Shown: positions 1 to 64,000 of the stretch, piece after piece
How the letters are laid out: each line of letters opens with the position of its first letter
How positions within the stretch are numbered: position 1 is the stretch's first letter
IMG/VR virus record: IMGVR_UViG_3300038701_001123
Coordinates: 165-64,164 of that record
Reading direction: 5' to 3' (one strand)
DNA: 64,000 nt
Source of the DNA: a virus
Notes under the pieces: generated by a model
Told to the model about the DNA's origin: nothing
The model's input: only the letters and a program-made list of their open reading frames with translations
Databases searched by the model: none
Translations under genes and position numbers: made by a program

Positions 1-170
1 CAGTTGGCAGTCGCATCCGGTTCACAATCCTGCGTATGGCGGCATGAATTGTCGGTACAGATACCGGGGGCGATGCTGTCAAAAGTTGCTGTTTCCAGCA
101 TGACCATCACATCATCATAGCCCTCAGCCTCGGCGAGTTCTTTCAGCAATGGGTTATCAGTGTTAAACAT
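1..170 (-). CDS. Hypothetical phage protein, 5' part only (runs off window start)
   Basis: ATG at 170 with AGGAGGCTACC leader and upstream promoter; frame open to position 1 (MFNTDNPLLKELAEAEGYDD...). Confidence 0.7.
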   Translation of the reverse strand, partial: MFNTDNPLLKELAEAEGYDDVMVMLETATFDSIAPGICTDNSCRHTQDCEPDATAN

Positions 171-196
171 TTGGTAGCCTCCTAAGTTACCTTACC

Positions 197-236
197 AGTA
201 TGGGGCAAGGGTTTTCACCTGACCAATTCTATTTAT
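197..236 (-). promoter_or_regulatory. Early sigma70-like promoter, conserved family copy 1
   Basis: ATAAATAGAATTGGTCA-N17-CATACT; same motif recurs at several other loci. Confidence 0.7.
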
Positions 237-429
237 CGCGGAGTTGTGGAGTCTTATTGCCTATGGTGCGCCGTGTTGACGGTCTGTTACCAAGATCTTC
301 CACAAGTCCGCCCTCGGCCGAGGATCTCCTCAAATCGAAGTTGCTTCTTTGTCTTGCCGTGCCGAGAGCAATTCTTCTTCCCTCAGTGAAGTCTGGATCT
401 GAAGGATGAAAACCAGTCTCTTTATCCAA
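229..429 (-). CDS. Small hypothetical protein (TTG start inferred)
   Basis: 3' part of ORF 229..537; ends DK* inside the promoter motif like other cassette genes. Confidence 0.4.
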   Translation of the reverse strand: MDKETGFHPSDPDFTEGRRIALGTARQRSNFDLRRSSAEGGLVEDLGNRPSTRRTIGNKTPQLRDK

Positions 430-706
430 TGGCTTGTTCCCAGTCTTCATACTCGAACATCTCCGGTATCCAGTTTTCAAGAATGAGAATGGTCTCAAGG
501 CATTGCCTCTTGCCGAGGTCTGGACGAAACAGAACACCGACCCGAAAGTGCAGTGTCCCTTCCATTAGTTCTTGCTGGAGCCTTGCTCCCGGTAGTCTTC
601 GACCGAGATCTGGTCCAGTGTAAATCCCCTTGCAGGTGAAGGGTGTTTCTCCCCACTTAGGCGAAGGGTTCCAGAACCCAACCCGAAGACCCGCTGTGAT
701 CCTCAT
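422..706 (-). CDS. Hypothetical protein
   Basis: ATG at 706 overlaps the TGA of the upstream gene (ATGA). Confidence 0.6.
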   Translation of the reverse strand: MRITAGLRVGFWNPSPKWGETPFTCKGIYTGPDLGRRLPGARLQQELMEGTLHFRVGVLFRPDLGKRQCLETILILENWIPEMFEYEDWEQAIG

Positions 707-1221
707 GTCATTAACCGCCATGACGGTTCACCTCTATTGTTCCAGGTGGGAACCTTGGTATCAGTGTCCCACCGTTCCATCAAGTATTCGCGATACGATG
801 ACGGAACTTCAAGGTGAGTATAGTCTATACCGAGTCCATCATGCTTCGCATTGTTTTGAAATGGTAGCAGATCACCTTCCGGGAGACAACTTCTCTTTGA
901 GGCGATATAGGGTGTTCGGTAGCCTGATGCGTGTTCGGTGCCGTAGCGAACCTGATGCTCTTCGTATAGAGCGTAGGCATGGGCCAGACACCATTCGAAA
1001 TTGGAGATATTGGTGCGAACCCAGATGGAGACAGGGTGGTTCAGGTGAGACAGACCATTCGTCAGCAGACCCGGCCCACATTCCCAATCTCCAAAGGGAT
1101 CATGCTCTTTGATGGCGAGCGACATCATTTGATTCACTTCCATCAATAACTTGCCGACACGCTTGTCGTCAAGCGCCTGCGCAGACTTCACAGGACAGCT
1201 ATCGGTGACGAACAGGTTCAT
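703..1221 (-). CDS. Pyrimidine dimer DNA glycosylase / T4 endonuclease V-like protein
   Basis: N-terminal MNLFVTDSCPVKSAQALDDKRVGKLLME and HLNHPVSIW motifs typical of this family. Confidence 0.75.
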   Translation of the reverse strand: MNLFVTDSCPVKSAQALDDKRVGKLLMEVNQMMSLAIKEHDPFGDWECGPGLLTNGLSHLNHPVSIWVRTNISNFEWCLAHAYALYEEHQVRYGTEHASGYRTPYIASKRSCLPEGDLLPFQNNAKHDGLGIDYTHLEVPSSYREYLMERWDTDTKVPTWNNRGEPSWRLMT

Positions 1222-1403
1222 TCGTCGAAGTCGATCATGATGGTCACCTTCTTGGGCGGCTGACCATCCGGCAACAGGCCGTTCGGTACGTAGATTGAGA
1301 AGGGTTGACCGACAACTCCGACCTGAGCCAGAGCCTGTTTGCTGGCCGAGTAGCGGACTGAGTTCTTGCAGATCTTGTCCTGCTCAAAGCGTATTTTCTT
1401 CAT
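1218..1403 (-). CDS. Hypothetical protein
   Basis: Co-directional ORF with overlapping stop/start. Confidence 0.6.
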   Translation of the reverse strand: MKKIRFEQDKICKNSVRYSASKQALAQVGVVGQPFSIYVPNGLLPDGQPPKKVTIMIDFDE

Positions 1404-1406
1404 GAC

Positions 1407-1697
1407 TTACTCCTGTTCTGACGCCCATTCATGGGCGTTGTTGATGATATCAGCGGCAGGGGCGAAGAACGTTGAGAACTCGACCTCTGTCAGTTTGAGG
1501 GTTGTGACTTCACGCCCAAGGAGAGGCCGCTCGTCCACGAAAGTAAGACGGACCTCTTCAATATCGAACACGGCAGGCCATTCAGGCTCAGCAGGTTCGG
1601 CGAGTTTCAAGTCAACTTCGACATCAACCGTAATAGTCTCATCAGTGAAGCCCTGCTCGCAGCAGATCGGCATGTCATGGAACTCAAAGGTCGGCAC
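1407..1697 (-). CDS. Acidic hypothetical protein
   Basis: ORF track; tight packing. Confidence 0.6.
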   Translation of the reverse strand: MPTFEFHDMPICCEQGFTDETITVDVEVDLKLAEPAEPEWPAVFDIEEVRLTFVDERPLLGREVTTLKLTEVEFSTFFAPAADIINNAHEWASEQE

Positions 1698-1908
1698 GGC
1701 GGGACTCCTCGATGAATTCTTTCAAGTCCACCGCAGCTTGCGCGTGTTCGCCGCGTTTGTATTTCTTGCCGGTGATATCACCAGCGAGTTGCAGAGCCTT
1801 GGTCTTGCTGAGACCACGGGCAGTCATGCCCTTCGCCATCAACTGGCAGTGGCCTTTAAGGAATATCGCTTGTACTCGGGCAGCGCCGGGGTCAGTGATT
1901 ACAGTCAT
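1684..1908 (-). CDS. Hypothetical protein
   Basis: AGGAGGCTACC-ATG leader; first gene after promoter. Confidence 0.75.
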   Translation of the reverse strand: MTVITDPGAARVQAIFLKGHCQLMAKGMTARGLSKTKALQLAGDITGKKYKRGEHAQAAVDLKEFIEESRRADL

Positions 1909-1933
1909 GGTAGCCTCCTATTAAGGTGGAACC

Positions 1934-1974
1934 AGTATACAGCAAGGACACTGGCCTTGACCAATTCTATTTAT
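1934..1974 (-). promoter_or_regulatory. Early promoter, family copy 2
   Basis: ATAAATAGAATTGGTCA-N18-TATACT. Confidence 0.75.
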
Positions 1975-2198
1975 CAACTCGATAATCCCCTCAGAACATG
2001 CTCTTCTGTCTGTTTCATCGCGTTTCTGAGTTCATCTTCCTTGACATCAGTGTAGAACAGATGACGTTCCACTTTATCCGCGCCATAGGAACCCGTGAGA
2101 ACCAGCGAGCCATCGCCGATCCTCCACTCCAGGATAACGCCATGCTGAATCATGTATTGGAAACAGCGTGATCCTGCGGCTTTCAGGTCCTCGATCAT
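1974..2198 (-). CDS. Hypothetical protein
   Basis: ATGA overlap with upstream gene. Confidence 0.6.
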   Translation of the reverse strand: MIEDLKAAGSRCFQYMIQHGVILEWRIGDGSLVLTGSYGADKVERHLFYTDVKEDELRNAMKQTEEHVLRGLSS

Positions 2199-3160
2199 CC
2201 AAACATCCTGTTAATGATTTCCATCAGGTATGCTGTATCGATTGTGTCGCTGTCCTTCTCTTTGCACTTGTTGATCACTTCCTGGAAGTAGGCGACGTCC
2301 ACCCCGGTCAGTTGTTCTTCCAGGATAATCGGGTTGTTGAGGTCCAGTTCGCTGATCTGCATAGCCATCTTGAGATACTGGCCCGCATTGATCTTCCATC
2401 CACGTTGAATGAATTTCTTCGCTCGGAACACAGAACAAACAGGATACAGAGATCCACGGTACACCAGCGTCTTGGACATGAGAGCAAGAAGGCTTTCATT
2501 ATTCACCACGACACCTTCATCACGTGTCCAGTAGTTCATGCAGTGGACAAAATCGAAGTTCTCGTGGATAGCTTCGTGATCGCCATGAAACCGCAGGATA
2601 AGCTGGACCCCGCCTTTCAGCGTGATCGCATTGCTGGAGAGGAAGACCGGATGGTAGTCTGGCTTCTCCTTCTGGGCTTCTTCGCTGACCTCGCCCTCGG
2701 CCTGCATGTTCTCGAAGGCCTCGTCAATGTATTCACCGGCATCTGGCGTGTCTACACCATTTCGTTCGAAGTATTCGTAATCCTTGGTCTGCTCATCTCC
2801 GGCCACACCCGCTGATTTCACCACGATCCGAACCCGAGGACGATCAAGTGTGTCTTTCAGTTCTTCCACAGACATGGAATAGTTGATCCCACCCTGCTTC
2901 GCGGTGCGGCCCTTCTGGAATTTCTCCAGATAGTAGTTCGCCACTGCGACAGTTGTCTCGTAGCGACGGAAGTACAGGTCATAGTCATTGACGTCTTCGC
3001 CCAGAAGCATAGAGGCGATGGATCCGCCAGTCACGATGACATCGGACTTGCAGGCTTTCCGCAGCTTCTCATCTTCGATGCTTTCCAGCCACTTGTCGAC
3101 TTTCTTCACCAAGATTTGGTTAATTGTCTTGATTTGTTTTCCCACCATCAGAACATCCAC
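2195..3160 (-). CDS. Pol-beta superfamily nucleotidyltransferase-like protein
   Basis: VTGGSIASMLLGEDVNDYDLYF fits the hG[GS]x(9-13)DhDh NTase signature; third acidic motif candidate NFDFVH. Confidence 0.7.
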   Translation of the reverse strand: MDVLMVGKQIKTINQILVKKVDKWLESIEDEKLRKACKSDVIVTGGSIASMLLGEDVNDYDLYFRRYETTVAVANYYLEKFQKGRTAKQGGINYSMSVEELKDTLDRPRVRIVVKSAGVAGDEQTKDYEYFERNGVDTPDAGEYIDEAFENMQAEGEVSEEAQKEKPDYHPVFLSSNAITLKGGVQLILRFHGDHEAIHENFDFVHCMNYWTRDEGVVVNNESLLALMSKTLVYRGSLYPVCSVFRAKKFIQRGWKINAGQYLKMAMQISELDLNNPIILEEQLTGVDVAYFQEVINKCKEKDSDTIDTAYLMEIINRMFG

Positions 3161-3972
3161 CCAATGCGAACCTGCGTACCGCTGTCTTCATCAGCGTCCC
3201 AGTGACGAATACCGATAAGAACATTATCGGTTATAGCGATATCGGTTCCAACCGAGAAATGATCAGGACCAATTCCCACAAATGGAAGCACACGGCCGAG
3301 ACTGATACCTGCTTGAGCTTCGATCTGATAAAAATCCTCACCAAGATCCATTGCTTGGAAAGCATTAGCCTCAACACCAAGCACGACATATTGAGAAATC
3401 TCATGTCTGTATCCGATGAAACCACCAAGAGTCGTATCATTGTGCGTGACTTCATAGGTTTCAGAGAAACTCTCAGTTCCGATGACATCAACCACAGTAT
3501 CGAAACCAAGATAGTTCATTTGAGCCCAGCGAGGTTGGTTGCTGATAGATCTCTGATCAGGAAGCGAGAAGCTGAAAACTTCACTGGAACCCATCCAGAG
3601 ACCATCATATCCGCTTTGATACCGAACATCTTGATCAGCGGCATTCTGCCAAGGACGATTTACATTGTCCAGAGCTTGAAGCTCTTCTGCATCAGTGAAA
3701 CCAGTCACATTGCATTTCCGACCGAAATGCTTCTCTTTTCCACGAGTGCAGTTATAGTTGTGAATTTCACGCTCACGTGTGATATCTTCTTCCCACGTAC
3801 GAGTGTATTCACGAGTATGTTGAGATTGACCATAGGTAAGACCACCATAGACACCACCCCAAGAGAAGCGAGCAGGAGGAATGACTTCGGGATCATCCAG
3901 ACCAACAGTCACGAGATTGCCAGCATGAACAGAAGTTGTCATCATGAGACTGGCGATAATTGCATATTTCAT
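3148..3972 (-). CDS. Secreted outer-membrane beta-barrel-like protein (Omp25/RopB-like)
   Basis: Signal peptide MKYAIIASLMMTTSVHA; WGGVYGGLTYG, TLGGFIGYR, VVLGVEA strands; C-terminal VRIGWMF. Confidence 0.6.
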   Translation of the reverse strand: MKYAIIASLMMTTSVHAGNLVTVGLDDPEVIPPARFSWGGVYGGLTYGQSQHTREYTRTWEEDITREREIHNYNCTRGKEKHFGRKCNVTGFTDAEELQALDNVNRPWQNAADQDVRYQSGYDGLWMGSSEVFSFSLPDQRSISNQPRWAQMNYLGFDTVVDVIGTESFSETYEVTHNDTTLGGFIGYRHEISQYVVLGVEANAFQAMDLGEDFYQIEAQAGISLGRVLPFVGIGPDHFSVGTDIAITDNVLIGIRHWDADEDSGTQVRIGWMF

Positions 3973-4193
3973 TGTTTCATCCTTATTGCTTGTGAAAAGC
4001 GACCGTCGAAAAACTCGAGGGCTGGTCTTATCCATGTTGGACCACCTTCTCGTTTCCGATAAATAACTACCGGAGTAAGATCGCTCTCGTTGATGCCAAA
4101 CTCAAGGATAGTGTAGGCTTCCTTGCTCTTGGCGTGGATCCACCAAACTTCTTCAACTTCTGGTGGGTGTGAACTCGGATCTTTGATTGTCAT
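3969..4193 (-). CDS. DUF1653-like small protein
   Basis: Y..L..G.NESDLTPVVIYR....PTWIRP..EFFDGRF pattern. Confidence 0.6.
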   Translation of the reverse strand: MTIKDPSSHPPEVEEVWWIHAKSKEAYTILEFGINESDLTPVVIYRKREGGPTWIRPALEFFDGRFSQAIRMKQ

Positions 4194-4543
4194 CAGTGTT
4201 TCTCCGGTGGTTTCTCTTGGGCCATTCCCAGATAGCCGAGTTTGCGGTTCTCCTCAATCATCTTGAGGAAGTCTTCTTCAGGGACATCAGATCCGTGAGT
4301 GACATAGTATTGAACACGCCCAAGGAAGTTCCCGAGCAGAGCCGTATACATACCGGGACCGACACCCATGTTCTTTTCAAAATGATCAGTGAATTCCTCA
4401 ATCACTTTGTGATGCTCGTCCCCTGTAAGGAACAAGCCTCTATGGTCTATATCAGGATTAGGTATCCCACTTCTCCTTTGCGAATGCCAGAACCTTGTCG
4501 AACAGATACTGCTGCATGGCGCGAGTGCAGTCGTCAAGCCCAA
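4193..4543 (-). CDS. Hypothetical protein (start uncertain)
   Basis: Fills the gap between neighbours; 5' part overlaps upstream gene. Confidence 0.45.
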   Translation of the reverse strand: MGLTTALAPCSSICSTRFWHSQRRSGIPNPDIDHRGLFLTGDEHHKVIEEFTDHFEKNMGVGPGMYTALLGNFLGRVQYYVTHGSDVPEEDFLKMIEENRKLGYLGMAQEKPPEKH

Positions 4544-5609
4544 GGTGCTGATGGATGAACTCCTCCCACAGGGTGATCATCAGGAAGTCTCGGCCATTGG
4601 CGATGGTCTGACGTGGGATCAAGATATTGCCTTCTTGCATCTTGCCATAGACACCGCCTCCGAGATGATCGACAAAGAACAGCTTTTCTCTGTCAATGTG
4701 GGCGTTGAGGGTTTTCTCGCACATCTCGATTGCCTGTTCGACAGTGCGCTTCTCATCATCGGATAGGGTGATCTGTTCAATGGCGTCGTCGCCCCGGTTG
4801 GATAGATAGAGTTTCGCTTGGCTGTCGGTGAGACGTCCTTCACGATAGTACCGACCGGCCTCTTCCAGATATGCTTCTGAGGGAGCGCCGCAGTAGTCAT
4901 AGTCCAGATGGTTCTCCCAGACATCAGTGCGACGGCTGAACATCTTCTCCCAGAAATCTTGCTTGCCCACCGTAGGGAGTCGAGAGGCCAGCTTGTAGGA
5001 GACATCGAAGGAGGACTTGGCGGTGCGATCCTCGGTCAACGTAATGCCGTTGATAAAGTTGTAGGTGAAACGTGTCCGCTTCGGCAGTTGCAGCACACGG
5101 ACACCACGATAGAAGATGAACTGCGAGCCGCCCTCATGGATCTCCAGGTCTTCTCCGAGCCAACGCGGCTCACCGTGAAGGAAGATCTTGTAGCGGTCAG
5201 CGTAGGCTTCGCTGATACCATCGCCGCTGACCCTCCAGCATGTGTCAGCTTCCCAAGGTGTATTGGAGATCTTGCCGCCTTCATCAAGACAGTTGGAATG
5301 CAATTCGCGATACGCCTGCCAGACCTCCCAATTCTTGCCGAGATCGGTGGTGAAACCAAGCTGTTCATCGTTCATGAAAACCAGTGGGAATGGCTCACCG
5401 CGTATGATCTTTTCCCGGCTGGTGAAGACATAGGTCTCGCCATCGCTGTCTAGTTCAACCTTGTGTCCTGTGCGCAGAAGCACGGCTATCGCATACTTCA
5501 ACCCGGTGCCGAAGTAGCCGATGGGGTTGTCATTGTTCTTAACGCTGACACCCATTGTCCGGATGACATCCAGATCAATAGCGCCGCTGTTCGCAAAGTA
5601 GATGGTCAT
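4458..5609 (-). CDS. GHKL (HSP90-like) ATPase domain protein
   Basis: MGVSVK..PIGYFGTGLKYAIAVLLR motif and YRELHSNCLDEGG; start after GAGGCTACC leader. Confidence 0.65.
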   Translation of the reverse strand: MTIYFANSGAIDLDVIRTMGVSVKNNDNPIGYFGTGLKYAIAVLLRTGHKVELDSDGETYVFTSREKIIRGEPFPLVFMNDEQLGFTTDLGKNWEVWQAYRELHSNCLDEGGKISNTPWEADTCWRVSGDGISEAYADRYKIFLHGEPRWLGEDLEIHEGGSQFIFYRGVRVLQLPKRTRFTYNFINGITLTEDRTAKSSFDVSYKLASRLPTVGKQDFWEKMFSRRTDVWENHLDYDYCGAPSEAYLEEAGRYYREGRLTDSQAKLYLSNRGDDAIEQITLSDDEKRTVEQAIEMCEKTLNAHIDREKLFFVDHLGGGVYGKMQEGNILIPRQTIANGRDFLMITLWEEFIHQHLGLDDCTRAMQQYLFDKVLAFAKEKWDT

Positions 5610-5636
5610 TGGTAGCCTCGTTGTTAATGCCCCACC

Positions 5637-5677
5637 AGTATACGGGCGGGACACTAACTATGACAAACTCTATTTGT
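5637..5677 (-). promoter_or_regulatory. Early promoter, family copy 3
   Basis: ACAAATAGAGTTTGTCA-N18-TATACT. Confidence 0.75.
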
Positions 5678-5816
5678 CCTTATCGCGATAGATGCGACCA
5701 TTGATGCGCCAGCCGGTACGGAAGCCGAAGCCAACGATTGCCGAGATCACAAAGAGCATCACCATCGGCATACCATGCTCGGTCCACAGCCAGAGAAGAT
5801 CGAAGCCCTCGTTCAT
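5670..5816 (-). CDS. Small membrane protein (48 aa, not in ORF track)
   Basis: MNEGFDLLWLWTEHGMPMVMLFVISAIVGFGFRTGW...DKDK*; ATGA overlap with upstream stop. Confidence 0.6.
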   Translation of the reverse strand: MNEGFDLLWLWTEHGMPMVMLFVISAIVGFGFRTGWRINGRIYRDKDK

Positions 5817-6130
5817 GCCATCACCGTCTGTTTCATAGTTGTCTGTTGACGGATACGCTTCTCATGAAGTCGAGCCATCGCCCGCATCCGCTGCCGGGTC
5901 ATCTTGTCGCCGGAAGGGATTTTCTTGTTGGCGTCGAACTTGGCTTTCTCCCGCTTCATGCGGCGAAGGGTGCCAGCCCGTTCCGGTTCAGGGTTCTTGA
6001 AGGACAAACCCCAATTCGCCATGATCAGGCGCTCGGCCTCGGTCATGGTCGGCGACACTTGTCGCTTTGCGATGCCTTTGTCGCGCTTCCGGCGACGCAG
6101 CTTCTTCGCAATCCGGGAAATGAGACTCAT
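5813..6130 (-). CDS. Basic hypothetical protein
   Basis: AGGAG RBS; K/R-rich. Confidence 0.65.
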   Translation of the reverse strand: MSLISRIAKKLRRRKRDKGIAKRQVSPTMTEAERLIMANWGLSFKNPEPERAGTLRRMKREKAKFDANKKIPSGDKMTRQRMRAMARLHEKRIRQQTTMKQTVMA

Positions 6131-6141
6131 AGATTTTCCTC

Positions 6142-6873
6142 CTATGTGAGTCGTTTCAGCCCGCCTTGGGCCTGTTGAATTGGACGTTGCAGGTTCACCT
6201 TATCACCTGCGGCCATGCCTTGACCATAGGCACTCATGTTCGCTCTCACACTGCTGCTTCGCGGCTGGCGAAATTGAACATCAGGAAGGATGCTCTTCAA
6301 GCCTTGCAGGACGATCTCCGATTTGACCTCAACGAGATCATTGCCGGTACTGTCATGCTGGACGGTACGGGCTTCCATGAGTGCTTCAAGGCGAGTGTTG
6401 ATACGCTCGGCGAAACCAATCATGAACGACCAGTATTGCGTATGACGCGACACTCCCTCCTTCTTTGGGTTTTCCTTGAGGAACTCCTTCCACCCACGAT
6501 CCATGCTGTCGTGGATCAAGCCCAAGAGGAAGCCGTGCATCGCGACGTCTCCCTTAAAGCCGAAGATCTCAGTAACCTTCTTGTTCCTCACAGTCTGAGA
6601 TCGACCATTCCACGCCAAGGTTCCGCAGTAGCGAGCAATAGTCGTATCGCAGTATTTTTGCGAGGGATGCTCCTGCTTCTGCCTCTGTTCGAAAGTGGCG
6701 CTGGACATGTCGCGCTTGAACTCCACGGCTTTCAGATCTTCCTCTGTGACACCGTGTTTCTCCATCAACTTCTCTGCGATCTGCAGAGCAGCGATGGCTT
6801 CGTCTTCAGTTGCGCCGTTCTCAGGTATCTTCGCCTTGAGTGCAGCAATCTTATCAAGTATTGACTGATCCAT
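6142..6873 (-). CDS. DUF2786 domain protein
   Basis: N-terminal ILDKIAALKAK..ENGATEDEAIAALQIAEKLMEKHG pattern; start after GAAAGGCTACC leader. Confidence 0.7.
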   Translation of the reverse strand: MDQSILDKIAALKAKIPENGATEDEAIAALQIAEKLMEKHGVTEEDLKAVEFKRDMSSATFEQRQKQEHPSQKYCDTTIARYCGTLAWNGRSQTVRNKKVTEIFGFKGDVAMHGFLLGLIHDSMDRGWKEFLKENPKKEGVSRHTQYWSFMIGFAERINTRLEALMEARTVQHDSTGNDLVEVKSEIVLQGLKSILPDVQFRQPRSSSVRANMSAYGQGMAAGDKVNLQRPIQQAQGGLKRLT

Positions 6874-6890
6874 TTGGTAGCCTTTCATTC

Positions 6891-6975
6891 TGGTGGAGAC
6901 ACCGGGGCTTGAACCCGGACCGGCCTAATGCTTTTGACAGCGACGGCCTGCTCTGACCGATTAAGCTATGTCCCC
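6891..6975 (-). ncRNA. tRNA-like RNA with Ala identity acceptor (G3:U70, A73, CCA) and non-canonical anticodon arm
   Basis: GGGGACA/TGTCTCC-A-CCA acceptor, D arm GCTT/GAGC, T arm CCGGG-TTCAAGC-CCCGG; anticodon arm is 27 nt rather than 17. Confidence 0.8.
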
Positions 6976-6982
6976 AAATCTT

Positions 6983-7090
6983 TTACTGATCTGAGAACAT
7001 TTGTTCCAGATAGTGCGGCGGCGCAATGGCGAACCCGAGTTTGATCAGGCTATCCGCTGCCCATGCGCGCACGAAGTTAATTAGGAACAT
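6983..7090 (-). CDS. Small hypothetical protein (35 aa)
   Basis: GGAG RBS, MFLINFVRAWAADSLIK... Confidence 0.4.
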   Translation of the reverse strand: MFLINFVRAWAADSLIKLGFAIAPPHYLEQMFSDQ

Positions 7091-7123
7091 GGTGTTCTCC
7101 AAAGGTTGGTTGTTTGAACCCAT

Positions 7124-7163
7124 AGTATACAGTCAAGACAAGCTGCGGACCAATTCTATTTGT
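7124..7163 (-). promoter_or_regulatory. Early promoter, family copy 4
   Basis: ACAAATAGAATTGGTCC-N17-TATACT. Confidence 0.7.
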
Positions 7164-7174
7164 CGTAAACAAGT

Positions 7175-7206
7175 GGGGACGACGCATTTCCCTACGCGCC
7201 GCCCCC
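7175..7206 (-). terminator. 12-bp hairpin ending the structured RNA region
   Basis: GGGGGCGGCGCG-TAGGGAAA-TGCGTCGTCCCC pairs fully only on the minus strand, using three G:U wobbles; followed by ACTTGTTT. Confidence 0.6.
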
Positions 7207-7208
7207 TT

Positions 7209-7281
7209 TTGATGTGACCGGGATCGAACCGGCTACCCTCTGATTAGAAGTCAGATGCTCTACCAAATGAGCTACTCATCT
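7209..7281 (-). tRNA. tRNA-Arg(UCU)-like gene with defective acceptor stem, no encoded CCA
   Basis: Anticodon arm TCTGA-CTTCTAA-TCAGA, D arm GCTC/GAGC, T arm GCCGG-TTCGATC-CCGGT; acceptor AGATGAG/CACATCA has two A:A mismatches. Confidence 0.7.
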
Positions 7282-7324
7282 AGACCAGGATCTTTTCGAG
7301 CATTCGCCGCATTTTACTCTCATA

Positions 7325-7413
7325 ACCAGCGCTCTACCACTGAGCTACCCGCCAGCAGTCCAACGATAAGGGTGTTGGATGGCGGGGCCGGATTTGAACC
7401 GACGACCTCTGTT
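7325..7413 (-). ncRNA. Circularly permuted tRNA-like domain (Y-RNA/YrlA-like topology)
   Basis: On the minus strand the 3' half (AACAG-AGGTC-GTCGG-TTCAAAT-CCGGC-CCCGCCA-T-CCA) precedes a 21-nt linker and the 5' half (TGGCGGG-TA-GCTC-AGTGGTA-GAGC-G-CTGGT); 7/7 acceptor pairs. Confidence 0.85.
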
Positions 7414-7558
7414 TAGGATGTGACGATCTCTAATTGTCTCCTTTCCGTTCTCACACTAAGGGGCACAAGTCTCTATAGTATGAGTGGTTAGCATTCCCCG
7501 GACCAGATCCGGGGCGCTTGTTCAGTCTCAGTCTCAGTCTATCCCCTATGGGATCCGT

Positions 7559-8302
7559 TTAGCCGAGGATATACTCGAAGAGTTCCTTGGCAATCTTCGT
7601 GTTGCCGACCTCAACGCAGTTGGCGCGTTGCCGTGCTTTCTTCACGGCCGAGATCAGCTTGTCCATGCGGCCCAGCATCGCCGACTTTTCATGCGGCGTG
7701 ATCATGCTGGACGTGTGCGTCAGTTCGATGCGAGCGACCGGAACGTCTTCATTCCATTGCTGCACTTGGGCCGGGTGTTCCTTGGTCGGCTCGACCAGGA
7801 TCCGCGACTTGAGAGTTTTCTCGCCCTTCATCGTGACCGTCGGTTGGGCACGATACATTCCTTCGCCGAGGTTGGGATCAGCTTCCCACTTCGTCGACAT
7901 TTCCAGGGTCGGGATTGCGATCAGCACTTCCCGAAGCTGTTTCAGGCGGGTCTCCATGCCCAGAAGGAAGGTGGCCGGGACATCTTTCATGATGGTCACA
8001 CCATCCACGATGAGGTCGGCCTTGGCCCGGCCATTCGCTTCTTCAAGCTGGAACAGGGCATCGTAGTGGCGACCGGTCACGCCGAACAGGTGGTCCAGCT
8101 TGTCGGCGACAGTCGTGACCATTTCTTTGGTCTCGTCGGTGTTCTCGCCAGCGCGGCTTTCGTCAAAGAAACGAACAGTCTTGGTGTGTCCTCGGAAATG
8201 GTCCGGCTTCTTCGCGAAGACCGTCAGGGTTTCCTTACCGATCGCAGCGGCTGCGTTCGTTGTGTCGGCCATCACGGCCAAAAGTTCATGGAGTTTGGGC
8301 AT
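7559..8302 (-). CDS. Uncharacterised conserved protein (resembles the family I recall as DUF7873)
   Basis: MPKLHELLAV, ANGRAKADLIVDG, VPATFLLGMETRL, PTKEHPAQV...EDVPV, KLISAVKKARQRAN motifs. Confidence 0.75.
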   Translation of the reverse strand: MPKLHELLAVMADTTNAAAAIGKETLTVFAKKPDHFRGHTKTVRFFDESRAGENTDETKEMVTTVADKLDHLFGVTGRHYDALFQLEEANGRAKADLIVDGVTIMKDVPATFLLGMETRLKQLREVLIAIPTLEMSTKWEADPNLGEGMYRAQPTVTMKGEKTLKSRILVEPTKEHPAQVQQWNEDVPVARIELTHTSSMITPHEKSAMLGRMDKLISAVKKARQRANCVEVGNTKIAKELFEYILG

Positions 8303-8375
8303 TTTCAGTTTCCAGTTTTTGGTTAACTCTGATAGGCGTAACCTACCCCATGGACGGGGTAGGAGACAAGTTCTT

Positions 8376-9029
8376 TTATTCCTTGCCGACCGTCACAGGT
8401 TCGGTCATCAGCCGGACGAACCCGTTGTTGCTGTCGTGCAGAGTGCGGGACTTGGTGTCAATCTTGTTCACCTTCCACAGCGCAGAAGTTGTGACTTGCA
8501 TGAGGACGTCGCCGACCTTCACGCTGTCTTTCTTGGCCCGGTAATGACGCCGCTCAGGTTTCACGCCGGGTTCCACGTTCAGGCGGATCAGTTCAACCGA
8601 GTAGGGCACGACCTCGGTCAGTTCCTTGGGATCGAACGCCTTGACTTCACCGCCAGCGCCCTTGATTTCCAGGATCCACTTGCCTTCGGAATTCTCGCCG
8701 CATTTCGTGCCGAACTTTCCGTCTTTCGTTTCGTACAGGATATTGGTCATATCGATAGTAACCTCTTCTTGATCTGGGGGATCGAGGAAGACAAAGTCGT
8801 CAGCCTCTCTCCAGCTTCTGTCGTAAGTGTTCTCAGTTCCGTAATGGAGAGAACTCACATATGCGAACCGAATATACCATCCTTTTCTCGGACGTTTCCA
8901 TTTCTTGATGCGGGGCGGATTGTTCGCCGGGCAGTCGCAGGTGAAATAGTCAACTTCCAAGACCTGAATGGCTGATTTGCCGGTCTTCAGTCTTACTCGG
9001 TCGCCGCTCTTAAACGGCGGGTCTGTCAT
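8376..9029 (-). CDS. Hypothetical protein, possibly with internal in-frame start (MTNILYETK)
   Basis: 217-aa ORF with second RBS-like GAAGAGG before an internal ATG. Confidence 0.6.
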   Translation of the reverse strand: MTDPPFKSGDRVRLKTGKSAIQVLEVDYFTCDCPANNPPRIKKWKRPRKGWYIRFAYVSSLHYGTENTYDRSWREADDFVFLDPPDQEEVTIDMTNILYETKDGKFGTKCGENSEGKWILEIKGAGGEVKAFDPKELTEVVPYSVELIRLNVEPGVKPERRHYRAKKDSVKVGDVLMQVTTSALWKVNKIDTKSRTLHDSNNGFVRLMTEPVTVGKE

Positions 9030-9270
9030 GTCCTATCCTTCCATGCTCCATTATCATAATCGTTGTCCCGTTTATACCTCCGAGACCTCCGTCCACTCTT
9101 GGGTCTTCGTACACCCATTTCCAAAAGGCGGGATGCTTCACCCAATCGTAATTCATCCAGAACTCTGTTGCTCGGCTCCGAAGGAACTCTGCCCATGTAT
9201 CACGAGCAGCCATCGGTATCTTACCACCCATCGCCTTGCGAAGCTTCTCTTGGAGTTCTTCATGTGTCAT
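9010..9270 (-). CDS. Hypothetical protein
   Basis: GGAGG RBS before MTHEEL. Confidence 0.55.
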   Translation of the reverse strand: MTHEELQEKLRKAMGGKIPMAARDTWAEFLRSRATEFWMNYDWVKHPAFWKWVYEDPRVDGGLGGINGTTIMIMEHGRIGHDRPAV

Positions 9271-9532
9271 TCTGTTCCTCCAATGCCTGTGCAAGAGCCA
9301 CTTCCCCGGCATGTCTGGCACATAGATTCACACCATCAATCTCGTAACGAGCGGCCATGCTGCACTGTTTCGTCACATCAGCTCGACCTTCATAGAAACT
9401 ATTATAGGTCGTAACTCTCGTGGCTTCACAACGCGGTAAGAATTCTACCTGTGAGGTATTCTTCTTATCGACATTCTGGACAACTCTCGGCTGAGACACT
9501 GCTTCTGGTCGAACTATGACTTTTATCTTCAT
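9260..9532 (-). CDS. Hypothetical protein with Cys/His cluster
   Basis: ORF track; C..C..C..H residues. Confidence 0.5.
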   Translation of the reverse strand: MKIKVIVRPEAVSQPRVVQNVDKKNTSQVEFLPRCEATRVTTYNSFYEGRADVTKQCSMAARYEIDGVNLCARHAGEVALAQALEEQNDT

Positions 9533-10473
9533 CAGAATAGATCCAGTTGCTCGGGGTCCATATCATCAGGGTCTCGGAAGCCCAAGAAGACAGGAAACCT
9601 TGGTTTGTCTTTGATACCGACGGAGAAATACTTTATCTTCGCCAGTTTTGTAATATGACTTTGTCGGTCAAACCAGACTGCATCACGAGTTGCGTCGTCG
9701 AAGCCGGTGCCGACTTGGCATGAAAACGGAGTTCCGTCCTCGAAATGACCTTCCACTTCCAACGCACCGAGAGTGTTCATCGGTACGAGATTCTCTTTAT
9801 GGCCGGAGTGCTCAGTGTATCCGAGTTCATTAATCGTAGCCTCGTTGCCGTTGTGCATCTTCTCGGTAAAGCCAACGATGCGGACTTCCGTATCAATCCA
9901 GCCGCCCTCTTTCATCTTGATGCACTCACATTTCACAGGCGAGCCTCGACCATACTTATAGAAAGCATCGGGATCTCTAAGGATGATACCCTCCTGGCCT
10001 TGTGAGATCATCTCATTGTGGAAGGCCCATACTTGATCCATGGTTTCCAGCTTCCGTGTCTCGGCTGCCCTCATCTTGGGCTCTCCGTCTGAACCCATGA
10101 TAAATTGTCCGGCCACATATTCCACAATACCAAATCTCTCGGTGAAGGTGGACGGCTCGTCCCACTTGTCGAACACATAAAATGTGAAATCATCTGGAGC
10201 GTCGTAGGACATAACGAATTGCATGGTCCTGCGATAGCAATCTGGGGCGATCGGATCTCCACAGATTATCTCCCCATCCATACCTTCAAGGAAGTCTGAG
10301 TTATGTCGAACCCATGATTGTAGTTCCGAAGATCTCACAGGTTTCAAGCTGCGCGTATAAGCATATCCATCTCGGACAAACACACGGATCCCGTCGTACT
10401 TCAATTGGCCCAAGAGAGGAAGCTTCCGTTCAACCTTGGTCTCGTCGAACTTGCCAGCGAGCATAGGTTTCAT
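9532..10473 (-). CDS. lig: ATP-dependent DNA ligase
   Basis: KPMLA, motif I KYDGIR, motif IV EGIILR, C-terminal KYF..G.KDKPRFPVFLGFR OB fold. Confidence 0.92.
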   Translation of the reverse strand: MKPMLAGKFDETKVERKLPLLGQLKYDGIRVFVRDGYAYTRSLKPVRSSELQSWVRHNSDFLEGMDGEIICGDPIAPDCYRRTMQFVMSYDAPDDFTFYVFDKWDEPSTFTERFGIVEYVAGQFIMGSDGEPKMRAAETRKLETMDQVWAFHNEMISQGQEGIILRDPDAFYKYGRGSPVKCECIKMKEGGWIDTEVRIVGFTEKMHNGNEATINELGYTEHSGHKENLVPMNTLGALEVEGHFEDGTPFSCQVGTGFDDATRDAVWFDRQSHITKLAKIKYFSVGIKDKPRFPVFLGFRDPDDMDPEQLDLF

Positions 10474-10859
10474 TTGAAAACTTTCTTGTAGGCAGCGGCT
10501 CCGACCAGAGCGGTGAGCAGCAGGATACCAGCGCCGGGGGCTGGGACCTGAGCGTTCAGGTTCGGGAGATCAGGTCCATCAAAAACAAAAGCGAGACAAG
10601 TATCTCGACCATACCTCTCTTCACAGGGAATAAACTCACCAACGCAAGTCGGTGGCATTTGAAACCATTTCCCAACGATCACGGCAGGTTCCTGGTCGGG
10701 GTCGCGGGGCCAGACAAGGTCCAGGTTCTCTTCAGTTATGCAGACCGTATTCGAAGCATCTCGAGAAAGCAGGTCTTCGAATATGATTGTGTCGGCCTCC
10801 TGCGGCTCCTCAAGTGGAGGCTCAAACGGGTCCGGTGTGGTGAGTTCAACTGTTGCCAT
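10470..10859 (-). CDS. Protein with C-terminal VPLPA/PEP-CTERM-like sorting signal
   Basis: Ends VPAPGAGILLLTALVGAAAYKKVFK (motif, TM helix, basic tail); no N-terminal signal peptide visible. Confidence 0.65.
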   Translation of the reverse strand: MATVELTTPDPFEPPLEEPQEADTIIFEDLLSRDASNTVCITEENLDLVWPRDPDQEPAVIVGKWFQMPPTCVGEFIPCEERYGRDTCLAFVFDGPDLPNLNAQVPAPGAGILLLTALVGAAAYKKVFK

Positions 10860-10885
10860 GTCTCTACCTTTACTTTCTTGACTAT

Positions 10886-10925
10886 ATTATACCGCAGGCG
10901 CTACCCGGTTGACCAACGGTTTGTT
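10886..10925 (-). promoter_or_regulatory. Promoter, family variant
   Basis: ACAAACCGTTGGTCA-N18-TATAAT. Confidence 0.65.
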
Positions 10926-10985
10926 TCTAGCGCCGCCGGAGGCTTGCTGTGCTGGGGCAGGGGCAACGGTGCGCCCTGTGGTGGG

Positions 10986-11027
10986 GCTGGTGGTGCCTAG
11001 CACGGGCAACCGCCCTCCAGCGCGTCC
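10986..11027 (-). repeat. Bipartite element copy D: GGACGCGCTGGA-N21-ACCACCAGC
   Basis: Direct read; lies in GA/TC-free island 10940-11016. Confidence 0.85.
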
Positions 11028-11043
11028 GTAGGGCTCCAAACTA

Positions 11044-11343
11044 TTAGTCGTGGTGGCCCATAAACTCCCAAACGCCCTGCCAATAGTCCTTGATGTTGCG
11101 TTCCATCAAAGCGACATGATCATTTATATGATCAAAGTCTTCTACACCGACCTGCATTCCATTTGCGATTACTTGAAGCCAGCCGATACAGACGTCCTCC
11201 TGCTCTTCACAGGTAAAGACTTTATATCCACCGTCCTCGGTAAGGTGATCGAAAACAAAATCGTGAATATCCGGGTTTTCAAATATGACTTTGTCGGCCC
11301 CTCGGAGGAAAGGACAATCAAAGCAGGGCGCTTCACAAGCCAT
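11044..11343 (-). CDS. Cys-rich hypothetical protein
   Basis: CEAPCFDCPF N-terminus; abuts primase stop. Confidence 0.6.
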   Translation of the reverse strand: MACEAPCFDCPFLRGADKVIFENPDIHDFVFDHLTEDGGYKVFTCEEQEDVCIGWLQVIANGMQVGVEDFDHINDHVALMERNIKDYWQGVWEFMGHHD

Positions 11344-13754
11344 CAGAATGGCTTCTCAATTTCACCGAGTTCTTCTTCATATGGAAGTTCCTCCCATTCA
11401 GTTTCACCATGCGTCGCTTCCCAAGCTGTGCGGCATTGTTCCAACGTACCGAAATCATACACGTTGACACGAGTCTTGACTTGGTGGCTGCGACCTTCGC
11501 TATCGTAATTCTCAACAGTCATACGCTGCTGGTTCTTGATAAGATGCGGGAACATTCTCTTTAGAAACTTACCAAGCTGAGTCGCATTTCCGCGATGGTT
11601 CATCTGCCACCTTTGGGTATACGACGTGAAATCTTCCTCGAGTTGCTTGGTCGGGATCGCTCCCTGCCATTTGGGATGCTGCTCCACGAGACGACCATCT
11701 TGCAGTTTCTGATAGAACCACTCTTCTTCACGGCTCAGTGACAGATCTTTCTGTTCGCGGAGGGCTTCTGTTTGTGGAACCTTACGGACGTTGAAGTCAC
11801 TGAGGTCTATGGACTGCAAATGGTAGAGCAGAGCCTCGTATCCACCGTTCTCCATTTGTTCATCGATTGCGCCGAAAAACTCGCTGTCCTGCTGGTTACG
11901 GGTTCCAATATCGAAAACACAATATCTCCGTTCATCACCCGTGGCACGGATAACGTGTGGATCATTGGAGGCCATGATCAAGTGAACATAGTTGGGATAG
12001 GGTTCTACGTCAATCCCTTTCTGTTCAATTGGAATGGTTTGCTCAGTGATGAGCATCTTGAGAACTGACTCGTGCTGTTTATCTCCAGCAAAGAAGGCTT
12101 CATCAGCGAACAGAGACACACAGTCTTTTAGGTGAGCGTTGAATTGCCCGACAAGGTGTTTCGCGTTACCGATATGAACATGGTGTCGCCCAAAGAGAGC
12201 ACCGAAGTATTTCGCGACGGTGCCTTTACCTGTCCCCTTGCCGCCACGCAGAACGATCGCAACTTCTCCAGGCGTAGCTGGGAACTGAACTACTCGGGCC
12301 ATCCAGTTGATTAGATAGTTGAAGTTCTCTTCATTGTCACCACAAATGTTGACCCGCAAATGCTCCAAGAACAATGAGCAGTCACCCGGTTGCGCCGCAT
12401 ATGAGAAGCCTCTCCAGAGGTTATACACCCCTTCTTTCTCTTGATTCGGCATGAATTTGATGGTGTCGTACTGGCGACGCATCGGATGGTTCAGCCAGAA
12501 CTTTCCAAGATCGACAACCACTGGTGCGCCTTTGTCGCTCGTACCGACTTGCACCTTCTTGTTGCTGTACCTGTTCCGGACATCTTCGAAACTGGAATAG
12601 GTCAGCTTGGTTCGGTTCAACTGATCATCAGGAACTTCCTCAATGACACGACATTTACCGCTGATGTTGCCGATCACCGCATGGCGGTCGTTCATCCATA
12701 CGAGATCATCGCTGTCTCCGGGGGTTTCAGCATATTCCTTGGCTCGGCCAATTTGTCGGACAGCGTATTGTTCAGCGCGGGCTTTGTTCTCTATGACACT
12801 TTCGGAGATGCCCCACTCAGGATCTGTGAGGATAGCATATATGACTTCGTCCGGAACCTTGCAGCGAACCATACCGCAGCAGAAATCGAACAACCATGCA
12901 GACCGAGAGTTGTCCTTCTCTTTGGGCTCGTCTGGGTGCATACCCTGGACCATAATGATCTTGAGCCTGTCCGGCACTTGATACTGATCCAATTCTGAAG
13001 GATCTTCAATGCGAACCACGTTGCCGGGAATGTTGACTTTCGCCCCTGCGCCTGCTGTGCGTCCAGTTCCGAAATCACCTTGGACCCCTTGTGCTTTCTT
13101 GAACTGATCAATGCTGTAGATATTCTTCGCATTGAATTGCAGCAGCTTGGCGAGAGTTTCAACCCGACCTTTCTTTCGCTTCTTTGCATCCGGGACATTG
13201 ACTGTACCGGGTAGACGCATGATGCGATCAACATTGTGACAGTGGTCTCCGCCGAAGATCTGTTCCAAGCGTTTGTTGTAGAGTTCGAAGTCTAGCCATT
13301 TCTCCTCATTGCCATCAATCTGAATGGCTTTGTCCAACTTCCAGAAGGCTTGAAAGCCACCACCTGAGAACAGGATTACTGTCGGCTCGGGGATACCCTT
13401 GGGGAGTTGATCGGTGAGTTGCCCAAGAGCGCGTTCCTGCTCCTCGGCGATATCCTGACCCTCGGCAGGATCGATGTCGACATGGAGCCAACCGGCTTCC
13501 CACATATCGACCTTGTTCGGCTTCTTGATCTTATCCTGCTTAAAGAACGCATTCTGCGGCCTGTTCACAGTGAAATAGATGTTGCGGTCGCCGTTGTACT
13601 TCTCGATCCAGTTACGGCAAGGCTCCAGAGTATTCGGGCCGAATACAGCGGTATCAATGCCTTTACGGTCAGTTGAAATAGCAGTGAGAAGCCACGGTCC
13701 TTTAGGGTAGAACTTCTCGAGAAACTCAATTGACTTTGGGGTCTCACCTTTCAT
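11343..13754 (-). CDS. Primase-helicase (prim-pol/RepB-like N-terminus plus SF3-type helicase)
   Basis: HVDID, FSGGGFQAFW, RIMRLPGTVN; Walker A GGKGTGKGT; FADEAF; IMASN. Confidence 0.9.
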   Translation of the reverse strand: MKGETPKSIEFLEKFYPKGPWLLTAISTDRKGIDTAVFGPNTLEPCRNWIEKYNGDRNIYFTVNRPQNAFFKQDKIKKPNKVDMWEAGWLHVDIDPAEGQDIAEEQERALGQLTDQLPKGIPEPTVILFSGGGFQAFWKLDKAIQIDGNEEKWLDFELYNKRLEQIFGGDHCHNVDRIMRLPGTVNVPDAKKRKKGRVETLAKLLQFNAKNIYSIDQFKKAQGVQGDFGTGRTAGAGAKVNIPGNVVRIEDPSELDQYQVPDRLKIIMVQGMHPDEPKEKDNSRSAWLFDFCCGMVRCKVPDEVIYAILTDPEWGISESVIENKARAEQYAVRQIGRAKEYAETPGDSDDLVWMNDRHAVIGNISGKCRVIEEVPDDQLNRTKLTYSSFEDVRNRYSNKKVQVGTSDKGAPVVVDLGKFWLNHPMRRQYDTIKFMPNQEKEGVYNLWRGFSYAAQPGDCSLFLEHLRVNICGDNEENFNYLINWMARVVQFPATPGEVAIVLRGGKGTGKGTVAKYFGALFGRHHVHIGNAKHLVGQFNAHLKDCVSLFADEAFFAGDKQHESVLKMLITEQTIPIEQKGIDVEPYPNYVHLIMASNDPHVIRATGDERRYCVFDIGTRNQQDSEFFGAIDEQMENGGYEALLYHLQSIDLSDFNVRKVPQTEALREQKDLSLSREEEWFYQKLQDGRLVEQHPKWQGAIPTKQLEEDFTSYTQRWQMNHRGNATQLGKFLKRMFPHLIKNQQRMTVENYDSEGRSHQVKTRVNVYDFGTLEQCRTAWEATHGETEWEELPYEEELGEIEKPF

Positions 13755-14142
13755 TCCAGAACGCCTCCAGTCGGTCGCTGGGCGCGCGACCGTTTTCCAT
13801 CAGGTTGTACCAATACCGGGTGATACCCATGAGATCGGCACATTCCTGTTGTGTCCATCCTGAGCGATAACGCCACAGGAAGCATTGTTCGTGAGGTTCA
13901 AGAGGCTCAACGACTACCATGAAACCGGGTAGCTTGAGAGTTCCTTCTGCCTCGGCGATACCATATTCACGGCGCTTCATACCGAAACTCTTCGCCATCG
14001 CCTTCTGGCTCAAGCGCATACGCCGACGATAGATTAGCGCCCGTTCTCCCTCAGATAAGTCAGAAGCCTTTCCACTTCCAACCCGTTCGGGAAATACAGT
14101 TCCGCTTCCGCTATCATCTGCGGTCTTGTCATGTTGTCCCAT
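13744..14142 (-). CDS. Tandem XRE-type HTH DNA-binding protein (start uncertain)
   Basis: RRRMRLSQKAMAKSFG and RYRSGWTQQECADLMGITRYWYNLMENG. Confidence 0.75.
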   Translation of the reverse strand: MGQHDKTADDSGSGTVFPERVGSGKASDLSEGERALIYRRRMRLSQKAMAKSFGMKRREYGIAEAEGTLKLPGFMVVVEPLEPHEQCFLWRYRSGWTQQECADLMGITRYWYNLMENGRAPSDRLEAFWNER

Positions 14143-14456
14143 AGATTATTTTCCTTGATGTGTCTTCCGGACCAGAAGAACCACGACCTGCTCACCTGAG
14201 CGCACACCAGCGCCAGTCCGCCGCGTTTCTCCCGACGCCAGAGCCACACCTGTTGTTCTTTCGATAGGGGATGAGGGAACTTCACCGGACGGGTGTCCGC
14301 ACTCTTGGGCCAATACTTCATCCACTTGCATTCGATCCAGCCTCCGATAAAATTAACGTCCGGTATGCCTAGACCAGTGGACGGGCTCTCGATAGAGACC
14401 GCATCAAGCGGTTTCAGTTTCTTTACGAGATTGGCGCGGCTGGATGCTTCAGACAT
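14034..14456 (-). CDS. PD-(D/E)xK nuclease (VRR-NUC/Holliday junction resolvase-like)
   Basis: ES..TGLGIPDV...WIECK; LSKEQQVWL. Confidence 0.75.
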   Translation of the reverse strand: MSEASSRANLVKKLKPLDAVSIESPSTGLGIPDVNFIGGWIECKWMKYWPKSADTRPVKFPHPLSKEQQVWLWRREKRGGLALVCAQVSRSWFFWSGRHIKENNLWDNMTRPQMIAEAELYFPNGLEVERLLTYLRENGR

Positions 14457-14470
14457 TTCTTAGAACCCTC

Positions 14471-14510
14471 ATACTACCTTAGCGATTGGCAATTGACAAC
14501 CTCTACTTAT
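14471..14510 (-). promoter_or_regulatory. Promoter, family variant
   Basis: ATAAGTAGAGGTTGTCA-N17-TAGTAT; overlaps the DK* end of the upstream gene. Confidence 0.55.
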
Positions 14511-14976
14511 CGTGGATTGCCTCTACGGGTCCACGCGCTTGGTTGTGATATTTGCCGTCATAGGACTTTTCGACTGGCTGGTCGACACGGTGGAAGACAA
14601 CCTGACAAATCGGCATACCACGCTTGAGCGTGATCTTCTCCTGGCCGTGGTTCGTAAGTTCCAGCGTAAGCCAGCCTTCCCAACCGGGTTCGATGACAGT
14701 GTTCTGCACGGCCAGACCACGGCGAGCCCAAGTGGACTTGTCGTGGACGATCCCCATAACATCGTTCGGCATACAGAAACGTTCCATCGTGGAAGCAAGA
14801 CGGAACATTCCCGGCCAGAGTTGCATTTCTTTCTCGAAGCCGGTATCATCGAACTCCACACGCATATCATAGCCAGCGGGTCCGACGCCATAGGTCATTC
14901 CCTCATGCTTGGTACGCTCTTCGAATGGAGCGATCATATCACCCATTTGGCGAATCGTTTGTCCTGAGAGTATCAT
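14503..14976 (-). CDS. dcd: dCTP deaminase (trimeric dUTPase fold)
   Basis: GPAGYD, DKSTWARRGL, TVIEPGWEGWLTLEL, YDGKYHNQ. Confidence 0.85.
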   Translation of the reverse strand: MILSGQTIRQMGDMIAPFEERTKHEGMTYGVGPAGYDMRVEFDDTGFEKEMQLWPGMFRLASTMERFCMPNDVMGIVHDKSTWARRGLAVQNTVIEPGWEGWLTLELTNHGQEKITLKRGMPICQVVFHRVDQPVEKSYDGKYHNQARGPVEAIHDK

Positions 14977-15161
14977 CAGACAAGCCCTTTCTCAATTGCT
15001 ACATTTTCAGGAAGAGACACGACCCAATCGTGTTCATCCCACTCGTGTTGTGATTTCGGTATCCATACATCAGGTCCGTCTTCTTCGAACTTGAAGCACC
15101 GCGCCTTTTCAGTCTCAGCCTGAAGAGTCGCGTCTAGATCTACTATTTGATTTCTCCCCAT
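14976..15161 (-). CDS. Small hypothetical protein
   Basis: ETEKA....DVWIPKSQ.....LPE.VAIEKGL pattern seen in phage proteins. Confidence 0.6.
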   Translation of the reverse strand: MGRNQIVDLDATLQAETEKARCFKFEEDGPDVWIPKSQHEWDEHDWVVSLPENVAIEKGLV

Positions 15162-17221
15162 GACGGGCCACACTCCGTGTCTACTTTGAAAGGAACAAGC
15201 GGGTCACACCGCTCAGTGATACAATCCCGCATGATGTCACCAGCGGTGACTGCTTCGGCGACCGAACCATAGCTGCCATCTGTCTCATCATGCACTTGGA
15301 GTTGAAGGTAGTAGCCAGCGCGGTCTAGTTCCACGATAGCGAGTTTAGTTTGGTCTGCGCTGGAGCCTTGGATCACACGGTTCAGAGCCTTGTGAGTATA
15401 GTCATAGCTGCCATCATCACGCTGTTCAAAGTGAAGGTGCCGACCAAGGATTGTCTTGACGTAGCCATTGGCCTCAGCGCGTTCTGTGGCGGTTTTAGCC
15501 AGCTTACCAACGAACGGCGCTTCTCTGTCAAACTTGTCTAGGATCTCCTGACCTTCTTCACCCGCCATTTCCTTGACAAAGCCAGTGCCAGTTTCCATGC
15601 GAGCAGCCATAGCGTCCATTCGGGTTTCATAGAACTCTACACGGCGCTCACGACCCCATCCAGATATATGTCCCCAGCGGGTAGGCTTGCCGATATCGTG
15701 ACATAGCTTGGCCCCGCCTTCTCCATAGCAAAGCCCAAGGTAGATAGCCTTGGAGAAACCGCGTTCCACTTTGTAAATCCCCTTCGGATCTTCGGCCAGC
15801 CACATTTCCACTTGGGCATCACCATTCACCAGTCGAGTCATCATATCGTGGTTATCAGTGGATGGGTCTTCTCTGTACCGGCGAGCAGCCTCTGCCGCTT
15901 TCGGTAGATCAAGCACGGCGGCGAAGTGAGTTGTCCAGCGCGGTTCCTGTTGTGAGTAGTCGTTACAGCCCCAAATCGCTCCCTCTTCTGGTATGAAGAT
16001 CTTGCGCCATTCACCAGCAATAACCGGATCACGGTCTGGTGAAGGTTGCTGTTGGAGGTTCGGGTGGGTTGCTGAGAGTCTGCCGTACCGAACACCTTTC
16101 TGATCCCCGGCTTCATCTTCTCGCGCAATTTGGTGGAATTGACAGTGGATCTTGCCATTGACTTGGTAGCGGTGAATTGATGCGGCGAAAGTAGTTCTGA
16201 TCTTGTTGACTTTGCGGGCATGGAGAATGGCATTGGGAACCGGGTGTTCACTGCCTCCGAGCAGAGCCTTGTCAATCTGTGGTGCGCCGGTACTGGTTTT
16301 CTTCAGACGCATGCCGATGGCTTCGAGAGCAGGAGCCAGAGCATTGGGCTTCCACACGTTATCCATACCGATGTCTACGCCAGTGGCGTCTTTGACTTGC
16401 TTGACTGCTTTCTTTTCTTCACTGAGAGCCCATTGTTCGATCTCATCCAGCTTGTCGAAATCAATCCGGACACCACGACGTCTCATGCGAACCAGCACAG
16501 GTAGAACATCGCTTTCCAGATCCCAGATCTGTCGCATACCCATGCGGTCTATGATCTCTTCCTGCTTACGAAGGATCTCCAGCGGTGAAGCCACGTCCTG
16601 CTCACCATAAGCACCAACATATCGACCGGGAAGACGCCACAGCCCTTTCTTTGGGTCAAGACCATGCGCTCTCGCTGCTTCCACCAGCATTGTGTCATCT
16701 TTGGCTTCGATGCCGTAACGCTTACCGATGTTCGCTAGAGAGTAGGAGAAATGAAGTTCGTAGATAAGTGGGTCTGCGATTTGAATATCGCGGAACCTCG
16801 CATTCTTATTCCACTCAAATCCATCATTGTATCCATAGTCGACATCATACGCCAGATTTGCTCCAACGTACTCTCCCTCGAAATGCTTGATCTGCGACCG
16901 CAGATAGCGAAGGGCTTCGTCTTCTGGAATGTTATCACCGCCTTCGTGTCTAAACGGAAGGTAGTGTTTTGGACCACCGTCAATGGCGAAAGCCCATCCG
17001 ACGGTATACCCATCACGCATCTGACCAGAGCCGAGGTTGTTTCCGATTGATGGATCTCTGGTCTCTGCATCGATAGCTATCCTTTTGGCACCAGCCCAAG
17101 AGGGGAGGTCGCTGATCCTGGGAGGACGCCAGTCAGTTTCAGGCATAAAGAAGCCCATCTGAATTGGCGCTGTCCCATCATTGAGTGCTTTCGCATGTGC
17201 CTGTTTAGTCTGCTTCGCCAT
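15143..17221 (-). CDS. polA: Family A DNA polymerase with 3'-5' exonuclease
   Basis: ExoI DAET; GRLSATHPNLQQ; motif A DYSQQEPR; motif B KAIYLGLCYG; motif C QVHDE. Confidence 0.95.
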   Translation of the reverse strand: MAKQTKQAHAKALNDGTAPIQMGFFMPETDWRPPRISDLPSWAGAKRIAIDAETRDPSIGNNLGSGQMRDGYTVGWAFAIDGGPKHYLPFRHEGGDNIPEDEALRYLRSQIKHFEGEYVGANLAYDVDYGYNDGFEWNKNARFRDIQIADPLIYELHFSYSLANIGKRYGIEAKDDTMLVEAARAHGLDPKKGLWRLPGRYVGAYGEQDVASPLEILRKQEEIIDRMGMRQIWDLESDVLPVLVRMRRRGVRIDFDKLDEIEQWALSEEKKAVKQVKDATGVDIGMDNVWKPNALAPALEAIGMRLKKTSTGAPQIDKALLGGSEHPVPNAILHARKVNKIRTTFAASIHRYQVNGKIHCQFHQIAREDEAGDQKGVRYGRLSATHPNLQQQPSPDRDPVIAGEWRKIFIPEEGAIWGCNDYSQQEPRWTTHFAAVLDLPKAAEAARRYREDPSTDNHDMMTRLVNGDAQVEMWLAEDPKGIYKVERGFSKAIYLGLCYGEGGAKLCHDIGKPTRWGHISGWGRERRVEFYETRMDAMAARMETGTGFVKEMAGEEGQEILDKFDREAPFVGKLAKTATERAEANGYVKTILGRHLHFEQRDDGSYDYTHKALNRVIQGSSADQTKLAIVELDRAGYYLQLQVHDETDGSYGSVAEAVTAGDIMRDCITERCDPLVPFKVDTECGPSWGEIK

Positions 17222-17603
17222 TCAAGATCTCCACAATTCTCGCTGCTCGGTTCATAGGTACGGCGGTGACGGAGATCTCCTCTAATTCAACAGTTTGCAG
17301 TTTGCGAAGCCCAGCTTCTTGTTTCTCCTGTCGGCCAGCGTAGCCGATGGAAAGCCCAGAAAGGCAGTGTTCCCTGATCCAGAACTGTGCGTCCTCATCA
17401 AGTACGGTGCCTTCACACCAGAGACCGTAGTCTTTCTCTTGTATTAGATCCCATCGGCCGATGATCTTCGATGAGTCATGCGACAACAGCATCGGCCTGA
17501 CATATGTGAATTTCTTGAGATCTGCCACGAAGCAGCCTTTGACGGTCACATCGTTATGACTATCACTCTCCCCGAATACCGAGGCCCACCCTTTGATGAT
17601 CAT
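17205..17603 (-). CDS. HK97-type prohead protease (S78-like), outside head module
   Basis: IKGWASVFG..D, MLLSHD...IGRW, GLSIGY, EEISVTAVPMN..ARI. Confidence 0.8.
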   Translation of the reverse strand: MIIKGWASVFGESDSHNDVTVKGCFVADLKKFTYVRPMLLSHDSSKIIGRWDLIQEKDYGLWCEGTVLDEDAQFWIREHCLSGLSIGYAGRQEKQEAGLRKLQTVELEEISVTAVPMNRAARIVEILNGEAD

Positions 17604-18277
17604 TATTCGTCACCTTCATAGCCAAATGGGGCGGGATGGTTGATTTTCCCGACGCCTGTGGACGCGCTGGATGCCGGGGGCTGGGTGGTAGCACCACCAG
17701 CACGTCCAGCGGCCCCGGTTTTAGCGGGCTGTGGCCGCTTTAGGCCAGTGGTGGGGGCAGGGGTAGCCCCGGCACCGGCCCGCGCTTGTGCGGCCTCTAC
17801 AGCGTTCCTAAGTATCTGCTCGGCCAGCCCGATCGCAACGGCAAGGTCGCCTTCATTCTGCCAACCGGCAACCGCCAGCATGAAATTCGTTTCCAGCGGT
17901 GAAAGCTGATTGCTTTCGCAGAACCGATTGGTATTCATGATAGCCAGATGGGCGAGTGAGCGATTGGCTCCGACCACAGTCGACCAGTTCTTGAGGCGCT
18001 TCTCCAGAAATGCCTCTTTGGCCTTGGTGAGATAATGGATGCCCTTCTGGACGTCCTGCACACCGTTCTTCTTGTTCCAGCGTGTGACATACTTCGTGGC
18101 TGCGCTTTCAAGATAACCGAGCCGGATATCGATAGACCAGTCCCAATGCTGATAGTCGCTTTGGTAGTGATTACCGCCGACTTGATATTCACTGGCAGAT
18201 TTCTTGCAGTTGCATTCTGCCCCGTCCCACAATTGCTTTCCGCAATCGCAGAACTTTACATCACGATCATGGCTCAT
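17603..18277 (-). CDS. DUF3310/SaV-like nucleotide kinase-type protein with low-complexity C-tail
   Basis: YQVGGNHY, AATKYVTRWNKKNGVQDVQKGIHYL. Confidence 0.75.
   Translation of the reverse strand: MSHDRDVKFCDCGKQLWDGAECNCKKSASEYQVGGNHYQSDYQHWDWSIDIRLGYLESAATKYVTRWNKKNGVQDVQKGIHYLTKAKEAFLEKRLKNWSTVVGANRSLAHLAIMNTNRFCESNQLSPLETNFMLAVAGWQNEGDLAVAIGLAEQILRNAVEAAQARAGAGATPAPTTGLKRPQPAKTGAAGRAGGATTQPPASSASTGVGKINHPAPFGYEGDE
17660..17701 (+). repeat. Bipartite element copy A: GGACGCGCTGGA-N21-ACCACCAGC
   Basis: Direct read; embedded in coding sequence. Confidence 0.85.
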
Positions 18278-18495
18278 TGCATAACCTCTAGCTTCTTGCG
18301 GAGATCAGCGGCCAGAAGAGGATACTCTTCTTCACACGCATCAGCGTAGGCAGCGATCGCAGCAGCGGCGAACGGATCATGGTCCAGATCCAGGACAAAG
18401 TATTCACAGCCGACATGCTTGCCTCCAGGCTCTGACTGGCCGTCTGTGCGTTCAACGTGGAACTTGCGGTAGATACCTTTGTCTTTCTGTCCCAT
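18274..18495 (-). CDS. Conserved phage hypothetical protein
   Basis: YFVLDLDHDPFAAAAIAAYADAC motif. Confidence 0.7.
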   Translation of the reverse strand: MGQKDKGIYRKFHVERTDGQSEPGGKHVGCEYFVLDLDHDPFAAAAIAAYADACEEEYPLLAADLRKKLEVMQ

Positions 18496-19053
18496 TCAAA
18501 ACTCCATGTCGGGAAGGGTCTGCCAATCAGACTCCTTGATTTCGTAATAGAGGTCGATCAGTTCCACTGGAAACTCATGTTGCTTCTTGATCATGAATTG
18601 TTCGACATATTTCTTTTGGGTTTCCACTGTGCGATTACCAAGCATGAGTTGGTCTTTGCACCAGCAGTAGAACTCGAGCATATCGAGTCCCTTGAGCCAT
18701 TTGATTTCTTCGGGAGTACAAGCTGTCACGCTGTCGCTGCCGAAAACCTCGCTGTTGAGGTACATCTCAATATGACTCTGTCGGTCAAAATTGAGGAGAC
18801 CCATTGCCTTTGCAGGATGAGACATATCGCCGGTGACACGTTCAGGCATGTCGTGTTCAAGGACAGCCCAAACGAGGCGGAGAGGAGCATCCGGCCACAT
18901 GATCCTCAGCATTGTCAGCATGTTGAAACTGTGCATCCCGACATAGTGTGGTAGAGGCGGAGGGGTGCAGTGGGTGCGATGAACATTGGCGGCTTCGCGG
19001 GAATATTTCACCCGCTCCACCAATGTTTCGATTGCGTAGGGTTCCGAGGTCAT
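18496..19053 (-). CDS. HD-domain 5'-deoxynucleotidase (YfbR-like)
   Basis: VGMHS, LEHDMPERVTGD, KGLDMLE; ATGA overlap with TS homolog. Confidence 0.8.
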   Translation of the reverse strand: MTSEPYAIETLVERVKYSREAANVHRTHCTPPPLPHYVGMHSFNMLTMLRIMWPDAPLRLVWAVLEHDMPERVTGDMSHPAKAMGLLNFDRQSHIEMYLNSEVFGSDSVTACTPEEIKWLKGLDMLEFYCWCKDQLMLGNRTVETQKKYVEQFMIKKQHEFPVELIDLYYEIKESDWQTLPDMEF

Positions 19054-20075
19054 ACGTCGCGCCTTTCCAGCCATTCGAGACAAGCCTTGCGCCAGTCGGT
19101 TGCAGCGATACGGTCAGCGAAATATCGAGCCGAGTCCATGAAGTCCGGGGCGTCCTTGTCCTTCCACGCTTCCCACGCTTGGAACATCGGCACCACCACC
19201 TTCTTGAAGAAGGGGTCTTGGAAACCCATGACTGGTCCTTCGGACATGAACATATCCAGATCACGGAACCACGTCTCGATATCAGTGTTCACAATCTGGA
19301 ATGGTTGAACTTCCCCGAGTTCGTACGGAGTGAAGCCGGGGGACAGGTTCAGGAGAGCCTTGTGCTTTTCGAAAGTGTTGAGGTAAGCGTGGAAGTTGCT
19401 GCTGATCTGCCAATAGCGACCAACAGGCACCCCGATCCATGTAGCCATGACTTCCTGGAGAACCGAGAAGTGAACAGCGTTGGCACCGTATGCGCCCCAG
19501 ATCAGATCGTTGCTGCGGTTGAACACAGTCATATCGAGATGGCCTGACGGATTGATCCGGAAGGTTGTCACGAGGTTGCAGGGGAAGTCCTTGCCCATCA
19601 TGCCGAGATCAGCACTGGTGTCCCACATTTGGAGAACAATGCGGCGATCATCAGGGTTCTGCTTGAGAGCAGCAGCAATTGTCTGGAGTTGGTCGATGAT
19701 GCCGACTTTCTGGATCTGACCACCATCAGCTTCCCAGGCTCCAAACCAGTTGCGCCAGCGATATCCGTAAGCGCCGTGGAATGTAACACCATCATCAGAG
19801 AATTGCCCAAAGGTGGAATTGAACCGCTCGATCCAAGCGACATCATTACGACCGGCCAGCATCCACAGGCTTTCCATGAAATGGAAGAACGGATTACAGT
19901 CCCGCTCAGGAAGGAACATAACCCTCTCCCTTGGGTTCTGATACACCGTGGTCAGCGGTGCTTCGAAGGTATAGACCGGACCATTGCGACTGTCGCGGTG
20001 CTTCCCTTCGGCCTTGGTTTTCTTCATGCTGAGGATAAGGGCTTCCTCGACATTTCTCGCATATATGACTTCCAT
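19050..20075 (-). CDS. Thymidylate synthase homolog, probable dUMP hydroxymethylase
   Basis: DFPCN catalytic Cys, RSND..WGAYGAN (Asn at the dUMP-specificity position), FHAY; PNPFF-like CNPFFHFME. Confidence 0.8.
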   Translation of the reverse strand: MEVIYARNVEEALILSMKKTKAEGKHRDSRNGPVYTFEAPLTTVYQNPRERVMFLPERDCNPFFHFMESLWMLAGRNDVAWIERFNSTFGQFSDDGVTFHGAYGYRWRNWFGAWEADGGQIQKVGIIDQLQTIAAALKQNPDDRRIVLQMWDTSADLGMMGKDFPCNLVTTFRINPSGHLDMTVFNRSNDLIWGAYGANAVHFSVLQEVMATWIGVPVGRYWQISSNFHAYLNTFEKHKALLNLSPGFTPYELGEVQPFQIVNTDIETWFRDLDMFMSEGPVMGFQDPFFKKVVVPMFQAWEAWKDKDAPDFMDSARYFADRIAATDWRKACLEWLERRDV

Positions 20076-21346
20076 TACAGGAGAACTCCAAAGTGGTTGA
20101 AAAGGATATCATCGGCCTTGTCTGCTTGTGCAGCAGTGAGAGTGCCTTGGATGACTTCGACGTCGACCTCACCATGAGCAAGATCAATGACCCGCTGTGC
20201 CACAGTCTTGCGATCGAACATGGGCAGTAGATCATTTGCATTGGTCTGATAGCGACTTGCTTCGCTGACAGACATATGGCTCGCCTCTAGAATTGTATCG
20301 GCGTATTCGGCAGGATAAGCATCAGGAGGGATCTCAATGTAATGCTCACCGGCCACAAACAGTTCATCACCCATGCCAGCACGGCGAGCCACAGGGACAG
20401 CACCGCGTATCATGGCGTCGACCACCACACGGTTGAAGTGACCACCGATCTTGGAATAGTTCTTGGACCACGATGGATCCACAAGGATCCGGGCTTCCTC
20501 GAGCCAACTATTCACTTCGTCAGTGTCCCAATAGTCGTGATGGGTCATGCCGTTTTCAAGAGCGGCGTCCCAGAACCGGCGACCATCTTCGTGAAAATAG
20601 GCATCCTTGCATTTGTCTTCGCTGGTCATATAGCGATATTCAATTCCGAGGCCAGCGATCTCGCGCAGTTCATCAGCCTCTTTGGGCGGCATATAGGCGA
20701 TTGCCTCCACCAGTTCATGAACATGCTTCCAGGCTTTGAAAGTCTGCATGTTCACAAAGCCGGGTGATTTGATATGCCATTCTTCAATTGACCGAATAGG
20801 TTCGAATTGAGGGTTCACCACCAGCGCACGAGGAACATCGAAGATTTGAGCACCATTGAGAGCGCAGGGGTGAACACAGGCAAGCCCAGAGAGGTGGTCC
20901 TGCACGGCGACGAGGTGACTGTTGCCTTTTACGGCATTTCCATCGTGAATGAACGCAATCTGCTTAATGCGTTCTGGAAGGTCGTACAACTCGGGCCAGT
21001 CATTATTGCCGAGATTGTTCTTGTTTTTGCTTGGACATGGCACGGTCCAAATGATGAGATCGTAACGTTCGAGGATCTGTTTTGCTCCAGAAAGAGCAGC
21101 ACCACCACGATAAGGAATACGCTCCGTACGATCAAAGTTCCACCCCTTTCCTTGATGATGGGCGATACCGCTAGGGCCGATGCTCCAGTCTGCGGTTTTT
21201 CGCTGAGCGGGCGCATTGAACGCCCATACCATTTCTTTCAGATGAACCTCATGGCCGAGGTCTTGAAGACCGCCGATGAGTTGCTCTGTATGGTTGATAA
21301 TTCCACCAAGGTCCATGCACTGGTGGAGTGCGACTAGTATCTTCAT
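20075..21346 (-). CDS. GT-B fold glycosyltransferase
   Basis: MKILV..GGIINHTEQLIGGLQDLGHEV N-terminus; ILVDPSW...GHFNRVVVDAMIRGAVPV C-terminal motif. Confidence 0.75.
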   Translation of the reverse strand: MKILVALHQCMDLGGIINHTEQLIGGLQDLGHEVHLKEMVWAFNAPAQRKTADWSIGPSGIAHHQGKGWNFDRTERIPYRGGAALSGAKQILERYDLIIWTVPCPSKNKNNLGNNDWPELYDLPERIKQIAFIHDGNAVKGNSHLVAVQDHLSGLACVHPCALNGAQIFDVPRALVVNPQFEPIRSIEEWHIKSPGFVNMQTFKAWKHVHELVEAIAYMPPKEADELREIAGLGIEYRYMTSEDKCKDAYFHEDGRRFWDAALENGMTHHDYWDTDEVNSWLEEARILVDPSWSKNYSKIGGHFNRVVVDAMIRGAVPVARRAGMGDELFVAGEHYIEIPPDAYPAEYADTILEASHMSVSEASRYQTNANDLLPMFDRKTVAQRVIDLAHGEVDVEVIQGTLTAAQADKADDILFNHFGVLL

Positions 21347-21408
21347 TTGGGCTTCTCCGAAACTGCCTGACCACCATAGCGGCCCCGCAGGCAAAAGACA
21401 AGTGTAGT

Positions 21409-21591
21409 TTATCGCTTCCAAATCACCATGATCACAAGGATCAGTGGCCACAGAGGAGCGATGATCAGTAAGATCACACAGGCAAGCCAGCCCAGAGAGC
21501 GACGGTTCTTGGCTGCATAATTCAGGAAGAATAGTTGACTGAGCCCGATATACAGGCTCAGCCAGAAGTTATCAGTCAGCCATTCCAGCAT
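21409..21591 (-). CDS. Small membrane protein
   Basis: Two hydrophobic segments. Confidence 0.55.
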   Translation of the reverse strand: MLEWLTDNFWLSLYIGLSQLFFLNYAAKNRRSLGWLACVILLIIAPLWPLILVIMVIWKR

Positions 21592-22483
21592 AGCGGCTCC
21601 GAGGCTTGCCCTGCCCCAGCCTGACCCGTTCGTACTTGTCGAACTCGCAGAGTTGGAACTGGATATCGTGGGGTGCTAGTTGATCCCATTCACTTGGTAG
21701 GAACAGACCTTGGTTCATAACCAGAGCCTTGATGACATCACCCGCCGCTGTTTCTTTCAGAGGTTTGGCATCATCATCGCCGTTGACCCTTGCTGCTCCA
21801 CGACGAGCACCCGGACCGATTGGCGTCCATTCTGTCCAGTCACAAGGAAAGCTGAATGAACCGTCTACAGGGTGTTCAACCTGATCGTCCCAGAAGCTGG
21901 AATAGGTGGTGTCCAGCAGAATTTCCTTGGTCATGAAGCCAGAGCCTCCGAAACCTTGGATGGTTCGCATTTCGTCAGCCACGAACTCCCAGCACATGGT
22001 CCTTTGGGTGATGTCCATCAGCTTCGGAATCGCCTTCTGCAGAGCCTTGAGAAAGTAGTCGACCACCACTTCTTGCTTAGGAGCGGAGATCCCTTGGTTC
22101 GTGATGACATACGCGCCGGTGAACACCCGTTCTTTGTTTGCCAGTCGGTCTTCGGCGAGGTCTTTGACCCATTCCCAATGGTCTTCATCCATTGCCTCGT
22201 AGTCGGTCCAGCCCAAAGCAGTTGCGAACTCGTGCGTTCCGAAGTAACGGAATGTTGCGGCGTTCATCAGGATACTGCGACGGTCGTCGTGAAAGTGTGG
22301 TCCGTAGAATTGTTCTCTCAACTCCCTGCTGGTCCTATCGTGATGACGATGGACGTTGGTGAACTTGTATCCTTGAAGGATGGGATCATCAGTCCAAGGA
22401 CGAGGAAGGCCCGCCTCCTTTCGAAGACGGACCTTTTCGCGTTCCTCGACAAACTCGAAGAACTGGTTCTGACGATCGAGCAT
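21572..22483 (-). CDS. 5-hmdU DNA kinase helical-domain / aGPT-Pplase1-like protein
   Basis: ERE.VR..KEAGLPRPWTDDPIL..YKFTNV.R..DR, GFGGSGFM..E, D.QF.LCEFDKY.R motifs. Confidence 0.75.
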   Translation of the reverse strand: MLDRQNQFFEFVEEREKVRLRKEAGLPRPWTDDPILQGYKFTNVHRHHDRTSRELREQFYGPHFHDDRRSILMNAATFRYFGTHEFATALGWTDYEAMDEDHWEWVKDLAEDRLANKERVFTGAYVITNQGISAPKQEVVVDYFLKALQKAIPKLMDITQRTMCWEFVADEMRTIQGFGGSGFMTKEILLDTTYSSFWDDQVEHPVDGSFSFPCDWTEWTPIGPGARRGAARVNGDDDAKPLKETAAGDVIKALVMNQGLFLPSEWDQLAPHDIQFQLCEFDKYERVRLGQGKPRSRYAGMAD

Positions 22484-23202
22484 CAGGAAGCGTTGGCCTT
22501 GGCCACTTCCTTGGCCGCTTTCGCATCAGCCTTCTCTTTGGCCTTGCGTTCGCGTTCAGCCGCCTTTTCAGCCTTGGCCTTTTCACGGGCCTCTTTCTTC
22601 TCGGCAGCGGCCTTCTCGCGTTCGGCCTTCGCTTTGGCCCGCTCTTCGGCCTTCAGACGTTTCGCCTCTTCGGGGTCGGTCAGGCCGTGCTTCTTGTACC
22701 ACGCGGCCTTGCGTTCAGCGAATTCTTCGTCCGTCGGCTCGGTCACGGTCATGATGCCTTGACCCTGCCAGTTGTAGACGTCCCAAGGCTCGGTGCCTTC
22801 GGTCTCAATGACATCGACAATGGTCATGCCATCCTTGTAGTTCGGCCAGCGATGCGCCCGCCCCTGAGTACCGTCATGTTCGCCGGTCTTCGAAATGGTC
22901 GAAAACATTTTCTTGGTCGGACGCTTGACAACCTTCGCCTCAGCCGACTTCGCCAGACCACGTTCCTTGGGCGGAGCCTTCGGTTTGGTTTTCTTGGCCT
23001 TGGTATCATCGGTGTTGGAAGCGACCCGCTCCAGGGCTTTCCAGGTCTGCGCTTCGGCAGTGGCCTGATCCTTGAAGCCTTTGACTTCGGCCACACCCAG
23101 ATCGGCGGCGACAGCATTGCGGAGGGTCAGAAGTTCGTCGACGGACATATCTTTCAGCGATGCTTGGGTGTAGTCCTTACCCTGGAAGTTGATCGAGGTC
23201 AT
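22483..23202 (-). CDS. Hypothetical protein with K/A/E-rich coiled-coil C-terminus
   Basis: GGAG RBS; AERAKAKAEREKAAAEKKEAREK... tail. Confidence 0.75.
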   Translation of the reverse strand: MTSINFQGKDYTQASLKDMSVDELLTLRNAVAADLGVAEVKGFKDQATAEAQTWKALERVASNTDDTKAKKTKPKAPPKERGLAKSAEAKVVKRPTKKMFSTISKTGEHDGTQGRAHRWPNYKDGMTIVDVIETEGTEPWDVYNWQGQGIMTVTEPTDEEFAERKAAWYKKHGLTDPEEAKRLKAEERAKAKAEREKAAAEKKEAREKAKAEKAAERERKAKEKADAKAAKEVAKANAS

Positions 23203-23310
23203 AGTTGACTCCATTTCTGTGATATCACGTTGTTGCCTCTTGCAAGGTGGAATAACCCTACGCCATCCGAGCCTTAGAGGCAACAACTATTTGTCTTTGA
23301 GAGACAACTT

Positions 23311-25170
23311 TTAGTCAGCGCAAGCACCTGTCTTTCTGCCGAACTCGTCCAGTGCGCAGGATCCAGAAAAGCCATCCTCTTCCTGGAGTTCAGCCAGCTT
23401 CTCGGTCTCCCGATCTTCAGCCTCGTGACCATCAGCCGACTTGATGGGTTCATCGTAATTCCCAGCGGGACGGTAGGTTGTGAGACCTTTTGCTCCGTTC
23501 TCCCACGCCATGAAATAGATGTCCTTGAAGTCATCGTAGGGCATGTCAGCGGGAACGTTGCAGGTTTTGGACACTGCGCTGTCTGACCATCGCTGAGCAG
23601 TACATAGGACCGCAACGTGCTCGGCAGCGGTGATGTTGCCGCTCTTCACTGTGCGACCCTTCACACCAAGATTCTCGATGCCATAGTCGGGGATGACCAC
23701 AGTCTCCATACCGGATTTCATGATGACGTTGCGCTTCTGGGTGTAGTCGATGACTGGCTCGATGCCCGAGGACACATTGTCGGCATACAGGGAGATCGTG
23801 CCCGTGGGCGCAATACTGGTCAGGTGAGAATTCCGGATGCCGTGGCGTTTTATCAGCTTCACGGTATCTTCCCACAGACCCTGGACAAACTGCGAGGATA
23901 GATACTTGTCAGCATCATAAAGTGGGAATGAACCCTTTTCAGCAGCCAGACGAGCCGAAGCCTGATAGCAGTGGTTTGCGATAAACTCACCAAGCTGATC
24001 CTGGAAGTCTACGAACTCAGGGGTGCCGTAAGGGAAGCCCATTGCTTCGAGAGCGTTTGCAAGGCCGGTGATCCCGAGACCCATACGCCGCTTCCTTTGA
24101 GCTTCGATCCGTTGTTCCGGAAGGGGATACCGGCTCCGATCGATCACGTTATCCATGGCCCGTACGACATGAGGGATATCATGTTCCAGAAGCGGCCAAT
24201 TGAACGAATAGGTTCCGTCTTCATTGAGGATAAGGTATTTCACAGCGTTGAATGAGCCCAGGAGGCAGGCACCGTAGGGAGGGAGAGGCTGCTCTCCACA
24301 AGGGTTGGTGGCAGCGATCTTCTCGCAGTAATAGAGATTGTTCATCTCGTTGATGCGATCGATGAAAAGCACACCCGGCTCAGCCCAATCGTAGGTTCCG
24401 CGCATGATCATGTCCCACAGGGCACGAGCATTGACTTCACGATAGTCACGGCCATCGAACTTGAGCATGAAGGGTCTATCGTCCCGAACACATTCCATCA
24501 GTTCATCGGTAACACCGATAGACATGTTGAAACCACGGAGAGGGCGAAGGTCCCAAGGAACAGTGTCGTCCTGGACCTGCTTCGCACGTATAAACTCTTC
24601 GATATCCGGATGGTCGCAGCGTAGAACCATCATCTGTGCGCCCCGGCGATTACCGGCCGAAGCCGTAGCGCGGCACACCATGTCGAAGATACCAGCGAAG
24701 CGCAGCGGCCCATCGGTGGTGCTGTCAACACCCTTGATGATATCGCCAGATGGACGCAGCGTTGAGAAGTCGTAGCCCACACCGCCGCCCTGACGCATGG
24801 TCGTTGCAGCCAGCTTGGCGACGTCCATAATGCTTTCGGAGGGGAATTGACCAGAAGGAACCATCATGCGTTCTGCTTCGGTGGGACCATCGACAAAGCT
24901 GTCGTGGATAGTGGGCATGACAAAGCAATTGTAGAGTGTCACGTTCTTCAGTGAACCTGCCCCGGCCAAGACACGTCCAGGAGGCGAGAAACGCTGTTCC
25001 ATGGTAATCGTGCGGAATGCCATATAGTGATCATGATTGTCTTGCAGAAAGCCCGCCACGCGGTTGCTCATCTCTCTGTGATCTTCGTTCTTGCCTCGGT
25101 ATTTTTCTGCGCCGATAGCATCGCAGTGTGGGTTTCGTGGACCAACCATTCGTCTCGTTCCTTGCATCAT
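23311..25170 (-). CDS. nrdJ: Class II (B12-dependent) ribonucleotide reductase
   Basis: LYNCFV, GGGVGYDFSTLRP, ATNPCGEQPL, CLLGSFN, RNSHLTSIAPTGTIS; no NrdB gene seen. Confidence 0.9.
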   Translation of the reverse strand: MMQGTRRMVGPRNPHCDAIGAEKYRGKNEDHREMSNRVAGFLQDNHDHYMAFRTITMEQRFSPPGRVLAGAGSLKNVTLYNCFVMPTIHDSFVDGPTEAERMMVPSGQFPSESIMDVAKLAATTMRQGGGVGYDFSTLRPSGDIIKGVDSTTDGPLRFAGIFDMVCRATASAGNRRGAQMMVLRCDHPDIEEFIRAKQVQDDTVPWDLRPLRGFNMSIGVTDELMECVRDDRPFMLKFDGRDYREVNARALWDMIMRGTYDWAEPGVLFIDRINEMNNLYYCEKIAATNPCGEQPLPPYGACLLGSFNAVKYLILNEDGTYSFNWPLLEHDIPHVVRAMDNVIDRSRYPLPEQRIEAQRKRRMGLGITGLANALEAMGFPYGTPEFVDFQDQLGEFIANHCYQASARLAAEKGSFPLYDADKYLSSQFVQGLWEDTVKLIKRHGIRNSHLTSIAPTGTISLYADNVSSGIEPVIDYTQKRNVIMKSGMETVVIPDYGIENLGVKGRTVKSGNITAAEHVAVLCTAQRWSDSAVSKTCNVPADMPYDDFKDIYFMAWENGAKGLTTYRPAGNYDEPIKSADGHEAEDRETEKLAELQEEDGFSGSCALDEFGRKTGACAD

Positions 25171-25180
25171 GGGTTTCCTC

Positions 25181-26419
25181 TCACATTCTGACTACAGTCA
25201 CGGCGTCGGCCGCACGGGTTATCGCAGTATAGAGCCACCGCCATTTGTCTTTGCGGAAGCAGTAGCTTTCATCGAAAACACAAACATTCCGCCATTGACT
25301 ACCCTGCGCTTTATGGCAGGTCAGAGCATAGCCGAATGCGAATTCTTGTGCTTCACGTTTTTCGTACCAACCGAGTAGTTCTTCTGTGCCGAGGAAATGA
25401 TGCTCGTGAGCATTTACTTCTATCGACGCGAGACTATCCTCTGGGTGAATTGACATGAACACCTTAGAGTCCATGACCCCTTCCACATCAGACACTTCAA
25501 AGATGGCCCCATTCAGCAAGCCTAACTCACTGTTGTTTCGAAGGCAAACCAATCTGTCTCCGAGTACGGGGTAAGGATCCGTGATCCCTTTCAGTTGCCG
25601 AAGTTTCGCGTTGGTCAGCTTCCTTGTCTTGTTTTTGCCGACCAGTATCTGATCGTAGGACAGCATTGTGTCGGCGTCCAGCTTCGTGCCGGTAGGGTGA
25701 ACGTAGCATCCTTCTCCCCATTCTCCAACTGTAAGTGGGATATGATTGCGAGTATCCGTAGCCATGCGGATGATCGGGCTTTCTTGGGCTTGCCGATGGA
25801 TCTCCGTAAGCATGATGTTCGGGGTAATGTTCTCAGTAAAATACCCTGCGCCTCCGACAGGAGGAAGCTGCGCTGGATCGCCCAAGACGAGGACAGGTGT
25901 TCCGAAGCTTAGAAGGTCTTGACCCATTTGCGCATCGACCATGGAGCATTCGTCGATTACGATAAGGTCGGCATCACGGGCGGCGCTTTCCGTGTTGAGA
26001 ATGAACATGGGCTGTTCAGAGTTGTCGGCTTCGACTTTGATATCTTCCTTGAGGCGGCGAACCTTTGGATGATCCTCAATGAACTCATCTTTCAGACCGC
26101 TTTCATTGAGTTGTTTGACAAGATTCTCGAGTTCGAGTTCCAGTTCTTGCAGACGGGCTCGGCTCTTGTCCCGGCTGTGATATATCAAGCTGTGAATTGT
26201 CTGAGCATTCTCACAACCCTTCTGACGTAGAACGTGGGCGGCTTTGCCTGTAAATGCTGCGAATATAACGTCTCCATCAACACCTTCGGCAAGGTGCTTT
26301 GCAAGAGTTGTTTTGCCGGTGCCAGCAAACCCAAAGAGATGAAATACCTGATGATCGCCGTGATTGAGCCATGCGTTGACTTCCATCAATGCACGATTTT
26401 GTTCTGGACTGAAATCCAT
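25181..26419 (-). CDS. RecD/Dda-like SF1B helicase
   Basis: GFAGTGKTT, IVIDECSM, LGDPAQLPPV, YALTCHKAQGSQW, LYTAITRA. Confidence 0.9.
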   Translation of the reverse strand: MDFSPEQNRALMEVNAWLNHGDHQVFHLFGFAGTGKTTLAKHLAEGVDGDVIFAAFTGKAAHVLRQKGCENAQTIHSLIYHSRDKSRARLQELELELENLVKQLNESGLKDEFIEDHPKVRRLKEDIKVEADNSEQPMFILNTESAARDADLIVIDECSMVDAQMGQDLLSFGTPVLVLGDPAQLPPVGGAGYFTENITPNIMLTEIHRQAQESPIIRMATDTRNHIPLTVGEWGEGCYVHPTGTKLDADTMLSYDQILVGKNKTRKLTNAKLRQLKGITDPYPVLGDRLVCLRNNSELGLLNGAIFEVSDVEGVMDSKVFMSIHPEDSLASIEVNAHEHHFLGTEELLGWYEKREAQEFAFGYALTCHKAQGSQWRNVCVFDESYCFRKDKWRWLYTAITRAADAVTVVRM

Positions 26420-26440
26420 AGAGAGCCTCCAATGAAAGGG

Positions 26441-26474
26441 TGAGGGGCGAGCCTCGGGGAAAGCCCGCCCCTCA
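26441..26474. terminator. Inverted repeat after SSB gene
   Basis: TGAGGGGCG...CGCCCCTCA; weak U tract. Confidence 0.45.
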
Positions 26475-26504
26475 GGGGGTAGATGCGCGTCCTAACAGCC
26501 CAAC

Positions 26505-27365
26505 TTAGAACGGCATCTCATCGTCGTCGCTCGACCCGGAGCCGCCGCCCGAGGAGCCGCCCGACGATCCATCATCCGATCCAGTCACGCTGTCAAAGTC
26601 AGGCTTCGCCAGACCATTCAGGATCATGTCACGGAAGTCTTTTGCCTCTTCCAGCAGAGCCATGTTCTCGCCGGGGTTGATGAGGCTTTCGCGCCACGTT
26701 TCAGCGAACGGGTGGATCGCAAAGTTGAAGAACGAACCATCGTTGTTCTTCTGCTTCACGGTGGAGACCCGCGCACGGTTCGCAAACATGGGCGGACGAC
26801 CCTTCTGGGTATACATCGCGGTCATCCAGTCCTTCTGCACCTTGATCTTGGTGCTGGAGAACGCGAGAACGCAATAGCTGTCGACCGTGGTGCCTTCTTC
26901 GTCCAGGATCAGACAGTAGACGTAATAGGTCTCGACCATTTCGCAACCGTCCGGCCCCTTGAAGGGGATGCGCTTGCCATCGGCCCCTTTCGGTGGGATG
27001 CGGGAACCACTATTGGCCTTGATCACAGCCTTCACTTCGGCACTGTCAGGTTCATACCGGCCCATCACTCCGCCACCTTGGTTGCGGGGACGCCAGCCAA
27101 CCCAGACCTCTTCCTTGTGAACCGGGATCACGCGCAGAGGTTGCGTCATGATTTCCTTGGTCACGGAGTTCAGCAGATCACCAGCTTTGGAGCCTTCGAT
27201 CGTCTGGTCTTCGACCTCCGGAGAGTTGGTTTGCAGCACGTTCACGAAGGGAATGGACAGATCGTTGATCGTCGTATCTTCGAAGCCGCTGTGAGACATA
27301 TCGCCATAGTCGTAGGCTGCGCCCACTGCGGTTGATTTGGCTTTCGCCACGTCAGTTTTCGCCAT
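26505..27365 (-). CDS. ssDNA-binding/annealing protein
   Basis: Gly/Ser linker and acidic DDDEMPF C-terminus; replication-module position. Confidence 0.7.
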   Translation of the reverse strand: MAKTDVAKAKSTAVGAAYDYGDMSHSGFEDTTINDLSIPFVNVLQTNSPEVEDQTIEGSKAGDLLNSVTKEIMTQPLRVIPVHKEEVWVGWRPRNQGGGVMGRYEPDSAEVKAVIKANSGSRIPPKGADGKRIPFKGPDGCEMVETYYVYCLILDEEGTTVDSYCVLAFSSTKIKVQKDWMTAMYTQKGRPPMFANRARVSTVKQKNNDGSFFNFAIHPFAETWRESLINPGENMALLEEAKDFRDMILNGLAKPDFDSVTGSDDGSSGGSSGGGSGSSDDDEMPF

Positions 27366-27544
27366 TTCTGAGTTCCTTGTTCAGAGTTAGTCAGTATCTC
27401 CAGGGTATCCCTCCTGGCAGAGTAGTATAGGTAGAGGGTCGGTCAACTCCCTCATTCATCCGCCTTCATTACCCTTCGGCATCTGGCTTGGTCCACCTTC
27501 CCGCCTAATAAGTCTCCATCCGGACTGCATCCTTCATGCTCCAC

Positions 27545-28093
27545 CTATTCCTTAACCTTCGCGACACGCTGGCGGAAAATGCCAAACGTCTCACGAGGTA
27601 ATTCCACGCCCTCGCCAAGCTGTTCCTTGACCCATGCGTTCAGAGTAGCATGGTGGACGGTATAATTCTCTTTCATGACCAGCGGAGTTTTCATCTTCTG
27701 GACATGCTTTCGGAAGGCTTCAACTTGCTTGTCTGAGCCTTTACCGAACTCGAACGTAAGCTGGCGCTTCACGATGTGACCATAGTCGTTCTCGTCGAGC
27801 CACGCAATTGCGGGGATGCGTTTCTCACCAGCGATGCTTGAACGGATGTCTTCTTTGACCTCGAGTGTGCGCCCATCGGATAGTGCAAACTTTCCCTCGA
27901 GACCGTCTGTCGCATTCGGGATACGCATTTCTGCGATTTCCTTCACAGCGTCCTTGGCTTCCTCCAGTTCTTTTTCCTTGAGGGCGACGTAGGCTTCGGC
28001 GGCCTGGAGTTCGTCTGCCAGTTGGATCAGAACTGTGTCAAGATTTCCAGGAGTTTCATCCTCCCGGAAATCTGCATAGGGATCGTCTTGCAT
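27545..28093 (-). CDS. Conserved replication-module hypothetical protein
   Basis: AIAWLDENDYGHIVK and VHHATLNAWVKEQ motifs common in this phage type. Confidence 0.7.
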   Translation of the reverse strand: MQDDPYADFREDETPGNLDTVLIQLADELQAAEAYVALKEKELEEAKDAVKEIAEMRIPNATDGLEGKFALSDGRTLEVKEDIRSSIAGEKRIPAIAWLDENDYGHIVKRQLTFEFGKGSDKQVEAFRKHVQKMKTPLVMKENYTVHHATLNAWVKEQLGEGVELPRETFGIFRQRVAKVKE

Positions 28094-28157
28094 TCTGTGA
28101 TTTCCTCTTGGGCTTCGGGCTAGTTCAACCTAGCCTATCTGCCAGCAAGTGACAACA

Positions 28158-28496
28158 TCAAAATATCTTCGTGACAATCTCCGTGTACTCGCTATGTCGT
28201 CCACTCCACTGGAGGAACTTGACACGACCTTCATTGTAATGAGCAGCCAGCGCAGTTGACATTCCGATAAGACCGGGGTTGCCAATCAGCAGAAGATGAT
28301 CATCGTCGCAGAAGCCAGACAGCTTCTCGTGTAGGTCGCCCAAGACGAGTTCAGGGTTGAACGGGTGCGCAGATGGCGAGAGGAGATACACGATCTCACC
28401 CCACCGCTGCGCCTTGTTGATCGAAGGGAACCGGGGGACCAGTTCCTTCTTGTGAGGATCGAACCTCATCTGTTGTTGAACCGCAAATACGGTCAT
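28158..28496 (-). CDS. Conserved hypothetical protein
   Basis: ATGA overlap with helicase stop. Confidence 0.7.
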   Translation of the reverse strand: MTVFAVQQQMRFDPHKKELVPRFPSINKAQRWGEIVYLLSPSAHPFNPELVLGDLHEKLSGFCDDDHLLLIGNPGLIGMSTALAAHYNEGRVKFLQWSGRHSEYTEIVTKIF

Positions 28497-29962
28497 ATCC
28501 ATTCCTTCCAGGGATCGCCCTGAATTTCAACAGCGATGTCTCGTTTGTTGCGAAGATTGTCAACGATGCGTTCATCCACTGTGTCATTCGCGACGATATC
28601 AATGTAGTTGACGGGATGCTCGTCCATGCCCGCACGGTGAGCGCGGTCTTCGGACTGCAGACGGTCAATGAGGCGGAAGCTGTTGCTATAGTAGACCATC
28701 GTCTTTGCCTGAGTAAGCGTAAGACCTGGACCGCCCTTCTGGGCTGTTCCGACGAACCATTTCGCATCGCCAGCTTGGAAGGCAAGTTTATTTCTCTCGG
28801 CCTCATCGTCGTCGACTGAACCATCGTATCGTACGGCCTCATTGCCGAGCAGATCCATGAGTTGGTCGACGTCATGCTTGAAACGCGCCCACACGATCAC
28901 CGGGTGGTGTGTCTCATCCCGAATACCTTCCATCACGTTCAGTCTCGGGTTCTTTGCTGTAAACATATGAATCGGCTCATCTTCGCCAACCGGAACATAG
29001 TTGCAAGTGATTTGCTGGAAGCGCAGAAGCTTCACGATTGGGAGTTCTGCTGTGATGATCTCGTCACCAACTTCCAGCATCAGTTCTTCTTCGAGAGTCT
29101 CGTACGCGGTTCTCTGTTCGCGGGACATATCGAAGTAACGCTTCGAGTACAGCTTCGGAGGCAGGTCCAGGACATCATCTTTGAGCACCCGGTCGCTGAT
29201 CTCTTTGAGCCATTCCTTGAGTTGATCAATGTTCTGATATTCCAGCAGCTTGTCGTAGCCGGGATCATATCCATGCAGCCTTTGACAATCGGCACGAGTG
29301 AACCATCGCCCAAAGTGCTGACGGAACTCCACAGAACCGTGGATGCCCTTGTTCTTCCAGAAGAACTCGTCTAAGAAGCGGATCTGCGAGTACAGATCAA
29401 ACGGGCCAACTGCGATCGGAGTGCCAGTGAGTATTCGGCGGAACGGCGCATACTTGCCAGAAGCGACGATAGACTTCGTGCGCTTGGCGTTAGGAGTCTT
29501 GATATTGTGCGCCTCGTCCAGCACATAGAGAACTCTCCGCTTGCGTAGGAATAAGCGAACAGTCTCCTTCCCCTCTTTGGTCATAAATGCGTTGTAGCTG
29601 ATCAGTAGCACGGAAAGACCATCCCATGCAAGGAGGGCATTCATCAGACGCTGGTGCATCTTGGTCTTTTTCTTTGCAGTATGGAACACACCGACCATGA
29701 CATCGAGAGCGTATTCCGGAGGCATGTGCTTTGGGATTTCGTCGGTGTTCCAGTTCCGTTCAACGCCGGGAGGAGCCACAACCACCAGAGCATCGATCCT
29801 GTCATTTGCAAACAGGTAAGCTGCGGTATCAACGATTGGCTTGGTCTTGGCTGTTCCCTGCTCCCAGAGCAGACCCCACGCTTTCTCTTCAACGTGTTCT
29901 GCAAGGTGTTGTTTCTGGTGCTGGAAGGGTTCGATGACGTGCGGGAAGTCTTGAATATCCAT
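28493..29962 (-). CDS. SNF2-family helicase
   Basis: WEQGTAKT, LDEAHNIK, ILTGTP, GGPGLTLTQA, QSEDRAHRAG. Confidence 0.9.
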   Translation of the reverse strand: MDIQDFPHVIEPFQHQKQHLAEHVEEKAWGLLWEQGTAKTKPIVDTAAYLFANDRIDALVVVAPPGVERNWNTDEIPKHMPPEYALDVMVGVFHTAKKKTKMHQRLMNALLAWDGLSVLLISYNAFMTKEGKETVRLFLRKRRVLYVLDEAHNIKTPNAKRTKSIVASGKYAPFRRILTGTPIAVGPFDLYSQIRFLDEFFWKNKGIHGSVEFRQHFGRWFTRADCQRLHGYDPGYDKLLEYQNIDQLKEWLKEISDRVLKDDVLDLPPKLYSKRYFDMSREQRTAYETLEEELMLEVGDEIITAELPIVKLLRFQQITCNYVPVGEDEPIHMFTAKNPRLNVMEGIRDETHHPVIVWARFKHDVDQLMDLLGNEAVRYDGSVDDDEAERNKLAFQAGDAKWFVGTAQKGGPGLTLTQAKTMVYYSNSFRLIDRLQSEDRAHRAGMDEHPVNYIDIVANDTVDERIVDNLRNKRDIAVEIQGDPWKEWI

Positions 29963-30005
29963 GGGTTCTCCTTTTCTAACGCCAGTATAGCCCAAGGGAG
30001 CAGGG

Positions 30006-30270
30006 TTGGCAATACTGACTATACTAGGACTGGTTGTCTCCGAGACTAGTATTGCCATCTCAAGTTATTGTTTTTATTACTATAATTTATCACTGACTAT
30101 ACTGACTATACTGACTATACTAAAATTTCCGGCAGGGTACAGCCGCCACGCCCTGCACCGCTGGGCAGTGTTGCCAGTGTTGCCAGTATAGTCAGGCGAA
30201 ATCTTTTGCTGCAAAGCCAACGGGTTAGGACTTTGGAGATGACATCACTTGACTATACTTGGCAATACTA
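30006..30270. repeat. Iteron-like non-coding region (ACTGACTAT repeats), candidate replication origin
   Basis: ACTGACTAT x3 tandem at 30092-30118, copy at 30014, inverted copy 30185-30195, AT-rich tract 30065-30090, TTGGCAATACT direct repeats at both ends. Confidence 0.65.
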
Positions 30271-30279
30271 GAGAAGCAG

Positions 30280-30786
30280 TCAGTGTTTCATTTCGTAGTG
30301 TGGTCCGTCGATGAAATCAGGTCCAGGATGCCTGATCGTATAGGCACGAACTTCCCGTTTCATCGCCTCAGCGTACGACTCTGGGCTGTTCAGTGTCCTG
30401 GGAGCGTAGTCGTCCATCTCGCGGTCCCATACACCACCCCATCTGAGTTCGAGGTCCATCTCGCGACTCAGATAAGCCATACAGCCAGCAATCGGATAGA
30501 TCAGCGGCCATTCCCAGCGCGGTGATCCAACCCAAGGGACGAGGTCCACAGCCTCGCCATATCCACTGGCCTGTTTCTGATGTTTGGATTTGCGAGAACG
30601 ACCATCCAGCTTGGAAGCGCCCCGCTTGTAGAGTTTCATTTGCATAGAGGCGGTACGCAGACCACCATCATTGAGGATTGTGAAGTCGACGGGTGTGATC
30701 TTGATACACTCTTCGACGAGAGCAACCAGTTCGGGGTGGACCCCTTGCAGGTTTTTCTTGGATCTTTCTCCGAGTCTATATGCCAT
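30280..30786 (-). CDS. Endolysin, M15-family L-Ala-D-Glu peptidase
   Basis: GGLRT..MQ..LY..GASKLDG....SKHQ, GEAVD, LRWGG.W, DGPHYE. Confidence 0.88.
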   Translation of the reverse strand: MAYRLGERSKKNLQGVHPELVALVEECIKITPVDFTILNDGGLRTASMQMKLYKRGASKLDGRSRKSKHQKQASGYGEAVDLVPWVGSPRWEWPLIYPIAGCMAYLSREMDLELRWGGVWDREMDDYAPRTLNSPESYAEAMKREVRAYTIRHPGPDFIDGPHYEMKH

Positions 30787-31348
30787 TTGGGTTCTCCTGT
30801 AATGGATAGAAGGAAGTATATGTCAGCCAGAGTGGATGACACTGATGGGCGACCACAGCGTAAGTTCCAATGAGGGAGCGAACACCGTAGATACGCCAAG
30901 GTCCGGACAACTGACGCCCAACAGGGCGAGTGACCGGAAGATCATGAGACTCAGGCTCAAAGTCCACGAGAAGTCTTTGGCCGGTTGGAGAGAACCAACT
31001 TAGTGATGCGGCAGGCTTTTCAAAGGCTGAAAATGTGAAACTCTCCCTTTCAGGAACAAAGAATTCACAAGTGCGAATTTTCTCAAATTGAACATAGATG
31101 TCGACATAAGGGTCTTCCCATGTCGGTCCAGCCTCTTCATGAAATACTAAAGGAAGGTTCTCGCCGAAAGTTTCGCTATCTGGATCTGTATCGATCGCAG
31201 TCACCACGACGGGAAAGTATTGCCCTTCATATTTTGAGAAGATGGGAAATACAAATGGGATTGAACCGACAAGTACGAGCATGATGAGCGTTGGCACACT
31301 CAACCAGAATTTCAGTTGTTTGTCAAGAGCCAACACTAAATCCCCCAT
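30776..31348 (-). CDS. Membrane-anchored hypothetical protein in lysis cluster
   Basis: N-terminal TM helix. Confidence 0.65.
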   Translation of the reverse strand: MGDLVLALDKQLKFWLSVPTLIMLVLVGSIPFVFPIFSKYEGQYFPVVVTAIDTDPDSETFGENLPLVFHEEAGPTWEDPYVDIYVQFEKIRTCEFFVPERESFTFSAFEKPAASLSWFSPTGQRLLVDFEPESHDLPVTRPVGRQLSGPWRIYGVRSLIGTYAVVAHQCHPLWLTYTSFYPLQENPNGI

Positions 31349-31598
31349 TCACCAGGAACGCCATAAACGCGGCAACGATGCCAGCAACAATCAACCATAC
31401 GATTTTCAGGAGGTAGCCTTTGACGTCGCCGACATCTTGCTCTAACTTATCGAAACGACGATCCAAATGTTTGTCCCTTTCCATTCGTACTGCTCGATCA
31501 GTTTTGGCCTCAGAAACCATACGCTCAAGAGACTGGAGACGTTGGTCATGAGAACTCAACTGATGCTCGATGCTTGTGAGTCTTTGCTCGTTATCCAT
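31323..31598 (-). CDS. Holin-like coiled-coil plus C-terminal TM protein
   Basis: Coiled coil followed by IVWLIVAGIVAAFMAFLV. Confidence 0.6.
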   Translation of the reverse strand: MDNEQRLTSIEHQLSSHDQRLQSLERMVSEAKTDRAVRMERDKHLDRRFDKLEQDVGDVKGYLLKIVWLIVAGIVAAFMAFLVNGGFSVGS

Positions 31599-31797
31599 TG
31601 GTTTCCTCATCAGTGAAGACCTGCCGCAAATCTTTCTTCTTTACATACTCTTCCGAGACCTTCAATTTGAAAGCCGACAAGTCTTCAGAGTTTTTGGTGA
31701 TTTTCCGCCACAGGTTCCACAGTATTGTTGCAACGATACCGGTGAGTGTGACAAGGATGCTGAATATGGTCAGTAGTTCGCCGAAGGTTATACTCAT
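31591..31797 (-). CDS. Small membrane protein (lysis cluster)
   Basis: N-terminal TM helix plus coiled coil. Confidence 0.6.
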   Translation of the reverse strand: MSITFGELLTIFSILVTLTGIVATILWNLWRKITKNSEDLSAFKLKVSEEYVKKKDLRQVFTDEETNG

Positions 31798-32099
31798 TCC
31801 GTAAGCCTCCGATCACGATCTGCATAGTATTCGATAAGTTGTTGGAGTTTGTAACCGCAACGAATAAGTCGTTCACGGTCATTGATCCAGAAGAACTCAA
31901 CCTCACTTTGGGTTAGTTCACGATCCGGCAGCACGATCGGTCTCTGGCAAGCCTCGACAAGCCCAGAGGGAGGAGGGTCTAGCCTCGGAGGTTCAACGGA
32001 CCCGATTGATTCGCTGCACGCTGTCAGCATTGATAGCGCGGCGACCAGCTTCGGGGTCTTCCTCAGCTTCTCGCAATATGTCTGCAATCTCTGCATCAC
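31794..32099 (-). CDS. Rz1-like outer spanin lipoprotein (start uncertain)
   Basis: LTAC lipobox, Pro-rich, overlaps the Rz-like gene. Confidence 0.7.
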   Translation of the reverse strand: MMQRLQTYCEKLRKTPKLVAALSMLTACSESIGSVEPPRLDPPPSGLVEACQRPIVLPDRELTQSEVEFFWINDRERLIRCGYKLQQLIEYYADRDRRLTE

Positions 32100-32367
32100 G
32101 TTCTTCTAGAAGTCTCTCAAGTTCTCTTTGTCTTTCCATTGCAGCTTGAAGGGCTTCATCGTTCGCTTCGATCTGACGATGACGTTCCTCTTCTATAGCT
32201 GTTTGATATTTTTGCTCAGTGACATTGACCCCACGGTCGTAGCCTTTGTCGTAGATCAGCCACCCGATAACGACAACAGCAAGCACAGCCAAGAGATACG
32301 GCAAAAGACGGGCCAATGCAACCCCTGCGCGTTTCCCGAACCAGCCTATGAACAGTGAAGTTAGCAT
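31993..32367 (-). CDS. Rz-like inner spanin
   Basis: N-terminal TM, YDKGY, periplasmic coiled coil. Confidence 0.7.
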   Translation of the reverse strand: MLTSLFIGWFGKRAGVALARLLPYLLAVLAVVVIGWLIYDKGYDRGVNVTEQKYQTAIEEERHRQIEANDEALQAAMERQRELERLLEERDAEIADILREAEEDPEAGRRAINADSVQRINRVR

Positions 32368-32381
32368 GTTACGACCCCTAC

Positions 32382-32423
32382 GGACGCGCTGGATGCCAAG
32401 CCCCGCACCATAGTACCACCAGC
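32382..32423 (+). repeat. Bipartite element copy B: GGACGCGCTGGA-N21-ACCACCAGC
   Basis: Direct read; start of GA/TC-free island 32393-32499. Confidence 0.85.
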
Positions 32424-32488
32424 GCCGCCACAGGGGCAGGCACAGGGGCGCTTGTGGGGCGCTTGGGTATGGTGGCACCGGGCAGGCA

Positions 32489-32800
32489 CTACTTGCCCTC
32501 CTGCGGCGCTTCTGGTGGGTCAATAACTTCTTTATAAACCTTCACTCCATCACCTCCAAACTTTAAGTCATTCACTTGGGTAACAGTTGATGCGGTAAAA
32601 TAAGAAACGACAATTGTAGTACACATTCCAAAAAGAGTACCCAAGAGGAAGCTGAGCTTCTCAATTCGATCTGCTCCATCTTCCGTCGTCACACCCTGCC
32701 AAAGCATCCATCCTCCGACTACAAGCATGAACCAGAAAGATATCCATGCCATCCTACGGCGATTATTGAAACGCTTGTCTTTCATGATTTGATCATTCAT
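32489..32800 (-). CDS. Putative holin (2 TM)
   Basis: RRRMAW followed by two TM helices. Confidence 0.6.
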   Translation of the reverse strand: MNDQIMKDKRFNNRRRMAWISFWFMLVVGGWMLWQGVTTEDGADRIEKLSFLLGTLFGMCTTIVVSYFTASTVTQVNDLKFGGDGVKVYKEVIDPPEAPQEGK

Positions 32801-33807
32801 GGAATTACCTCATATAAGATCACACTGATCTTGCTGATTGCAGCATCATTATAGGAACCATCATCTCTCCACATTTGGGCCATGATATCTATGCTGGTTG
32901 TGGCAGAAGGAACCGCCGCATCATGTTCAATGTAAATAGCCTGACTTCCAATTGCAGTCCTTCCAGTTTCATCGACCGGATTAGTTGCACCATCATTAAA
33001 ACGAAGTCCGATACCTGCGTCGTCATCATCATTCGCATTATGGAATGTGCAGCGGATTAAAGCTCTCACATTTCCAGTTGCAATTTTAGTATCCCATCCT
33101 GTAGGAATGGTAATCGCTTTATTCGCGGCAGTATAAGAGTCCGATCCTCCACCAGCATAGCAATCTTCGCACTGCCATTCCCAATCTCCTGCTGCGTACG
33201 AGAGAACTGCAAAACCGGAATTGGTAATTGTCCAACCCGTTATGTTTGCATCAAATTCGGAGAAAGCTACAACAGCATCATCCCATGGAGAGCTAGCTTC
33301 TTTGATAGTGCAAGTCAGATCTTTCACATAGGCGCTGAGCTCAGTTCCCCCTTCACGAGCTCCCTGCCAACCTATACGAAACGTTCTAGTTCCTGGAGGA
33401 ACAACGATATCTGTCTTAGAGTCCGTAACTTCAGATGAAGGATTTGAGTTGGGAGTAAATCCATGCCCAAGGAAACCAGAACTTCCATCAAAAAATTCAA
33501 CGAAGGCGTGAACACCATCGTCGTCAGTGAAAGTGCTGATAACTTGTGAAATATCAATTCTCGCATTACCGGCATCAATTACAGCTTCTCTCGTAGCCCC
33601 CGCTGGAAAATCTTGATAATGCTTAGATCTATCGGCTGTGTTGCTCGTAATCCAATTTTCGGTTGCCCCTTGTTGGTAAAGATTACCGACAAATGTGGTC
33701 CAATCAGCAGCAGAGCCAGTAGTGGCTTTGATACTTAAGAGAGGAAAAGTATATGGGAACGCAGCTACCACTCCTCCTCCGGCTCGTTTTGGTAGATTAA
33801 GAAGCAT
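32797..33807 (-). CDS. Putative tail fibre / receptor-binding protein
   Basis: Beta-rich, end of tail module. Confidence 0.5.
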   Translation of the reverse strand: MLLNLPKRAGGGVVAAFPYTFPLLSIKATTGSAADWTTFVGNLYQQGATENWITSNTADRSKHYQDFPAGATREAVIDAGNARIDISQVISTFTDDDGVHAFVEFFDGSSGFLGHGFTPNSNPSSEVTDSKTDIVVPPGTRTFRIGWQGAREGGTELSAYVKDLTCTIKEASSPWDDAVVAFSEFDANITGWTITNSGFAVLSYAAGDWEWQCEDCYAGGGSDSYTAANKAITIPTGWDTKIATGNVRALIRCTFHNANDDDDAGIGLRFNDGATNPVDETGRTAIGSQAIYIEHDAAVPSATTSIDIMAQMWRDDGSYNDAAISKISVILYEVIP

Positions 33808-34532
33808 TACCCAGCACTCCCTAATAGCGTCACCGATGCGTTTGCAGCAGTTGCATCAGCCGTAGAAGGAGCGACAATTGTTACAATTGAACCAGCGGCA
33901 ATAATTTGAGAAGTTCCCCCGGTGGTTGTGAATGTAAAGCTACCATCGGTAGCAATGACAACGGTTCCAACGTCAACCCCATCATCCTTCACGCTAATCG
34001 TCATAGAAGCTGTCGGATTTGTGACAATATCACCGACAGATCCCGTCATGTTTGCGGGAAGAGTGACATCACGAACCATCGGAATTGTGTCAATGACTTC
34101 ATCTGCCACTGGAGTTGTGCCGAAAGCAAATCGAATATCGTAATTCTCCGCTCCGCCTCCACCAACTTGACCAACTGTGGCTCGACGAGTTGTCCATTTA
34201 CTGATTGTCACAGATGGACCAGCAGCTTCATCAACAATTACATCACCATCAGTTCCGCCAATTGTTAATTTTCCCGCAGTGACAGCGGTTACTGTTGCCA
34301 CAACAATGTTGTTCGCCGGAGTCAGAAATCCTTCAATTATGACTCTATCATCAACTGCAAAACCAGCAGCGATGAAACCGTTACCTGAGTCATTGTAGCT
34401 ATTATCAGAAGCGGCTGCACTAATAGTAGCTGCATTAATTGTCGTTACCGAAGATTGCTGTGAAACTTCGATTAGTTCGATGCCAGCTAGAGAAGCTACT
34501 GCATCCAGATCTGTAATTCTCTTGATACCCAT
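33807..34532 (-). CDS. Tail-associated structural protein
   Basis: KRITDL..VASL N-terminus typical of fibre-type proteins; Ala/Thr/Gly rich. Confidence 0.55.
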   Translation of the reverse strand: MGIKRITDLDAVASLAGIELIEVSQQSSVTTINAATISAAASDNSYNDSGNGFIAAGFAVDDRVIIEGFLTPANNIVVATVTAVTAGKLTIGGTDGDVIVDEAAGPSVTISKWTTRRATVGQVGGGGAENYDIRFAFGTTPVADEVIDTIPMVRDVTLPANMTGSVGDIVTNPTASMTISVKDDGVDVGTVVIATDGSFTFTTTGGTSQIIAAGSIVTIVAPSTADATAANASVTLLGSAG

Positions 34533-34535
34533 TTA

Positions 34536-37238
34536 TCAGTCCTCCGTGATGCGGACATCTCCGTCTGCAGTTCCCATATAATCTTCCGAGTCTTCTACTT
34601 TTAGCATAGTGAAGTCAACATCGCCATACACAAATTCATGGATCGCAGGTTGAAGAGAATAAATTCCATCTCTCTTAGAGTGAACCTCTATGCGAACCAA
34701 TCCAGGAGCGGAAGGTGTGTAAGTTGTACCAGATGTAGCTGGTTCTTCTGTATGATCTAGAGTTCCATCTAGATAACCACGAACTCGATAAGTCGTTCCA
34801 GCCTCTGGGCCGATATCTCCGAATGTGTGATCATAGATAGTTCCAGAAGTTTGTTGCAGTCTGTCTCTATCAGTCCAGGTTAGAGTTAGTGTTCCCTCGA
34901 GAGCTCCCACTGGATATGATACTGATCCAATCTGGAAATTTCCAGGGGGATAAGGTCTAAAGGCTCTTTGATCTAGAGTAACATCTACCTGCTCTGCCAG
35001 ACTTACGTCTAGAGTTCCCTGACCAGTTGTAGCGGTGACTTTAACTCCAATTGTCTCACCGAGAACATATTCAACTGGATCAAAGCCATTGAAGAAATCC
35101 CAAAAGAAGAGGGGAGATCCGGCGAGATGAAATTTCGGAGTAGTGTCAAGGCAACCTCGACCAAGAACGACAATGTTGTTAACTGTGTCGACACTATCTA
35201 CACGACATAGTTCCATTTGATCATTATCAGTTCCAATTTGAACATAAGTTCCTGTCGTGATTTCATCAAGATCACTGACATTTGTTAATTCAATAGAAGT
35301 CTCGGTAGCGGTGATGAAGCCAGACAGCTCTCCATATGGACAAAAATCTAGACTGGCTGAGTCTTCAAAACCGGTTCCTGGATCTGTCCACAGTCTTCCA
35401 TTAATTGCACTCTCTGGGCGTGAAGCTGCTCCAAGAACATATCCAACTTCGTTATTCGCATCTAGAGTATTATCAATGGCTGTCTGACCCAGATTTTGAA
35501 CTATTTCAAGATACGGGATTTCAGTCGCCATAATAGCGGGAACTGCTGTGGGTGGTTGTGATGGATTTACCCATTCAGTTTCCGAATCAACAATAACTTC
35601 TGTCAGAGCAGTTGAGAATACATCTTCTGAGCAAGTAATTCGAATTTTATTGTTTCGACCATCACCGAAAGCAATCTCTGTAACTCTCATCACCATATCG
35701 GTGATTTTCCAGCGAGGCCAAGTCAATCGGAATACATCACCGACGTTCAGATCTTTTGCGGTTTGATCTGTGTAGATAGTACAGGACAGGAATTGAGAAG
35801 ACAGAGATCTCAGGTCCCTTTGGGCTGCGAGTAGAGCATTTCTCTTATTGGAAAATCCAGGATATTGGATTGGTGCATCAATGACTTGGCCTTGTTGTTG
35901 GACTAAGGCTGTATCTGTCACATTAATGCTATCATCCTTGCCGCTTTTGTAATTCCAGAACTTTACCGTAACGCTGTTTGAGAGCTCACCAAAAGTCGGC
36001 TTATTGGGATTCGTGATCTTAGAAATATTGCTTCTATCCAAAACAACTAAATCATCGAAGACGAAATCATTACGAATAAGTTTTAGAACGAACTTACCAG
36101 TCTTCCTCGATACATAAAGAGCGGCATCAATATGACGAACAATCTCTTTTACGAATTCATCGATTGTCATCGACTTATCCCAAAGGAGAGAAATCCCTAA
36201 TCCCTCTGCGAAGAGAGTATCAGCGGCGGCTGTGAAAGATGTACTGTCGATATCAGAAGATTGATAGCCCATTCCCCAATCGGGATCTGTTAAACACTCA
36301 CGAATGATATGAGCAGGGTTCATATCAATTTGAGGACCAGTTACATAATCCATTCTAACTGTTATGGCGGCATTATCAATTAGATAGGGATTTTCATCTC
36401 GGAAATAAACATGAATGGTGTGAGATCCAGAGTTTCTGAAGGGGTGATTAAAATCAAAAGTAAACCCCGAAACTTGAGTATTCGCAGCATTATCATTATA
36501 GACTTGAACACCGTCCACATAAATGGCAGCAGAATTCTCTCCGCTTCCGTGAATGCGAACTGTTCCTTTTACTGGAAGATTAAATGTTTTCCTGATCCAA
36601 TAGCCGTGTTCTCCTCCAGTACCGCCTTCTGTCAGAAGTGTCCCTAGGCTTCCATCGCGACCAAATGGTCCAGGTCCGCTGGTGTTGTATCCAGTTTCTT
36701 TAGGAGAAGCTGGGGGAACTCTATAGTCATCATAAGAAATTTCCCATGTATCATCAGCAGCAATAATTTGCCCGCTGGCTACTCCCCCTCCATAAATTTC
36801 AGATCTTGATGAATACCATTGAGATCCTCCACCAGTAGTAGTTTTGATGCGAGTTCCGTTGAAAGACCATTTCTTAAGGTATGGATTAACTCCTAAGTAA
36901 ACCTGATTAAGAACCGCTCCCACAACTCCACGATATGCTGGAATTATGTTACCGAGCTGACTTACCAGATAACTATTCTTTCCTTGCGAACTTCCCCCCA
37001 TCTCGATATCGACAGCGCCTGCAATTCCGCCTTCTCTTTCATCACCACCGAATAAATTCGGTTGGAATATAGCAATAGTGCTTCCGGTATTCTTTCCTTC
37101 CCAAGCAACTCGATCATCTACTGAGATCCTATTGATACTATCAATAGGCCCATGACAAAGAACCATGTGCATTCCAAGATAGTAGCGGTATCCTACTGTC
37201 TGTTTCTTAGAGCCGCCCATAAGCAACCTCCACGACAT
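34536..37238 (-). CDS. Central tail / baseplate hub protein (Tal-like, GTA gp15-like)
   Basis: GYRYYLGMHMVLCHGP, DMNPAHIIRECLTDPDWGMG, AADTLFAEGLGIS, RGCLDT, RPYPPGN. Confidence 0.85.
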   Translation of the reverse strand: MSWRLLMGGSKKQTVGYRYYLGMHMVLCHGPIDSINRISVDDRVAWEGKNTGSTIAIFQPNLFGGDEREGGIAGAVDIEMGGSSQGKNSYLVSQLGNIIPAYRGVVGAVLNQVYLGVNPYLKKWSFNGTRIKTTTGGGSQWYSSRSEIYGGGVASGQIIAADDTWEISYDDYRVPPASPKETGYNTSGPGPFGRDGSLGTLLTEGGTGGEHGYWIRKTFNLPVKGTVRIHGSGENSAAIYVDGVQVYNDNAANTQVSGFTFDFNHPFRNSGSHTIHVYFRDENPYLIDNAAITVRMDYVTGPQIDMNPAHIIRECLTDPDWGMGYQSSDIDSTSFTAAADTLFAEGLGISLLWDKSMTIDEFVKEIVRHIDAALYVSRKTGKFVLKLIRNDFVFDDLVVLDRSNISKITNPNKPTFGELSNSVTVKFWNYKSGKDDSINVTDTALVQQQGQVIDAPIQYPGFSNKRNALLAAQRDLRSLSSQFLSCTIYTDQTAKDLNVGDVFRLTWPRWKITDMVMRVTEIAFGDGRNNKIRITCSEDVFSTALTEVIVDSETEWVNPSQPPTAVPAIMATEIPYLEIVQNLGQTAIDNTLDANNEVGYVLGAASRPESAINGRLWTDPGTGFEDSASLDFCPYGELSGFITATETSIELTNVSDLDEITTGTYVQIGTDNDQMELCRVDSVDTVNNIVVLGRGCLDTTPKFHLAGSPLFFWDFFNGFDPVEYVLGETIGVKVTATTGQGTLDVSLAEQVDVTLDQRAFRPYPPGNFQIGSVSYPVGALEGTLTLTWTDRDRLQQTSGTIYDHTFGDIGPEAGTTYRVRGYLDGTLDHTEEPATSGTTYTPSAPGLVRIEVHSKRDGIYSLQPAIHEFVYGDVDFTMLKVEDSEDYMGTADGDVRITED

Positions 37239-37410
37239 GCTCCGCCATAGAGTCTCCTGTTGCCAGGATCACAGACGCTGGTAGCCCCTCAGTTAGAAAC
37301 TTATTCCAATCCAAATTATGTTTACGGAAGAAAGCTCTGCTACCCCCTGAACACATTTTCGCTTTTCGAACATGCTCCATTGTGATCATGATATCTTCAG
37401 ACTTTATCAT
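37207..37410 (-). CDS. Small conserved tail-module protein
   Basis: CSGGSRAFFRKHNLDW..FL..GLPAS..LATGD. Confidence 0.7.
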   Translation of the reverse strand: MIKSEDIMITMEHVRKAKMCSGGSRAFFRKHNLDWNKFLTEGLPASVILATGDSMAEHVVEVAYGRL

Positions 37411-37637
37411 TTCTTACCACCTTTCTTCTTGATGGCAGATGTCTTCAGATGACCGTACCAAACCACGTTAGGGCCGTTAAGATCTCTCGTTCCAAATAGA
37501 ACTGGGATTTCTCTTCCAGCCTCTGCTGTCGGGACCTGAAATTCATCAAGTCCCGCTGGTTTCTGGGGTTGGATCTTTGGTCTCGTCGCATAGACGATTG
37601 CATAAGAAACAATGAAGAGAGCTACATACCACCACAT
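37407..37637 (-). CDS. Small tail assembly protein
   Basis: Hydrophobic N-terminus, PTAEAGREIPVLFGT, NVVWYG. Confidence 0.75.
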   Translation of the reverse strand: MWWYVALFIVSYAIVYATRPKIQPQKPAGLDEFQVPTAEAGREIPVLFGTRDLNGPNVVWYGHLKTSAIKKKGGKK

Positions 37638-38428
37638 TAGACAATCGAACTCCCACCCATTGGATTTAAATCAGGTATAAAATCAAATCCACCGTAATTC
37701 AACAAATTGTTAAATTTGGAGTTACAGGTAGAACGACTATGATTGCATCCAGGATAAATTGAGATTGAAAGGCCCGCTCCATTTGAAGCGAAAGCACTAG
37801 CTAATGAATTACCAACTCTCTGAAGAACAAGTTGGTCTCCAGAATGACTAACGATAAATGAGAAACTTCCATCAGGAGCCGCTACCATTCCCCCTGTGTA
37901 ATATCCATTAGATTGAGAAGCAGCTTCTGGAACTGTTAGAGTAGTTCCAGTTATCGCATTTAGAGTTCCTGTAACTTCGAAAGAAGCAGGAGTGAGATTG
38001 CATCCTCTTCCATACAAAGCATGTCTACAATTCTTCTGAAAAGTGGCCCTTAGACCAGTTCTGCGCAAGCTGGTGAAGATAGACTCAAAAGTGAGTTTCA
38101 TCATTGAGTCATCTGGTTGAAAACTAGCCAAACGACCTTTCCAAGAAGTAGTGACGGAACCATTCCTATCAGTAAATACTGAGATCGTAATAATCTGTTC
38201 ACTGAAAGAAGTTAAGAGTTCAATTGATAATCCATGATCAATAGGAATTTCAAGAGACAGAGCAGATTTAGAGATTTCGTTCTTTTGAACAACCTCTCCC
38301 CTCTGCATTGCAACAGGAGAATAAATCTCATTACCGCTACCAGCATTGTAACTCTGAGCTTTATCAGCACTGGTTACAGTCCAGACCACACTTCCGGAAA
38401 CGATACGGAAAAGATCTATGGTCTTCAT
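37637..38428 (-). CDS. DUF2163 / GTA gp13-like baseplate protein
   Basis: CRHALYGRGC and PGCNHSRSTCNSKFNNLLNYGGF Cys cluster. Confidence 0.85.
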   Translation of the reverse strand: MKTIDLFRIVSGSVVWTVTSADKAQSYNAGSGNEIYSPVAMQRGEVVQKNEISKSALSLEIPIDHGLSIELLTSFSEQIITISVFTDRNGSVTTSWKGRLASFQPDDSMMKLTFESIFTSLRRTGLRATFQKNCRHALYGRGCNLTPASFEVTGTLNAITGTTLTVPEAASQSNGYYTGGMVAAPDGSFSFIVSHSGDQLVLQRVGNSLASAFASNGAGLSISIYPGCNHSRSTCNSKFNNLLNYGGFDFIPDLNPMGGSSIV

Positions 38429-40005
38429 GGTTCTATCTCCACTATCCGGAAAGCGCAGGTGCTGACACCACCAGTTAGATGCTTGATCTCAACAACATCT
38501 GTATCCAGACGCTTTATACCTAGCCACGATACACGCTTTACGGCACTAGATGCAATACCTAAAGCACTATCCAGAGTTAGAGACATCGTATCAGCATCTA
38601 CGATGGCTGCAGAGAGAATTTCTCTGAAATACCATACTCCATCAGCTTCGACAGCTATATGAGTTCTCTCTTGGGCAAATTTGAGATAGTCATCTCTATC
38701 TACTGATAGAGCGGCATCGATATTTCCGGAATTTTTGACATTCAGATCATTTTCAAAAGAGGGTTGCCAGAATTGCCGATAACGACCAGCACGTCTATGA
38801 AGAAATTCACGAAGAGCCCAAGCGGAGGAGAGGTCCTCATTCAAAATCCGATGAGTACGTCCCATTCGGGCATTGTTCCAGGTTCCATAGAATTCAACTA
38901 ATCCAATTCCTGGATCAAAGACATTTAGATTGATGTTAATATCATCATTCGTCGTAGATCCTTCGAGAAGACTCACATCAGTATAAATATCATCAGCTTT
39001 ATATTGTGTAGGAGCAGAAACGGTTAGTTCTTCGTTATCCAGAATGTTGATCTCGAAACTGAAATTAGCCTTATATCCATCTAGACTTTTATTAACTTTA
39101 TTCGAGATAAAACCTGTTCGCAGAGGCAGAACCCATGCGTTAGAGAAAGCTCTTGTATCGGCTGTGAAGACAATAGTCCCCGAAGAAACACTATAGACAC
39201 CCAGAACTTGCCAATTGTCAAAACTCTCCCAGATAAGAGCTAATCCAGACTCTCGGAATTCTGAATAAGTCGTATCTATATTTAGAGAAGTTTGACCAGA
39301 AGCAATGGCTCCAACTACGACTGGTTGTGTCCAAATCGGCATGAGGAATTCTTCATCGAGATTACCCCATAAAACATTCTGTGCAAGACGTTTCTTATTA
39401 GGAGGCGCTGGGAAATTCATCTTGAAACTTTGACGAGGAGACAAAGTAACTTGGAGGCGTTCTTCAGTTCCGTCATGAGAGATACTCACGTCGGTTAACC
39501 ATTCAAGAGTTTCATCAATCGGTGCTTGCGGCTGTAGTGAGAACACCGGAGGCATGTATTCTGCTTCCACAGAAACGTATGAAGTTCCACTTAGTGAATC
39601 GTCATCTAGGCACAGGAGAGCTATCTCATGAACACCAGAAGTTGCAACGAATGTTGGAATAATGATACGATATTCAGGAATATCAGTTCTTCCATCGTTA
39701 TCGGGGTTAAATGCTCCAATATAAGTGCCTCCCCAATAAAGATACAACGCCTGTTCAATTCTTCCCTTGATTACAACTTCGCGTAGACCATCAACAGTGA
39801 TAAAACGTCTGATCCACAATCCATTTGTTCTAGTCCAAGTCGTAGCGGCTTGAACAGATACAGAACTTGCCTCTCCTTCACCGAATGGACCAGGACTAGC
39901 AGTCAGCCAACTGGTAGTTGGAACAGAAACTATCTCAGGACTCGGAGGAACCGTATTTGCTGTTAACTGATATTCCCAATCAGCACCGATAGAGATCAAT
40001 GACAT
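38425..40005 (-). CDS. Distal tail-like virion protein with N-terminal extra beta-sandwich domain
   Basis: ETLEWLTDV...GTEER core; RRAGRYRQFWQP; follows tape measure. Confidence 0.75.
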   Translation of the reverse strand: MSLISIGADWEYQLTANTVPPSPEIVSVPTTSWLTASPGPFGEGEASSVSVQAATTWTRTNGLWIRRFITVDGLREVVIKGRIEQALYLYWGGTYIGAFNPDNDGRTDIPEYRIIIPTFVATSGVHEIALLCLDDDSLSGTSYVSVEAEYMPPVFSLQPQAPIDETLEWLTDVSISHDGTEERLQVTLSPRQSFKMNFPAPPNKKRLAQNVLWGNLDEEFLMPIWTQPVVVGAIASGQTSLNIDTTYSEFRESGLALIWESFDNWQVLGVYSVSSGTIVFTADTRAFSNAWVLPLRTGFISNKVNKSLDGYKANFSFEINILDNEELTVSAPTQYKADDIYTDVSLLEGSTTNDDININLNVFDPGIGLVEFYGTWNNARMGRTHRILNEDLSSAWALREFLHRRAGRYRQFWQPSFENDLNVKNSGNIDAALSVDRDDYLKFAQERTHIAVEADGVWYFREILSAAIVDADTMSLTLDSALGIASSAVKRVSWLGIKRLDTDVVEIKHLTGGVSTCAFRIVEIEP

Positions 40006-43000
40006 TAGAACCGACCTCTATTCAGAATTCCAGTTCTTTCGATTGTGTTGACAATGGCAGTTTCACCTTCAGGAGTATCCAAGAACTGACCGACCATACC
40101 GGGATCTAAGACATTGATAATCTTCGGAGATACTGACACGTTAGATGAACTACCACTTTCTCCATTATTCATCTGTTGCTGTTGAGCAGCTTGTTGCCCA
40201 GGAGTGAGAATATCTACTCGTTCGTCTGGGCGTTTTTTGAAAGCCACGACTTGACTGTCAGTTGATCCAGGTCCGCTTGGAAGAATAGATCCACCGGAGT
40301 TAAAGCCGAAGAGTCCAGCGATACCACCGCCGCCCCCACCACCAAGAGGAACTCCAACAATGCTGCTGAGAAGACGCAAGAGAATTTGCTGTGCTGCAAG
40401 TTTCAAGAGTTGAGAGAACAGATCATTGAAAAACTGTCTCACATTAAATTGACCAGTTTTCGCAAATTCAACAATTGCATCGGAGGCTTTATCAGCGGCA
40501 CCTACCACCCAATCACCAAGAGCAGTACCAAGTTCTCCAGCAGACATGATTGCAGCACTAATAGAAGATCTGAAGCCACCAAAGAGAGTTCCAGATGCTT
40601 CATCAGCGGCTTGCTGCATTTCACGAATAGCGGTCGTATAATCATTAATATCAATACGACCTTGACGGAACAACTCATTAAGAGCCATCTGCCGTTCAGC
40701 CGCTTCTCGACGAGGACCTTCGATACTTTCGAGAACGTCCGCTTGAGTTTTTGCTGCTTCAAGAGCTCTTAGGGTTTGATCTGCTAAAGCTCTCTCAGCA
40801 TCAGTAAGACTTCTCTTGAGTTCTTTCTCAATTTTCAAAATCTCATTAGCTCTTTCACGCTCTCTGACGCTCAAGCCTAGCAATTCAATCTCTTGCTGCA
40901 TCCCGGATATAATGGAAGCGAAATCTGCTCTCTGGGAACCTCCGCCCCCACCGCCTCCGCCGCCTCCAGGAGTGGTTGGAGTGGTTCCACCGCTTGGGAT
41001 AACATCCTGAGCCATGACAGCTTCTTCAGCAGCATTCGCAATATTCTGTCTTGCTCTTTCAGTAATTGCCTGACCAATTGGTTCAAGAGCAGTTCCCACA
41101 GCGCCTACCGTATTCTCCAGATTAGTGGCTTCGAACGTAGTTGCGAAAGCATCACCAAAAGCATTCGCTGCCGCTTTACCTGCCCCTTCATATTCATTTA
41201 CAAATCTACTGAGCTCGACATTCCCGATCCTACCAATTTGACCAGAAAACCCAAAGAGTTCAGCAGCCTTATCGCCGCCGACAAAACTGATCAGAGCGTT
41301 AATCGCATCAATTACGAGGTTGATGGCATTTATAGCACCATTTGCAAAGGCTTCGAAACCTGCAATCAGAGCATTAGCGAGACTTGTGGCAGCACTAGAT
41401 GCCGCCTGTGGAAGTATATCGAAAGCCGCGACAATACCAGCGATTGCTGACACCGCAACCCTTGGGAAGAATGTGAATGCGTCGAACACTAGATTGATGA
41501 CGAAATCCATGACAGTTCGGACTTCGTCACCGAGTGAAGCAAAGAAGCCGATCACGGCTTTAATAGCATCGCCGATTGTCCTGCGTAGAAAATCAGCAAC
41601 AGGAGCGATCGCTTCAATGATAAGCTGGAATGCTGCCACGACAGCATCCTTCAGACCAACTACTCCATCGGAGGTGACTTTAATCTCATTGCCCCAACGA
41701 AGGAATGCAGCGGTAGCCGCTACGACTGCAACGACAGCCGCGCCGATTGGATTTGCGGCGAGAAGTGTGCCAAGGCCAGCCATTGCGCGACCCGCCAGCC
41801 CGATGCCACCAGCCAGCGTTGGAAATAGGCGGGTAAGCCGCGCCGTGGTGCCTGCGCTGGCCGCTTGTGCTGCGGCTAGGCGGGCGTTAGCGGCTGCTGC
41901 GGTGGTGGTGGCCCCGGTTTGTGCTGCGCGGGCTGTAGCAAGCCTTCCAGCGGTCGCAGCTTCAACACCTTCAACAATCGAAAGCTGTTGCGTCACCCTT
42001 GCGAGGTTCGCTTTCGCCGTGCTGAGAGCAACGAATTGACCAGTTGCGATATTGCGAGCGCGGCCATTCGCTACGGTGAATTGCGTATCCAGAACAGTTT
42101 GCTGGAGATCTGCTTTCTTCAGTTGAAGGAGAGCGAGACGTTGTTGCAGTTCTGCCTGACGAGCCGCGTTGGATGCGACAGCCGCTTGGGTCCGACGAAC
42201 ACTCGCTGCGGCGCGAAGGTTCTCGACTTCAAGGAGACGCGCACTCGCTACGGCCCCAGCCCTTAGACTGAGGGTGAAGTTGGCAATCGACTGAATTGTG
42301 CGAATCCCAAAGGAGAGCGCGAAGGCTGCTGCGGCTGCGCCGAGAGTGCCGACAATGAGTTCGATATTCTCTGACAGGAAGATTATTGCATTCGCCACCT
42401 TACTGGAGATCTGGAACGTATCCTCCAGATTATCCAGGAACTCAAGCCAGTTGGTGTTCGCAACAGACAGAGCCTGAGAAATTGTTGGCTGGGTCTGAGC
42501 GAACAGACGATCGATCTCTTCTTCCGCGTTACGGAAGGCTTCAAGAACAACTTCTGCGGAAATCTTACCTTCACGACCAAACTGACGTAGTTCACCACGA
42601 GTGATACCAAGCTGACGGGCAATCACATCTGCAACGAATGGCAGTTGTTCCAGAACAGAACGAAGTTCGTCACCGGACAGGCGGTTCGAAGCAAGACCTT
42701 GGGAAAGCTGGATCAGTGCTGCGTTTGCTTCTCGGGTCGACGCACCAGATAGGATCGATGCTTTCGCGAGACTTTCCGTGAAGCGAGCAGTTTCTTGCTG
42801 ACTGATGCCAAGCTGACGGACGGACAGAGCAGTCCTGTTGTAGATCTCGGCCACAGACTCGAAAGACGTGCGGCTGTCACGAGCCACTTGGAACAGGCGT
42901 GTCTGAACTTCTTCCAGATTTTGTGCGCTGGTAGTGGTCAGGCGTAGCCTGTTCTCGACATTGGTCAGAAGGTCCGCTTGGGTTGTCAGCGCACGGATAG

Positions 43001-43151
43001 CGCCCGCACCACCGAGAACAAAGATGGCTCGCTGCAAGAGAAAGATGCCACGAGTGGAGCGGTTAGCAGCTTCACCAATCTCATCAATTCGGCGCTTGAT
43101 AACTCGAGCGCCGGACTCCCTAAATCTGATATCGACGTTTTCTGTGACCAT
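40005..43151 (-). CDS. Tape measure protein
   Basis: 1048 aa; LIQLSQGLASNRLSGDELRSVLEQLP tape-measure domain. Confidence 0.93.
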   Translation of the reverse strand: MVTENVDIRFRESGARVIKRRIDEIGEAANRSTRGIFLLQRAIFVLGGAGAIRALTTQADLLTNVENRLRLTTTSAQNLEEVQTRLFQVARDSRTSFESVAEIYNRTALSVRQLGISQQETARFTESLAKASILSGASTREANAALIQLSQGLASNRLSGDELRSVLEQLPFVADVIARQLGITRGELRQFGREGKISAEVVLEAFRNAEEEIDRLFAQTQPTISQALSVANTNWLEFLDNLEDTFQISSKVANAIIFLSENIELIVGTLGAAAAAFALSFGIRTIQSIANFTLSLRAGAVASARLLEVENLRAAASVRRTQAAVASNAARQAELQQRLALLQLKKADLQQTVLDTQFTVANGRARNIATGQFVALSTAKANLARVTQQLSIVEGVEAATAGRLATARAAQTGATTTAAAANARLAAAQAASAGTTARLTRLFPTLAGGIGLAGRAMAGLGTLLAANPIGAAVVAVVAATAAFLRWGNEIKVTSDGVVGLKDAVVAAFQLIIEAIAPVADFLRRTIGDAIKAVIGFFASLGDEVRTVMDFVINLVFDAFTFFPRVAVSAIAGIVAAFDILPQAASSAATSLANALIAGFEAFANGAINAINLVIDAINALISFVGGDKAAELFGFSGQIGRIGNVELSRFVNEYEGAGKAAANAFGDAFATTFEATNLENTVGAVGTALEPIGQAITERARQNIANAAEEAVMAQDVIPSGGTTPTTPGGGGGGGGGGSQRADFASIISGMQQEIELLGLSVRERERANEILKIEKELKRSLTDAERALADQTLRALEAAKTQADVLESIEGPRREAAERQMALNELFRQGRIDINDYTTAIREMQQAADEASGTLFGGFRSSISAAIMSAGELGTALGDWVVGAADKASDAIVEFAKTGQFNVRQFFNDLFSQLLKLAAQQILLRLLSSIVGVPLGGGGGGGIAGLFGFNSGGSILPSGPGSTDSQVVAFKKRPDERVDILTPGQQAAQQQQMNNGESGSSSNVSVSPKIINVLDPGMVGQFLDTPEGETAIVNTIERTGILNRGRF

Positions 43152-43603
43152 TAGCCTTCAAACACCCTGAAACCCTTGATCGAGGCACGAGCCTGGAGCA
43201 GAGCAGTTGCAACCATACCGGTCGGGAAAGCCTGACCGGGATACGGAATGTTATTCGAGATATAGATGGCAGTGGTCAGCCCAAGACCGCGCACACCAGA
43301 GACCGCATTGATGCGAGCGTTGCCAGCCGCGATCGCTGCGGCGGCATTCGCATTCTCAAGCATACCTGCGCCGTTGGCCTTACTTCCTTTCGGATACGGA
43401 GAGTAGGCTGGGATCACAGCGCGAGTTGGTGCGCCGATGCCTACCCGCCAGTTCGACCGGGCGACACCCTTGTCAACTTTCGTTCCTTGAACCAGCGAGC
43501 GAAGCGCCGCCTTGGAACTCTGCTTCACAATACGGGTCGCGGAGTTCTCTACCTGAGAACCCCGTTTCCTGATGTTCCGCGAAAATTGCGCAAGAGTTGC
43601 CAT
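43151..43603 (-). CDS. HK97 gp10-like tail completion protein
   Basis: T.VD.GVARSNWRVG, IYISNNIPY. Confidence 0.7.
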   Translation of the reverse strand: MATLAQFSRNIRKRGSQVENSATRIVKQSSKAALRSLVQGTKVDKGVARSNWRVGIGAPTRAVIPAYSPYPKGSKANGAGMLENANAAAAIAAGNARINAVSGVRGLGLTTAIYISNNIPYPGQAFPTGMVATALLQARASIKGFRVFEG

Positions 43604-43906
43604 TCACTTTTTCTTTCTAGCGAGATTTTTAAGATAGGCCGTATCCATCGCTTTGATGTGAATGTGCATAGCCTCAGTCTGTTCTTCGTCCAGTCCCTGC
43701 CTTTCACAGTAGTCTTGAACCGTTGTCCACCATATTGGGCCTGCGCCCATCCCTATTTGCCGACTGGCTTCAAGGGACATGAATGCGATGTAGTATAGTT
43801 CAAGCCCCGGCAGAAGGCTAGGGGCGTTTTTGATCTTTTCGGGTAGATCCCAACCGCTCCTAGCGCACTGTTCGATGATCTTCTGCTCAGCAGGTCCCTG
43901 ATCCAA
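43604..43906 (-). CDS. Tail assembly chaperone, frameshift extension (GT-type)
   Basis: In the -1 frame relative to 43924..44358; no own ATG. Confidence 0.75.
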   Translation of the reverse strand: MDQGPAEQKIIEQCARSGWDLPEKIKNAPSLLPGLELYYIAFMSLEASRQIGMGAGPIWWTTVQDYCERQGLDEEQTEAMHIHIKAMDTAYLKNLARKKK

Positions 43907-43923
43907 CTGGTAGATCAGGAACT

Positions 43924-44358
43924 CTACGAGTTTTTTGTTTCCTCCTCCAGTTCCGCACGGCGGAAGTTCGACAGAGACTGCGCCTGTTCCTGCACGTCCA
44001 TGAACAGACGCGGCAGATTGTGAAACGCTTCCTCCACATTTTCCTGATTGAAGGGGATGATGTTACCCTCTTTGTCTTCGATGCCCTGCGACCATTCACC
44101 ATCTTCGCCGCGAACTTCCCAATTCAGGACGATGGTCTTGGAATAGATGTCGGCCATCAGTGCCAAGGAGCGCTCGTTGCTCAGAGCACCGGCGTTCATG
44201 GCTTGGCGAACAGGCTTGAGTTTCTTCTCGGCATAGCGGACATAGTTCTTGTTGCCCTGACCGGCCGAGGCGATCAGCATACGGAAGTCACCATAGTCCA
44301 GCCAAACGCCGTTCTGTTCAAGGTTGCTGTCCGTCTCGAAAGTGTCGTACATTCCCAT
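43924..44358 (-). CDS. Tail assembly chaperone (G-type)
   Basis: Between tail tube and tape measure; GVWLDYGDF, IASAG.GNK.Y. Confidence 0.8.
   Translation of the reverse strand: MGMYDTFETDSNLEQNGVWLDYGDFRMLIASAGQGNKNYVRYAEKKLKPVRQAMNAGALSNERSLALMADIYSKTIVLNWEVRGEDGEWSQGIEDKEGNIIPFNQENVEEAFHNLPRLFMDVQEQAQSLSNFRRAELEEETKNS
43930..43936 (-). other. -1 programmed frameshift slippery heptamer A-AAA-AAC
   Basis: ACA AAA AAC TCG TAG at chaperone end; -1 slip reads KLVEFLIYQLDQGPAEQK into the next ORF. Confidence 0.8.
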
Positions 44359-44418
44359 CTTGAATATCCTCTCTTGGGTTATGTTGGGACGCCCAAGAAG
44401 TGGACGCCCCTATCTTGA

Positions 44419-45951
44419 TTACGCTGCGTTCGGCAGGTAGTTGAAGTAGGTGATCAGCATGGTGTGATCGAGGTTGGTATCAACGTCCTGACCGGAAGCC
44501 GCATCGGTGGTCAGGGGCAGCGTGATTGGCTGGTCAACCTCAACCGACAGACGACCATCACCAAGCGCGATGAGCGGCAGATCGAAGATGATGCCCTGAT
44601 TGTCACGAGCGAAGCCGATATCCAGTGTCACGTCGGAGTTGTTGCGAACAGCCTGCGTTGCCGCGACATCGGCGAAGTAGGCAGTCAGCGAACCCGAAAC
44701 AGTGAACGTACCAGCAGTCACGTCAAACGCGCCGAGGACACCCACCGCTTTGTTCGGTGTGACGTTGTTGTTGATGCTGATCGAACCTTCGGTGATGAAG
44801 GCGAACAGAGCAGCCGGAGCAGCATTCACATCAGAGACTGTGGACAGGCGAATGCGTGTCACGTCGCTGGAAGTGTTGTACTCTTTGGAAGCTGCTGCAT
44901 CCTGAACGCTGGCCTGTTTGGGTCCAGTCACGCCATCGCGCTGAGCATTGTCAGTTGCGACGAAGGTGATATCTGCATTCAGTAGATCGGCCGAGGGAAT
45001 GTTCAGCGTGAACTCATTCGGCACTGCACCGATCAGCACTTCTGACTGGATCTGAGCGGGAGCAGCATCGTCGGGTGCGCCGAGCGTCCGTTCAATGTTG
45101 TAGCTGCGCCGTTTGATCAGAGAGCCGGTTTCGTTACGGATAACGTCACCGAAGAAGATCCGCAGATCCACACCAGCGGCAGTCTCAGCAACCATCGCAG
45201 CGTCAGATTTGTCGATTTCCAGCCGTTGAGCCGCAATCGTACGGATCCGCTTGAAACCGTTGTTCACCGCGTTGGTGAATTGGTTCGCCGCGATATCACC
45301 GCCGAGGAAGATCCACTGGCCGGGGACAAGCCCAAGAGTGGTGAAGTCCAGCGCAGTTGAGGTCAGCGCAGGCAGAGAGCCAGAGACATCAACGTCGATA
45401 TCGCCGGTCGTGCCTTCATAACCAACGACGCGAATGTTCGCACCGGTCGGAGGCGAACCTTCAACGGTTGTTTGAGCCGCTGCGATCGTGGTGTCAGCGA
45501 CAACCGCTGTCACAACGTCCAGGCCGTTGTTTGCTGCGTTGGTGAAGCCCTGACCTTTGATCAGCGAGTTGACCAGGAAGCCGGTTGTCGAAGCGACTTC
45601 ATAATCAGTGCCGGTAACGCCGGTCGGCTCTTCGTAGCCTTTCTCGCGCTCGTCTGCAAACATCAGACCCTGCATCAGATCACGCAGGTTCGAGAAGGTG
45701 AAGTTGTGGTTGATCCCACCGCTGGCGTTCAGATCGGTGGTTACACCTTTCCGGCGCTGGCGCGAGGGATTGATCGGGTTGGGTGCCACGGTAATGATTT
45801 CACCGCCGAAATCATTGTAGCTGTTCGGATTGAGACGGTTCCAGACAGGAGTGCCTGCTTGACCGTTTTCACCGGGAAGACTGCCAAGTACCGCTTCCTC
45901 GGCGTATGCGAGGCCTGTGATATTGGAGTCGATCTTATTGACCTGTGCCAT
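44419..45951 (-). CDS. Major tail tube protein
   Basis: AEEAVLGSLP, PNPINPSRQRRKGVTTDLNASGG, TVSGSLTAYF. Confidence 0.85.
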   Translation of the reverse strand: MAQVNKIDSNITGLAYAEEAVLGSLPGENGQAGTPVWNRLNPNSYNDFGGEIITVAPNPINPSRQRRKGVTTDLNASGGINHNFTFSNLRDLMQGLMFADEREKGYEEPTGVTGTDYEVASTTGFLVNSLIKGQGFTNAANNGLDVVTAVVADTTIAAAQTTVEGSPPTGANIRVVGYEGTTGDIDVDVSGSLPALTSTALDFTTLGLVPGQWIFLGGDIAANQFTNAVNNGFKRIRTIAAQRLEIDKSDAAMVAETAAGVDLRIFFGDVIRNETGSLIKRRSYNIERTLGAPDDAAPAQIQSEVLIGAVPNEFTLNIPSADLLNADITFVATDNAQRDGVTGPKQASVQDAAASKEYNTSSDVTRIRLSTVSDVNAAPAALFAFITEGSISINNNVTPNKAVGVLGAFDVTAGTFTVSGSLTAYFADVAATQAVRNNSDVTLDIGFARDNQGIIFDLPLIALGDGRLSVEVDQPITLPLTTDAASGQDVDTNLDHTMLITYFNYLPNAA

Positions 45952-45963
45952 CTCTGGCCTCCT

Positions 45964-46380
45964 TTACTTAGTTTCGTAGTAAGAGAATTCCGCCAAGACT
46001 TGTGTCTGATGAAATTCTCCGTCGCGTCCTATCTCTTGTATACGAACGTTTCTGAACCAAACCCCATTAGGAGATGTGACGCCCTCGTACGCATCTGCCA
46101 CAGTTTTAGCCAAACTGTAAGACTCTGACAAGCCCTTTCCGATGGGAACAAAGACCGCCGCAATGGCTGTGCCTTGACGTTCGAAGTCTCGATTACCCAC
46201 GCCCCCGAGACTGGCTTGGCGACCAGACGCATGTCTGATCACAAATTGAACCCACGGATCCTCTGATGGATCTCGTTGGTCACGAACATTCTCCCAATGA
46301 ACCTTCACTCCAGAAGGAGTGATTGCATTGAGAAAGATCGTCTGAATATCGTCGATCGCTTGCTTGTAGGTCAGGCTCAT
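45964..46380 (-). CDS. Tail terminator-like protein
   Basis: Position; PWVQFVIRH, GVWFRN motifs. Confidence 0.7.
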   Translation of the reverse strand: MSLTYKQAIDDIQTIFLNAITPSGVKVHWENVRDQRDPSEDPWVQFVIRHASGRQASLGGVGNRDFERQGTAIAAVFVPIGKGLSESYSLAKTVADAYEGVTSPNGVWFRNVRIQEIGRDGEFHQTQVLAEFSYYETK

Positions 46381-46778
46381 CGTCTCACCGCTACAAAAGC
46401 CAGAAGCAGGGTCGTTGCAGGTTTCAGGACCTGTAGACCGATAATGCCCCAGCGACCATTGTCCTCGATATGTGTGAAGGTACGCAGATCATTGTTTTCC
46501 GGGAACACGATGGCGATCTGTTCAGAGAAGGCAATCACATCATCGAATTCGGTGCCTTCGCCCAAGGCGGTGACGCCAAACTGACGGACCGTGTTTGGAG
46601 GTACGAAAACACCATACAAAGGAACTTCCGTCGGTGGCGCTGCGACCTCATCTCCTGGGCCTTCCCACGGCTTGAGAGGATCTGCCTTAGTCTCAGCTTC
46701 ACGAATAAACGTGATCTGACGCCCGTTGGCTTCAACGAGACGCTTGGCAGTGGCAGCGAGTTTGACGTAGTCAACCAT
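46377..46778 (-). CDS. Head-tail joining (stopper) protein
   Basis: MVDYVKLAATAKRLVEANGR; position. Confidence 0.7.
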   Translation of the reverse strand: MVDYVKLAATAKRLVEANGRQITFIREAETKADPLKPWEGPGDEVAAPPTEVPLYGVFVPPNTVRQFGVTALGEGTEFDDVIAFSEQIAIVFPENNDLRTFTHIEDNGRWGIIGLQVLKPATTLLLAFVAVRR

Positions 46779-47287
46779 TAGCGATAGACCCCTCCATTCC
46801 CTGAAAGAGTGATCTGGCGCATAAGCTGATCTGCTTTCGCAACGATTGGATATTTGCGGCCAACTGCACCATCACCAGAACCGGACCATTCAGTCTCGGT
46901 TTCGATGGGACCAACTTTCTCTTTCAGAAAAGTGATGCCGGGGCCAGACGAACCGTCGTTATCGAGGAACAGTCCATTGTTGTAGGAGAACCACGCATAT
47001 TCGACAGTCGCCCGGACTAGCGCTCGGGGGAGAGACACAGGATCAGTGATGAAATAGTCAGTTGGGAAGCACAGGGCTTGATCTTCGGAGATCTCTACGC
47101 CGGGAGCAGATTTGCCCCAGCGAATATCAATGTATTCCGTACCAAGACGGAGGTTCTGCTCGATCTGATCATCGGTCAAGGCCGTGACATCGATGCCGCG
47201 ATCGGCGAAATACGACTTGAAGAATGCAACGTCTGCATAAGACTCTGCGTTGTCCAGCCCTGTTGCGTCTTCTACGACGAGTGCCAT
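46778..47287 (-). CDS. Head-tail adaptor protein
   Basis: MALVVEDATGLDNAESYA, QALCFP, KEKVGPIETE. Confidence 0.75.
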   Translation of the reverse strand: MALVVEDATGLDNAESYADVAFFKSYFADRGIDVTALTDDQIEQNLRLGTEYIDIRWGKSAPGVEISEDQALCFPTDYFITDPVSLPRALVRATVEYAWFSYNNGLFLDNDGSSGPGITFLKEKVGPIETETEWSGSGDGAVGRKYPIVAKADQLMRQITLSGNGGVYR

Positions 47288-47392
47288 TTAGATCTCCTAT
47301 GGAGCAGATTGACGGGCACGGCGTCGTTTCCTCGCATAATAGAGAAAAGCCTGCATTCTACGAGAAAAGCGACGTCGTGCCATTTTCTTTCC

Positions 47393-47953
47393 TTACATTT
47401 TCGGCCGGACTTTTTTCTCAGTGGCCTTGGCTTCGTCCAGGGGAGAACGGGGTGGCTTGCCGGTGAGCAGAGCCTTGTTCGCGTTGAAGTCAGCAACACG
47501 AGCGGCGCGAGAAGTGTTGGAAGCATTGATCGCATCCATGATATGCCGCTGGTTCGCTTGACGGTCATAGGTCTGCTTCATCAGACGATTAGTCGTCTCA
47601 TTCAGCACACGGCCCGCCTCGGCTTCTGCTTCTTTGGCTTTCGCCAGATCAGCCACCGATTTGTCGTAGGCCTCTTGGGCAGCAACGATCTCTGGATGAT
47701 TGTAACCCTCGGTGTTTTCTTCCTCAGCTTCGACCTCCGGTTGCTCTTCCTCCGGCTCGTCCTCAGAGACATCAAAATTCTCACGTGAGAACTTCGGAGC
47801 AGCATCGATGATGTCGGCCCGTTTCAGGTTTTCGATTTCGCCGAGTTCGGCAACCTTGTCCACCTTGGGCGCACCGTCGGTTGTCCACTGTTCATCATCC
47901 ATCGAGTCCATCATCATCAGGGCGTCGCGGATTTTATCCTTCATATCATCCAT
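47393..47953 (-). CDS. Hypothetical protein in head module
   Basis: AGGAG RBS; DEQWTTDGAPKV motif. Confidence 0.7.
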   Translation of the reverse strand: MDDMKDKIRDALMMMDSMDDEQWTTDGAPKVDKVAELGEIENLKRADIIDAAPKFSRENFDVSEDEPEEEQPEVEAEEENTEGYNHPEIVAAQEAYDKSVADLAKAKEAEAEAGRVLNETTNRLMKQTYDRQANQRHIMDAINASNTSRAARVADFNANKALLTGKPPRSPLDEAKATEKKVRPKM

Positions 47954-47963
47954 GGTTATCTCC

Positions 47964-48347
47964 TTACTCCAGGATCACGATGGTCTGGGTGCCAGTACCA
48001 TCGTCGGTGAATGCGACTGTGTTCGTCGCAGCAGCCGCGTCACCCTTGGTCGGATGAAGCGTGTAGAGGTTGACCCCTGCATCGGCGAGCCAGTACAGAG
48101 TTCCGGCCTCAAGCCCAAGAGGAAGGTCGTCACCGTAGACCAGAACGCGGGGATTGCCTGCGGCGAGAGTATCCTCGCCAGCAACCGTGAGTTCATTCGT
48201 CGCGTTGGCTGCGGTGAAGGTGTATTCGGGGAAACGGCCTGCGGGATCGATGTCGCCGTTTACGAGATCAGACTTCAGATGATCAAGGCGATCACGAGCC
48301 AGTCCTTTCAGCGAACGATGACGCAGATTGCGAAGACGTGCGGTCAT
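47964..48347 (-). CDS. Putative head decoration / virion protein
   Basis: Directly after MCP; LPLGLEAGTLYW..., AFTDDGTGT. Confidence 0.6.
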   Translation of the reverse strand: MTARLRNLRHRSLKGLARDRLDHLKSDLVNGDIDPAGRFPEYTFTAANATNELTVAGEDTLAAGNPRVLVYGDDLPLGLEAGTLYWLADAGVNLYTLHPTKGDAAAATNTVAFTDDGTGTQTIVILE

Positions 48348-48374
48348 GATTTTCTCCAATCGCCTGATGCGGTA

Positions 48375-48394
48375 GGGAGGCCCGTAGGCCTCCC
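48375..48394 (-). terminator. Hairpin after major capsid gene
   Basis: GGGAGGCC-TACG-GGCCTCCC (UNCG-type loop on minus strand), no strong U tract. Confidence 0.55.
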
Positions 48395-48401
48395 CGTAAG
48401 A

Positions 48402-49445
48402 TTACGACTCGCGGGTGATGAGGCGAGCGATCTTGATCTGCTTCCGTTCCGGGAAGCGCCGCTGCCAGGAAGTCGCACCCGCCAGAACCGCGTTGGTCGG
48501 ACCACCCTCCGGCGTTGCGCCGACGTAGGCGTGACCCTTGGGGTGGAAGCCCCAGCGAACACGGTTGTAGAGGATTTCCTGACCGGCACCGTTACCGGCA
48601 CCCGGCTGATTGTCGACCTCGACCGGTTTGTCGGGCGAACCCTGAGCAAACACAACTGCGCCAGCGCCGAACAGCCACGTCTCGTAGACACCACCAGCCG
48701 CAGGCAGGGCATCGTCCACGATGACTTCACGACCGAGGAACGTCGGGATCTGAACGGCCTGACCGTTCACCGAGTCCGGAATGAAGTCAATCAGGTTGTT
48801 CTTCAGCGCGCGAGCGTAGACCACCGAGTGCATCATGCACATGGACAGATCTTCCATGCTGTCGCCCATCGTCAGGGTGGTGTCGATGAAGGCTTCGGCC
48901 GAGAAGTCGGTCACACCTGCAACGTAACCGCCGCCGGAGATGTCGTTGGTCATGTCGTTTTGAACGTGCTCGGAACCTGCCGGAGCAGCCGCGTTGTCGG
49001 CGAAAACGCCGTTCACCACGGAGATGAAGCACGCTTGCTGACGACGAACCCAATAATCGGCGACGCGCGACTGGATCGCACCCATCGGGTCATCGCCAGA
49101 CAGCAGCTTCGCCAGTTTGGTTGCGGTCCACGAGTTGTTGCGCTCGAGGCGAACGGCAATCTCGTTGAAGGTGCTGATTTTGTTCGGGGTGGGATCAACC
49201 ACACCGCCGGTGAAGGTGTTGCGAACGCTTTCATCGGCGACCCGTTCTTCGTCGTTGTCCAGGTCGTCGTAGGTCGGCATGTTGAAGGTAAGTCCGCCAC
49301 CATTCAGCTTGTCGGTCATCTCGTCGTCAGTGACCACAGCGCCCGAACGGATGAGGCGGGATTTTTCTTCGGTCTCTTCCAGTGCGTAGGGAGCGAAGAT
49401 TTCCGGGACAATGATGTCCGCGATGGAAGTGTGTCCAGAGGCCAT
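48402..49445 (-). CDS. Major capsid protein
   Basis: IADIIVPEIF, GGLTFNMP, DPMGAIQSRVADYW, MHSVVY, TFLGREVIVDD. Confidence 0.9.
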   Translation of the reverse strand: MASGHTSIADIIVPEIFAPYALEETEEKSRLIRSGAVVTDDEMTDKLNGGGLTFNMPTYDDLDNDEERVADESVRNTFTGGVVDPTPNKISTFNEIAVRLERNNSWTATKLAKLLSGDDPMGAIQSRVADYWVRRQQACFISVVNGVFADNAAAPAGSEHVQNDMTNDISGGGYVAGVTDFSAEAFIDTTLTMGDSMEDLSMCMMHSVVYARALKNNLIDFIPDSVNGQAVQIPTFLGREVIVDDALPAAGGVYETWLFGAGAVVFAQGSPDKPVEVDNQPGAGNGAGQEILYNRVRWGFHPKGHAYVGATPEGGPTNAVLAGATSWQRRFPERKQIKIARLITRES

Positions 49446-49584
49446 GGAGTCAGGTCCTTTCCTATGTTTTCATGGCTAGAGAGAATTCGCTAGTCCCATG
49501 ACCAGCCGGATTGAATTGCCAAACGTCAGTCCCATGACCACGTTTGACAATTCTATACATCACGCTGCGTCGAAGCGCAACAGG

Positions 49585-50415
49585 TTATTTGCTCGGAGCC
49601 GGCTTCGGTCCACCGATGGTGGTTCCCGCAGCTTTCGCCAGACGGGTTGCCAGATCACGATCTTTCCGCAGAATTTGACCCTGAGAGGTCGCATTCCAGG
49701 TTTCAGCTTTCCAAGGGTTAGCTTCACCTTGGCCGAGACCGGTTCCACCGCCAGCACCACCGCCTTCGCTCGCAGGCCACCAGTGGGGACGCATCTTCTG
49801 CATTTCCTTGAGGAATTGCTTGACATCCACGCCGGGCGTCACATCTTTGACATCGGCCTTGGTCACGAAATCGCCAGCTTCGTTGCGTTCCAGATACATT
49901 CCGGCAACCATTTCCACGTCGGGAATGGCGGTCGAAATCACCTTCATTTCCGTAGCGACAGCCCGCACCGCATCGTTCCGGTCACGAGTTTCGATCTGGC
50001 CTTTGAGGACATCGTTCTCCACTCGGGCTGTGTCGCGTTCCTCGGTCAGGGTTTTGACCTGACGCTCCAGCGGAGCAGTCTTCTGGGTCAGTCGGCCCTC
50101 AACGAGTTTGTTGATCTGTTCTTCGTCCAGCTTGCCTTCGGCCGCAGCTTCAAGTTCTGCGATGCGATCCAGCTTGGCTTGGACATCGGCAATTTCGCCC
50201 AGAGAGGACCACGGGGTCAGCGCGTCTTTCGCTTTCTTGTGGTCTTCACGCTCTTTGCGCAGTGCCTCTTGGACGCTGGTTACGTCCTTTTGGGTCTTCA
50301 TGCCGTTGACGCCAGCAAGGTTGAATTTGCCGTCGACTTCGTCATAGAGTCCCTTGAAACCCTCCGGGATTGCTTCCGCAGAGTCGTAGGTCAGGTCAAG
50401 TGTAACGTCAGGCAT
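49585..50415 (-). CDS. Scaffold protein
   Basis: Coiled coil between portal and MCP; AAGGAGG RBS. Confidence 0.75.
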   Translation of the reverse strand: MPDVTLDLTYDSAEAIPEGFKGLYDEVDGKFNLAGVNGMKTQKDVTSVQEALRKEREDHKKAKDALTPWSSLGEIADVQAKLDRIAELEAAAEGKLDEEQINKLVEGRLTQKTAPLERQVKTLTEERDTARVENDVLKGQIETRDRNDAVRAVATEMKVISTAIPDVEMVAGMYLERNEAGDFVTKADVKDVTPGVDVKQFLKEMQKMRPHWWPASEGGGAGGGTGLGQGEANPWKAETWNATSQGQILRKDRDLATRLAKAAGTTIGGPKPAPSK

Positions 50416-50476
50416 CCATATGCCTCCTTCTGATATGAGAGACACCACTGTCTCTCGGTTATTGAGGGATCACCCC

Positions 50477-50590
50477 TCAGAAAATGATGCCGCCCACAAA
50501 AGCGCAGCCAGCACCGAACATGACAGTGTAGAGTGGATGAGCAATCCACGCCTGATAGAGCCAGTCTTTGAAACCGTTCCAGATACCCAT
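50477..50590 (-). CDS. Small membrane protein (37 aa)
   Basis: TAATG overlap with portal stop; MGIWNGFKDWLYQAW...FVGGIIF. Confidence 0.5.
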   Translation of the reverse strand: MGIWNGFKDWLYQAWIAHPLYTVMFGAGCAFVGGIIF

Positions 50591-52104
50591 TATTGACCTC
50601 CGTCTTTTGCGGTTTCACGAGCCGATTTGTCATCGTCCGTGTCATCGCCGGGTTGATTTTGATCTGCCCCCGCCATGTCCGGTTTCGCCGGAACTGCAAA
50701 TGGGTGATCCTCTTCTTTCTCTTTCGCTGCTTCCGCCATCTCCTCGTCAAAGGTACGGACAGTGATACGGCGCTTCATAGCGAGATCATGCAGTGAGCGG
50801 GCACTGATCGGGAACCCAAGAGTACGGGCTGTCGCCATCTCGACCATAGTCTGGCCGGTGAGCGGCATTTCACCGAATTCTTTGTTCGCCGTGACTTTCA
50901 CTTCTTCTGGATCTTCGTCCATCCAAACAGCACAGGTGCGAAGGATCTCTTCGAGCGCGGCTGCGCCCGCATCAGCGATTTGGTTCAGATCAGCGGTACG
51001 AGCAGCAACGCGCTGACGCATACTGTCACCGCTCTCACGCTCGCGGCTGGTGCTGTCAAGCGTCTGTGCGCCCATCGTGCCAGCGCGGCTCTCCAGCTTG
51101 TCCAGTGCTTGGCGTTGTTCAGCGAGGCCGGAACTCTGGACGCCGACATACTTCGCATCGCCGCCCTGAGGCAGATCCACCCGTGCGCCAGCGCCCGTCC
51201 GGACTGCATCGTCTTCGTCAAATGCACCACCAATCGTGACGAATGTGTCCTGCCCTTGCATGAACAGGTTCTGTCGGTAGTCTGCATCGGAACGATACAT
51301 GGTGAGACACAGGTTCGACAGGTCCAGAAGGACTGGATCGTCTGGCTCAGCGGTGATATCGATTGAATTGAGGATGACAAAGGGTATCTTCTCGAGACTG
51401 CGACCTTTGTACGACGGAGTGATCATGGAACTCTCGTCAAATCCGGTATCAGTGAAAAGACCCTGTTTGTAGACTCCATCGGGGTTGTTTTCGTCCGCCT
51501 TGCCCAGAACGAGGACACGGAACTGCGTCTCCTTGTCCCACATGAAGTTCTCTTTGCGGATATTGGTACTTTCGTCCAGAACCACCAGATTGAGTTCGTC
51601 GAAGGTGAGTTCAGTGGCTCCAGTGTCCCAATTGATGATGCGTTCGGCACCATACAGCGAAAGAATGGGCTGGTCAGGGCCATCTCCGGGTTTCAGCGGC
51701 AGATCAGCCATAAGGCCGACACGTCCCGTCAGAAGCTGTTCAAAATTGATCCGACGGAGGAAATCTTCCAGTTTTTCATTCCGACTGGACCGAATGTTCT
51801 TCATGGCCTCCGGCAACTCAATTCGAGGCGGCTGATTGTGCATCATACCGACTGCCATCTGCACAGCTTCGCGAACAAAGTTGTGATAACGAGCTCTCGT
51901 CTTGTATGCCTCGTAGGCTTGATAACCGATAGCCTGATCGTTGTTGCCGCCGTATCCATCCTGAATATGACCGCTCGTGGCGGGCAGATAGGTCGTGCTT
52001 TGGGATTTCACGCGCCGCTCACCTTTATAGGTGTCGCGCATCTGCTTCCAATCAGGAAGATGATCGGTGTAGAGCGGGTGAGTGGAGGCGAGTGTTGTAG
52101 ACAT
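50590..52104 (-). CDS. Portal protein (DUF4055-like)
   Basis: HPLY...W, YLP, Y..YK.RA.Y.N, IPFV, ESGDS. Confidence 0.88.
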   Translation of the reverse strand: MSTTLASTHPLYTDHLPDWKQMRDTYKGERRVKSQSTTYLPATSGHIQDGYGGNNDQAIGYQAYEAYKTRARYHNFVREAVQMAVGMMHNQPPRIELPEAMKNIRSSRNEKLEDFLRRINFEQLLTGRVGLMADLPLKPGDGPDQPILSLYGAERIINWDTGATELTFDELNLVVLDESTNIRKENFMWDKETQFRVLVLGKADENNPDGVYKQGLFTDTGFDESSMITPSYKGRSLEKIPFVILNSIDITAEPDDPVLLDLSNLCLTMYRSDADYRQNLFMQGQDTFVTIGGAFDEDDAVRTGAGARVDLPQGGDAKYVGVQSSGLAEQRQALDKLESRAGTMGAQTLDSTSRERESGDSMRQRVAARTADLNQIADAGAAALEEILRTCAVWMDEDPEEVKVTANKEFGEMPLTGQTMVEMATARTLGFPISARSLHDLAMKRRITVRTFDEEMAEAAKEKEEDHPFAVPAKPDMAGADQNQPGDDTDDDKSARETAKDGGQ

Positions 52105-52157
52105 AGCGAAGAACCTAGCAGATGAGGGGTTTCATGGCAAGCAGTATTTGTCTCTGA

Positions 52158-53678
52158 TCAGTGGTTTCCTGTTGTTGTTCCACTTTTGCCGATTTGGCCC
52201 TGCGATCGGATGAAATAACGCGCTTCGTCAGCGATATGGTCCTCTGCGTCCGTATTTACGTCATCTGGCTCCTTTTCATCGCGAGGAAGCACAGGTACGG
52301 TCTCAATAAAGGACGTGCAGTTGGAAAATACGAACAAAGCGGCCTTTTCTCGGGGAAAAATCGCCACAACTTCGTTATTTTCGTCCAATTTCTTGTTCGG
52401 ACCGGCATTTTTCAGCATTTGTCGCATCTGAGTCCAGCCCGTGATGCGACTTCCCGGCCTTTTGTCGGCCGGTTGCCACTGAATTCCAGGATATTTGTTC
52501 CCATCGTCCAATCGGACCTTAACTTTCATGTCCGTTGCGATGCAATTTCCGTTTTCAGCGGCGAAAATCTGACTATCGGCGATCCCACCCTTGACGCGGC
52601 ACCATGTAGTCCCGCGTTCACGCCATCCCCACTCCAATTCTCGCTTGACAATTCCTTCTGCGATCTCCGAAGCAAGGATATTGAGACCCTCGTTGGGTTT
52701 GTTGGGCTGACAGCCGTACCATTCTTTGATCCGGAACACGTCTCCCTTGATTGTGGACCTCCAACTGCCATCTTGAAGCTGAACGTCCTCACCATTACTG
52801 ATCGCCCACCAGCCGACGGAGAACGGTTTCGAGGCTCCCCAGTCGAAACTCCTCGTTATCCTCCACCGGTCCGGAATAAAGAACGGTTTTACGATGTTGT
52901 ACTTAGGATCCCAGACATCATCGAACATGCCTCCGGAGACGATATCCCAAGAGCCGTCGAGCCACGCCTTCTTCTGCGCCTCGTTGTCGGCCGAAGCGGC
53001 GATTTTCTGCTTGTACTCTGGGTCAGCTTCCAGCAGCGCACGGTTTTCGTCGATGTGAGACTTGATACTCAAGCGCGAGGGTTCCTTCAGACCATCCTCA
53101 TCGATCAGATCTTTCCGTACAACCATGTTCAGGCTGTGAGGCTTGAAGCGGTGCTTCACCCAATTGTGTCCAGGCCCAGAAGGGTTCGTGGTGGCTCGGA
53201 CCATACGCGGCATTCCGGTCATGGAACTCCGGCAGCAGGAGAACATCTTCTTGTAGCCCTTGTCATTGGGCCAGTTGCAGAGTTCTTCCCAGCCGATCCA
53301 CGGATATTCGTGGCCGTGATAGTTCCAATAGTCGTCCTCTTTTGCGAACTGACGGAGCAACAGTTGCTCACCAGTCGGCCAAGTCCAAGTGTGTTCGGAG
53401 TGGTTGAACTTCGCCTCCGGCCAAATCTGTGGGATCCACTTCTTCGTCTTCGAAATAACGTCCGTCAACTGCTTATAGGTCTGACGGAAGAGGATCCCTT
53501 TCCAGGCCGCACCGTACCCCTTGCCGACGTGCATACAGAAAGACATGAGGAGGCAATCTGTCTTGCCGCCACCACGGGTCCCTTCAAAGAGGACTTCGAA
53601 GATGGGACTGCTCGCAAGAAAAGCCTCTTGCGAACCGGGCATCGGCCTCCAGATAACATTGGATGGATACTTGGTCAT
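52158..53678 (-). CDS. terL: Terminase large subunit
   Basis: FEGTRGGGKT Walker A, WIGWEEL, RATTNPSGPG, FDWGASKPF, AEDHIADEARY. Confidence 0.95.
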   Translation of the reverse strand: MTKYPSNVIWRPMPGSQEAFLASSPIFEVLFEGTRGGGKTDCLLMSFCMHVGKGYGAAWKGILFRQTYKQLTDVISKTKKWIPQIWPEAKFNHSEHTWTWPTGEQLLLRQFAKEDDYWNYHGHEYPWIGWEELCNWPNDKGYKKMFSCCRSSMTGMPRMVRATTNPSGPGHNWVKHRFKPHSLNMVVRKDLIDEDGLKEPSRLSIKSHIDENRALLEADPEYKQKIAASADNEAQKKAWLDGSWDIVSGGMFDDVWDPKYNIVKPFFIPDRWRITRSFDWGASKPFSVGWWAISNGEDVQLQDGSWRSTIKGDVFRIKEWYGCQPNKPNEGLNILASEIAEGIVKRELEWGWRERGTTWCRVKGGIADSQIFAAENGNCIATDMKVKVRLDDGNKYPGIQWQPADKRPGSRITGWTQMRQMLKNAGPNKKLDENNEVVAIFPREKAALFVFSNCTSFIETVPVLPRDEKEPDDVNTDAEDHIADEARYFIRSQGQIGKSGTTTGNH

Positions 53679-54055
53679 TTAATTTCTCTCAAGACAAAAT
53701 AGCCATCAAGACTATCTAATAAGAGACCTTCACGAGATGGATGAGGATCATGAAACATTGAGTCCGTTTCTCTGTCCCATACAACCAGATGACGAATTCC
53801 ACGAGGAGAAATTCCGCTCCTACCTACATATCTCGGCCAGAAATCTTTCTCGTTGTTGGGAAAATAATCTAATTGTAATCCATGAATTTCTTCAAGATGT
53901 TCAAAGAACTGCATATTCCACTGAGTAGGATCTGAATGATCTATCGGATGAGGAAGACATAGGTCGTCTTGGGCTAATGTATAGACGACAGCCCTTGTGC
54001 AGTCTCCGTAATGTTTAGGAGGCTCATGTAGAACTTGTTGATCAAACTTAATCAT
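53675..54055 (-). CDS. Hypothetical protein, possible papain-like (C39-type) peptidase
   Basis: GDCTRA ... RHLVVW ... HDP Cys/His/Asp spacing. Confidence 0.5.
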   Translation of the reverse strand: MIKFDQQVLHEPPKHYGDCTRAVVYTLAQDDLCLPHPIDHSDPTQWNMQFFEHLEEIHGLQLDYFPNNEKDFWPRYVGRSGISPRGIRHLVVWDRETDSMFHDPHPSREGLLLDSLDGYFVLREIK

Positions 54056-54570
54056 AGGTTCTCACAGGTGCAGGCGTCAAACTCTGGACTCTTATCATGG
54101 ATAGCCATGAAATCCCAATCAGGGCAGAAGTGCAGTTTCTGTGCGCCTTTCTTCTTGTAATATTCATAGAGGACCGCTTCGTGGTCCATGTTCTCAGTCC
54201 ACTGAACGCCGCACTTCTCTGCCAGTTTCTCGGCTGTCATTCCGGGTTTCCTTGGTGATTTACTCAGATTGGTGAACACGGCCTGACGTCTGTGATGCGC
54301 TCGAATGAGCCTCACTATACTCCGTGGGCTTACGTGGAGGCAATGACTTTCAATCTCGACCCGTCTATTGACAGGTATATCGAAATGATCTTTGTGGAAC
54401 CAATGCTTACCCAGACCTATCTGTCTCGCCATCAGAAACAGATTCGATCGGGAATACGGGAGGCATACCAGATGTCTCCGCCCGTCCGTAACCAAGGCTT
54501 GGATCGGAGGTAACAGCTTCAATTCGTATTTCAGCGATTTCAATTTGGGCAAGTGCTTTCTTTCCTTCAA
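54052..54570 (-). CDS. DUF4031-like protein (start uncertain)
   Basis: HL......L..MARQIGLGKHWFHKDHFDI. Confidence 0.5.
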   Translation of the reverse strand: MKERKHLPKLKSLKYELKLLPPIQALVTDGRRHLVCLPYSRSNLFLMARQIGLGKHWFHKDHFDIPVNRRVEIESHCLHVSPRSIVRLIRAHHRRQAVFTNLSKSPRKPGMTAEKLAEKCGVQWTENMDHEAVLYEYYKKKGAQKLHFCPDWDFMAIHDKSPEFDACTCENL

Positions 54571-54736
54571 CGTAGTAGGGTTGATAGTTCGTCGCCCCTA
54601 CAATATTCCCATCCCAATCGACGCCCAAGCAGACGCACCCGTCTCCAGGTGTAAGACCGATCACGATCCAGAAGCCTGGATACTTGCCGCCTGCTCTCTT
54701 GAAAACCTTGCCGACCAGATGTGACCAGTCACTCAT
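54407..54736 (-). CDS. Hypothetical protein
   Basis: MSDWSHLVGKVF...; large overlap with neighbour makes one boundary doubtful. Confidence 0.4.
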   Translation of the reverse strand: MSDWSHLVGKVFKRAGGKYPGFWIVIGLTPGDGCVCLGVDWDGNIVGATNYQPYYVEGKKALAQIEIAEIRIEAVTSDPSLGYGRAETSGMPPVFPIESVSDGETDRSG

Positions 54737-54920
54737 CGATTTCTCCGTTCGAGTTCTGCTTCTGGCGCTGTCCATCGATATAGATGGTGAAATCATCGCC
54801 CGCATGGTGGGAAGCATACCATTCTGAAACGCGCTGACAAGAACTACGTTTCGTGATGATTTCTGCCGAGCATTTACTGCTAGTCCGGTTGTTGAACCGT
54901 AGCCTGACTAAGAGGTCCAT
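54729..54920 (-). CDS. Hypothetical protein
   Basis: ORF track. Confidence 0.4.
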   Translation of the reverse strand: MDLLVRLRFNNRTSSKCSAEIITKRSSCQRVSEWYASHHAGDDFTIYIDGQRQKQNSNGEIDE

Positions 54921-55210
54921 CGTGTATTCCTCGCAACTTCTTGATTGAGCCAGTGGACAAGGTCAGTCGACACGGTGCGAACGCTGTCGTGGAACGTGTA
55001 TCCCTGAATACGCATCCCCTGGAGCCTATCGCGCATCTGTCCTGGGCTTTCCATAGTTCTGTGAATGGTCGTCAATGCTCCGACCACTACGATACCTGTG
55101 GATCGGTTCACTTTAATGCTGCTGTCATTCGGCAGCGCAGCTTGGAACTTGTTGAGTTCCTGATCTCGTATCTTGCTCGTCAGATAAAACGTGACGTGTA
55201 TGAGGCTCAT
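54908..55210 (-). CDS. Hypothetical protein
   Basis: ORF track; overlapping stop/start. Confidence 0.55.
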   Translation of the reverse strand: MSLIHVTFYLTSKIRDQELNKFQAALPNDSSIKVNRSTGIVVVGALTTIHRTMESPGQMRDRLQGMRIQGYTFHDSVRTVSTDLVHWLNQEVARNTRWTS

Positions 55211-55740
55211 TTCGGTTTCTCTTTCACTGGATCTGGTAGGAATTTCACATGAGGTTTCGAAGAGGAGCCCAAGCGGCGCACCCGAGGTTCAATCGGAAGA
55301 GTCAGATCAGCTTCACGAATGGTTTCCATCATCCGCTCTTCTATCTTCGAAAAATCCACTGAGAACATAGCATCGTCTCGAGAGTATTTCTCGATCATCA
55401 CCTGCGTAGCAGTCTTCTCCACCACAGGCTCGATACCGCGATACATCTCCTCGTACATTCGGCTCTTGGGTATCAGCATCTCCGACCCCATCAACCGCTG
55501 TGCTGCCTCCATCATCTGTATCTGATGGTCATGCAGAAACCCACCATATCTCATCGGAGGCGGGTCATCCTTGATATATCGACTGCGCCGCTTCCGTTCC
55601 GCTGCTTCTCGTCTCTCCTGGGCCTTTCGGATCTCCACAGGATCTTCTACCAATCTCAAGATCTGTAGACAATGAACCTCGCCTGCCTTCCGACACGCAC
55701 AGTATCCATGTCTCATCTCACAGAATTCCACTGCTTCCAT
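55207..55740 (-). CDS. Hypothetical protein
   Basis: ORF track; Cys-rich N-terminus. Confidence 0.55.
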   Translation of the reverse strand: MEAVEFCEMRHGYCACRKAGEVHCLQILRLVEDPVEIRKAQERREAAERKRRSRYIKDDPPPMRYGGFLHDHQIQMMEAAQRLMGSEMLIPKSRMYEEMYRGIEPVVEKTATQVMIEKYSRDDAMFSVDFSKIEERMMETIREADLTLPIEPRVRRLGSSSKPHVKFLPDPVKEKPK

Positions 55741-55984
55741 CTTGGGTCCTCTCGGAGTTGCTGCCCAAACGGGTTCGCGCGCGCATCTGCTCGCAAAATC
55801 TGTGGGTCACGATTTTTCCCTCGGCGACCAGAACGGCAGAATCACCACGCCGATAATCACCATAATGGTTCCCGCAATGGGATAATTCGGGCTGATACCA
55901 GCTCCGATGGTTCCGAACAGGAAGGCGATCGTTGCATTTCGTCTGATATTATATTCCATAGCGGCTTACTCCTGACCTTTACCT

Positions 55985-56024
55985 ATTTTAGCCGGGGGCG
56001 GGGTCTGTGACAAATTCTGTTTGT
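55985..56024 (-). promoter_or_regulatory. Promoter, family variant
   Basis: ACAAACAGAATTTGTCA-N17-TAAAAT. Confidence 0.65.
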
Positions 56025-56173
56025 CTTTGCTCGAATGATGAGGGATGCTCGCCAATTCCGGGTACGCGGGCCTTGCTTGGCGTGGGGTCGTCGTCACCGC
56101 CGGTCGTGGGGGCGGGTCACGGGCGGCAGGCTAGGGCAAGGCTTTCGCCCTGCCCTTGTGCCTTAGTGCTGCC

Positions 56174-56557
56174 CTACTTGGCAGGAACGAGCCATGCCTG
56201 CTTCGGGTTGCTGGCCCATGTCGGCATATTGTGGGCCTGCCAGCCACCACGCGGCGGGGCGATGCTGCTGGCCGCTGCACCTTCCACGAGAGCCGCCTTG
56301 TACTGTGCCAAGGTAAAGCCTTTGGGGTTGGCTTTGCTGAGGTCACGTGCCACCTGCTGCGCATAAGCGCGGTGTGTGCCGGGGCGCACCGGGGGCATGG
56401 TGCCAGCCACAAACAGGGGCGCTTGCGGTGCGCTGGCCTGTGCTGCCTTGCTGCCCTGTGCTGCCTTGGTGGTGGCAACGGTGCCCGCGCCTGTGGCGCT
56501 GGTGGCGGTGGGGGCGGTGCGCTTGGTGGTGGTTGCTTTCTGTGCTTTGGTAGCCAT
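56174..56557 (-). CDS. Basic Ala/Thr-rich protein encoded in the largest GA/TC-free island
   Basis: AAGGAACTACCAA-ATG leader; only one Asp and one Glu. Confidence 0.7.
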   Translation of the reverse strand: MATKAQKATTTKRTAPTATSATGAGTVATTKAAQGSKAAQASAPQAPLFVAGTMPPVRPGTHRAYAQQVARDLSKANPKGFTLAQYKAALVEGAAASSIAPPRGGWQAHNMPTWASNPKQAWLVPAK

Positions 56558-56762
56558 TTGGTAGTTCCTTTTGTTGTGTGCTTGGCGTTAGTGCCTTGCT
56601 ACACCATTTAACTTAGGAGTTGGGGCGGCATATGTAAACCCCCTTTTTGTCCCCTATAGCAAAAACTCGTAAACAGTTAGTTTCCGATTTAGGTGCTAAT
56701 CCGCCTTAATTCTGCCACATTTGTAGTGCAGATTGTAAGGGTAGTAAGAAAGGAACCTACCA

Positions 56763-56921
56763 ATGTTTAAGAAGTTTTACCAAGCCAAAGCCCAAGAGCG
56801 CAGCACCGAAAACGCGGTTGTGCGCGACCGTTACACCGACAAGGTGATTTTCCAAGGTACGCGCGACCAGTGTGTTGCATACGTTGGCGCGTTTGACCTT
56901 TGCTATGTGGAGGCGGCATGA
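56763..56921 (+). CDS. Small hypothetical protein (52 aa), divergent cassette
   Basis: AAGGAACCTACCA-ATG; MFKKFYQAKAQERST... Confidence 0.6.
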   Translation: MFKKFYQAKAQERSTENAVVRDRYTDKVIFQGTRDQCVAYVGAFDLCYVEAA

Positions 56922-57088
56922 GATACGTTTTGTTGCTGACCCTGTGGAGCGAAACCACGCCGGTCCCCGAAGTTTACGTTTTGGACCACGCGCTGACCGG
57001 GGAGGATTGCATAGCGCAGCTAGAGGAAAGCTACAGACCGGACAGCCTTGGGATCCTCAGTTGTGAAGTGGACGAGGGAGAGCAGTGA
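56918..57088 (+). CDS. Small hypothetical protein, divergent cassette
   Basis: ATGA overlap; MRYVLLLTLW... Confidence 0.55.
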   Translation: MRYVLLLTLWSETTPVPEVYVLDHALTGEDCIAQLEESYRPDSLGILSCEVDEGEQ

Positions 57089-57248
57089 TGCTCTCTTTTC
57101 TTTTTGATTGACCGGCGGGAAGAAGAAGACGAAGAGCCAGAGGGCTGGAGACAGGGACTAATTGAGTCTGTCGGTCAAATTCGAATTGATGCAGTCAAGC
57201 GGCAGGCGAAGAGGAAGAAGACTTGCTCAGTTCGTCGGAGACGAGGGA

Positions 57249-57494
57249 TCACTCCCTCGCCGCCTCCTTCAAGCCGCGCACGGTGGAGAACAGAATAACG
57301 ATCTGCTCTGGCGTGACGTCGTTCATGGACAGAAACTCCCCATCAGTGGCAGTCACTACCATGGAACCCTCAATCGGCTCCTCGATGCGGAAGAAGTTGT
57401 GCTCTGCAGAACTGTAGAACTGGACATCATCCAGGTCCACGTTCTGCTGTAGAGCCACGTTGCTGTGAGGATCGTAGAGCCAGAAGCTGATCAT
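57249..57494 (-). CDS. Hypothetical protein
   Basis: TGATG coupling. Confidence 0.55.
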   Translation of the reverse strand: MISFWLYDPHSNVALQQNVDLDDVQFYSSAEHNFFRIEEPIEGSMVVTATDGEFLSMNDVTPEQIVILFSTVRGLKEAARE

Positions 57495-57607
57495 CAGCCG
57501 ATCCTCCGTCCCTTGGCATCGTAGCGGCGGATAACTCCACCACGGGCAACGTAGTCAGCGGTCAGGGCTGCAACGTAAGCGGAAAGGTCTGTCTTGCGAT
57601 TGGGCAT
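57494..57607 (-). CDS. Small hypothetical protein (37 aa)
   Basis: AAGGAGG RBS; first gene after promoter. Confidence 0.55.
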   Translation of the reverse strand: MPNRKTDLSAYVAALTADYVARGGVIRRYDAKGRRIG

Positions 57608-57643
57608 CGTGGCCTCCTTGGTTTAAGCTGGTGTGGTACAATC

Positions 57644-57683
57644 AGAATAAAGCATACGGCAATCCGTGACAAACTCTTTTTAT
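57644..57683 (-). promoter_or_regulatory. Promoter, family variant
   Basis: ATAAAAAGAGTTTGTCA-N17-TATTCT. Confidence 0.65.
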
Positions 57684-57829
57684 CTCCACGTTTTATCTCC
57701 AAATTTATACGGAGGAAGAGGAAGAAGACGGACATACCTGCGGAGACAAAGTGATAATATGACTCTGTCGATCAAATTGAAGGAAACAGCTTGTCGGTCA
57801 AAAAGACAATATGACTCTGTCGGTCAAAA

Positions 57830-58459
57830 TCAATCTTCATCATTGCCCAAGAGAGGAGCGCCGGGGGTGATGTCTTTCGCAGCGCCGAACCTCGACTCCC
57901 AATCATCGATGCTCTCCATCTCGGCAGGAGCCACAAGGACACCGCCAGTGTGATTGACCTTAAACTCTTTCTTATCTCGATAGCCCTCGTCATGCTTTTT
58001 GAGTTCCAGTTCAATCAGTCGGATAGGGTAATCGTAGCTTGTCTCAATGAGATTGCCGTCTTTGTCGTAGCGGTTCTTCTCCACGCCATTGAACACGAGG
58101 TTCTGGTGGTGGGAGACCAGCTTATCTCGATATTCTTCCTCCTGCATGTAGAGGGCCTCGGCGAACTCTTCATCTTCTTCTATGTGCCGACGGACTGTGC
58201 CTGGAGTGACACCCGCTGCGGCAGCGGCTTCTCCCATCCTTCCCCATTTGGCATACTCTCGGAGGAATATCTCCTTGGCGACATCGTCGAATTTATCTCG
58301 AGACATACGGATCACAGTCCGCCATTCTCCAGTTATCTCGTCCTGTATCTCCACCTTTACGGGTTTCGATCCTCGACTGATAAGAGAGCGAAGACGGGGC
58401 TGCATCGTGTACTTCCCGTTGTCGTAATCTTCTTTGTACTGCTCGATGTCGTCTGTCAT
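57830..58459 (-). CDS. terS: Terminase small subunit-like protein
   Basis: FLREYAKWG.MGEAAAAAGVTPGTVRRH HTH; GVEKNRY; GYRDKKE..VNHTGG. Confidence 0.7.
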   Translation of the reverse strand: MTDDIEQYKEDYDNGKYTMQPRLRSLISRGSKPVKVEIQDEITGEWRTVIRMSRDKFDDVAKEIFLREYAKWGRMGEAAAAAGVTPGTVRRHIEEDEEFAEALYMQEEEYRDKLVSHHQNLVFNGVEKNRYDKDGNLIETSYDYPIRLIELELKKHDEGYRDKKEFKVNHTGGVLVAPAEMESIDDWESRFGAAKDITPGAPLLGNDED

Positions 58460-58589
58460 CGTTGTCTTCCTATTTAAGCACGTCCACGCGCGAGAAAAGA
58501 ATGAGGAGATCTCCCGTTAAACACTACCCTGACAGATGGCCCAAGAGCAAGCGCATTATCTCCAGATTTCAGGCTTCAAGACAGTCCTT

Positions 58590-58850
58590 CTGTTTAGTGT
58601 AGTCAGCCGACTTCTGGACAGACCACGTCAACCCCTTGTTATTACTTCATTTCTACTACTTCTATAAATACTAAATACTATCTACTACAGGCTACCCCAT
58701 AACTTCCACAGCGGAGACCTCCCCGGCCCTGCACTTTGGGCTTAGTGTAGGCTTGCCAGAAGTATTTATTTAGTCACAGGAGAAAACTTTGACTTTACAA
58801 CAACATAACAGAACACTACTATACGTCTATCATACTACACGACAAAAAGG
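58590..58850. repeat. Second CTACTAC/TAGTGTAG-rich non-coding element sharing a core with 30.1 kb region
   Basis: GCCCTGCAC..TGGGC..AGTGT..TTGCCAG core at 58726 matches 30150; many short ACTA-type repeats. Confidence 0.55.
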
Positions 58851-58859
58851 ACGACCTCA

Positions 58860-59501
58860 ATGTGGAACCCATTGCAGCCAGTTCGGGACACGGCAGGCCT
58901 CAGCCCAAGGACGCATATCTCCCATCCCCAGTCAATATATAACCCATACGACCCGAAGAATATGACAGCACAGCTATCGCTCTACAACTGGTGCAGCGGC
59001 ATGGACTATGTGAACGGAGCTGGTATTGCTGATCTTCATGAGTTCCTGTTCGGGGCTGGCTCGCCGGTAACATCTCGGCAAATGGGCATGACAATTATTC
59101 AGGCGACGCAGTACGACCCAAGGAAGCTGAAAGCCAAGACGCTGGACAACGATCATGCGAAGAAGATGTATGTGTTCAAAAACCCACTCGACCTGAAATA
59201 CGGCCTGGAGTGGATGCTCAGCATGTGGATCTGGAACCTGGAATGGGCGTATGCTGATATTGCGAGGCAAGAGAACCGACTGCAAATCATGCAAGAAATT
59301 TTTGACGAACTAGGCTCGTGCGAGAGCGATAAACTGAATACCGAGTTTATTGAGCGCGTTTGGGAAGGCGATCTGTATGAGATGAGCCTGAATGAGCCGA
59401 AGCCTGACTGGCCTGCTCTTTGGGCTAAGTTTGGTTGGGAACGAGAACCGGCAATGACGGCTCCGACGGAACGGGGTGATAAGCCAAGGTCTCTGATGTG
59501 A
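58860..59501 (+). CDS. Hypothetical protein (plus strand)
   Basis: 213-aa ORF, AAGGA RBS; no better minus-strand ORF. Confidence 0.65.
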   Translation: MWNPLQPVRDTAGLSPRTHISHPQSIYNPYDPKNMTAQLSLYNWCSGMDYVNGAGIADLHEFLFGAGSPVTSRQMGMTIIQATQYDPRKLKAKTLDNDHAKKMYVFKNPLDLKYGLEWMLSMWIWNLEWAYADIARQENRLQIMQEIFDELGSCESDKLNTEFIERVWEGDLYEMSLNEPKPDWPALWAKFGWEREPAMTAPTERGDKPRSLM

Positions 59502-59677
59502 TGGAAGAGCAATTCACATATCTCTGCAAGGCGACATATCTGTATCTGGCGAATGACAAATGGCCCAGGAACATAATGATGTTCCCGAGCCTGCAAGCGT
59601 TCGAAGAGTGGTGTGAGAAGTATCCGATGCAGGCTGAGAAAGTGAATAGTGGCGATCTCAGCCCGCTGTTTCGTTAA
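59501..59677 (+). CDS. Small hypothetical protein (58 aa)
   Basis: TGATG coupling to upstream gene. Confidence 0.55.
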   Translation: MEEQFTYLCKATYLYLANDKWPRNIMMFPSLQAFEEWCEKYPMQAEKVNSGDLSPLFR

Positions 59678-59931
59678 TTCAGTTTACCCCTCAGCAGTTC
59701 ACCGAGATCGGGAATCATATGGCCCTCGGTCTCGTCCATGGTCTTCTTCAGCGTGATAAACCTGTTGAGGTTCTCGAAGACAGCGTCGAAGAGTTCCTGC
59801 GCCCGCGCCTTGGCTTTCTCGCCTTCTTTGTTGCGACCAGCGTTGAGTTCCACCTGATATTGCGTTGTGCGGAACTCGAGCTCTTTCCACTTTTCGTCTG
59901 TGTCTTTCCGGATATCGCAGAGTTCACACAT
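59674..59931 (-). CDS. Hypothetical protein
   Basis: TAATG coupling. Confidence 0.6.
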   Translation of the reverse strand: MCELCDIRKDTDEKWKELEFRTTQYQVELNAGRNKEGEKAKARAQELFDAVFENLNRFITLKKTMDETEGHMIPDLGELLRGKLN

Positions 59932-60296
59932 TAGAGTAATTCCTTCAGTTTGTTTTCGTGGTGAAGTTGAGTTTTGAGGATGATATGGCGCAGGATCATC
60001 TCCGACCAGCGGTCGTCAGGGAGTTCTACCCATTCGAAATCGTTCTGGTGCTGCATCTGGAGTTCGCTGCGCTCGCCGCTGGAATACCATCTGGCAGAGA
60101 TGCGTCTTTCCCGAGGCAGTTTGATCCAGCAGGTTGATATTCCACGTTCAGAGTAGTCCATACCGCCGAATTCGCCCCGCGTGATTTCCTCGAGCAGGGT
60201 TTGCACCTTTTCAGGGACCGCGCTGGATGCAGCGCCACGGGCTACCCTACCACCAGCACGCCCACAGGCTCCCAGGATGCGTCTGAGCAATCCCAT
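59931..60296 (-). CDS. Hypothetical protein
   Basis: TAATG coupling; N-terminus overlaps bipartite element C. Confidence 0.55.
   Translation of the reverse strand: MGLLRRILGACGRAGGRVARGAASSAVPEKVQTLLEEITRGEFGGMDYSERGISTCWIKLPRERRISARWYSSGERSELQMQHQNDFEWVELPDDRWSEMILRHIILKTQLHHENKLKELL
60215..60257 (+). repeat. Bipartite element copy C: GGACCGCGCTGGA-N21-ACCACCAGC
   Basis: Direct read; GA/TC-free 60227-60270. Confidence 0.85.
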
Positions 60297-60808
60297 TACA
60301 GGCTCCGCAAATGGGCCAGCGCGGCAATTGCGTCTTCAGCTTGGTCCAGAGCATCTTGGCTGGCAACGTGTGCTGTGACACGATCAGGCCGCACCCATCC
60401 CTTCATCTTGGCGATGTCGAAGAGAGTGCGCGTGTCCCGGTGCTGGTGGTATCTCCAGGGAGACTGACCACCCATGTAGAATTCGGCAATCGGGATATCG
60501 AACGTAGCGCCGTGAGACCAGACCAGTTCACAAGCGTTCTTCTGCCAGATACCACAGAGTTCCGTCATCACCTGATGGATCGGCACACCGCCGGAGATCA
60601 GCGCGTCCGTTGCCTTTCCTTCTTGGGTTTTCCACCAGTTGACAGTTTCAGTGTCAACTGTTCCACCAGCGATCAGGGACGAGGCGACGTTGATCACCCA
60701 ACCGCCCCAGCCATGGACACGGTCATGGTCAAACACTGCGAAGCCCAAGGAGGCGACCGCCGCATTCTGCGACAGTGCAAATGTTTCGAAGTCAATCATA
60801 AGGTTCAT
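60296..60808 (-). CDS. DEDDh 3'-5' exonuclease (Rv2179c-like)
   Basis: LMIDFET, VWSHGATFD, RDTRT, HVASQDA. Confidence 0.85.
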   Translation of the reverse strand: MNLMIDFETFALSQNAAVASLGFAVFDHDRVHGWGGWVINVASSLIAGGTVDTETVNWWKTQEGKATDALISGGVPIHQVMTELCGIWQKNACELVWSHGATFDIPIAEFYMGGQSPWRYHQHRDTRTLFDIAKMKGWVRPDRVTAHVASQDALDQAEDAIAALAHLRSL

Positions 60809-61002
60809 GAGGTTATCTCCACTCTTCTGGCTCTCCAGCCTTCACGTTTCATTTGTTCGATTTCAGATTTCACTGAACGACCGCCCTGCATCAACATTTC
60901 CCAGTCACGACAGTTGTCCCACGCATCTTTCGCATTGCTTGCAGGCGGCGAGAACCAAACTCCCATTCCGGGATGGCAGATCATCCAGCAGTATTCTTTC
61001 AC
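60805..61002 (-). CDS. Hypothetical protein
   Basis: ORF track; ATGA overlap. Confidence 0.55.
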   Translation of the reverse strand: MKEYCWMICHPGMGVWFSPPASNAKDAWDNCRDWEMLMQGGRSVKSEIEQMKREGWRARRVEITS

Positions 61003-61164
61003 TTCAACATCTCCTCGATGTTGCGAGCCATGCCTTTGCAGAACATACGGAGATCTTCCCGTTCCCGGCGCAGCTTTTCGATTTCGCGTACCGCCGCCTC
61101 GGCGATAGGCTTCGGGTTCGGCACAGGTGCGCCGTTGGCGATACAGCGCAAGGCTTTGAGTTGA

Positions 61165-61401
61165 TCACCAGTCACGGTTCGCAGCCTTGAATTGACGCCA
61201 CAGCCATTCGGCCCACAGGACGATGATCGCCACGTCCACCGACATCAGGAACCAGTCGCCGTTCTGGTAGTCGATCCAGAGCAGATATGGTCCCACGATG
61301 CAGGAGATCAGCATGGCGAGCAGGACAAGTATGAAGCGGATCATTGTGTAAACCTCACGTAATCTTGGACTTCGGTCAGCATGAAGATAGGGCTGGCCCA
61401 T
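61165..61401 (-). CDS. Small membrane protein (start likely MIRFIL)
   Basis: Two TM segments. Confidence 0.55.
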   Translation of the reverse strand: MGQPYLHADRSPRLREVYTMIRFILVLLAMLISCIVGPYLLWIDYQNGDWFLMSVDVAIIVLWAEWLWRQFKAANRDW

Positions 61402-61661
61402 TGTCCATCATTGTTCCCCAAGAGAACGCCGCAACCGTGAACTCGGTGTGAACCAATTCGGAAACCAGGAATGGCTCCATCCACAGTTTTCTGGGCGAGT
61501 AGATTGTCGCCGTTGGGGAAAGTCGCAGCGACCATCACATCTTGTACTCGATGGTCCAGCCAGCCCATGATCTTGTAGAGGCTCTGGATATCCGTGGTTT
61601 CAACCTGACTTTGATTGACCGAGGTAATCCACGGATTGATAAGGATAACATTCATTTTCAT
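61341..61661 (-). CDS. Hypothetical protein
   Basis: ORF track. Confidence 0.55.
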   Translation of the reverse strand: MKMNVILINPWITSVNQSQVETTDIQSLYKIMGWLDHRVQDVMVAATFPNGDNLLAQKTVDGAIPGFRIGSHRVHGCGVLLGNNDGQWASPIFMLTEVQDYVRFTQ

Positions 61662-62032
61662 GGCAGAATACAGACCTCCAGCTTTTCTTCGAACCCATCG
61701 TCGTAGAAGGCCGAGATGATGTCGCCGGGTGCATCAGTGTCAATGAAGATCGCTGAATCCAAGCGCCAAGCGTGATCACCAAAAGAATGTCTGATAACGG
61801 ATCCCTTGATGCGTTCCAGGTGAGCAGTGCAGACACTTTCGCCGCCAGCGTCATAGCTGATACGATACCGGATCACTGGATTGTATCCACCATCGGCGAC
61901 ACGCTGCTCCCAGAGCCGAGCATCTCGTGTGTGACGGTCAGCATCAGCCGTGTCACCATCTTGTCTTGCCAGCCCAGCCATCTCCCAATGCTGATCGGCC
62001 TTGCGGCGGCAGTCTTCAGCAGAGTAACTCAT
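61658..62032 (-). CDS. Hypothetical protein
   Basis: GAGGAG RBS. Confidence 0.6.
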   Translation of the reverse strand: MSYSAEDCRRKADQHWEMAGLARQDGDTADADRHTRDARLWEQRVADGGYNPVIRYRISYDAGGESVCTAHLERIKGSVIRHSFGDHAWRLDSAIFIDTDAPGDIISAFYDDGFEEKLEVCILP

Positions 62033-62289
62033 ACGAGATACTCCTCATGCTTGTGAGGATGAGCCTCGATCTCGAACACAGCGTTCGGCCAAGGACCATT
62101 GTGTTTCCAGCCGTTGCGCTGTTCTTTCGCAGCTTTGATAAGATGTTCGTCGGTGATGTGATCCAGCCGGTTCAGCCAAGGCATCGTCTTGAACTTGGAA
62201 GTGCTGGTGATCGTACAGATCAAGCGGCGGGGAGCATGATGTCCTTCTTCACGGACCCACAGTTTCACACATTTAAGATCATTGGTCAT
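62029..62289 (-). CDS. Hypothetical protein
   Basis: GAAAGGCTACC leader after promoter. Confidence 0.65.
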   Translation of the reverse strand: MTNDLKCVKLWVREEGHHAPRRLICTITSTSKFKTMPWLNRLDHITDEHLIKAAKEQRNGWKHNGPWPNAVFEIEAHPHKHEEYLV

Positions 62290-62318
62290 AGTGGTAGCCT
62301 TTCATAACTTGCCCCTAC

Positions 62319-62359
62319 AGTATGCCATAGGGGCAAGTAGTGTGACAAATTCTATTTGT
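62319..62359 (-). promoter_or_regulatory. Early promoter with 11-bp inverted repeat around the -10
   Basis: ACAAATAGAATTTGTCA-N18-CATACT; ACTTGCCCCTA/TAGGGGCAAGT. Confidence 0.7.
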
Positions 62360-62924
62360 CTTCCATCTGGACTGTGGCTTCGCCCGCCCGAGTGACACGG
62401 TTGTTCTCGTAGTCCACATTCACTGGTCCAGGATAGACCGTTACCTTACTCTCGACGTAGTGAGGTTCGATACGGCCTCCGTCACCAACGCAGAAAACCC
62501 AAGTGGCGGCGGTGTTCTTCGATGCGAAGATCCCATTCGGCTCTGCCTGTTCAACAACTCCATAACTGGCATGTCGCGCCCCAGCTTCTGATCCGGCTCC
62601 GAAGATCCTGCGGTCTTGGACCAGAGGATTCGTGAGTGAAGTGTCAAATGGCATACCAAATCCCATGGATCGGCAGTCCCCTTCAATCAGTCCATAGTCG
62701 CTACGCCACACAGAATAGGTTGTCACTTCCTGGTTCCGGATATTGTAGAGTTGGATCAGGAGATCCCGCTCCAGCGACCAATCATAGGCCGGAACTGGCT
62801 GAGCGATCGCCATCTGTGCTTGCTGACGGTTCACTGCTTGGGCTTCTTTGTCGCTTGCAGTTTCTTCCGGAAGACAAGCGGCCAGCAGCCCGATCATTGG
62901 AATGAAAAGCAGAAGTTTCTTCAT
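62352..62924 (-). CDS. Lipoprotein
   Basis: MKKLLLFIPMIGLLAAC lipobox. Confidence 0.75.
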   Translation of the reverse strand: MKKLLLFIPMIGLLAACLPEETASDKEAQAVNRQQAQMAIAQPVPAYDWSLERDLLIQLYNIRNQEVTTYSVWRSDYGLIEGDCRSMGFGMPFDTSLTNPLVQDRRIFGAGSEAGARHASYGVVEQAEPNGIFASKNTAATWVFCVGDGGRIEPHYVESKVTVYPGPVNVDYENNRVTRAGEATVQMEDK

Positions 62925-62925
62925 T

Positions 62926-63231
62926 TTAATTCTCCAGTGCGTTGATCTGGATGCGAATCGCAGCCAGTTGCGCTTCATAATCAGCGCGGGTTGAAGCGGA
63001 GAGATCATCACGGCGAAGCTGCGATTCAATCTCAGCCATAGAAGCTCGGAACGTGTTGAGTTTTGCTTCATCACCAGCAGATCGCTGATAGCTTTCTTCG
63101 AACACTTTCCGTTCAATCATCGTTTGCCCAACGAGGCCGACATAGCGGAGACCTGTAAAGACAATCGCGGATATCACAAGCAGGAGAAGGATCCACATCC
63201 ACCATCCTGCAAATTCACGTTTTTCACCCAT
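62926..63231 (-). CDS. Membrane-anchored coiled-coil protein
   Basis: N-terminal TM. Confidence 0.7.
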   Translation of the reverse strand: MGEKREFAGWWMWILLLLVISAIVFTGLRYVGLVGQTMIERKVFEESYQRSAGDEAKLNTFRASMAEIESQLRRDDLSASTRADYEAQLAAIRIQINALEN

Positions 63232-63562
63232 CGGGTTTTCCTTTCATTATTCGGATGAGTTCATCCATTTGCTGATCTTTAACTTCGACCAATTCTTGAT
63301 GGAAATCCATCAATTGATCCAGATGCTCGTGAGCAGCGATACGAGCCTCTTCCATAGCCGCTTTATCTTTAGCATCGGCGGCAATTTGAAACTGCTTCAT
63401 GGCCAACTCACCATGATTCTTAATGCTTTCGACTCGGCGGGTCATTTCAAGCAATCGTTCAGTGGATTTATTCATGACTTCATTCCTCCCATCAGAGCCT
63501 CGGCTTTCGCCATGACATCGGGCTTCTCGGCGGCGATCTTGTCGCGCATCTGGCGCATCCAC
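63224..63562 (-). CDS. Hypothetical protein (start likely MNKSTERL)
   Basis: ORF track. Confidence 0.55.
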   Translation of the reverse strand: MDAPDARQDRRREARCHGESRGSDGRNEVMNKSTERLLEMTRRVESIKNHGELAMKQFQIAADAKDKAAMEEARIAAHEHLDQLMDFHQELVEVKDQQMDELIRIMKGKPDG

Positions 63563-63786
63563 GTCCTGTTCTGCAAAGACCGAGCAATGATGCGGGTTTC
63601 AGCTTCGGCAGCGGCGACCACTTCTCCGATAGCTTCTTCAAGATCAGCATCCGGATCTGCGTTAGCGGCGGCGACCAGCTTTTTCCGTGCGATCTCTGCC
63701 CTCGCTTGGGCTTCTTCAACACGTCCGTTTGTTTTCATACATTCGATCAAACGATCCACTGCTTCTTGGTCAAAAATTCCAGACAT
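63472..63786 (-). CDS. Hypothetical helical protein
   Basis: AGGAAG RBS. Confidence 0.6.
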   Translation of the reverse strand: MSGIFDQEAVDRLIECMKTNGRVEEAQARAEIARKKLVAAANADPDADLEEAIGEVVAAAEAETRIIARSLQNRTWMRQMRDKIAAEKPDVMAKAEALMGGMKS

Positions 63787-64000
63787 TTTACTTCCTTCTC
63801 GCTTGCCCTGTGGGGCGGGTTATAAGTTGGGGGCAGGACAGCCCGGAGGACCGCCCTGCGCCCCGTCAGACGGGTCAAAGACGCTGCCGTAGGCTACCAC
63901 ACCAGCCAGCATCCAACCACGTCCCAGACCGCTATACAGCGGTCCGTAGTAGCCGCGCCCTATAGTCCCGTGAGCATAAGCGCGGCTTTTCCATGGGCGC

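What the first reader, a model, noticed from the sequence alone, without database searches (positions are those of the whole stretch)
6891..6975. Alanine-identity tRNA-like RNA with a rebuilt anticodon arm
Seen: acceptor G1-C72, G2-C71, G3:U70, A73 plus encoded CCA, with normal D and T arms. The anticodon arm is 27 nt: GGCC/GGCC stem, 3x4 internal loop, GCT/AGC stem and a 6-nt loop GTCAAA. Established: G3:U70 with A73 is sufficient for AlaRS, which ignores the anticodon (as for tmRNA). Inference: a chargeable RNA that cannot decode normally. It could be an EF-Tu/ribosome decoy, a rescue factor, or a nuclease-resistant tRNA mimic. It sits behind its own family promoter (7124-7163).
Basis: partly seen in the sequence, partly recalled or inferred. 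Interest (0 to 1): 0.62.

Follow-up and report, generated by a model that had tools for sequence, protein, structure and literature searches.

The report
Phage alanine-type tRNA mimic RNA
A marine phage carries a small RNA gene with the body of an alanine tRNA but an oversized loop where the anticodon should be; related phages keep the alanine marks while the arm changes, so it is probably a working tRNA look-alike that does not read codons, and its use is unknown.

Summary
On the minus strand (6975 to 6891) lies an 85-nt tRNA-shaped gene with G3:U70, A73 and an encoded CCA. Its D and T arms are intact, and a 27-nt arm replaces the 17-nt anticodon arm.

It is not an assembly error: independent assemblies carry it unchanged. 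It is also not an orphan. Exact-protein look-ups found four further variants at the same junction (small ORF | element | DUF2786 gene) in related marine siphoviruses.

- **Conservation:** all keep the acceptor stem, A73, CCA and the D and T stems (one has G1 changed to A). The body is 88-95% identical, against 50-63% at third codon positions of the neighbouring gene.
- **Arm:** it diverges (64-77%) but keeps a 3-5-bp closing helix and the blocks CGC and UYAAAAGCAUYA.
- **Intron:** no consistent intron model exists.
- **Dispensability:** one phage with identical flanking proteins lacks it cleanly, a TARA relative has it eroded by three deletions, and more distant relatives never had it.

My best reading is a selected, exchangeable, non-decoding tRNA-Ala mimic, probably alanylated, acting on some host tRNA-binding factor. 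The target is unknown.

The scan has noted comparable alanine-type tRNA look-alikes on other DNA. Here a second conserved family turned up in IMG/VR.

The parts
6891..6975 (-). tRNA-Ala-like RNA gene, 85 nt including encoded CCA
   Evidence: Rfam tRNA 44.1 bits. Cloverleaf MFE fold. Own covariance model scores 100 bits. Identical in independent assemblies.
6969..6975 (-). Acceptor stem 5' strand GGGGACA (G3 at 6973)
   Evidence: Sequence. Invariant in all variants except G1A in L107/L108.
6891..6901 (-). Acceptor stem 3' strand UGUCUCC (U70 at 6897), A73 (6894), CCA (6893-6891)
   Evidence: Sequence. Invariant in all five variants.
6950..6966 (-). D arm GCUU / AAUCGGUCA / GAGC, with G18 G19 and A15 (partner U48)
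   Evidence: The stem is invariant apart from U13.G22 changing to U13-A22 in L115.
6945..6948 (-). Closing helix of the arm, 5' strand GGCC
   Evidence: The equivalent is GGGUC in L111/L115 and GCC in L114. One compensatory pair, C-G to U-A.
6926..6944 (-). 19-nt interior of the arm, GUCGCUGUCAAAAGCAUUA. It holds the conserved CGC and UYAAAAGCAUYA blocks and a small GCU/AGC hairpin with loop GUCAAA.
   Evidence: Conserved blocks read from the variant sequences.
6922..6925 (-). Closing helix of the arm, 3' strand GGCC
   Evidence: The 23-nt deletion in L083 lies between the two GGCC copies.
6919..6921 (-). 3-nt variable loop GGU (GAU in L115)
   Evidence: The A15:U48, G45 and A26.G44 partners are read from the sequence; this is an inference.
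6902..6918 (-). T arm CCGGG / UUCAAGC / CCCGG
   Evidence: The stem is invariant; the loop varies (UUCAACU, UUCGACU) in homologs.
7124..7163 (-). Family promoter of the operon (AATAGAATTGGTC-N18-TATACT)
   Evidence: The motif recurs 3-4 times against 0.2 expected. It is conserved upstream of the small ORF in relatives that lack the element.
6983..7090 (-). 35-aa ORF upstream (MFLINFVRAW...), whose stop lies 7 nt before the element
   Evidence: The exact protein is on 24 or more contigs. In relatives its stop abuts the DUF2786 start.
6142..6873 (-). DUF2786/DUF7168 gene downstream; the true start is ATG 6873 after the leader GGCUACCAA
   Evidence: Pfam. Homolog alignments start at residue 6 of the longer ORF. 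Gene calls of 243 aa on other contigs.

Best explanation
The element is a small, selected, exchangeable RNA gene: a tRNA-Ala-derived mimic that does not decode.

**Shown**
- It has a complete tRNA core (acceptor, D and T arms, 3-nt variable loop) with every known alanine identity mark (G3:U70, G1-G4 pairs, A73) and an encoded CCA.
- This core is held nearly constant in related phages whose neighbouring genes have diverged to 73-79% nucleotide identity.
- In place of the 5-bp stem and 7-nt anticodon loop there is a 3-5-bp closing helix around an 18-19-nt interior. The interior changes between phages but keeps CGC and UYAAAAGCAUYA.
- It sits as a roughly 100-nt cassette between a 35-37-aa ORF and a DUF2786 gene, inside their operon, and is gained, swapped or lost as a unit.

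**Inferred**
- It is transcribed from the operon promoter. RNase P cuts it out at the 5' end, and cleavage in the A/U-rich tract after CCA frees the 3' end.
- Host AlaRS alanylates it, because AlaRS reads the acceptor stem and not the anticodon.
- It cannot pair a codon in the ribosomal A site, because the arm is about twice the normal length.
- It then acts in trans as a look-alike or decoy for a host factor that binds tRNA. Candidates are an anticodon-directed nuclease or modification enzyme, EF-Tu, or SmpB.
- This would be an accessory function that pays only in some hosts, which would explain why some lineages have dropped it. The target is not identified.
For: **Real and reproducible**
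- Rfam tRNA 44.1 bits and a cloverleaf MFE fold.
- Identical in Logan SRR15330770 and NCBI GCA_019826085.1. A G1A variant occurs in ENA ERZ23500228 and Logan SRR15682925.
- The adjoining 35-aa ORF is on 24 or more contigs, 22 of them 50-200 kb.

**Homologs at the same junction**
- L111/L112, L114/L119 and L115 come from phages whose DUF2786 proteins are 85, 81 and 76% identical to the window's.

**Selection**
- The body is 88-95% identical, against 50-63% identity at third codon positions of the adjoining gene (Fisher p from 1e-5 to 7e-11).
- The arm region is only 64-77% identical.
- G3:U70, A73, CCA and all acceptor, D and T stem pairs are kept.

**Arm structure**
- The closing helix is re-formed with different letters: GGCC/GGCC against GGGUC/GAUCC, with one C-G to U-A exchange.

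**Cassette behaviour**
- L110 and L111 encode identical flanking proteins and differ by a clean 97-nt indel.
- L111 and L115 share a 96%-identical element in 73-74%-identical flanks.

**Analogous family**
- A second, larger family in IMG/VR (10 distinct sequences) shows the same logic. Pairs 1-4 with G3:U70 are invariant, while pairs 5-7, the T stem and the closing helix covary.

**Established knowledge, from memory rather than a tool result**
- G3:U70 is the major AlaRS determinant and works in minihelices (Hou & Schimmel 1988; Francklyn & Schimmel 1989).
Against: - **No expression data:** there is no evidence of expression, processing or charging.
- **Few sequences:** only five distinct sequences exist. 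The stems of the body never vary, and formal covariation in the arm is one pair. Part of the body's conservation could reflect recent exchange between phages rather than long-term selection.
- **Dispensable:** the element is cleanly absent in L110 and reduced to a remnant by three deletions in TARA scaffold L083, while the neighbouring tRNA-Arg stays intact. At least nine more distant relatives lack it.
- **L114 differs:** it prefers a different fold of the arm.
- **No partner found:** no antisense RNA in the phage, no Ro60, DUF2828, RtcB or splicing endonuclease, and the downstream DUF2786 protein has no recognisable fold.
Confidence: 0.55

Rival explanations
1. It is a cis-acting processing signal. 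The tRNA shape serves only as an RNase P/RNase E cleavage site ('tRNA punctuation'). This separates the small-ORF message from the DUF2786 message and sets the 5' end of the latter. The released RNA has no role of its own.
For: - The element sits inside an operon, 7 nt (window) or 0 nt (L114/L115, where the ORF's TAG is U8-A9-G10 of the element) after the upstream ORF. It ends 17-18 nt before the DUF2786 start codon, with a conserved GAAAGGCUACC leader after it.
- In relatives without it, the two ORFs are tightly coupled: stop, 6-10 nt, ATG.
- In L083 the deletions remove the stop codon, so the small ORF reads through the remnant to a TGA whose last base lies 12 nt before the ATG. Close spacing is restored.
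Against: - Processing needs only the shape. Yet G3:U70, A73, CCA and the whole acceptor sequence are invariant, and the arm keeps sequence blocks.
- A punctuation role does not explain the enlarged, conserved loop.
Confidence: 0.15
2. It is a disabled tRNA-Ala gene, a passenger on its way to deletion, and has no function now.
For: - It is restricted to one sub-clade, patchy within it, and eroded by three deletions in L083 at only about 3% flank divergence.
- It is cleanly missing in L110.
- Neither the window's own variant nor its arm matched anything in IMG/VR or GTDB genomes.
- The 3' half of the arm resembles the anticodon stem and variable loop of a phage tRNA-Ala(UGC).
Against: - The body is far more conserved than neutral sites (p of 1e-5 or lower).
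- All damage is confined to the arm, and the arm keeps a closing helix in different letters.
- The same non-canonical design persists in four diverged lineages.
- The intact allele is found in many samples.
Confidence: 0.12
3. It interferes with trans-translation. As a tmRNA-tRNA-like-domain look-alike it titrates SmpB (or AlaRS/EF-Tu) and blocks ribosome rescue. This was proposed for the 'TLD-only' tmRNA-like gene of mycobacteriophage DS6A.
For: - The L111, L112, L114 and L115 variants score better with the Rfam tmRNA model than with the tRNA model (28-31 bits, below the cut-off of 47), through the acceptor and T arm.
- The precedent and the SmpB-titration idea are in PMC4131195, which cites Mao et al. 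2009.
Against: - The scores are below the family cut-off.
- The element has a full D arm with G18 G19 and a helix where SmpB would sit, unlike a tmRNA TLD.
- ARAGORN finds no tmRNA.
- There is no tag reading frame: the frames from GCA run to the 3' end without a stop (sequence).
Confidence: 0.08
4. It decodes after all. Either it acts as tRNA-Ala(CGC) after removal of an 11-12-nt insert at 37/38, or it acts as an alanine-charged reader of Leu UUR codons through the inner loop U33-YAA-A37-A38.
For: - CGC is invariant at the place a 7-nt loop would put the anticodon.
- The inner loop reads CUUAAAA, (C)CUCAAAA or (U)GUCAAAA. The only change in the triplet, U to C, keeps a Leu anticodon.
- ARAGORN's intron mode places a 10-nt insert at the canonical site in the window copy.
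Against: - The intron calls disagree between variants.
- The spliced loop would have C33 in three of four variants and a pyrimidine at 37.
- There is no bulge-helix-bulge, no endonuclease or ligase in the phage, and no short protein-spliced tRNA introns are known in bacteria.
- The inner loop sits about 5 bp too far from the elbow for A-site decoding.
- Ala-for-Leu misreading has no evident benefit.
Confidence: 0.05

Closest known systems
Canonical bacterial and phage tRNA-Ala (Rfam RF00005)
   Same: 7-bp acceptor stem with G3:U70, A73 and CCA. D arm with G18 G19. T arm with UUCRA. Passes the Rfam tRNA cut-off. The 3' side of the arm, AAGCAU(U/C)AGG, resembles the anticodon stem and variable loop of Caulobacter phage CcrSC tRNA-Ala(UGC).
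   Different: The arm is 26-28 nt (27 in the window) instead of 17. There is no 7-nt loop on a 5-bp stem in the normal place, and the variable loop is 3 nt. ARAGORN does not call it. It cannot reach a codon.
tmRNA tRNA-like domain, and the 'TLD-only' gene of mycobacteriophage DS6A (PMC4131195)
   Same: Alanine identity without an anticodon, encoded by a phage. Some variants have the T loop UUCAACU/UUCGACU and get weak tmRNA-model hits.
   Different: It has a full D arm and an arm helix. It has no pseudoknots, no tag frame and no SmpB-type gap. It scores below the Rfam cut-off, and ARAGORN finds no tmRNA. I did not compare it with the DS6A sequence itself.
YrlA / bacterial Y RNA tRNA mimics (Rfam RF02553; PMC4201824)
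   Same: tRNA-like D, T and acceptor core with the anticodon arm replaced by another module. A YrlA-like RNA lies about 350 nt upstream in the same phage and in its relatives.
   Different: YrlA is circularly permuted: its ends lie in the replaced arm and its acceptor is closed by a loop. It also carries a GNCGAA Ro60 site. This element has normal tRNA topology, no such motif, no YrlA hit of its own, and the phage has no Ro60.
Other alanine-type tRNA look-alikes of phages found here ('family 2' and the ACUGAUCAA-loop family in IMG/VR) and noted earlier by this scan
   Same: G1-G4 pairs with G3:U70 and A73 are invariant. The tRNA core is normal. The anticodon arm is replaced by a short closing helix around a large loop with an A-rich block such as UAAAAC. 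L071 is the best non-family hit of my model (61 bits).
   Different: - Different interior: family 2 has a covarying palindrome such as GUGAUCAC, GUGGCCAC or GUUGCAAC.
- 5-nt variable loop.
- CCA not encoded.
- Often next to ordinary tRNA genes and not next to DUF2786.
- Common descent with this element is not shown.
Phage tRNAs with altered anticodon loops that escape host anticodon nucleases (PMC10264068)
   Same: A phage-borne tRNA gene whose anticodon loop departs from the host's. A defence/counter-defence logic would fit its patchy distribution.
   Different: Those tRNAs keep a 7-nt loop and still decode. This one cannot.

Membership tests
tRNA (RF00005) | Covariance-model score at or above the gathering cut-off | tested here: met
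   44.1 bits against a cut-off of 29, with model positions 1-71 covered and the arm as a 26-nt local insert.
tRNA (RF00005) | 5-bp anticodon stem with a 7-nt loop (U33, anticodon 34-36) at the normal distance from the elbow | tested here: not met
   The arm is 27 nt with a 4-bp closing helix and a 19-nt interior. ARAGORN makes no default call.
tRNA-Ala (AlaRS substrate) | G3:U70 with A73 and the G1-C72, G2-C71, G4-C69 pairs | tested here: met
   Read from the sequence. Kept in all variants, apart from G1A in L107/L108.
tRNA-Ala (AlaRS substrate) | Actual aminoacylation with alanine | not testable with these tools
   This needs an AlaRS assay or acid-gel northern blots.
tmRNA (RF00023) | Score at or above the cut-off, a tag reading frame with resume and stop codons, and pseudoknots | tested here: not met
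   Homologs score 28-31 bits against 47, and the window copy has no tmRNA hit. ARAGORN -m finds nothing. No frame has a stop.
YrlA / Y RNA-like (RF02553) | Permuted tRNA-like domain, a GNCGAA Ro60 site, and a Ro60 gene nearby | tested here: not met
   No YrlA hit on 6891-6975. Normal topology. No TROVE or DUF2828 protein in the phage.
Intron-containing pre-tRNA | Splice sites in a bulge-helix-bulge, or a self-splicing intron, giving the same canonical tRNA in all homologs | tested here: not met
   - A 3x4 internal loop rather than staggered bulges.
- ARAGORN -i gives a different isotype and intron in each variant.
- No PF01974 or RtcB in the phage.
tRNA pseudogene | Evolves at the neutral rate, with damage spread over the molecule | tested here: not met
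   The body is 88-95% identical against 50-63% at neutral sites, p of 1e-5 or lower. The L083 copy does meet the definition.
RNA with a dedicated antisense partner (as in the CPR cases noted by this scan) | A nearby small RNA complementary to the arm | tested here: not met
   The best duplexes elsewhere in the phage are at background level, -20 to -21 kcal/mol. There is no second copy of the arm sequence.

The most novel reading that the evidence does not exclude
The element may belong to a wider, undescribed class of phage RNAs. These would be AlaRS-chargeable tRNA bodies whose anticodon loop has become a display loop.

In this family the loop shows UYAAAAG. That sequence copies the anticodon loop of tRNA-Leu(YAA). 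It is also complementary to the CUUUUAA loop of tRNA-Lys(UUU), over 7 nt in L111/L115 and 5 nt in the window.

Such an RNA could soak up, or shield tRNAs from, a host anticodon nuclease or a tRNA-sensing defence, while its charged, tRNA-like body protects it from decay.
Probability: 0.2. Interest if true: 0.8.

Novelty: new variant of a known kind. Interest (0 to 1): 0.55.

Why it matters
Phage tRNA genes are usually explained by codon supply or, more recently, by escape from anticodon nucleases. Here a tRNA body with the alanine marks is kept under selection although it cannot read a codon. A second family built on the same logic turned up in the same search.

AlaRS ignores the anticodon. Alanine identity is therefore one of the few that lets a tRNA stay chargeable while its anticodon arm is rebuilt for another job. 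That may explain why such look-alikes keep turning out to be alanine-type.

If a target is found, this would add a class of small RNA tools to phage-host conflict. It would also give a natural example of a charged, non-decoding tRNA outside tmRNA. The natural presence/absence pair (L111/L110) makes the question directly testable.

Tried and rejected
- **Exact and degenerate DNA patterns in IMG/VR.** I searched for the 5' half, the arm with its GGCC helix, the apical hairpin plus T arm, and the 3' junction. None matched. The arm 23-mer and a body pattern also found nothing in GTDB genomes. The family surfaced only through exact-protein look-ups in Logan, ENA and NCBI assemblies.
- **blastn against INPHARED phages.** This gave only E of about 3 matches to Caulobacter phage tRNA-Ala.
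- **D-arm plus T-loop pattern.** It returned ordinary tRNAs of many isotypes. Ranking the held tRNAs by body similarity did not single out tRNA-Ala.
- **Antisense partner.** None was found. The complement of the conserved block, ATGCTTTT, is not enriched.
- **Partner proteins.** No Ro60, DUF2828, RtcB or splicing endonuclease is encoded in the phage.
- **Mini-tmRNA.** Rejected (no stop codon in any frame).
- **Whole-record searches of the Logan contigs.** Not possible.
- **Covariance model R1.** The realignment did not fix the register of the window's arm, so the pair counts understate pairing in helices 3 and 4.
- **DUF2786/DUF7168 protein.** The AF2 model has pLDDT 83. There is no PDB sequence hit and no Foldseek hit with E of 0.001 or lower, only weak KH-like rows. 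It gave no functional clue.
- **My earlier working conclusion.** Up to I read the element as an orphan, decaying pseudo-tRNA. The homologs overturned that.

Full report
**Where it is.** The window is almost all of a 64.6-kb IMG/VR virus record, estimated 99% complete. PHROG matches show a tailed phage with a tape-measure protein, portal, DNA polymerase, primase, helicases, ribonucleotide reductase and ligase. Nearly all genes are on the minus strand. Its relatives come from marine metagenomes, including TARA.

**The observation.** The element reads on the minus strand from 6975 to 6891:
- GGGGACA UA GCUU AAUCGGUCA GAGC A GGCC GUCGCUGUCAAAAGCAUUA GGCC GGU CCGGG UUCAAGC CCCGG UGUCUCC A CCA.
- The Rfam tRNA model scores 44.1 bits (cut-off 29) and skips the arm as a 26-nt insert. 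ARAGORN calls nothing.
- The MFE fold is the drawn cloverleaf. The arm alone adopts its hairpin at 90% of the ensemble, z = -2.55.
- With a 3-nt variable loop GGU, the usual tertiary partners are still available (A15:U48, G45, A26.G44). This is read from the sequence and is an inference.

**Surroundings.**
- Upstream lie a YrlA-like permuted tRNA mimic (7411-7327, 36.7 bits, below cut-off), a normal tRNA-Arg(UCU) (7282-7208) and a terminator-like hairpin.
- Next comes the promoter motif AATAGAATTGGTC-N18-TATACT, which recurs in the phage 3-4 times against 0.2 expected.
- Then follow a 35-aa ORF, the element, and a DUF2786/DUF7168 gene.
- The real start of that gene is ATG 6873, after the leader GGCUACCAA.
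- The promoter belongs to this operon. Relatives without the element have it too.

**First pass: it looked like an orphan.**
- In eight IMG/VR relatives (DUF2786 protein 61-77% identical), the small ORF's stop abuts the next start, and no tRNA-like gene is present. Further metagenome relatives are the same.
- A 97%-complete relative has no tRNA at all.
- Pattern searches for the element in IMG/VR and in GTDB genomes found nothing.
- A TARA scaffold (L083, 96% protein identity) carries the same tRNA-Arg, promoter and ORF. There, however, the element is a remnant with three deletions: the stop codon plus the 5' end, the 23 nt between the two GGCC copies, and the T loop. At that point a decaying pseudo-tRNA seemed most likely.

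**Second pass: it is a conserved family.** Exact-protein look-ups changed the picture.
- The 85 nt are identical in a Logan assembly (SRR15330770) and an NCBI metagenome assembly (GCA_019826085.1). They differ only by G1A in ENA ERZ23500228 and Logan SRR15682925. The 35-aa ORF occurs on 24 or more contigs, most of them of genome length. The arm is therefore not an assembly error.
- Proteins 85, 81 and 76% identical to the DUF2786 protein led to contigs with diverged copies of the element at the same junction: L111/L112, L114/L119 and L115.
- All keep GGGGACA...UGUCUCC-A-CCA and the D and T stems.
- The arm differs between variants:
  - window: GGCC | GUCGC UGUCAAAA GCAUU A | GGCC GGU
  - L111: GGGUC | GCCGC CUUAAAA GCAUC A | GAUCC GGU
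  - L115: the same arm as L111, with GAU
  - L114: GCC | ACCGC CCUCAAAA GCAUC A | GGUC GGU
- Outside the arm, the variants are 88-95% identical. Third codon positions of the adjoining gene are 50-63% identical (Fisher p from 1e-5 to 7e-11). The arm region is 64-77% identical.
- With five sequences, formal covariation is thin. One pair of the closing helix changes C-G to U-A, and the body stems never vary. L114 prefers another fold of the arm.

**A cassette.**
- L110 and L111 encode identical flanking proteins. Their DNA is 96-100% identical around a clean 97-nt presence/absence difference.
- L111 and L115 share a 96%-identical element in flanks that are 73-74% identical. L114 and L115 share a 96%-identical small ORF but have different arms.
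- The unit is therefore exchanged, lost or gained as a whole, as accessory phage genes are.

**Not an intron, not a tmRNA.**
- ARAGORN's intron mode calls the window copy tRNA-Ser(GCU) with a 10-nt intron at 37/38, but with C33 and a G31.A39 mismatch. It calls L111 Leu(UAA)+6 nt and L115 Met(CAU)+11 nt, and calls nothing for L107 and L114.
- The fold has a 3x4 internal loop, not staggered bulges. The phage encodes no splicing endonuclease or RtcB.
- CGC (an alanine anticodon) is invariant where a 7-nt loop would place the anticodon. But the flanking 33 and 37 positions are wrong for a working loop. I count this as a possible relic.
- tmRNA-model hits on the homologs (28-31 bits) are below the cut-off of 47 and rest on the acceptor and T arm. 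ARAGORN finds no tmRNA, and no frame has a stop.

**What the loop looks like.**
- The conserved block reads U-Y-A-A-A-A-G-C-A-U. This is the form of the anticodon loop of tRNA-Leu(UAA/CAA), with the A36-A37-A38 run; I recall this from E. coli sequences.
- The only change in the triplet, U to C, keeps a Leu anticodon.
- The same block is complementary to the CUUUUAA loop of tRNA-Lys(UUU), over 7 nt in L111/L115 and 5 nt in the window.
- Both readings are after-the-fact observations. I give them as leads.

**Partners sought.**
- No antisense RNA in the phage.
- No Ro60, DUF2828, RtcB or EndA.
- The DUF2786 protein gave a confident model (pLDDT 83) with no fold match.

**Comparable RNAs.**
- A pattern for GGGG...CUCCA tRNA bodies with 30-40 nt between the D and T arms found 72 IMG/VR contigs, 44 of them distinct.
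- 'Family 2' has 10 distinct sequences. It has invariant pairs 1-4 with G3:U70, covarying pairs 5-7, a covarying T stem and closing helix, a covarying palindrome, and a UAAAAC block. It often sits beside ordinary tRNAs and is not next to DUF2786.
- Another group has an 11-nt loop with ACUGAUCAA.
- The scan's earlier notes list further alanine-type look-alikes in phages and CPR bacteria.
- The literature I could search describes YrlA (PMC4201824), a TLD-only tmRNA-like gene in phage DS6A with the SmpB-titration idea (PMC4131195), non-canonical decoders with at most 6-bp anticodon stems (PMC7609411), and decoding phage tRNAs that evade nucleases (PMC10264068). I found none that describes this design.

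**Verdict.** The element is real, reproducible, selected and exchangeable. It is a non-decoding tRNA-Ala mimic, and it is dispensable in some lineages. Charging, processing and the target are inferred. I rate it a new variant of a known kind (tRNA mimics of phages), with interest 0.55.

Noticed in passing
L071:4243-4325(-), L052:13990-14075(-), L055:8100-8184(-), L012:10688-10773(-), L072:128-214(+), L061:4627-4712(+), L059:3619-3703(-), L062:307-391(-), L018:4363-4449(-), L027:3756-3845(-): A second family of alanine-type tRNA look-alikes in IMG/VR. Pairs 1-4 with G3:U70 are invariant, while pairs 5-7, the T stem and a 3-bp closing helix covary. The enlarged arm holds a self-complementary stretch that changes while staying a palindrome (GUGAUCAC, GUGGCCAC, GUGUACAC, GUUGCAAC, GUAUGCAUAC, GUUUGCAAAC). 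This suggests pairing between two molecules or a DNA-level site.
   Followed up: partly
L009:3157-3233(+), L016:891-968(+), L035:4191-4267(+), L063:4671-4753(-) and about 20 further IMG/VR contigs: A third group of GGGG...CUCCA tRNA bodies has a 4-bp anticodon stem that covaries (CGGG/CCCG, UGGG/CCCA, CCGG/CCGG). It also has a 9-11-nt loop holding the palindrome UGAUCA (ACUGAUCAA). ARAGORN miscalls them tRNA-Ser.
   Followed up: no
window 7327-7411 (-), and L001:1823-1948, L003:2286-2403, L007:2246-2363: A YrlA-like permuted tRNA mimic has an internal discriminator plus CCA after its acceptor 3' strand. It is conserved in relatives, although the phage has no Ro60. Other reports of this scan already treat it.
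   Followed up: partly
window 7208-7282 (-) versus L003:2425-2475, L001:1960-2010: Where the window and its closest kin have a normal tRNA-Arg(UCU), the relatives have only a D-arm plus an anticodon stem-loop of tRNA-Lys(UUU) type (CUUGA UUUUUAA UCAAA). This runs into a terminator hairpin.
   Followed up: no
L083:135-345: In the TARA relative, the three deletions remove the small ORF's stop codon. The ORF then reads through the tRNA remnant to a TGA whose last base lies 12 nt before the DUF2786 ATG. This restores the close stop-start spacing seen in phages that never had the element.
   Followed up: partly
L114:1195-1215, L115:1195-1215: In these variants the small ORF (37 aa) ends at a TAG formed by U8-A9-G10 of the tRNA-like gene. 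Coding sequence and RNA gene therefore overlap by 10 nt.
   Followed up: no
window 6873-6888 (-): The mechanical ORF start at 6888 is probably wrong. Homologs and other gene calls start at ATG 6873, behind the leader GGCUACCAA that relatives share.
   Followed up: yes

Follow-up and report, generated by a model that had tools for sequence, protein, structure and literature searches.

The locus and its protein gene

The window, as we call the whole stretch of DNA analysed here, comprises 64,000 nt (positions 165 to 64,164) of the IMG/VR record IMGVR_UViG_3300038701_001123, a phage record that is 99% complete. On its minus strand lies a gene for a protein of the DUF7873 family, followed directly and on the same strand by a candidate non-coding RNA, and the parts of both are collected in Table 1.

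Table 1. Features of the DUF7873 gene and the RNA downstream of it, in 5' to 3' order of the minus strand (window positions)
Feature	Positions	Strand	Basis or remark
DUF7873 protein gene, 247 aa	7559..8302	minus	Pfam PF25283, E 2.1e-71, 240.9 bits
Whole candidate non-coding RNA, ~390 nt	7170..7558	minus	from gene stop to end of 3' hairpin; presumed ends
5' hairpin AUCCC-AUAG-GGGAU, 5 bp	7541..7554	minus	sequence and alignment of relatives
(AGACUG)x3 repeat	7523..7540	minus	read from sequence
Hairpin CCCCGGA-UCUGG-UCCGGGG, variable element	7496..7514	minus	sequence and predicted fold
Hairpin with conserved loop (..GAGACUUGUGCCCCU..)	7450..7484	minus	RNAalifold helix, columns 121-128 with 148-155
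Closing helix, 5' strand (CGUCACAU)	7418..7425	minus	pairs with 7305-7312
Circularly permuted tRNA-like module	7322..7417	minus	Rfam YrlA 36.7-41.2 bits; R1 98.4 bits
Module T arm	7403-7387	minus	followed by acceptor 3' strand 7386-7380, then U7379
Module CCA	7378-7376	minus	followed by inserted hairpin, then acceptor 5' strand 7354-7348
Module D arm	7345-7331	minus	plus 4-bp anticodon-stem-like helix
Asymmetric internal-loop motif U-NAG-A, here UAUGAGAGUAAA	7313..7324	minus	conserved in alignments
Closing helix, 3' strand (AUGCGGCG)	7305..7312	minus	partner of 7418-7425
TRNA-like cloverleaf in ordinary order	7209..7281	minus	ARAGORN tRNA-Arg(UCU); Rfam tRNA 56.7 bits
3' hairpin, 13 bp, terminator-like	7175..7206	minus	three G.U pairs

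The conserved protein of 247 aa announced in the preliminary description is confirmed by a full-length match to PF25283, which spans residues 1-246 and lies above the gathering cutoff of 27 bits. The family, whose members always consist of one domain of about 250 aa, counts 2041 clusters at 50% identity; the protein is near neutral in charge (median pI 6.7). With an AlphaFold2 model of mean pLDDT 89.6, fold searches disclosed neither a recognizable RNA-binding fold nor a named structural relative. Foldseek against the PDB gave no match at E 0.001 or better, the top match of VIA-align was the unnamed protein 3kdq (Z 8.7, rmsd 8.4), and structure searches of AlphaFold DB and the ESM Atlas returned unnamed relatives only. 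An ESM Atlas feature search yielded no usable match and a PDB sequence profile search nothing meaningful; PHROGs holds no family for the protein, and no toxin family in Pfam or PHROGs matched it. The name "DUF7873" occurs in no paper of the literature that we searched, and we found no published description of the pair of gene and RNA there.

A structured RNA downstream of the gene

The approximately 390 nt located 3' of the DUF7873 stop are a structured RNA and not a spacer. The fold of the 394-nt stretch after the stop beats 100 out of 100 shuffled sequences (MFE z = -3.25), and the whole RNA is conserved with covariation in close relatives, as seen from the RNAalifold helices and compensatory pairs of eight aligned relatives. 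A structured RNA of ~380 nt reaching to position 7281 had been proposed before; its structure is upheld by the fold, while its end has to be moved to about 7170. Likewise, the proposal that no open reading frame occupies the stretch is right for the coding strand, where no ORF of at least 40 aa was found, but a 53-aa ORF lies on the opposite strand at 7255-7416. The hairpins, the hexamer repeat, the permuted domain, the tRNA-Arg and the 3' hairpin of the preliminary description are all present on the minus strand, and the last of these (7206-7175) is strand-specific as stated there, folding well on the minus strand only because of its three G.U pairs. A promoter scan yielded weak matches only (9 of 12), about as expected by chance.

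The outer elements of the RNA differ in how far they are shared. The 5' hairpin is kept in all eight aligned relatives, with two compensatory pairs, and 12 pairs of the 3' hairpin are conserved with compensatory changes; nhmmer sequence searches with the 5' and 3' elements found matches confined to close relatives, those of the 5' hairpin falling within the close clade. The preliminary description had it that the protein family also occurs in bacteria, followed by similar hexamer repeats and tRNA-like arms; the hexamer repeat is conserved in close relatives only. Family-wide, the motif AGANURA is enriched about 4-fold in the 5' domain (31 observed vs 8 expected). The position of the CCCCGGA/UCCGGGG hairpin holds other sequence in relatives. 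One further conserved hairpin (7484-7450) was missing from the earlier list of elements, and its loop motif UGCCCCU is also present in more distant loci.

A circularly permuted tRNA-like core

The centre of the RNA is a tRNA-like module in which the T arm comes first and the D arm last, with a long irregular helix instead of an anticodon loop. For this module we built our own covariance model, R1. In the alignment of 77 homologous modules, which had been fitted to the model, 97.3% of cells are paired, compensatory change is seen in 20 of 20 pairs, and the covariation score amounts to 0.873, vs 0.197 for shuffled and at most 0.155 for slid alignments.

The module is enclosed by a closing helix, for which each of the eight aligned relatives has its own distinct but complementary sequence pair. 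Throughout the family, matched flanks pair at -27.5 kcal/mol vs -19.9 kcal/mol for mismatched ones (p 7e-17), and the outer helix of the global Rfam YrlA alignment uses part of the same two stretches. The permuted module and the pairing of its flanks, as known from YrlA RNAs, are both found here (R1 98.4 bits, 20/20 covarying pairs; p 7e-17). Just 3' of the module, the U-NAG-A motif was observed 15 times vs 4 expected. A GAGTA/TGCTC hairpin noted in the preliminary description does exist in the sequence; we rejected it as a structural element, since it is poorly kept in relatives and excludes the better-supported, covarying closing helix (7425-7418 with 7312-7305).

A second tRNA-like domain at a fixed offset

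Beginning 40 nt after the permuted module, at the fixed offset of the family, is a second tRNA-like domain, a cloverleaf that scores above the Rfam RF00005 gathering cutoff of 29 bits; its acceptor stem forms five of seven pairs, with two A.A mismatches, and so falls short of the seven pairs of a free-standing tRNA. An equivalent cloverleaf occurs at +40 to +60 after the module in 31 of 77 loci, and for this reason the "tRNA-Arg" most likely belongs to the same RNA as the module; our own model of this domain (R2) has matches in 33 of the 77. Compared with the other tRNAs of the same loci, these cloverleaves have a mean of 4.9 vs 6.3 acceptor pairs out of seven, and CCA is encoded in 3/31 vs 50/64 (p 1.5e-7). 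Their "anticodons" are scattered, giving Arg here and Ile, Ser, Thr, Lys or even "stop" elsewhere, with A34 forms among them, and some loops are odd-sized. The fixed offset together with the degenerate acceptor stems points to a part of the RNA and not to a free-standing tRNA gene, and a "tRNA" called at this position after the module is probably not a decoding tRNA.

Linkage of gene and RNA across phages

Phages of very different kinds carry the DUF7873 gene and the tRNA-like RNA downstream of it as a pair. At an R1 score of at least 35.5 bits, the module lies 90-770 nt downstream of the gene and on the same strand at 80 of 88 DUF7873 loci from viral contigs and cultured phages; two of the eight misses have too little flank, and the others have weaker matches. 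In the genome collection, sampled at 13 loci mostly on short MAG contigs, it was found at 11. The preliminary description had stated beforehand that its idea would fall if homologous genes lacked a conserved downstream RNA. The RNA is conserved downstream of the homologues, and no further neighbour of the pair is conserved in the loci compared, so the idea stands on this point.

The cultured phages with a DUF7873 gene infect Rhizobium, Vibrio, Klebsiella, Ralstonia, Pseudanabaena, Gordonia, Arthrobacter and Rhodococcus. In all of them the gene is followed by an unannotated gap, of ~270-700 nt or, in two with tiny annotated ORFs, of less than 100 nt, and this gap often sits within tRNA clusters. 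Modules of the same kind also occur without DUF7873, adjoining TROVE/vWA or DUF2828+DUF7788 genes. Since the pair recurs after almost every DUF7873 relative, it is probably the sign of an RNA-protein system not yet described, akin to bacterial Y RNAs and without their usual partner Ro60, although adjacency of gene and RNA is by itself no proof of physical binding.

Relation to YrlA, Ro60 and tmRNA

YrlA (RF02553) is the sole Rfam family matching the permuted module, with 36.7 bits in local and 41.2 bits in global mode, below the gathering score of 69 bits; on this model, the modules of viral contigs that adjoin TROVE genes reach just 35-43.5 bits as well. Taking the descriptions of YrlA and Ro60 (Rsr) by Chen et al. 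2014 (PMC4201824) and Wang et al. 2018 (10.1101/312249) as reference, YrlA and the window RNA share a permuted module of T arm, acceptor stem and D arm, a helix closed by the flanks, and tRNA-type D-loop and T-loop sequences, and both occur in phages. They differ in that the window RNA lacks the middle helix of the YrlA model, that YrlA lies upstream of rsr whereas the window RNA lies downstream of the DUF7873 gene, and that the latter is ~390 nt long vs ~115 model positions, with extra 5', second tRNA-like and 3' domains. The window RNA moreover encodes a discriminator and CCA where a typical YrlA has a closed loop.

According to PMC4201824, the Ro60-binding motif GNCGAAN0-1G belongs to the 5' strand of the terminal helix. 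The window RNA has no such motif in its 5' flank, and family-wide it is found in 3 of 77 cases, which is chance level; it was likewise found in 0 of 8 TROVE/DUF2828-linked phage RNAs. The stretch GGCGAAUG at 7308-7301 was considered as a Ro60 motif and discarded, as it lies on the wrong (3') strand of the helix and has chance frequency. No TROVE or DUF2828 gene was matched in the 99%-complete phage record, and TROVE is absent from 9 of 10 cultured DUF7873 phages, the exception being phage RHph_TM39, which carries both genes. In a survey of jumbo phages, TROVE is the only gene mentioned with a tRNA-like partner. The DUF2828+DUF7788 loci of viral contigs have the same permuted module (R1 60-76 bits) beside a single large gene, and differ from our locus in their partner, a TROVE-like/vWA-type protein of 470 aa, in having the RNA upstream and in the absence of DUF7873.

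A resemblance to tmRNA also had to be weighed. Two-piece tmRNA and the window RNA share the order of T arm, acceptor 3' strand, CCA, loop and acceptor 5' strand; a small dedicated protein beside a tRNA-like domain without anticodon arm recalls tmRNA and SmpB, and in the RNAs of relatives partial beta-tmRNA matches overlie the T-arm/acceptor/CCA part. However, with E values up to 10 allowed, no tmRNA model matched the window RNA; no tag reading frame is conserved, since the open frame beginning at the hexamer repeats is lost in relatives; and the modules never have the alanine identity pair G3.U70, the pair 3-70 being G-C, C-G, U-A or A-U, and we rejected the tmRNA reading on these grounds. Unlike two-piece tmRNA, the window module has a true D stem; DUF7873 is 247 aa long, and its fold searches brought up no SmpB chain.

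The CCA end and possible processing

A discriminator base and CCA (N-CCA) follow right after the 7-bp acceptor stem in 64 of 77 modules, and U stands at position -1 in 40 of 77. In the TROVE-linked modules the loops are instead short and closed, and at most one of five has N-CCA. An N-CCA end that is usual here and mostly absent from Ro60-linked modules suggests cutting by RNase P into a two-piece RNA, and the conserved CCA end thereby turns processing into a concrete hypothesis. There is a precedent in the YrlA of M. smegmatis, likewise with a 7-bp stem: RNase P cuts it in vivo where the 5' end of a tRNA would be, and its upstream half ends in CCA, with CA added after cleavage (PMC4201824). 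The window RNA has an encoded U-CCA; its cleavage is a prediction, and it adjoins DUF7873, whereas M. smegmatis YrlA has Rsr as its binding protein and genomic neighbour. In the window RNA the CCA is partly paired within the inserted hairpin (CCAAC/GUUGG), which could hinder processing.

Interpretation

To our knowledge, the tRNA-like Y RNAs of bacteria and phages have so far been described solely as partners of Ro60. Here a core of the same Y RNA type is linked with another protein family, one that is very common (~2000 clusters at 50% identity). On balance, and with a modest degree of confidence, we favour the reading that the locus is a two-part module of DUF7873 and a composite tRNA-mimic RNA, likely a Ro60-independent RNP, which would be processed by RNase P and present tRNA-shaped surfaces. 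The DUF7873 gene and the RNA would then be one copy of a widespread module, the RNA having a core built in the YrlA manner, to which a 5' hairpin domain, a second cloverleaf and a 3' hairpin are added. The structure of the RNA, its conservation and its linkage to the gene are established by the comparisons above; as for binding, processing and target, DUF7873 and RNA may act jointly, most likely as an RNP that works without Ro60. The RNase P of the host would cleave just 5' of U7354 and the 3' side would be trimmed to the encoded CCA (7378-7376), giving a two-piece RNA whose parts stay joined through acceptor stem and closing helix. Such a particle might show tRNA-shaped surfaces to host factors that recognize the tRNA elbow or acceptor end, and during infection it could be a decoy, a sponge or a tether. 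Against an RNP speaks the near-neutral DUF7873 protein without a recognizable RNA-binding fold, and against independence from Ro60 that the host may supply Ro60 and that RHph_TM39 has both DUF7873 and TROVE. If there is a particle, it would represent a second, Ro60-independent use of tRNA mimicry, in phages of Proteobacteria, Actinobacteria and Cyanobacteria.

A bolder version, which we put forward tentatively and think rather improbable, is a new RNP class in which DUF7873 replaces Ro60, the RNA split by RNase P exposes its CCA, and the particle acts on the tRNA machinery of the host. One acceptor/T-arm mimic and one anticodon-arm mimic would then be combined in one particle, which could trap toxins or enzymes attacking the acceptor end or the anticodon loop of tRNAs, or could alternatively enter the ribosome in the manner of tmRNA. 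A tRNA-repair system, as suggested in the preliminary description, gains no support from gene content here, since neither RtcB nor a CCA-adding enzyme was found in the phage.

Alternatively, the RNA may be a precursor matured by RNase P and 3' exonucleases of the host into tRNA-type molecules, a two-piece or re-joined tRNA-like RNA and a tRNA-Arg-like RNA, that act alone in translation, with DUF7873 as a maturation or modification enzyme or a mere neighbour. The encoded discriminator and CCA after a 7-bp stem would fit such a precursor, as would the frequent position of the module within phage tRNA clusters and the second domain at 56.7 bits, above the Rfam threshold; a red alga is known to have permuted tRNA genes whose maturation involves RNase P (10.1101/312249). 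We nevertheless judge this unlikely, for the module has no anticodon loop, its acceptor identity pairs and discriminator base vary freely, the second domain shows scattered or stop "anticodons", odd loops and weak acceptor stems, and the strict linkage to one protein family would be left unexplained.

Less likely again is an ordinary YrlA Y RNA that uses Ro60 (Rsr) encoded by the host, beside which DUF7873 would be an accessory factor or an unrelated neighbour. The architecture of the core agrees with this, its 41.2 bits lie within the 35-43.5 range of TROVE-adjoining modules, and one DUF7873 phage does have a TROVE gene; yet TROVE and DUF2828 are missing from the window phage, as is TROVE from nearly all cultured relatives, the Ro60 motif stays at chance level, the middle helix is lacking, and the CCA end, the second domain and the 5' domain are not features of YrlA.

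We hold it to be just as improbable that gene and RNA form a toxin-antitoxin-like or self-regulatory pair of type III style, in which the RNA would neutralize or regulate DUF7873, or that the RNA is a cis-acting 3' UTR that stabilizes, terminates or processes the DUF7873 transcript. Antitoxin RNAs of type III are short tandem repeats upstream of an endoribonuclease toxin gene, whereas here a single large tRNA-like fold lies downstream of a gene whose product resembles no known toxin. The module is self-contained and two-part, with no other conserved neighbour; a bacterial chromosome has the pair as well, on a small island, and the RNA begins directly behind the stop codon, with a terminator-like hairpin at its end, as would suit either idea, but 390 nt with two tRNA mimics and covariation at all pairs far exceed what a terminator or stabilizer needs. 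Finally, functionless decayed tRNA genes that by chance became neighbours of a conserved gene in regions rich in tRNAs are close to refuted: tRNA clusters do surround the gene in many phages and adjacent tRNA genes can yield weak matches to a permuted model, but order and offset are fixed in 80/88 loci, every pair has compensatory changes, the flanking helix is conserved, and the element is present in the window phage with essentially no tRNA cluster.

For phage annotation in general, inventories of tRNAs may be slightly inflated by the "tRNA" calls made at the fixed position after the module.

A module of protein and RNA linked across phages

We lean slightly towards the view that DUF7873 and the RNA on its 3' side form an RNA-protein module that relies on tRNA mimicry, works independently of Ro60 and is probably processed by RNase P. 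Three things are added here to the preliminary description: an encoded CCA end, a comparison that sets Ro60-linked modules apart, and a new reading of the tRNA-Arg.

The elements listed there 3' of the DUF7873 stop codon were all found in place (see table), and the 394-nt stretch folds better than 100 of 100 dinucleotide shuffles (z = -3.25). The final hairpin, described as a strand-specific terminator, is indeed stable on the coding (minus) strand only, owing to its three G.U pairs. As for the claim that no ORF occupies the stretch, the coding strand lacks any ORF of at least 40 aa, but the opposite strand holds one of 53 aa.

Features 3' of the DUF7873 stop codon (window positions)
Feature	Position	Strand	Basis or remark
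Hairpin AUCCC-AUAG-GGGAU	7554-7541	-	Read from sequence
AGACUG repeats, x3	7540-7523	-	Read from sequence
Hairpin CCCCGGA-UCUGG-UCCGGGG	7514-7496	-	Read from sequence
Permuted tRNA-like domain	7417-7322	-	Rfam YrlA match and R1
Acceptor layout of this domain	7386-7380 (CCCGCCA), 7379 (U), 7378-7376 (CCA), 7354-7348 (UGGCGGG)	-	Hairpin inserted between CCA and UGGCGGG
tRNA-Arg(UCU)-like cloverleaf	7281-7209	-	
13-bp hairpin	7206-7175	-	Three G.U pairs
Second tRNA-like gene	6894-6975	-	Perfect 7-bp acceptor stem, CCA encoded

R1, a covariance model built from the module alignment of eight distant loci, was run on every fetchable DUF7873 locus. At 80 of 88 loci, drawn from viral contigs and cultured phages and including that of the window, it matched with at least 35.5 bits on the same strand, 90-770 nt past the stop codon; two of the eight missed loci had too little flank, and the others gave weaker matches at the right place. 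These counts therefore uphold the pairing of gene and RNA against the objection that homologues lack a conserved downstream RNA. The module was also present at 11/13 DUF7873 loci of a bacterial and archaeal genome collection, most of which lie on short, possibly viral MAG contigs. The architecture varies within the family, with two tandem permuted modules instead at actinophage and some jumbo-phage loci (R1).

By tblastn, DUF7873 occurs in 75 cultured phage records, whose hosts include Rhizobium, Vibrio, Klebsiella/Serratia, Ralstonia, Pseudanabaena, Microcoleus, Gordonia, Arthrobacter and Rhodococcus. All ten cultured phages inspected carry unannotated or dubiously annotated sequence 3' of the gene (leaving a gap of some 270-700 nt in eight of them), and in several the gene lies amid a tRNA cluster; no other conserved neighbour was found in these ten and the further loci inspected. 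In Pseudanabaena phage PA-SR01, R1 gives only a weak match (23 bits), and a permuted tmRNA model scores 31.9 bits (cutoff 47) at a site some 2 kb downstream of DUF7873 (L013:5263-5442, plus strand). Additionally, on a 971-kb Aquamicrobium MAG chromosome contig (L151:5366-10291), DUF7873 and a 569-nt downstream gap lie among short unnamed ORFs that form a small island flanked by housekeeping genes, suggestive of a prophage remnant or a mobile island.

A permuted tRNA-like core with an encoded CCA

In the Rfam search, YrlA, a tRNA-like Y RNA found in bacteria, was the sole non-tRNA match at a meaningful E-value; the window module scored 36.7 bits in local and 41.2 bits in global mode against a cutoff of 69. 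From 5' to 3', the module runs through one strand of a short helix, a variable-loop-like AGGUC, the T arm, the 7-nt acceptor 3' strand, an insertion, the acceptor 5' strand, UA, the D arm and the strand that completes the short helix. The core thus laid out follows the plan of a YrlA-type Y RNA. It lacks the middle helix that the YrlA model contains. Among 77 non-identical modules, standard pairs fill 97.3% of the cells of the R1 alignment, all 20 pairs change on both sides, and the covariation score reaches 0.873 versus 0.197 when shuffled and at most 0.155 with slid partners; the alignment, being fitted to R1, somewhat inflates the pairing, and the margin is nevertheless large. The module flanks pair at -27.5 kcal/mol within their own locus versus -19.9 kcal/mol with the flanks of other loci (p 7e-17), and the helix adjoining the module has a different yet complementary sequence in each of the eight closest relatives. 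We therefore regard the core as a tRNA-like domain with a long, irregular closing helix.

An N-CCA (one variable base, then CCA) follows the 7-bp acceptor 3' strand in 64 of the 77 DUF7873-linked modules, where about one would be expected by chance; their connecting loop is A/U-rich (median 22 nt), and in 40 of 77 the base just before the acceptor 5' strand is U. TROVE-linked modules recognized by R1 differ, with short closed loops and N-CCA in at most 1 of 5; of the DUF2828-linked modules, 2 of 3 have the N-CCA. M. smegmatis provides a published precedent: its YrlA, alone among YrlAs in having a 7-bp stem, undergoes RNase P cleavage both in vitro and in vivo, and CCA forms the end of the upstream half (PMC4201824). 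From this precedent and the N-CCA after a 7-bp stem, we infer by analogy that the DUF7873-linked RNA may be cut into two pieces, which would remain paired.

The tRNA-Arg-like domain

An ordinary-order cloverleaf starts 40-60 nt past the module at 31 of the 77 loci according to ARAGORN, and at 33 according to R2, a second model made for this cloverleaf. Its "anticodons" are scattered (tct, tga, tat, tgt, ttg, att, atg, aac and a stop anticodon), and some anticodon loops are of the wrong size. The acceptor stems form on average 4.9 of 7 pairs versus 6.3 for other tRNAs of the same loci, and CCA is encoded in 3/31 versus 50/64 (p 1.5e-7). In the window the cloverleaf starts at +40 and contains two A.A mismatches, and the closest relatives keep only the D and anticodon arms at this position. 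Given the recurrent offset, weak acceptor stems, rare CCA, mismatches and partial relatives, we conclude from sequence comparison that what had been described as a defective tRNA-Arg is best read as one of the domains of the RNA, and not as a functional gene for tRNA-Arg.

The second tRNA-like gene has an anticodon arm region of 26 nt (4 bp, internal loop, 3 bp, 6-nt loop GUCAAA), scores 44.1 bits on Rfam tRNA, is uncalled by ARAGORN and has no blastn match among cultured phages. Between this odd gene and the 3' hairpin of the RNA lies a 46-aa ORF (6983-7123, minus strand) with a Shine-Dalgarno-like GGAG.

The protein and its genomic setting

The minus-strand ORF 7559-8302 encodes a 247-aa protein that matches DUF7873 of Pfam over its full length (E 2e-71). 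The family comprises 2041 clusters at 50% identity, and in our survey every member measured about 250 aa and none was fused to a further domain; the literature search found no paper using its name. The AlphaFold2 model is confident (mean pLDDT 89.6) and consists of long helices and beta-hairpins, for which AlphaFold DB and ESM Atlas returned unnamed proteins only and the PDB nothing convincing. The protein is near neutral (median pI 6.7) with a basic, conserved C-terminal helix; these features neither show nor exclude RNA binding.

The window covers nearly the whole of a 64.6-kb phage record, and the locus lies in a minus-strand replication and nucleotide-metabolism block with genes for family A DNA polymerase, primase, ATP-dependent DNA ligase, a dCTP deaminase-like protein and thymidylate synthase. 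A 321-aa protein (2195-3160, minus strand) has no Pfam match; among the PHROGs it matches phrog_4400, a family of unknown function, and weakly also a nucleotidyltransferase family (E 1e-5). Neither RtcB nor a CCA-adding enzyme was found in the phage genome, so the tRNA repair idea gains no support from it. Our guess is that the module might go on to serve as a decoy, sponge or tether for host factors recognising tRNA.

Relation to Ro60 and Y RNAs

Neither a TROVE nor a DUF2828 gene was found in the window phage, rated 99% complete, and TROVE was absent from nine of the ten cultured DUF7873 phages searched; as far as gene content shows, the DUF7873-linked RNA is not a Ro60 system. Rhizobium phage RHph_TM39 (MN988559.1) has both DUF7873 and TROVE, and would offer a natural test case for interaction between the two systems: it carries a DUF7873 gene (129765-130511) accompanied by the RNA, and a 529-aa TROVE (Ro60-like) ORF about 6 kb away. 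The motif GNCGAAN0-1G, known from bacterial Y RNAs as the binding site of Ro60, occurs in DUF7873-linked RNAs at chance frequency (3/77); the window copy sits on the wrong strand of the helix.

Viral contigs were also scanned by pattern for the permuted arrangement, with no regard to the proteins encoded; the 40 stretches obtained were scored with R1 and searched for DUF7873. The modules fell into three groups: beside DUF7873, beside Ro60-like genes (TROVE/vWA or DUF2828+DUF7788), and in contexts that could not be named. On Rfam YrlA, Ro60-linked modules reach 35-43.5 bits, a range that also takes in the window module, and the cutoff therefore does not separate them from DUF7873-linked ones. 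Directly downstream of YrlA-like permuted modules, three viral contigs (L134, L129, L113) encode DUF2828+DUF7788 proteins of about 470 aa, which appear to be a Ro60-like partner class. On one of these, L129 (IMGVR_UViG_3300033475_000303), a phage-encoded, full two-piece tmRNA of alpha-proteobacterial type (6232-6558, minus strand; 142.5 bits) lies about 1.1 kb from the module and the DUF2828+DUF7788 gene.

Follow-up and report, generated by a model that had tools for sequence, protein, structure and literature searches.

Conserved islands lacking GA and TC dinucleotides in the genome of an uncultured siphophage with thymidine-hypermodification genes

RESULTS

Gene content and affinities of the phage

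The window, by which we mean the whole 64,000-nt stretch of DNA analysed here (positions 165 to 64,164 of the IMG/VR record IMGVR_UViG_3300038701_001123), carries a thymidine-hypermodification gene block on its minus strand (19050–23286), identified with Pfam and conserved in members of its clade. The block comprises, all on the minus strand, a thymidylate synthase (TS) homologue (19050–20075; PF00303, E = 1.4e-25, a match that does not separate a dUMP hydroxymethylase from a true thymidylate synthase), a GT-B glycosyltransferase (20075–21451; PF13692/PF00534, below the cut-offs at 24.6 and 21.9 bits), a 5-hmdU DNA kinase (21572–22483; PF18723 HMUDK_hel, E = 1.4e-32, 113.7 bits versus a cut-off of 25) and a 267-aa protein with weak similarity to an M6 ORF (22483–23286). 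The first three bear out the T-hypermodification cluster to which an earlier note on this DNA had pointed. Pfam gave no match for a downstream transferase (aGPT-Pplase or amino-acid transferase); the GT-B-like and 267-aa proteins are present in the block instead. As in phages M6, ViI, PhiW-14 and SH-Ab 15599, the TS homologue and the kinase are encoded together, but the kinase is only ~27–30% identical to theirs. Unlike the hypermodifiers M6, PhiW-14 and SH-Ab 15599, moreover, the phage has in this cluster a glycosyltransferase without a homologue among 50,697 isolate phage records, and its genome contains the islands described below.

Searches of isolate-phage DNA, near and distant, returned no relative. 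The sequencing runs containing this DNA are algae metagenomes, preserved as contigs. In protein searches the phage stands ~50% away from the M6/YuA/PaMx11/Ab18 group and phage Simon, and the same pathway is present in M6, PaMx11 and Simon, with a kinase ~27–29% identical to that of the window.

Runs without GA or TC

Across the window, GA and TC make up 15.5% of all steps and form the most over-represented dinucleotide class (o/e 1.24). The segments 2401–2460 and 13201–13260 contain 11 and 10 such steps per 60 nt, as the earlier note had counted, and the GA/TC-free runs that it had listed were all recovered: 56344–56539 (196 nt), 41823–41946 (124 nt), 32393–32499 (107 nt), 17706–17796 (91 nt), 10940–11016 (77 nt), 30129–30192 (64 nt), 60227–60270 (44 nt), 58721–58759 (39 nt) and 63800–63837 (38 nt). 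The expected number of runs of at least a given length falls from 0.21 (64 nt) through 0.024 (77 nt), 2e-3 (91 nt), 1.5e-4 (107 nt) and 9e-6 (124 nt) to 5e-11 (196 nt), while the runs of 38–44 nt, taken singly, are within chance. Over 100 first-order Markov simulations, the longest run without GA or TC had a mean of 48 nt and never exceeded 78, compared with observed runs of up to 196 nt. None of the nine other strand-symmetric dinucleotide classes gave a comparable outlier in the same simulations; the only one to pass its null maximum, and narrowly, was AT, with a run of 197 nt versus a simulated largest of 166. Genome-wide avoidance of a restriction site does not describe this pattern, in which the class is enriched overall and its absence is local.

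The six longest runs, taken as the main islands, contain together 0 GA/TC versus 65 expected from their own base composition (on one strand, GA 0 and TC 0 versus 28 and 37), and all of the remaining 14 dinucleotides occur within them. They are T+A-poor overall, with a GC content of 70% versus 52% for the genome; in low-GC relatives the islands reach 48–67% versus 42%. Three are coding and three non-coding, in line with the earlier description of islands both inside and between genes. A codon-aware null, conditioned on the encoded amino acids and the codon usage of the genome, is rejected for the three coding islands, with probabilities of finding no GA/TC of 4.8e-4 (island A), 1.8e-5 (island E) and 1.7e-8.

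The largest island and its basic-protein gene

Island F (56118–56650, minus strand), delimited by HMM segmentation and the run scan, is a depleted zone with 14 GA/TC in 532 nt versus the ~82 expected at the genome-wide frequency. It surrounds the 196-nt core and spans a gene (56174–56557, minus strand) with its flanks. The orthologous zones of relatives are 590–785 nt long, with zero GA/TC and sharp edges, and take in the whole small gene together with its upstream region, its ribosome-binding site, all of its codons and the downstream hairpin; unlike these zones, island F in the window is depleted and not empty.

The gene lies between terS (57830–58459) and terL (52158–53678), and its translation is a basic protein of 127 aa rich in Ala, Thr, Pro and Lys, here called p127. 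Among 14 p127 orthologues (1807 codons) there is no Asp or Glu, no TCN among 54 Ser codons, no TTC among 33 Phe codons and no CTC. Serine is thus written AGY 54 : TCN 0 and phenylalanine TTT 33 : TTC 0, although TTC usage in the genome is 72%. Of the best-scoring 120 of 182 database homologues, 78 lack D and E altogether, and the two residues amount to 0.56% overall; the family is almost devoid of acidic residues. Asp and Glu have been lost from the p127-type protein because their codons begin with GA. Orthologues of the gene at 37–83% identity have a GA/TC density of 0–0.057, versus 0.12–0.18 for their loci. Pfam and PHROG searches with p127 gave no match, nor did Foldseek against the PDB, for which the AlphaFold model was weak (mean pLDDT 61); the matches of an Atlas search were unnamed viral clusters only.

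The smaller islands

Island E (41763–41946, minus strand; run scan and HMM segmentation), with its 124-nt core, lies within a gene (40005–43151) that is presumed to encode the tape measure, as suggested by the 1048-aa length of its product, its position in the tail module and its match to the annotated tape measure of M6. The island codes for an Ala/Thr-rich stretch and has counterparts of 116–169 nt at the same place in relatives. Island A (17655–17796, minus strand), found by the run scan and placed by translation, lies in the part of a gene (17603–18277) that encodes the C-terminal Ala/Gly/Pro/Thr linker of a DUF3310-like protein and includes one copy of the palindromic element described below; its orthologues in relatives measure 38–141 nt.

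Three islands are intergenic. Island B (32377–32499; run scan) is a non-coding spacer that separates a holin-like gene (32489–32800) from an Rz-like spanin gene and contains an inverted pair of the 16-mer motif. Its orthologues in 11 relatives are 105–133 nt long (most 115–116) and GA/TC-free or nearly so, a set from which positions 365–480 of locus L172 were removed, since this segment, ~9.5 kb upstream of the helicase, represents another island. A short island upstream of an SNF2-helicase gene (30129–30192; run scan) is flanked by inverted copies of a 9-nt iteron-like repeat (30093–30121 and 30167–30195); it is marginal when taken alone, and one relative (L167) has a counterpart of 94 nt. 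Island D (10881–11032; run scan and HMM segmentation), with its 77-nt core, carries three copies of the 16-mer motif. Its orthologue is exactly 77 nt long in three relatives and differs there at 26–33 positions, still without GA or TC; the probability of remaining free under random substitution is 3e-4 to 1e-3. Finally, the 44-nt run belongs to a further copy of the palindromic element, copy C (60212–60270), recognized as a member of the repeat family with a motif match at 60253–60268. This copy falls at the start of an ORF (59931–60296), and its run length alone is within chance.

Repeated motifs and RNA searches

The 16-mer motif has 8 matches in the window versus 0.75 expected, every one of them in or at an island, and GC-rich 7-mers are shared repeatedly across islands. 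Inverted pairs of the 16-mer form a palindromic element of ~58 bp that occurs in four copies and both orientations, two of them in frame within coding sequence as low-complexity peptide. The elements span the islands only in part, and the tape-measure and basic-protein islands contain none. Their inverted pairing, their four copies and the in-frame position of two of these recall the Rickettsia palindromic elements and REP/MITE-like repeats. Unlike those repeats, however, they keep their positions among relatives, and neither an empty site nor a presence–absence polymorphism was seen.

Single-strand folding of eight islands was not better than that of shuffled sequences (z from −2.0 to +1.6). 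Rfam and ARAGORN gave no match inside the islands; the only Rfam matches in the window, two tRNA-like ones, are both outside them.

Distribution among relatives

Within a clade of uncultured siphophages of ~60–66 kb and 37–63% GC, the islands stay in the same places. Among the 165 sequences that were scanned first (the window and 164 loci, 2.16 Mb), there are 69 significant GA/TC-free runs versus 0–14 for any other class. The recurrence of islands with differing sequences in many independent assemblies led us to reject a sequencing artefact in which modified T is read as C, as did the sharp island edges beside GA/TC-dense sequence.

Outside the clade, no island of any dinucleotide class was found in M6, PaMx11 or Simon, which have homologous machinery and a 5-hmdU kinase, nor in PhiW-14, SH-Ab 15599 or 9g, the last of which places deazaguanine at GA steps. 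The earlier note had tied the islands to the glycosyltransferase and kinase genes. The first of these is not required, since a relative lacking the glycosyltransferase (G005) has islands, and carriers of the kinase such as M6, PaMx11 and Simon are without them. Moreover, a phage whose kinase and glycosyltransferase are 47% and 49% identical to those of the window (G001) has no islands, and another (G004) has runs of 64–65 nt only. The pathway is thus not sufficient for islands. Given that islands follow a single clade, a link to the specificity of its kinase is inseparable from shared ancestry.

DISCUSSION

The observation that prompted this work is confirmed, and is larger in scale than first reported. 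The islands are maintained by purifying selection at the DNA level. The codon-aware probabilities (5e-4 to 2e-8), the codon choice of the p127 orthologues and the three non-coding islands indicate a constraint on nucleotides and not on protein, while the persistence of a GA/TC-free 77-nt island across 26–33 substitutions (P ≤ 1e-3), the low-density p127-gene orthologues and the sharp edges indicate selection. Since GA and TC are both missing from one strand, the constraint acts on duplex DNA, which points to recognition of the duplex step and away from RNA.

In M6, ViI and PhiW-14, hypermodified thymine is confined to TG/TC (PMC6449724), and in SH-Ab 15599 the modification context is TG (PMC13458397), which agrees with the premise of the earlier note that such enzymes modify limited contexts. 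In the phages of known context, the top over-represented dinucleotide is that context, with TG at an o/e of 1.34 in PhiW-14 and 1.18 in SH-Ab 15599. The top class here is GA/TC, which would match their genome-wide pattern if the context in this phage is TC. The TC/GA enrichment that had been noted elsewhere in the genome is real: both are raised outside the islands at synonymous and codon-junction positions (TC 1.32 and GA 1.26 at junctions), and TC is also enriched after T at third positions.

The GA/TC step is most likely avoided as the sequence context in which the 5-hmdU DNA kinase pathway of the clade would hypermodify thymine, and purifying selection keeps the islands as duplex segments without a 5′-TC-3′/5′-GA-3′ step. 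We put the combined reading, with TC as the modified context and the islands as windows free of modification, at slightly below even odds. About 32% of thymines, those before C, would then be modified, and the islands would be the sole unmodified stretches. The DNA of the p127-type gene may have to remain unmodified, for example for transcription from fully modified virion DNA, or alternatively to survive a defence attacking modified sites. The short islands, five or six in number (64–185 nt) and bearing the clade-specific inverted 16-mer, would be unmodified, putative protein-binding windows. Besides the island-free carriers of the pathway, the strong avoidance of GANTC (o/e 0.22) counts against this model, being unexpected if TC modification shielded such sites.

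The first interpretation is partly supported. The requirement that it proposed, of unmodified windows for packaging, ejection, replication or recombination proteins, is weakened by M6, PaMx11 and Simon, which are island-free despite homologous machinery and a 5-hmdU kinase, and also by the largest island, which is an entire gene with its flanks and not a binding site. Because these three phages, PhiW-14, SH-Ab 15599 and 9g all lack islands, there is no support for the view that packaging or replication proteins generally require unmodified DNA.

Another possibility would be that GA/TC is the recognition core of a different duplex-DNA enzyme, such as a nuclease of host or phage, a TC-specific DNA deaminase or a modification-dependent defence, and that the islands are segments never to be cut or damaged, for instance an anti-defence gene and its control regions. 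The strand-symmetric absence, the sharp edges and the protection of an entire gene with its flanks would fit such an enzyme, as would the lack of islands in known dinucleotide-context modifiers, in which modification alone does not make them. However, the GA/TC-rich remainder of the genome would then lie fully open to attack, and no candidate enzyme was found among the proteins scanned; we know of no nuclease with plain dinucleotide-level specificity, nor of any enzyme acting on a GA/TC word. Avoidance of target words has precedents in the early region of T7, which enters first and carries the anti-restriction gene, and in ACA-less mRNAs that resist MazF. By analogy, a whole gene may here be written without a short target word, but, unlike in those cases, the word has two bases, is avoided on both strands and costs the protein two amino acids. 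We consider this explanation rather unlikely.

A by-product of composition, in which a few GC-rich words in arrays (CCTGTGGCSGCGCTGG, GGGCAGGG), together with low-complexity Ala/Thr/Pro/Gly/Lys coding, yield the islands with no dinucleotide selection, is largely refuted, and we would give it only a small chance. The 16-mer enrichment, all of it at islands, and the recurrent 7-mers agree with it, and low-complexity coding does produce other runs, such as AC/GT-free Lys/Glu/Ala stretches of 130–193 nt in relatives. It does not account for the complete avoidance of synonymous codons containing TC or GA, for inter-motif linkers, ribosome-binding sites and hairpins that are likewise free, or for the 77-nt island, in which a third of the bases have changed and GA/TC was never gained. 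The presence of all 14 other dinucleotides in the islands and the excess of GA/TC-free runs over every other class in the 2.16 Mb also speak against it.

Local mutational decay appears similarly improbable. If modified T in TC mispaired, TC would become CC and GA would become GG, and where this was complete, in weakly constrained DNA, it would leave GC-rich sequence free of GA/TC. Indeed, the islands are spacers, linkers and low-complexity protein, and their GC content (~70%) is near the sum of the genome GC (52%) and the GA+TC fraction (15.5%), which is roughly so in the 42%-GC relatives as well. Yet TC and GA are enriched, not depleted, genome-wide at synonymous and junction positions, the island positions and lengths are conserved, and a total lack of GA/TC over as much as 785 nt, ending sharply beside GA/TC-dense sequence, requires selection or a strictly local mutator. 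A constraint on RNA, with transcripts lacking GA and UC so as to evade a ribonuclease, fold or bind a protein, is unlikely and has in our view very little probability: the islands all lie in transcribed DNA with a single-strand gene layout and the large zone could match one transcript, but avoidance of an RNA signal should not extend to its reverse complement, and the folding and Rfam results lend it nothing.

Returning to the hypermodification of TC, we tentatively suggest, with somewhat less confidence than for the context itself, a genome laid out epigenetically, in which TC is enriched save in one gene with its flanks and in five or six windows, lipograms left unmodified in a hypermodified chromosome, and in which this constraint was strong enough to strip a conserved protein family of Asp and Glu. 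Such a layout would be a viral counterpart of CpG islands, inverted in sign and driven by selection. In vertebrates, CpG islands are discrete, conserved regions that differ in a modifiable dinucleotide and are kept unmodified. The phage islands resemble them in that discrete, positionally conserved regions differ sharply in one dinucleotide, which may likewise be linked to modification. The sign is reversed, however, as in the phage it is the bulk that is rich in the dinucleotide and the islands that are devoid of it, and the difference arises here by selection and not by mutational decay of the bulk.

If the islands are modification-free, sequence alone would disclose in which context an uncharacterised pathway of thymidine hypermodification acts, and the phage would have to spare certain segments, one whole gene among them, from the chemistry that protects it. 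This would bear on the price that a phage pays for hypermodified bases, in transcription, in protein binding or by laying itself open to modification-dependent defences. Rarely does a rule at the DNA level set the amino-acid repertoire of a conserved protein, as it does in this acid-free family, and GA/TC-free islands provide a simple computable signature with which similar systems can be sought in viromes. As to the role of p127, TF1 of Bacillus phage SPO1 is a small, basic protein that binds DNA, with a preference for hmU DNA. p127 is also small, basic and from a phage of an hmU lineage, a likeness that hints at a possible role only; unlike TF1, it has no sequence or fold similarity that we could find.

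Several other candidates were rejected. Mom-like tRNA-dependent adenine modification has the motif SAS and a GNAT enzyme (PMC13219725), and no such thing was found here. PAM avoidance and a sigma-54 promoter, judged by eye, were dropped, as longer or different words are needed or the words are unconserved in relatives. Chi (GCTGGTGG) was rejected as well, given that the orthologous islands of relatives retain GCGCTGG and not the octamer. The octamer itself occurs in 13 copies in the window, including the four element copies; 10 are on the coding strand, a bias that fits the preferred codons GCT and GGT.

Islands free of GA and TC steps in the phage genome

The window makes up nearly all of one 64.6-kb phage contig, whose overlapping ends suggest a circular assembly. 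Of all steps, 15.5% are GA or TC, which together form one strand-symmetric dinucleotide class, and no other class is as over-represented (observed/expected 1.24). All the runs lacking both steps that an earlier note had listed were confirmed by coordinate, as were its two spot counts of 11 and 10 GA+TC per 60 nt. Based on the 15.5% frequency, the expected number of runs of at least the given length is 0.21 for 64 nt (30129–30192), 0.024 for 77 nt (10940–11016), 2e-3 for 91 nt (17706–17796), 1.5e-4 for 107 nt (32393–32499), 9e-6 for 124 nt (41823–41946) and 5e-11 for 196 nt (56344–56539), while runs of 38–44 nt are, taken alone, within chance. Simulating the sequence 100 times with a first-order Markov model gave a longest GA/TC-free run of 48 nt on average and 78 nt at most. 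The same simulations revealed no comparable outlier in the other nine strand-symmetric classes; the only one above its null was the AT class, narrowly, with a longest AT-free run of 197 nt versus a simulated maximum of 166 nt. Across the six main islands, GC content is 70% and all other dinucleotides are present, with zero GA and zero TC steps versus the 28 and 37 expected from their own base composition.

The minus strand carries nearly all genes, and the islands lie, as had been proposed, both within and between them. Three are coding: 17706–17796 specifies a C-terminal Ala/Gly/Pro/Thr linker in a DUF3310-like protein, 41823–41946 an Ala/Thr stretch of the presumed tape-measure protein, and 56344–56539 the N-terminal half of a basic protein of 127 aa. 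The non-coding islands occupy the spacer between a holin-like and an Rz-like spanin gene (32393–32499), an intergenic region near the ligase gene (10940–11016) and the region upstream of an SNF2 helicase gene (30129–30192). The latter 64-nt island separates three tandem copies of the 9-nt unit CTGACTATA (30093–30121) from an inverted copy (30167–30195), immediately upstream of the genes for the helicase and replication, an iteron-like layout that may represent a replication origin. The earlier note had itself raised the objection that codon-aware expectations might produce such runs. We therefore derived the exact probability that no GA/TC step occurs, conditional on the peptide and the genome codon usage; the values of 4.8e-4 (17706–17796), 1.8e-5 (41823–41946) and 1.7e-8 (56344–56539) reject this null for all three coding islands.

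Conservation of the islands in relatives

No isolate phage is a close relative at the DNA level; at the protein level, the M6/YuA/PaMx11/Ab18 group, the Bordetella CN1 group and phage Simon stand about 50% from the phage described here. IMG/VR holds many closer uncultured relatives, with 70–95% identity in PolA, TerL and the helicase, and in these the islands recur at matching map positions: in the DUF3310 tail, which lies upstream of polA; close to the ligase gene, with three relatives having exactly 77 nt; in the holin-like/spanin spacer (105–133 nt, most 115–116, in 11 relatives), in the tape-measure gene (116–169 nt) and between terS and terL. A scan of the first 165 sequences (164 loci and the window, 2.16 Mb) yielded 69 significant GA/TC-free runs, distributed over 37 sequences, versus 0–14 for each other class. 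Relatives of 42% GC still have islands, with an island GC of 48–67%. The 77-nt island differs from its orthologues at 26–33 positions and GA/TC is still absent, which random substitution at the same divergence would allow with P = 3e-4 to 1e-3. Our analyses thus indicate that the islands are real, conserved across a clade and maintained by selection acting on duplex DNA.

All contigs encoding a window-type kinase (≥ 53% identity) bear islands. The complete genome G005, which lacks the glycosyltransferase, has runs of 158, 149, 136, 133, 77 and 77 nt at matching map positions, G004 has runs of 64–65 nt only, and G001 (kinase 47% and glycosyltransferase 49% identical, 38% GC) has none. In the proposed comparison of relatives with and without the two genes, the glycosyltransferase thus proved not to be required; the islands track a clade, so that kinase specificity is inseparable from common descent.

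A gene written without GA/TC between terS and terL

Upstream of terL, the relatives display GA/TC-free runs of 590–785 nt, each spanning the orthologue of the 127-aa protein gene (56174–56557, minus strand, in the window), its upstream region, an AAGG-type ribosome-binding site without GA and a GC-rich hairpin; in several relatives the zone also takes in a following hydrophobic ORF of 32–34 codons. Its edges are sharp, with 9–16 GA/TC per outside 50-nt bin in the clearest cases. In 14 distinct orthologues (1807 codons), Phe is encoded by 33 TTT and no TTC, and Ser by 54 AGY and no TCN; Leu CTC and Arg CGA/AGA do not occur, Val GTC and Ile ATC occur once each, and Asp and Glu are absent. In contrast, TTC constitutes 72% of Phe codons and TCN 64% of Ser codons in the window's own genes. 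The whole gene is written without GA/TC, and the protein has thereby lost both acidic amino acids. Among the best-scoring 120 of 182 database homologues, acidic residues are absent in 78 and make up 0.56% of 16,128 residues. The conserved C-terminal domain has a GA/TC frequency of 0–0.057 versus 0.12–0.18 for the locus, in orthologues just 37–83% identical. The window's copy of the zone is more relaxed (14 GA/TC in 532 nt; one Asp, one Glu). The protein matched neither a Pfam or PHROG family nor a solved fold, and its structure model is weak (mean pLDDT 61).

A 200-nt segment within the top 1.3% of the locus in GA/TC density lies in the 450 nt immediately upstream of the zone in 8 of 13 relatives. 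This stretch, in many relatives the GA/TC-densest 200 nt of the locus (24–28% of steps), is an array of short repeats such as TCTTCATCTTC and GACCGAGTGA (loci L035, 8570–8968; L052, 1317–2030; L020, 7850–8140; L031, 8070–8465; L038, 5545–6451), and in several relatives it is also GpC-free for 226–311 nt. A second repeat family, AATATGACTCTGTCGGTCAAA (TTTGACCGACAGAGTCATATT on the minus strand), occurs in the window at 9643, 10773, 11275, 18760, 57150, 57747 and 57799, and relatives carry arrays of the related TTGACCGAGTGAG upstream of their GA/TC-free gene zone; the family may represent a phage-specific promoter or binding site. An 18-nt near-palindrome of the TGACAAATTCTATTTGTC type is present in seven copies (220, 1958, 5661, 7147, 56008, 57667 and 62343), several directly following GC-rich hairpins. 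The copy at 56013–55985 (minus strand) can be read as a sigma-70-like promoter (TTGTCA-17-TAAAAT), and these copies are probably early promoter or operator sites.

Thymine-modification genes and the nature of the constraint

The thymine-hypermodification cluster recognised earlier is indeed present, with a thymidylate-synthase homologue, a GT-B-like glycosyltransferase, a 5-hmdU DNA kinase (PF18723, 1.4e-32) and an unassigned 267-aa protein in one block, near which a dCTP-deaminase-like protein, ribonucleotide reductase and PolA are encoded. The accompanying statement that such enzymes are confined to certain dinucleotide contexts agrees with published TG/TC and TG contexts: restriction analyses placed thymine hypermodification at TG/TC steps in M6, ViI and PhiW-14 (PMC6449724), and a 2026 study reported TG to be modified almost completely in Acinetobacter phage SH-Ab 15599 (PMC13458397), while earlier papers described the modification motifs as unknown (PMC5889632, PMC8989533). 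TG, the known context, is the most over-represented dinucleotide in PhiW-14 (1.34) and SH-Ab 15599 (1.18), whereas GA/TC tops the present genome. About 32% of its thymines precede C, and the modified thymine fraction in M6 is similar. Outside the islands, the claimed TC enrichment is borne out at codon junctions, where TC (1.32) and GA (1.26) are the two most over-represented dinucleotides. Third-position C is preferred specifically after T (Phe 72% C-ending, versus 42–55% for Tyr, His, Asn and Asp). Given the published contexts, the over-representation of the context and the modification genes, TC and the islands are natural candidates for the modified context and for unmodified DNA, respectively.

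The best-supported mechanism, which we favour tentatively, is that the context of thymine modification is avoided and the segments are left unmodified. Such segments might allow one gene to be expressed from fully modified DNA, provide escape from a defence attacking modified sites, or serve as binding windows for a clade-specific motif. The idea that packaging or replication proteins need unmodified windows is weakened: a significant run lacking any one dinucleotide class, or TG and TC together, is absent from M6 (first 50 kb), Simon, PaMx11, PhiW-14 and SH-Ab 15599, and likewise from 9g, whose deazaguanine is placed at GA steps. Homologous packaging and replication machinery therefore works without such windows. 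In addition, the largest island is a gene, not a binding site. No description of such islands was found in the literature searched.

Avoidance of another enzyme that recognises GA/TC is an unlikely alternative to this modification-context mechanism. It is improbable that the islands are a by-product of composition. The clade-specific 16-mer CCTGTGGCSGCGCTGG is enriched (8 matches with ≤ 3 mismatches versus 0.75 expected), and every match falls within or at an island, commonly in inverted pairs, the matches forming four elements of ~58 bp; however, GA/TC is just as absent from the linkers, the codons and the entire gene of the basic protein, and an origin in motif arrays was rejected. Local mutational decay has a similarly low probability, and its genome-wide form was rejected since TC and GA are over-represented outside the islands. 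A constraint at the RNA level is very improbable, because a signal read in RNA needs no avoidance of its complement and GA and TC, being reverse complements, are both gone from the same strand, pointing to the duplex step; moreover, the islands fold no better than shuffles (z −2.0 to +1.6) and contain no RNA family match.

Other sequence features

In glycosyltransferase-less relatives, the ORF immediately upstream of the match to the 5-hmdU kinase encodes at its 3′ end a low-complexity stretch rich in Lys, Glu and Ala, which forms AC/GT-free runs of 130–193 nt (G005, 30277–30560, L312; G003, 30593–30785, L321; L185/L290). Protein composition can therefore by itself give rise to runs that lack other dinucleotide classes. 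The E. coli Chi octamer GCTGGTGG occurs 13 times in the window versus ~2 expected from length alone, 10 copies being on the coding strand, a bias that may stem from the preference for GCT and GGT codons; the octamer is not conserved in the relatives' orthologous islands. GANTC is strongly depleted, with 85 sites in the window (observed/expected 0.22 versus ~0.8 for other spacings, matched for codon phase) and a ratio of 0.14 in the closest relative (the L001/L059/L166 contig); the ratio of ~0.47 in M6 and Simon is near their own baseline. This depletion could reflect a host that has a restriction system or methylase acting on GANTC (CcrM-like, alphaproteobacterial); m6A clashing with a modified T at the same base pair is another possible cause.

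The minus strand further encodes a pyrimidine-dimer DNA glycosylase-like protein (703–1221; PF03013, 7.7e-5), an HTH protein resembling sigma region 4 (13744–14142) and an Rv2179c-like 3′–5′ exoribonuclease domain (60296–60808; 1.2e-20). Two tRNA-like sites (6894–6975 and 7208–7282, minus strand), one a tRNA-Arg(TCT) detected by ARAGORN and Rfam and the other a match by Rfam alone (44 bits), adjoin a DUF7873 protein (7559–8302). DNA of the window (1–64000) occurs in algae-metagenome runs of two studies, with word shares of 1.00 and 0.95 (runs X1–X4), and small shares are found in seawater and gut metagenomes.
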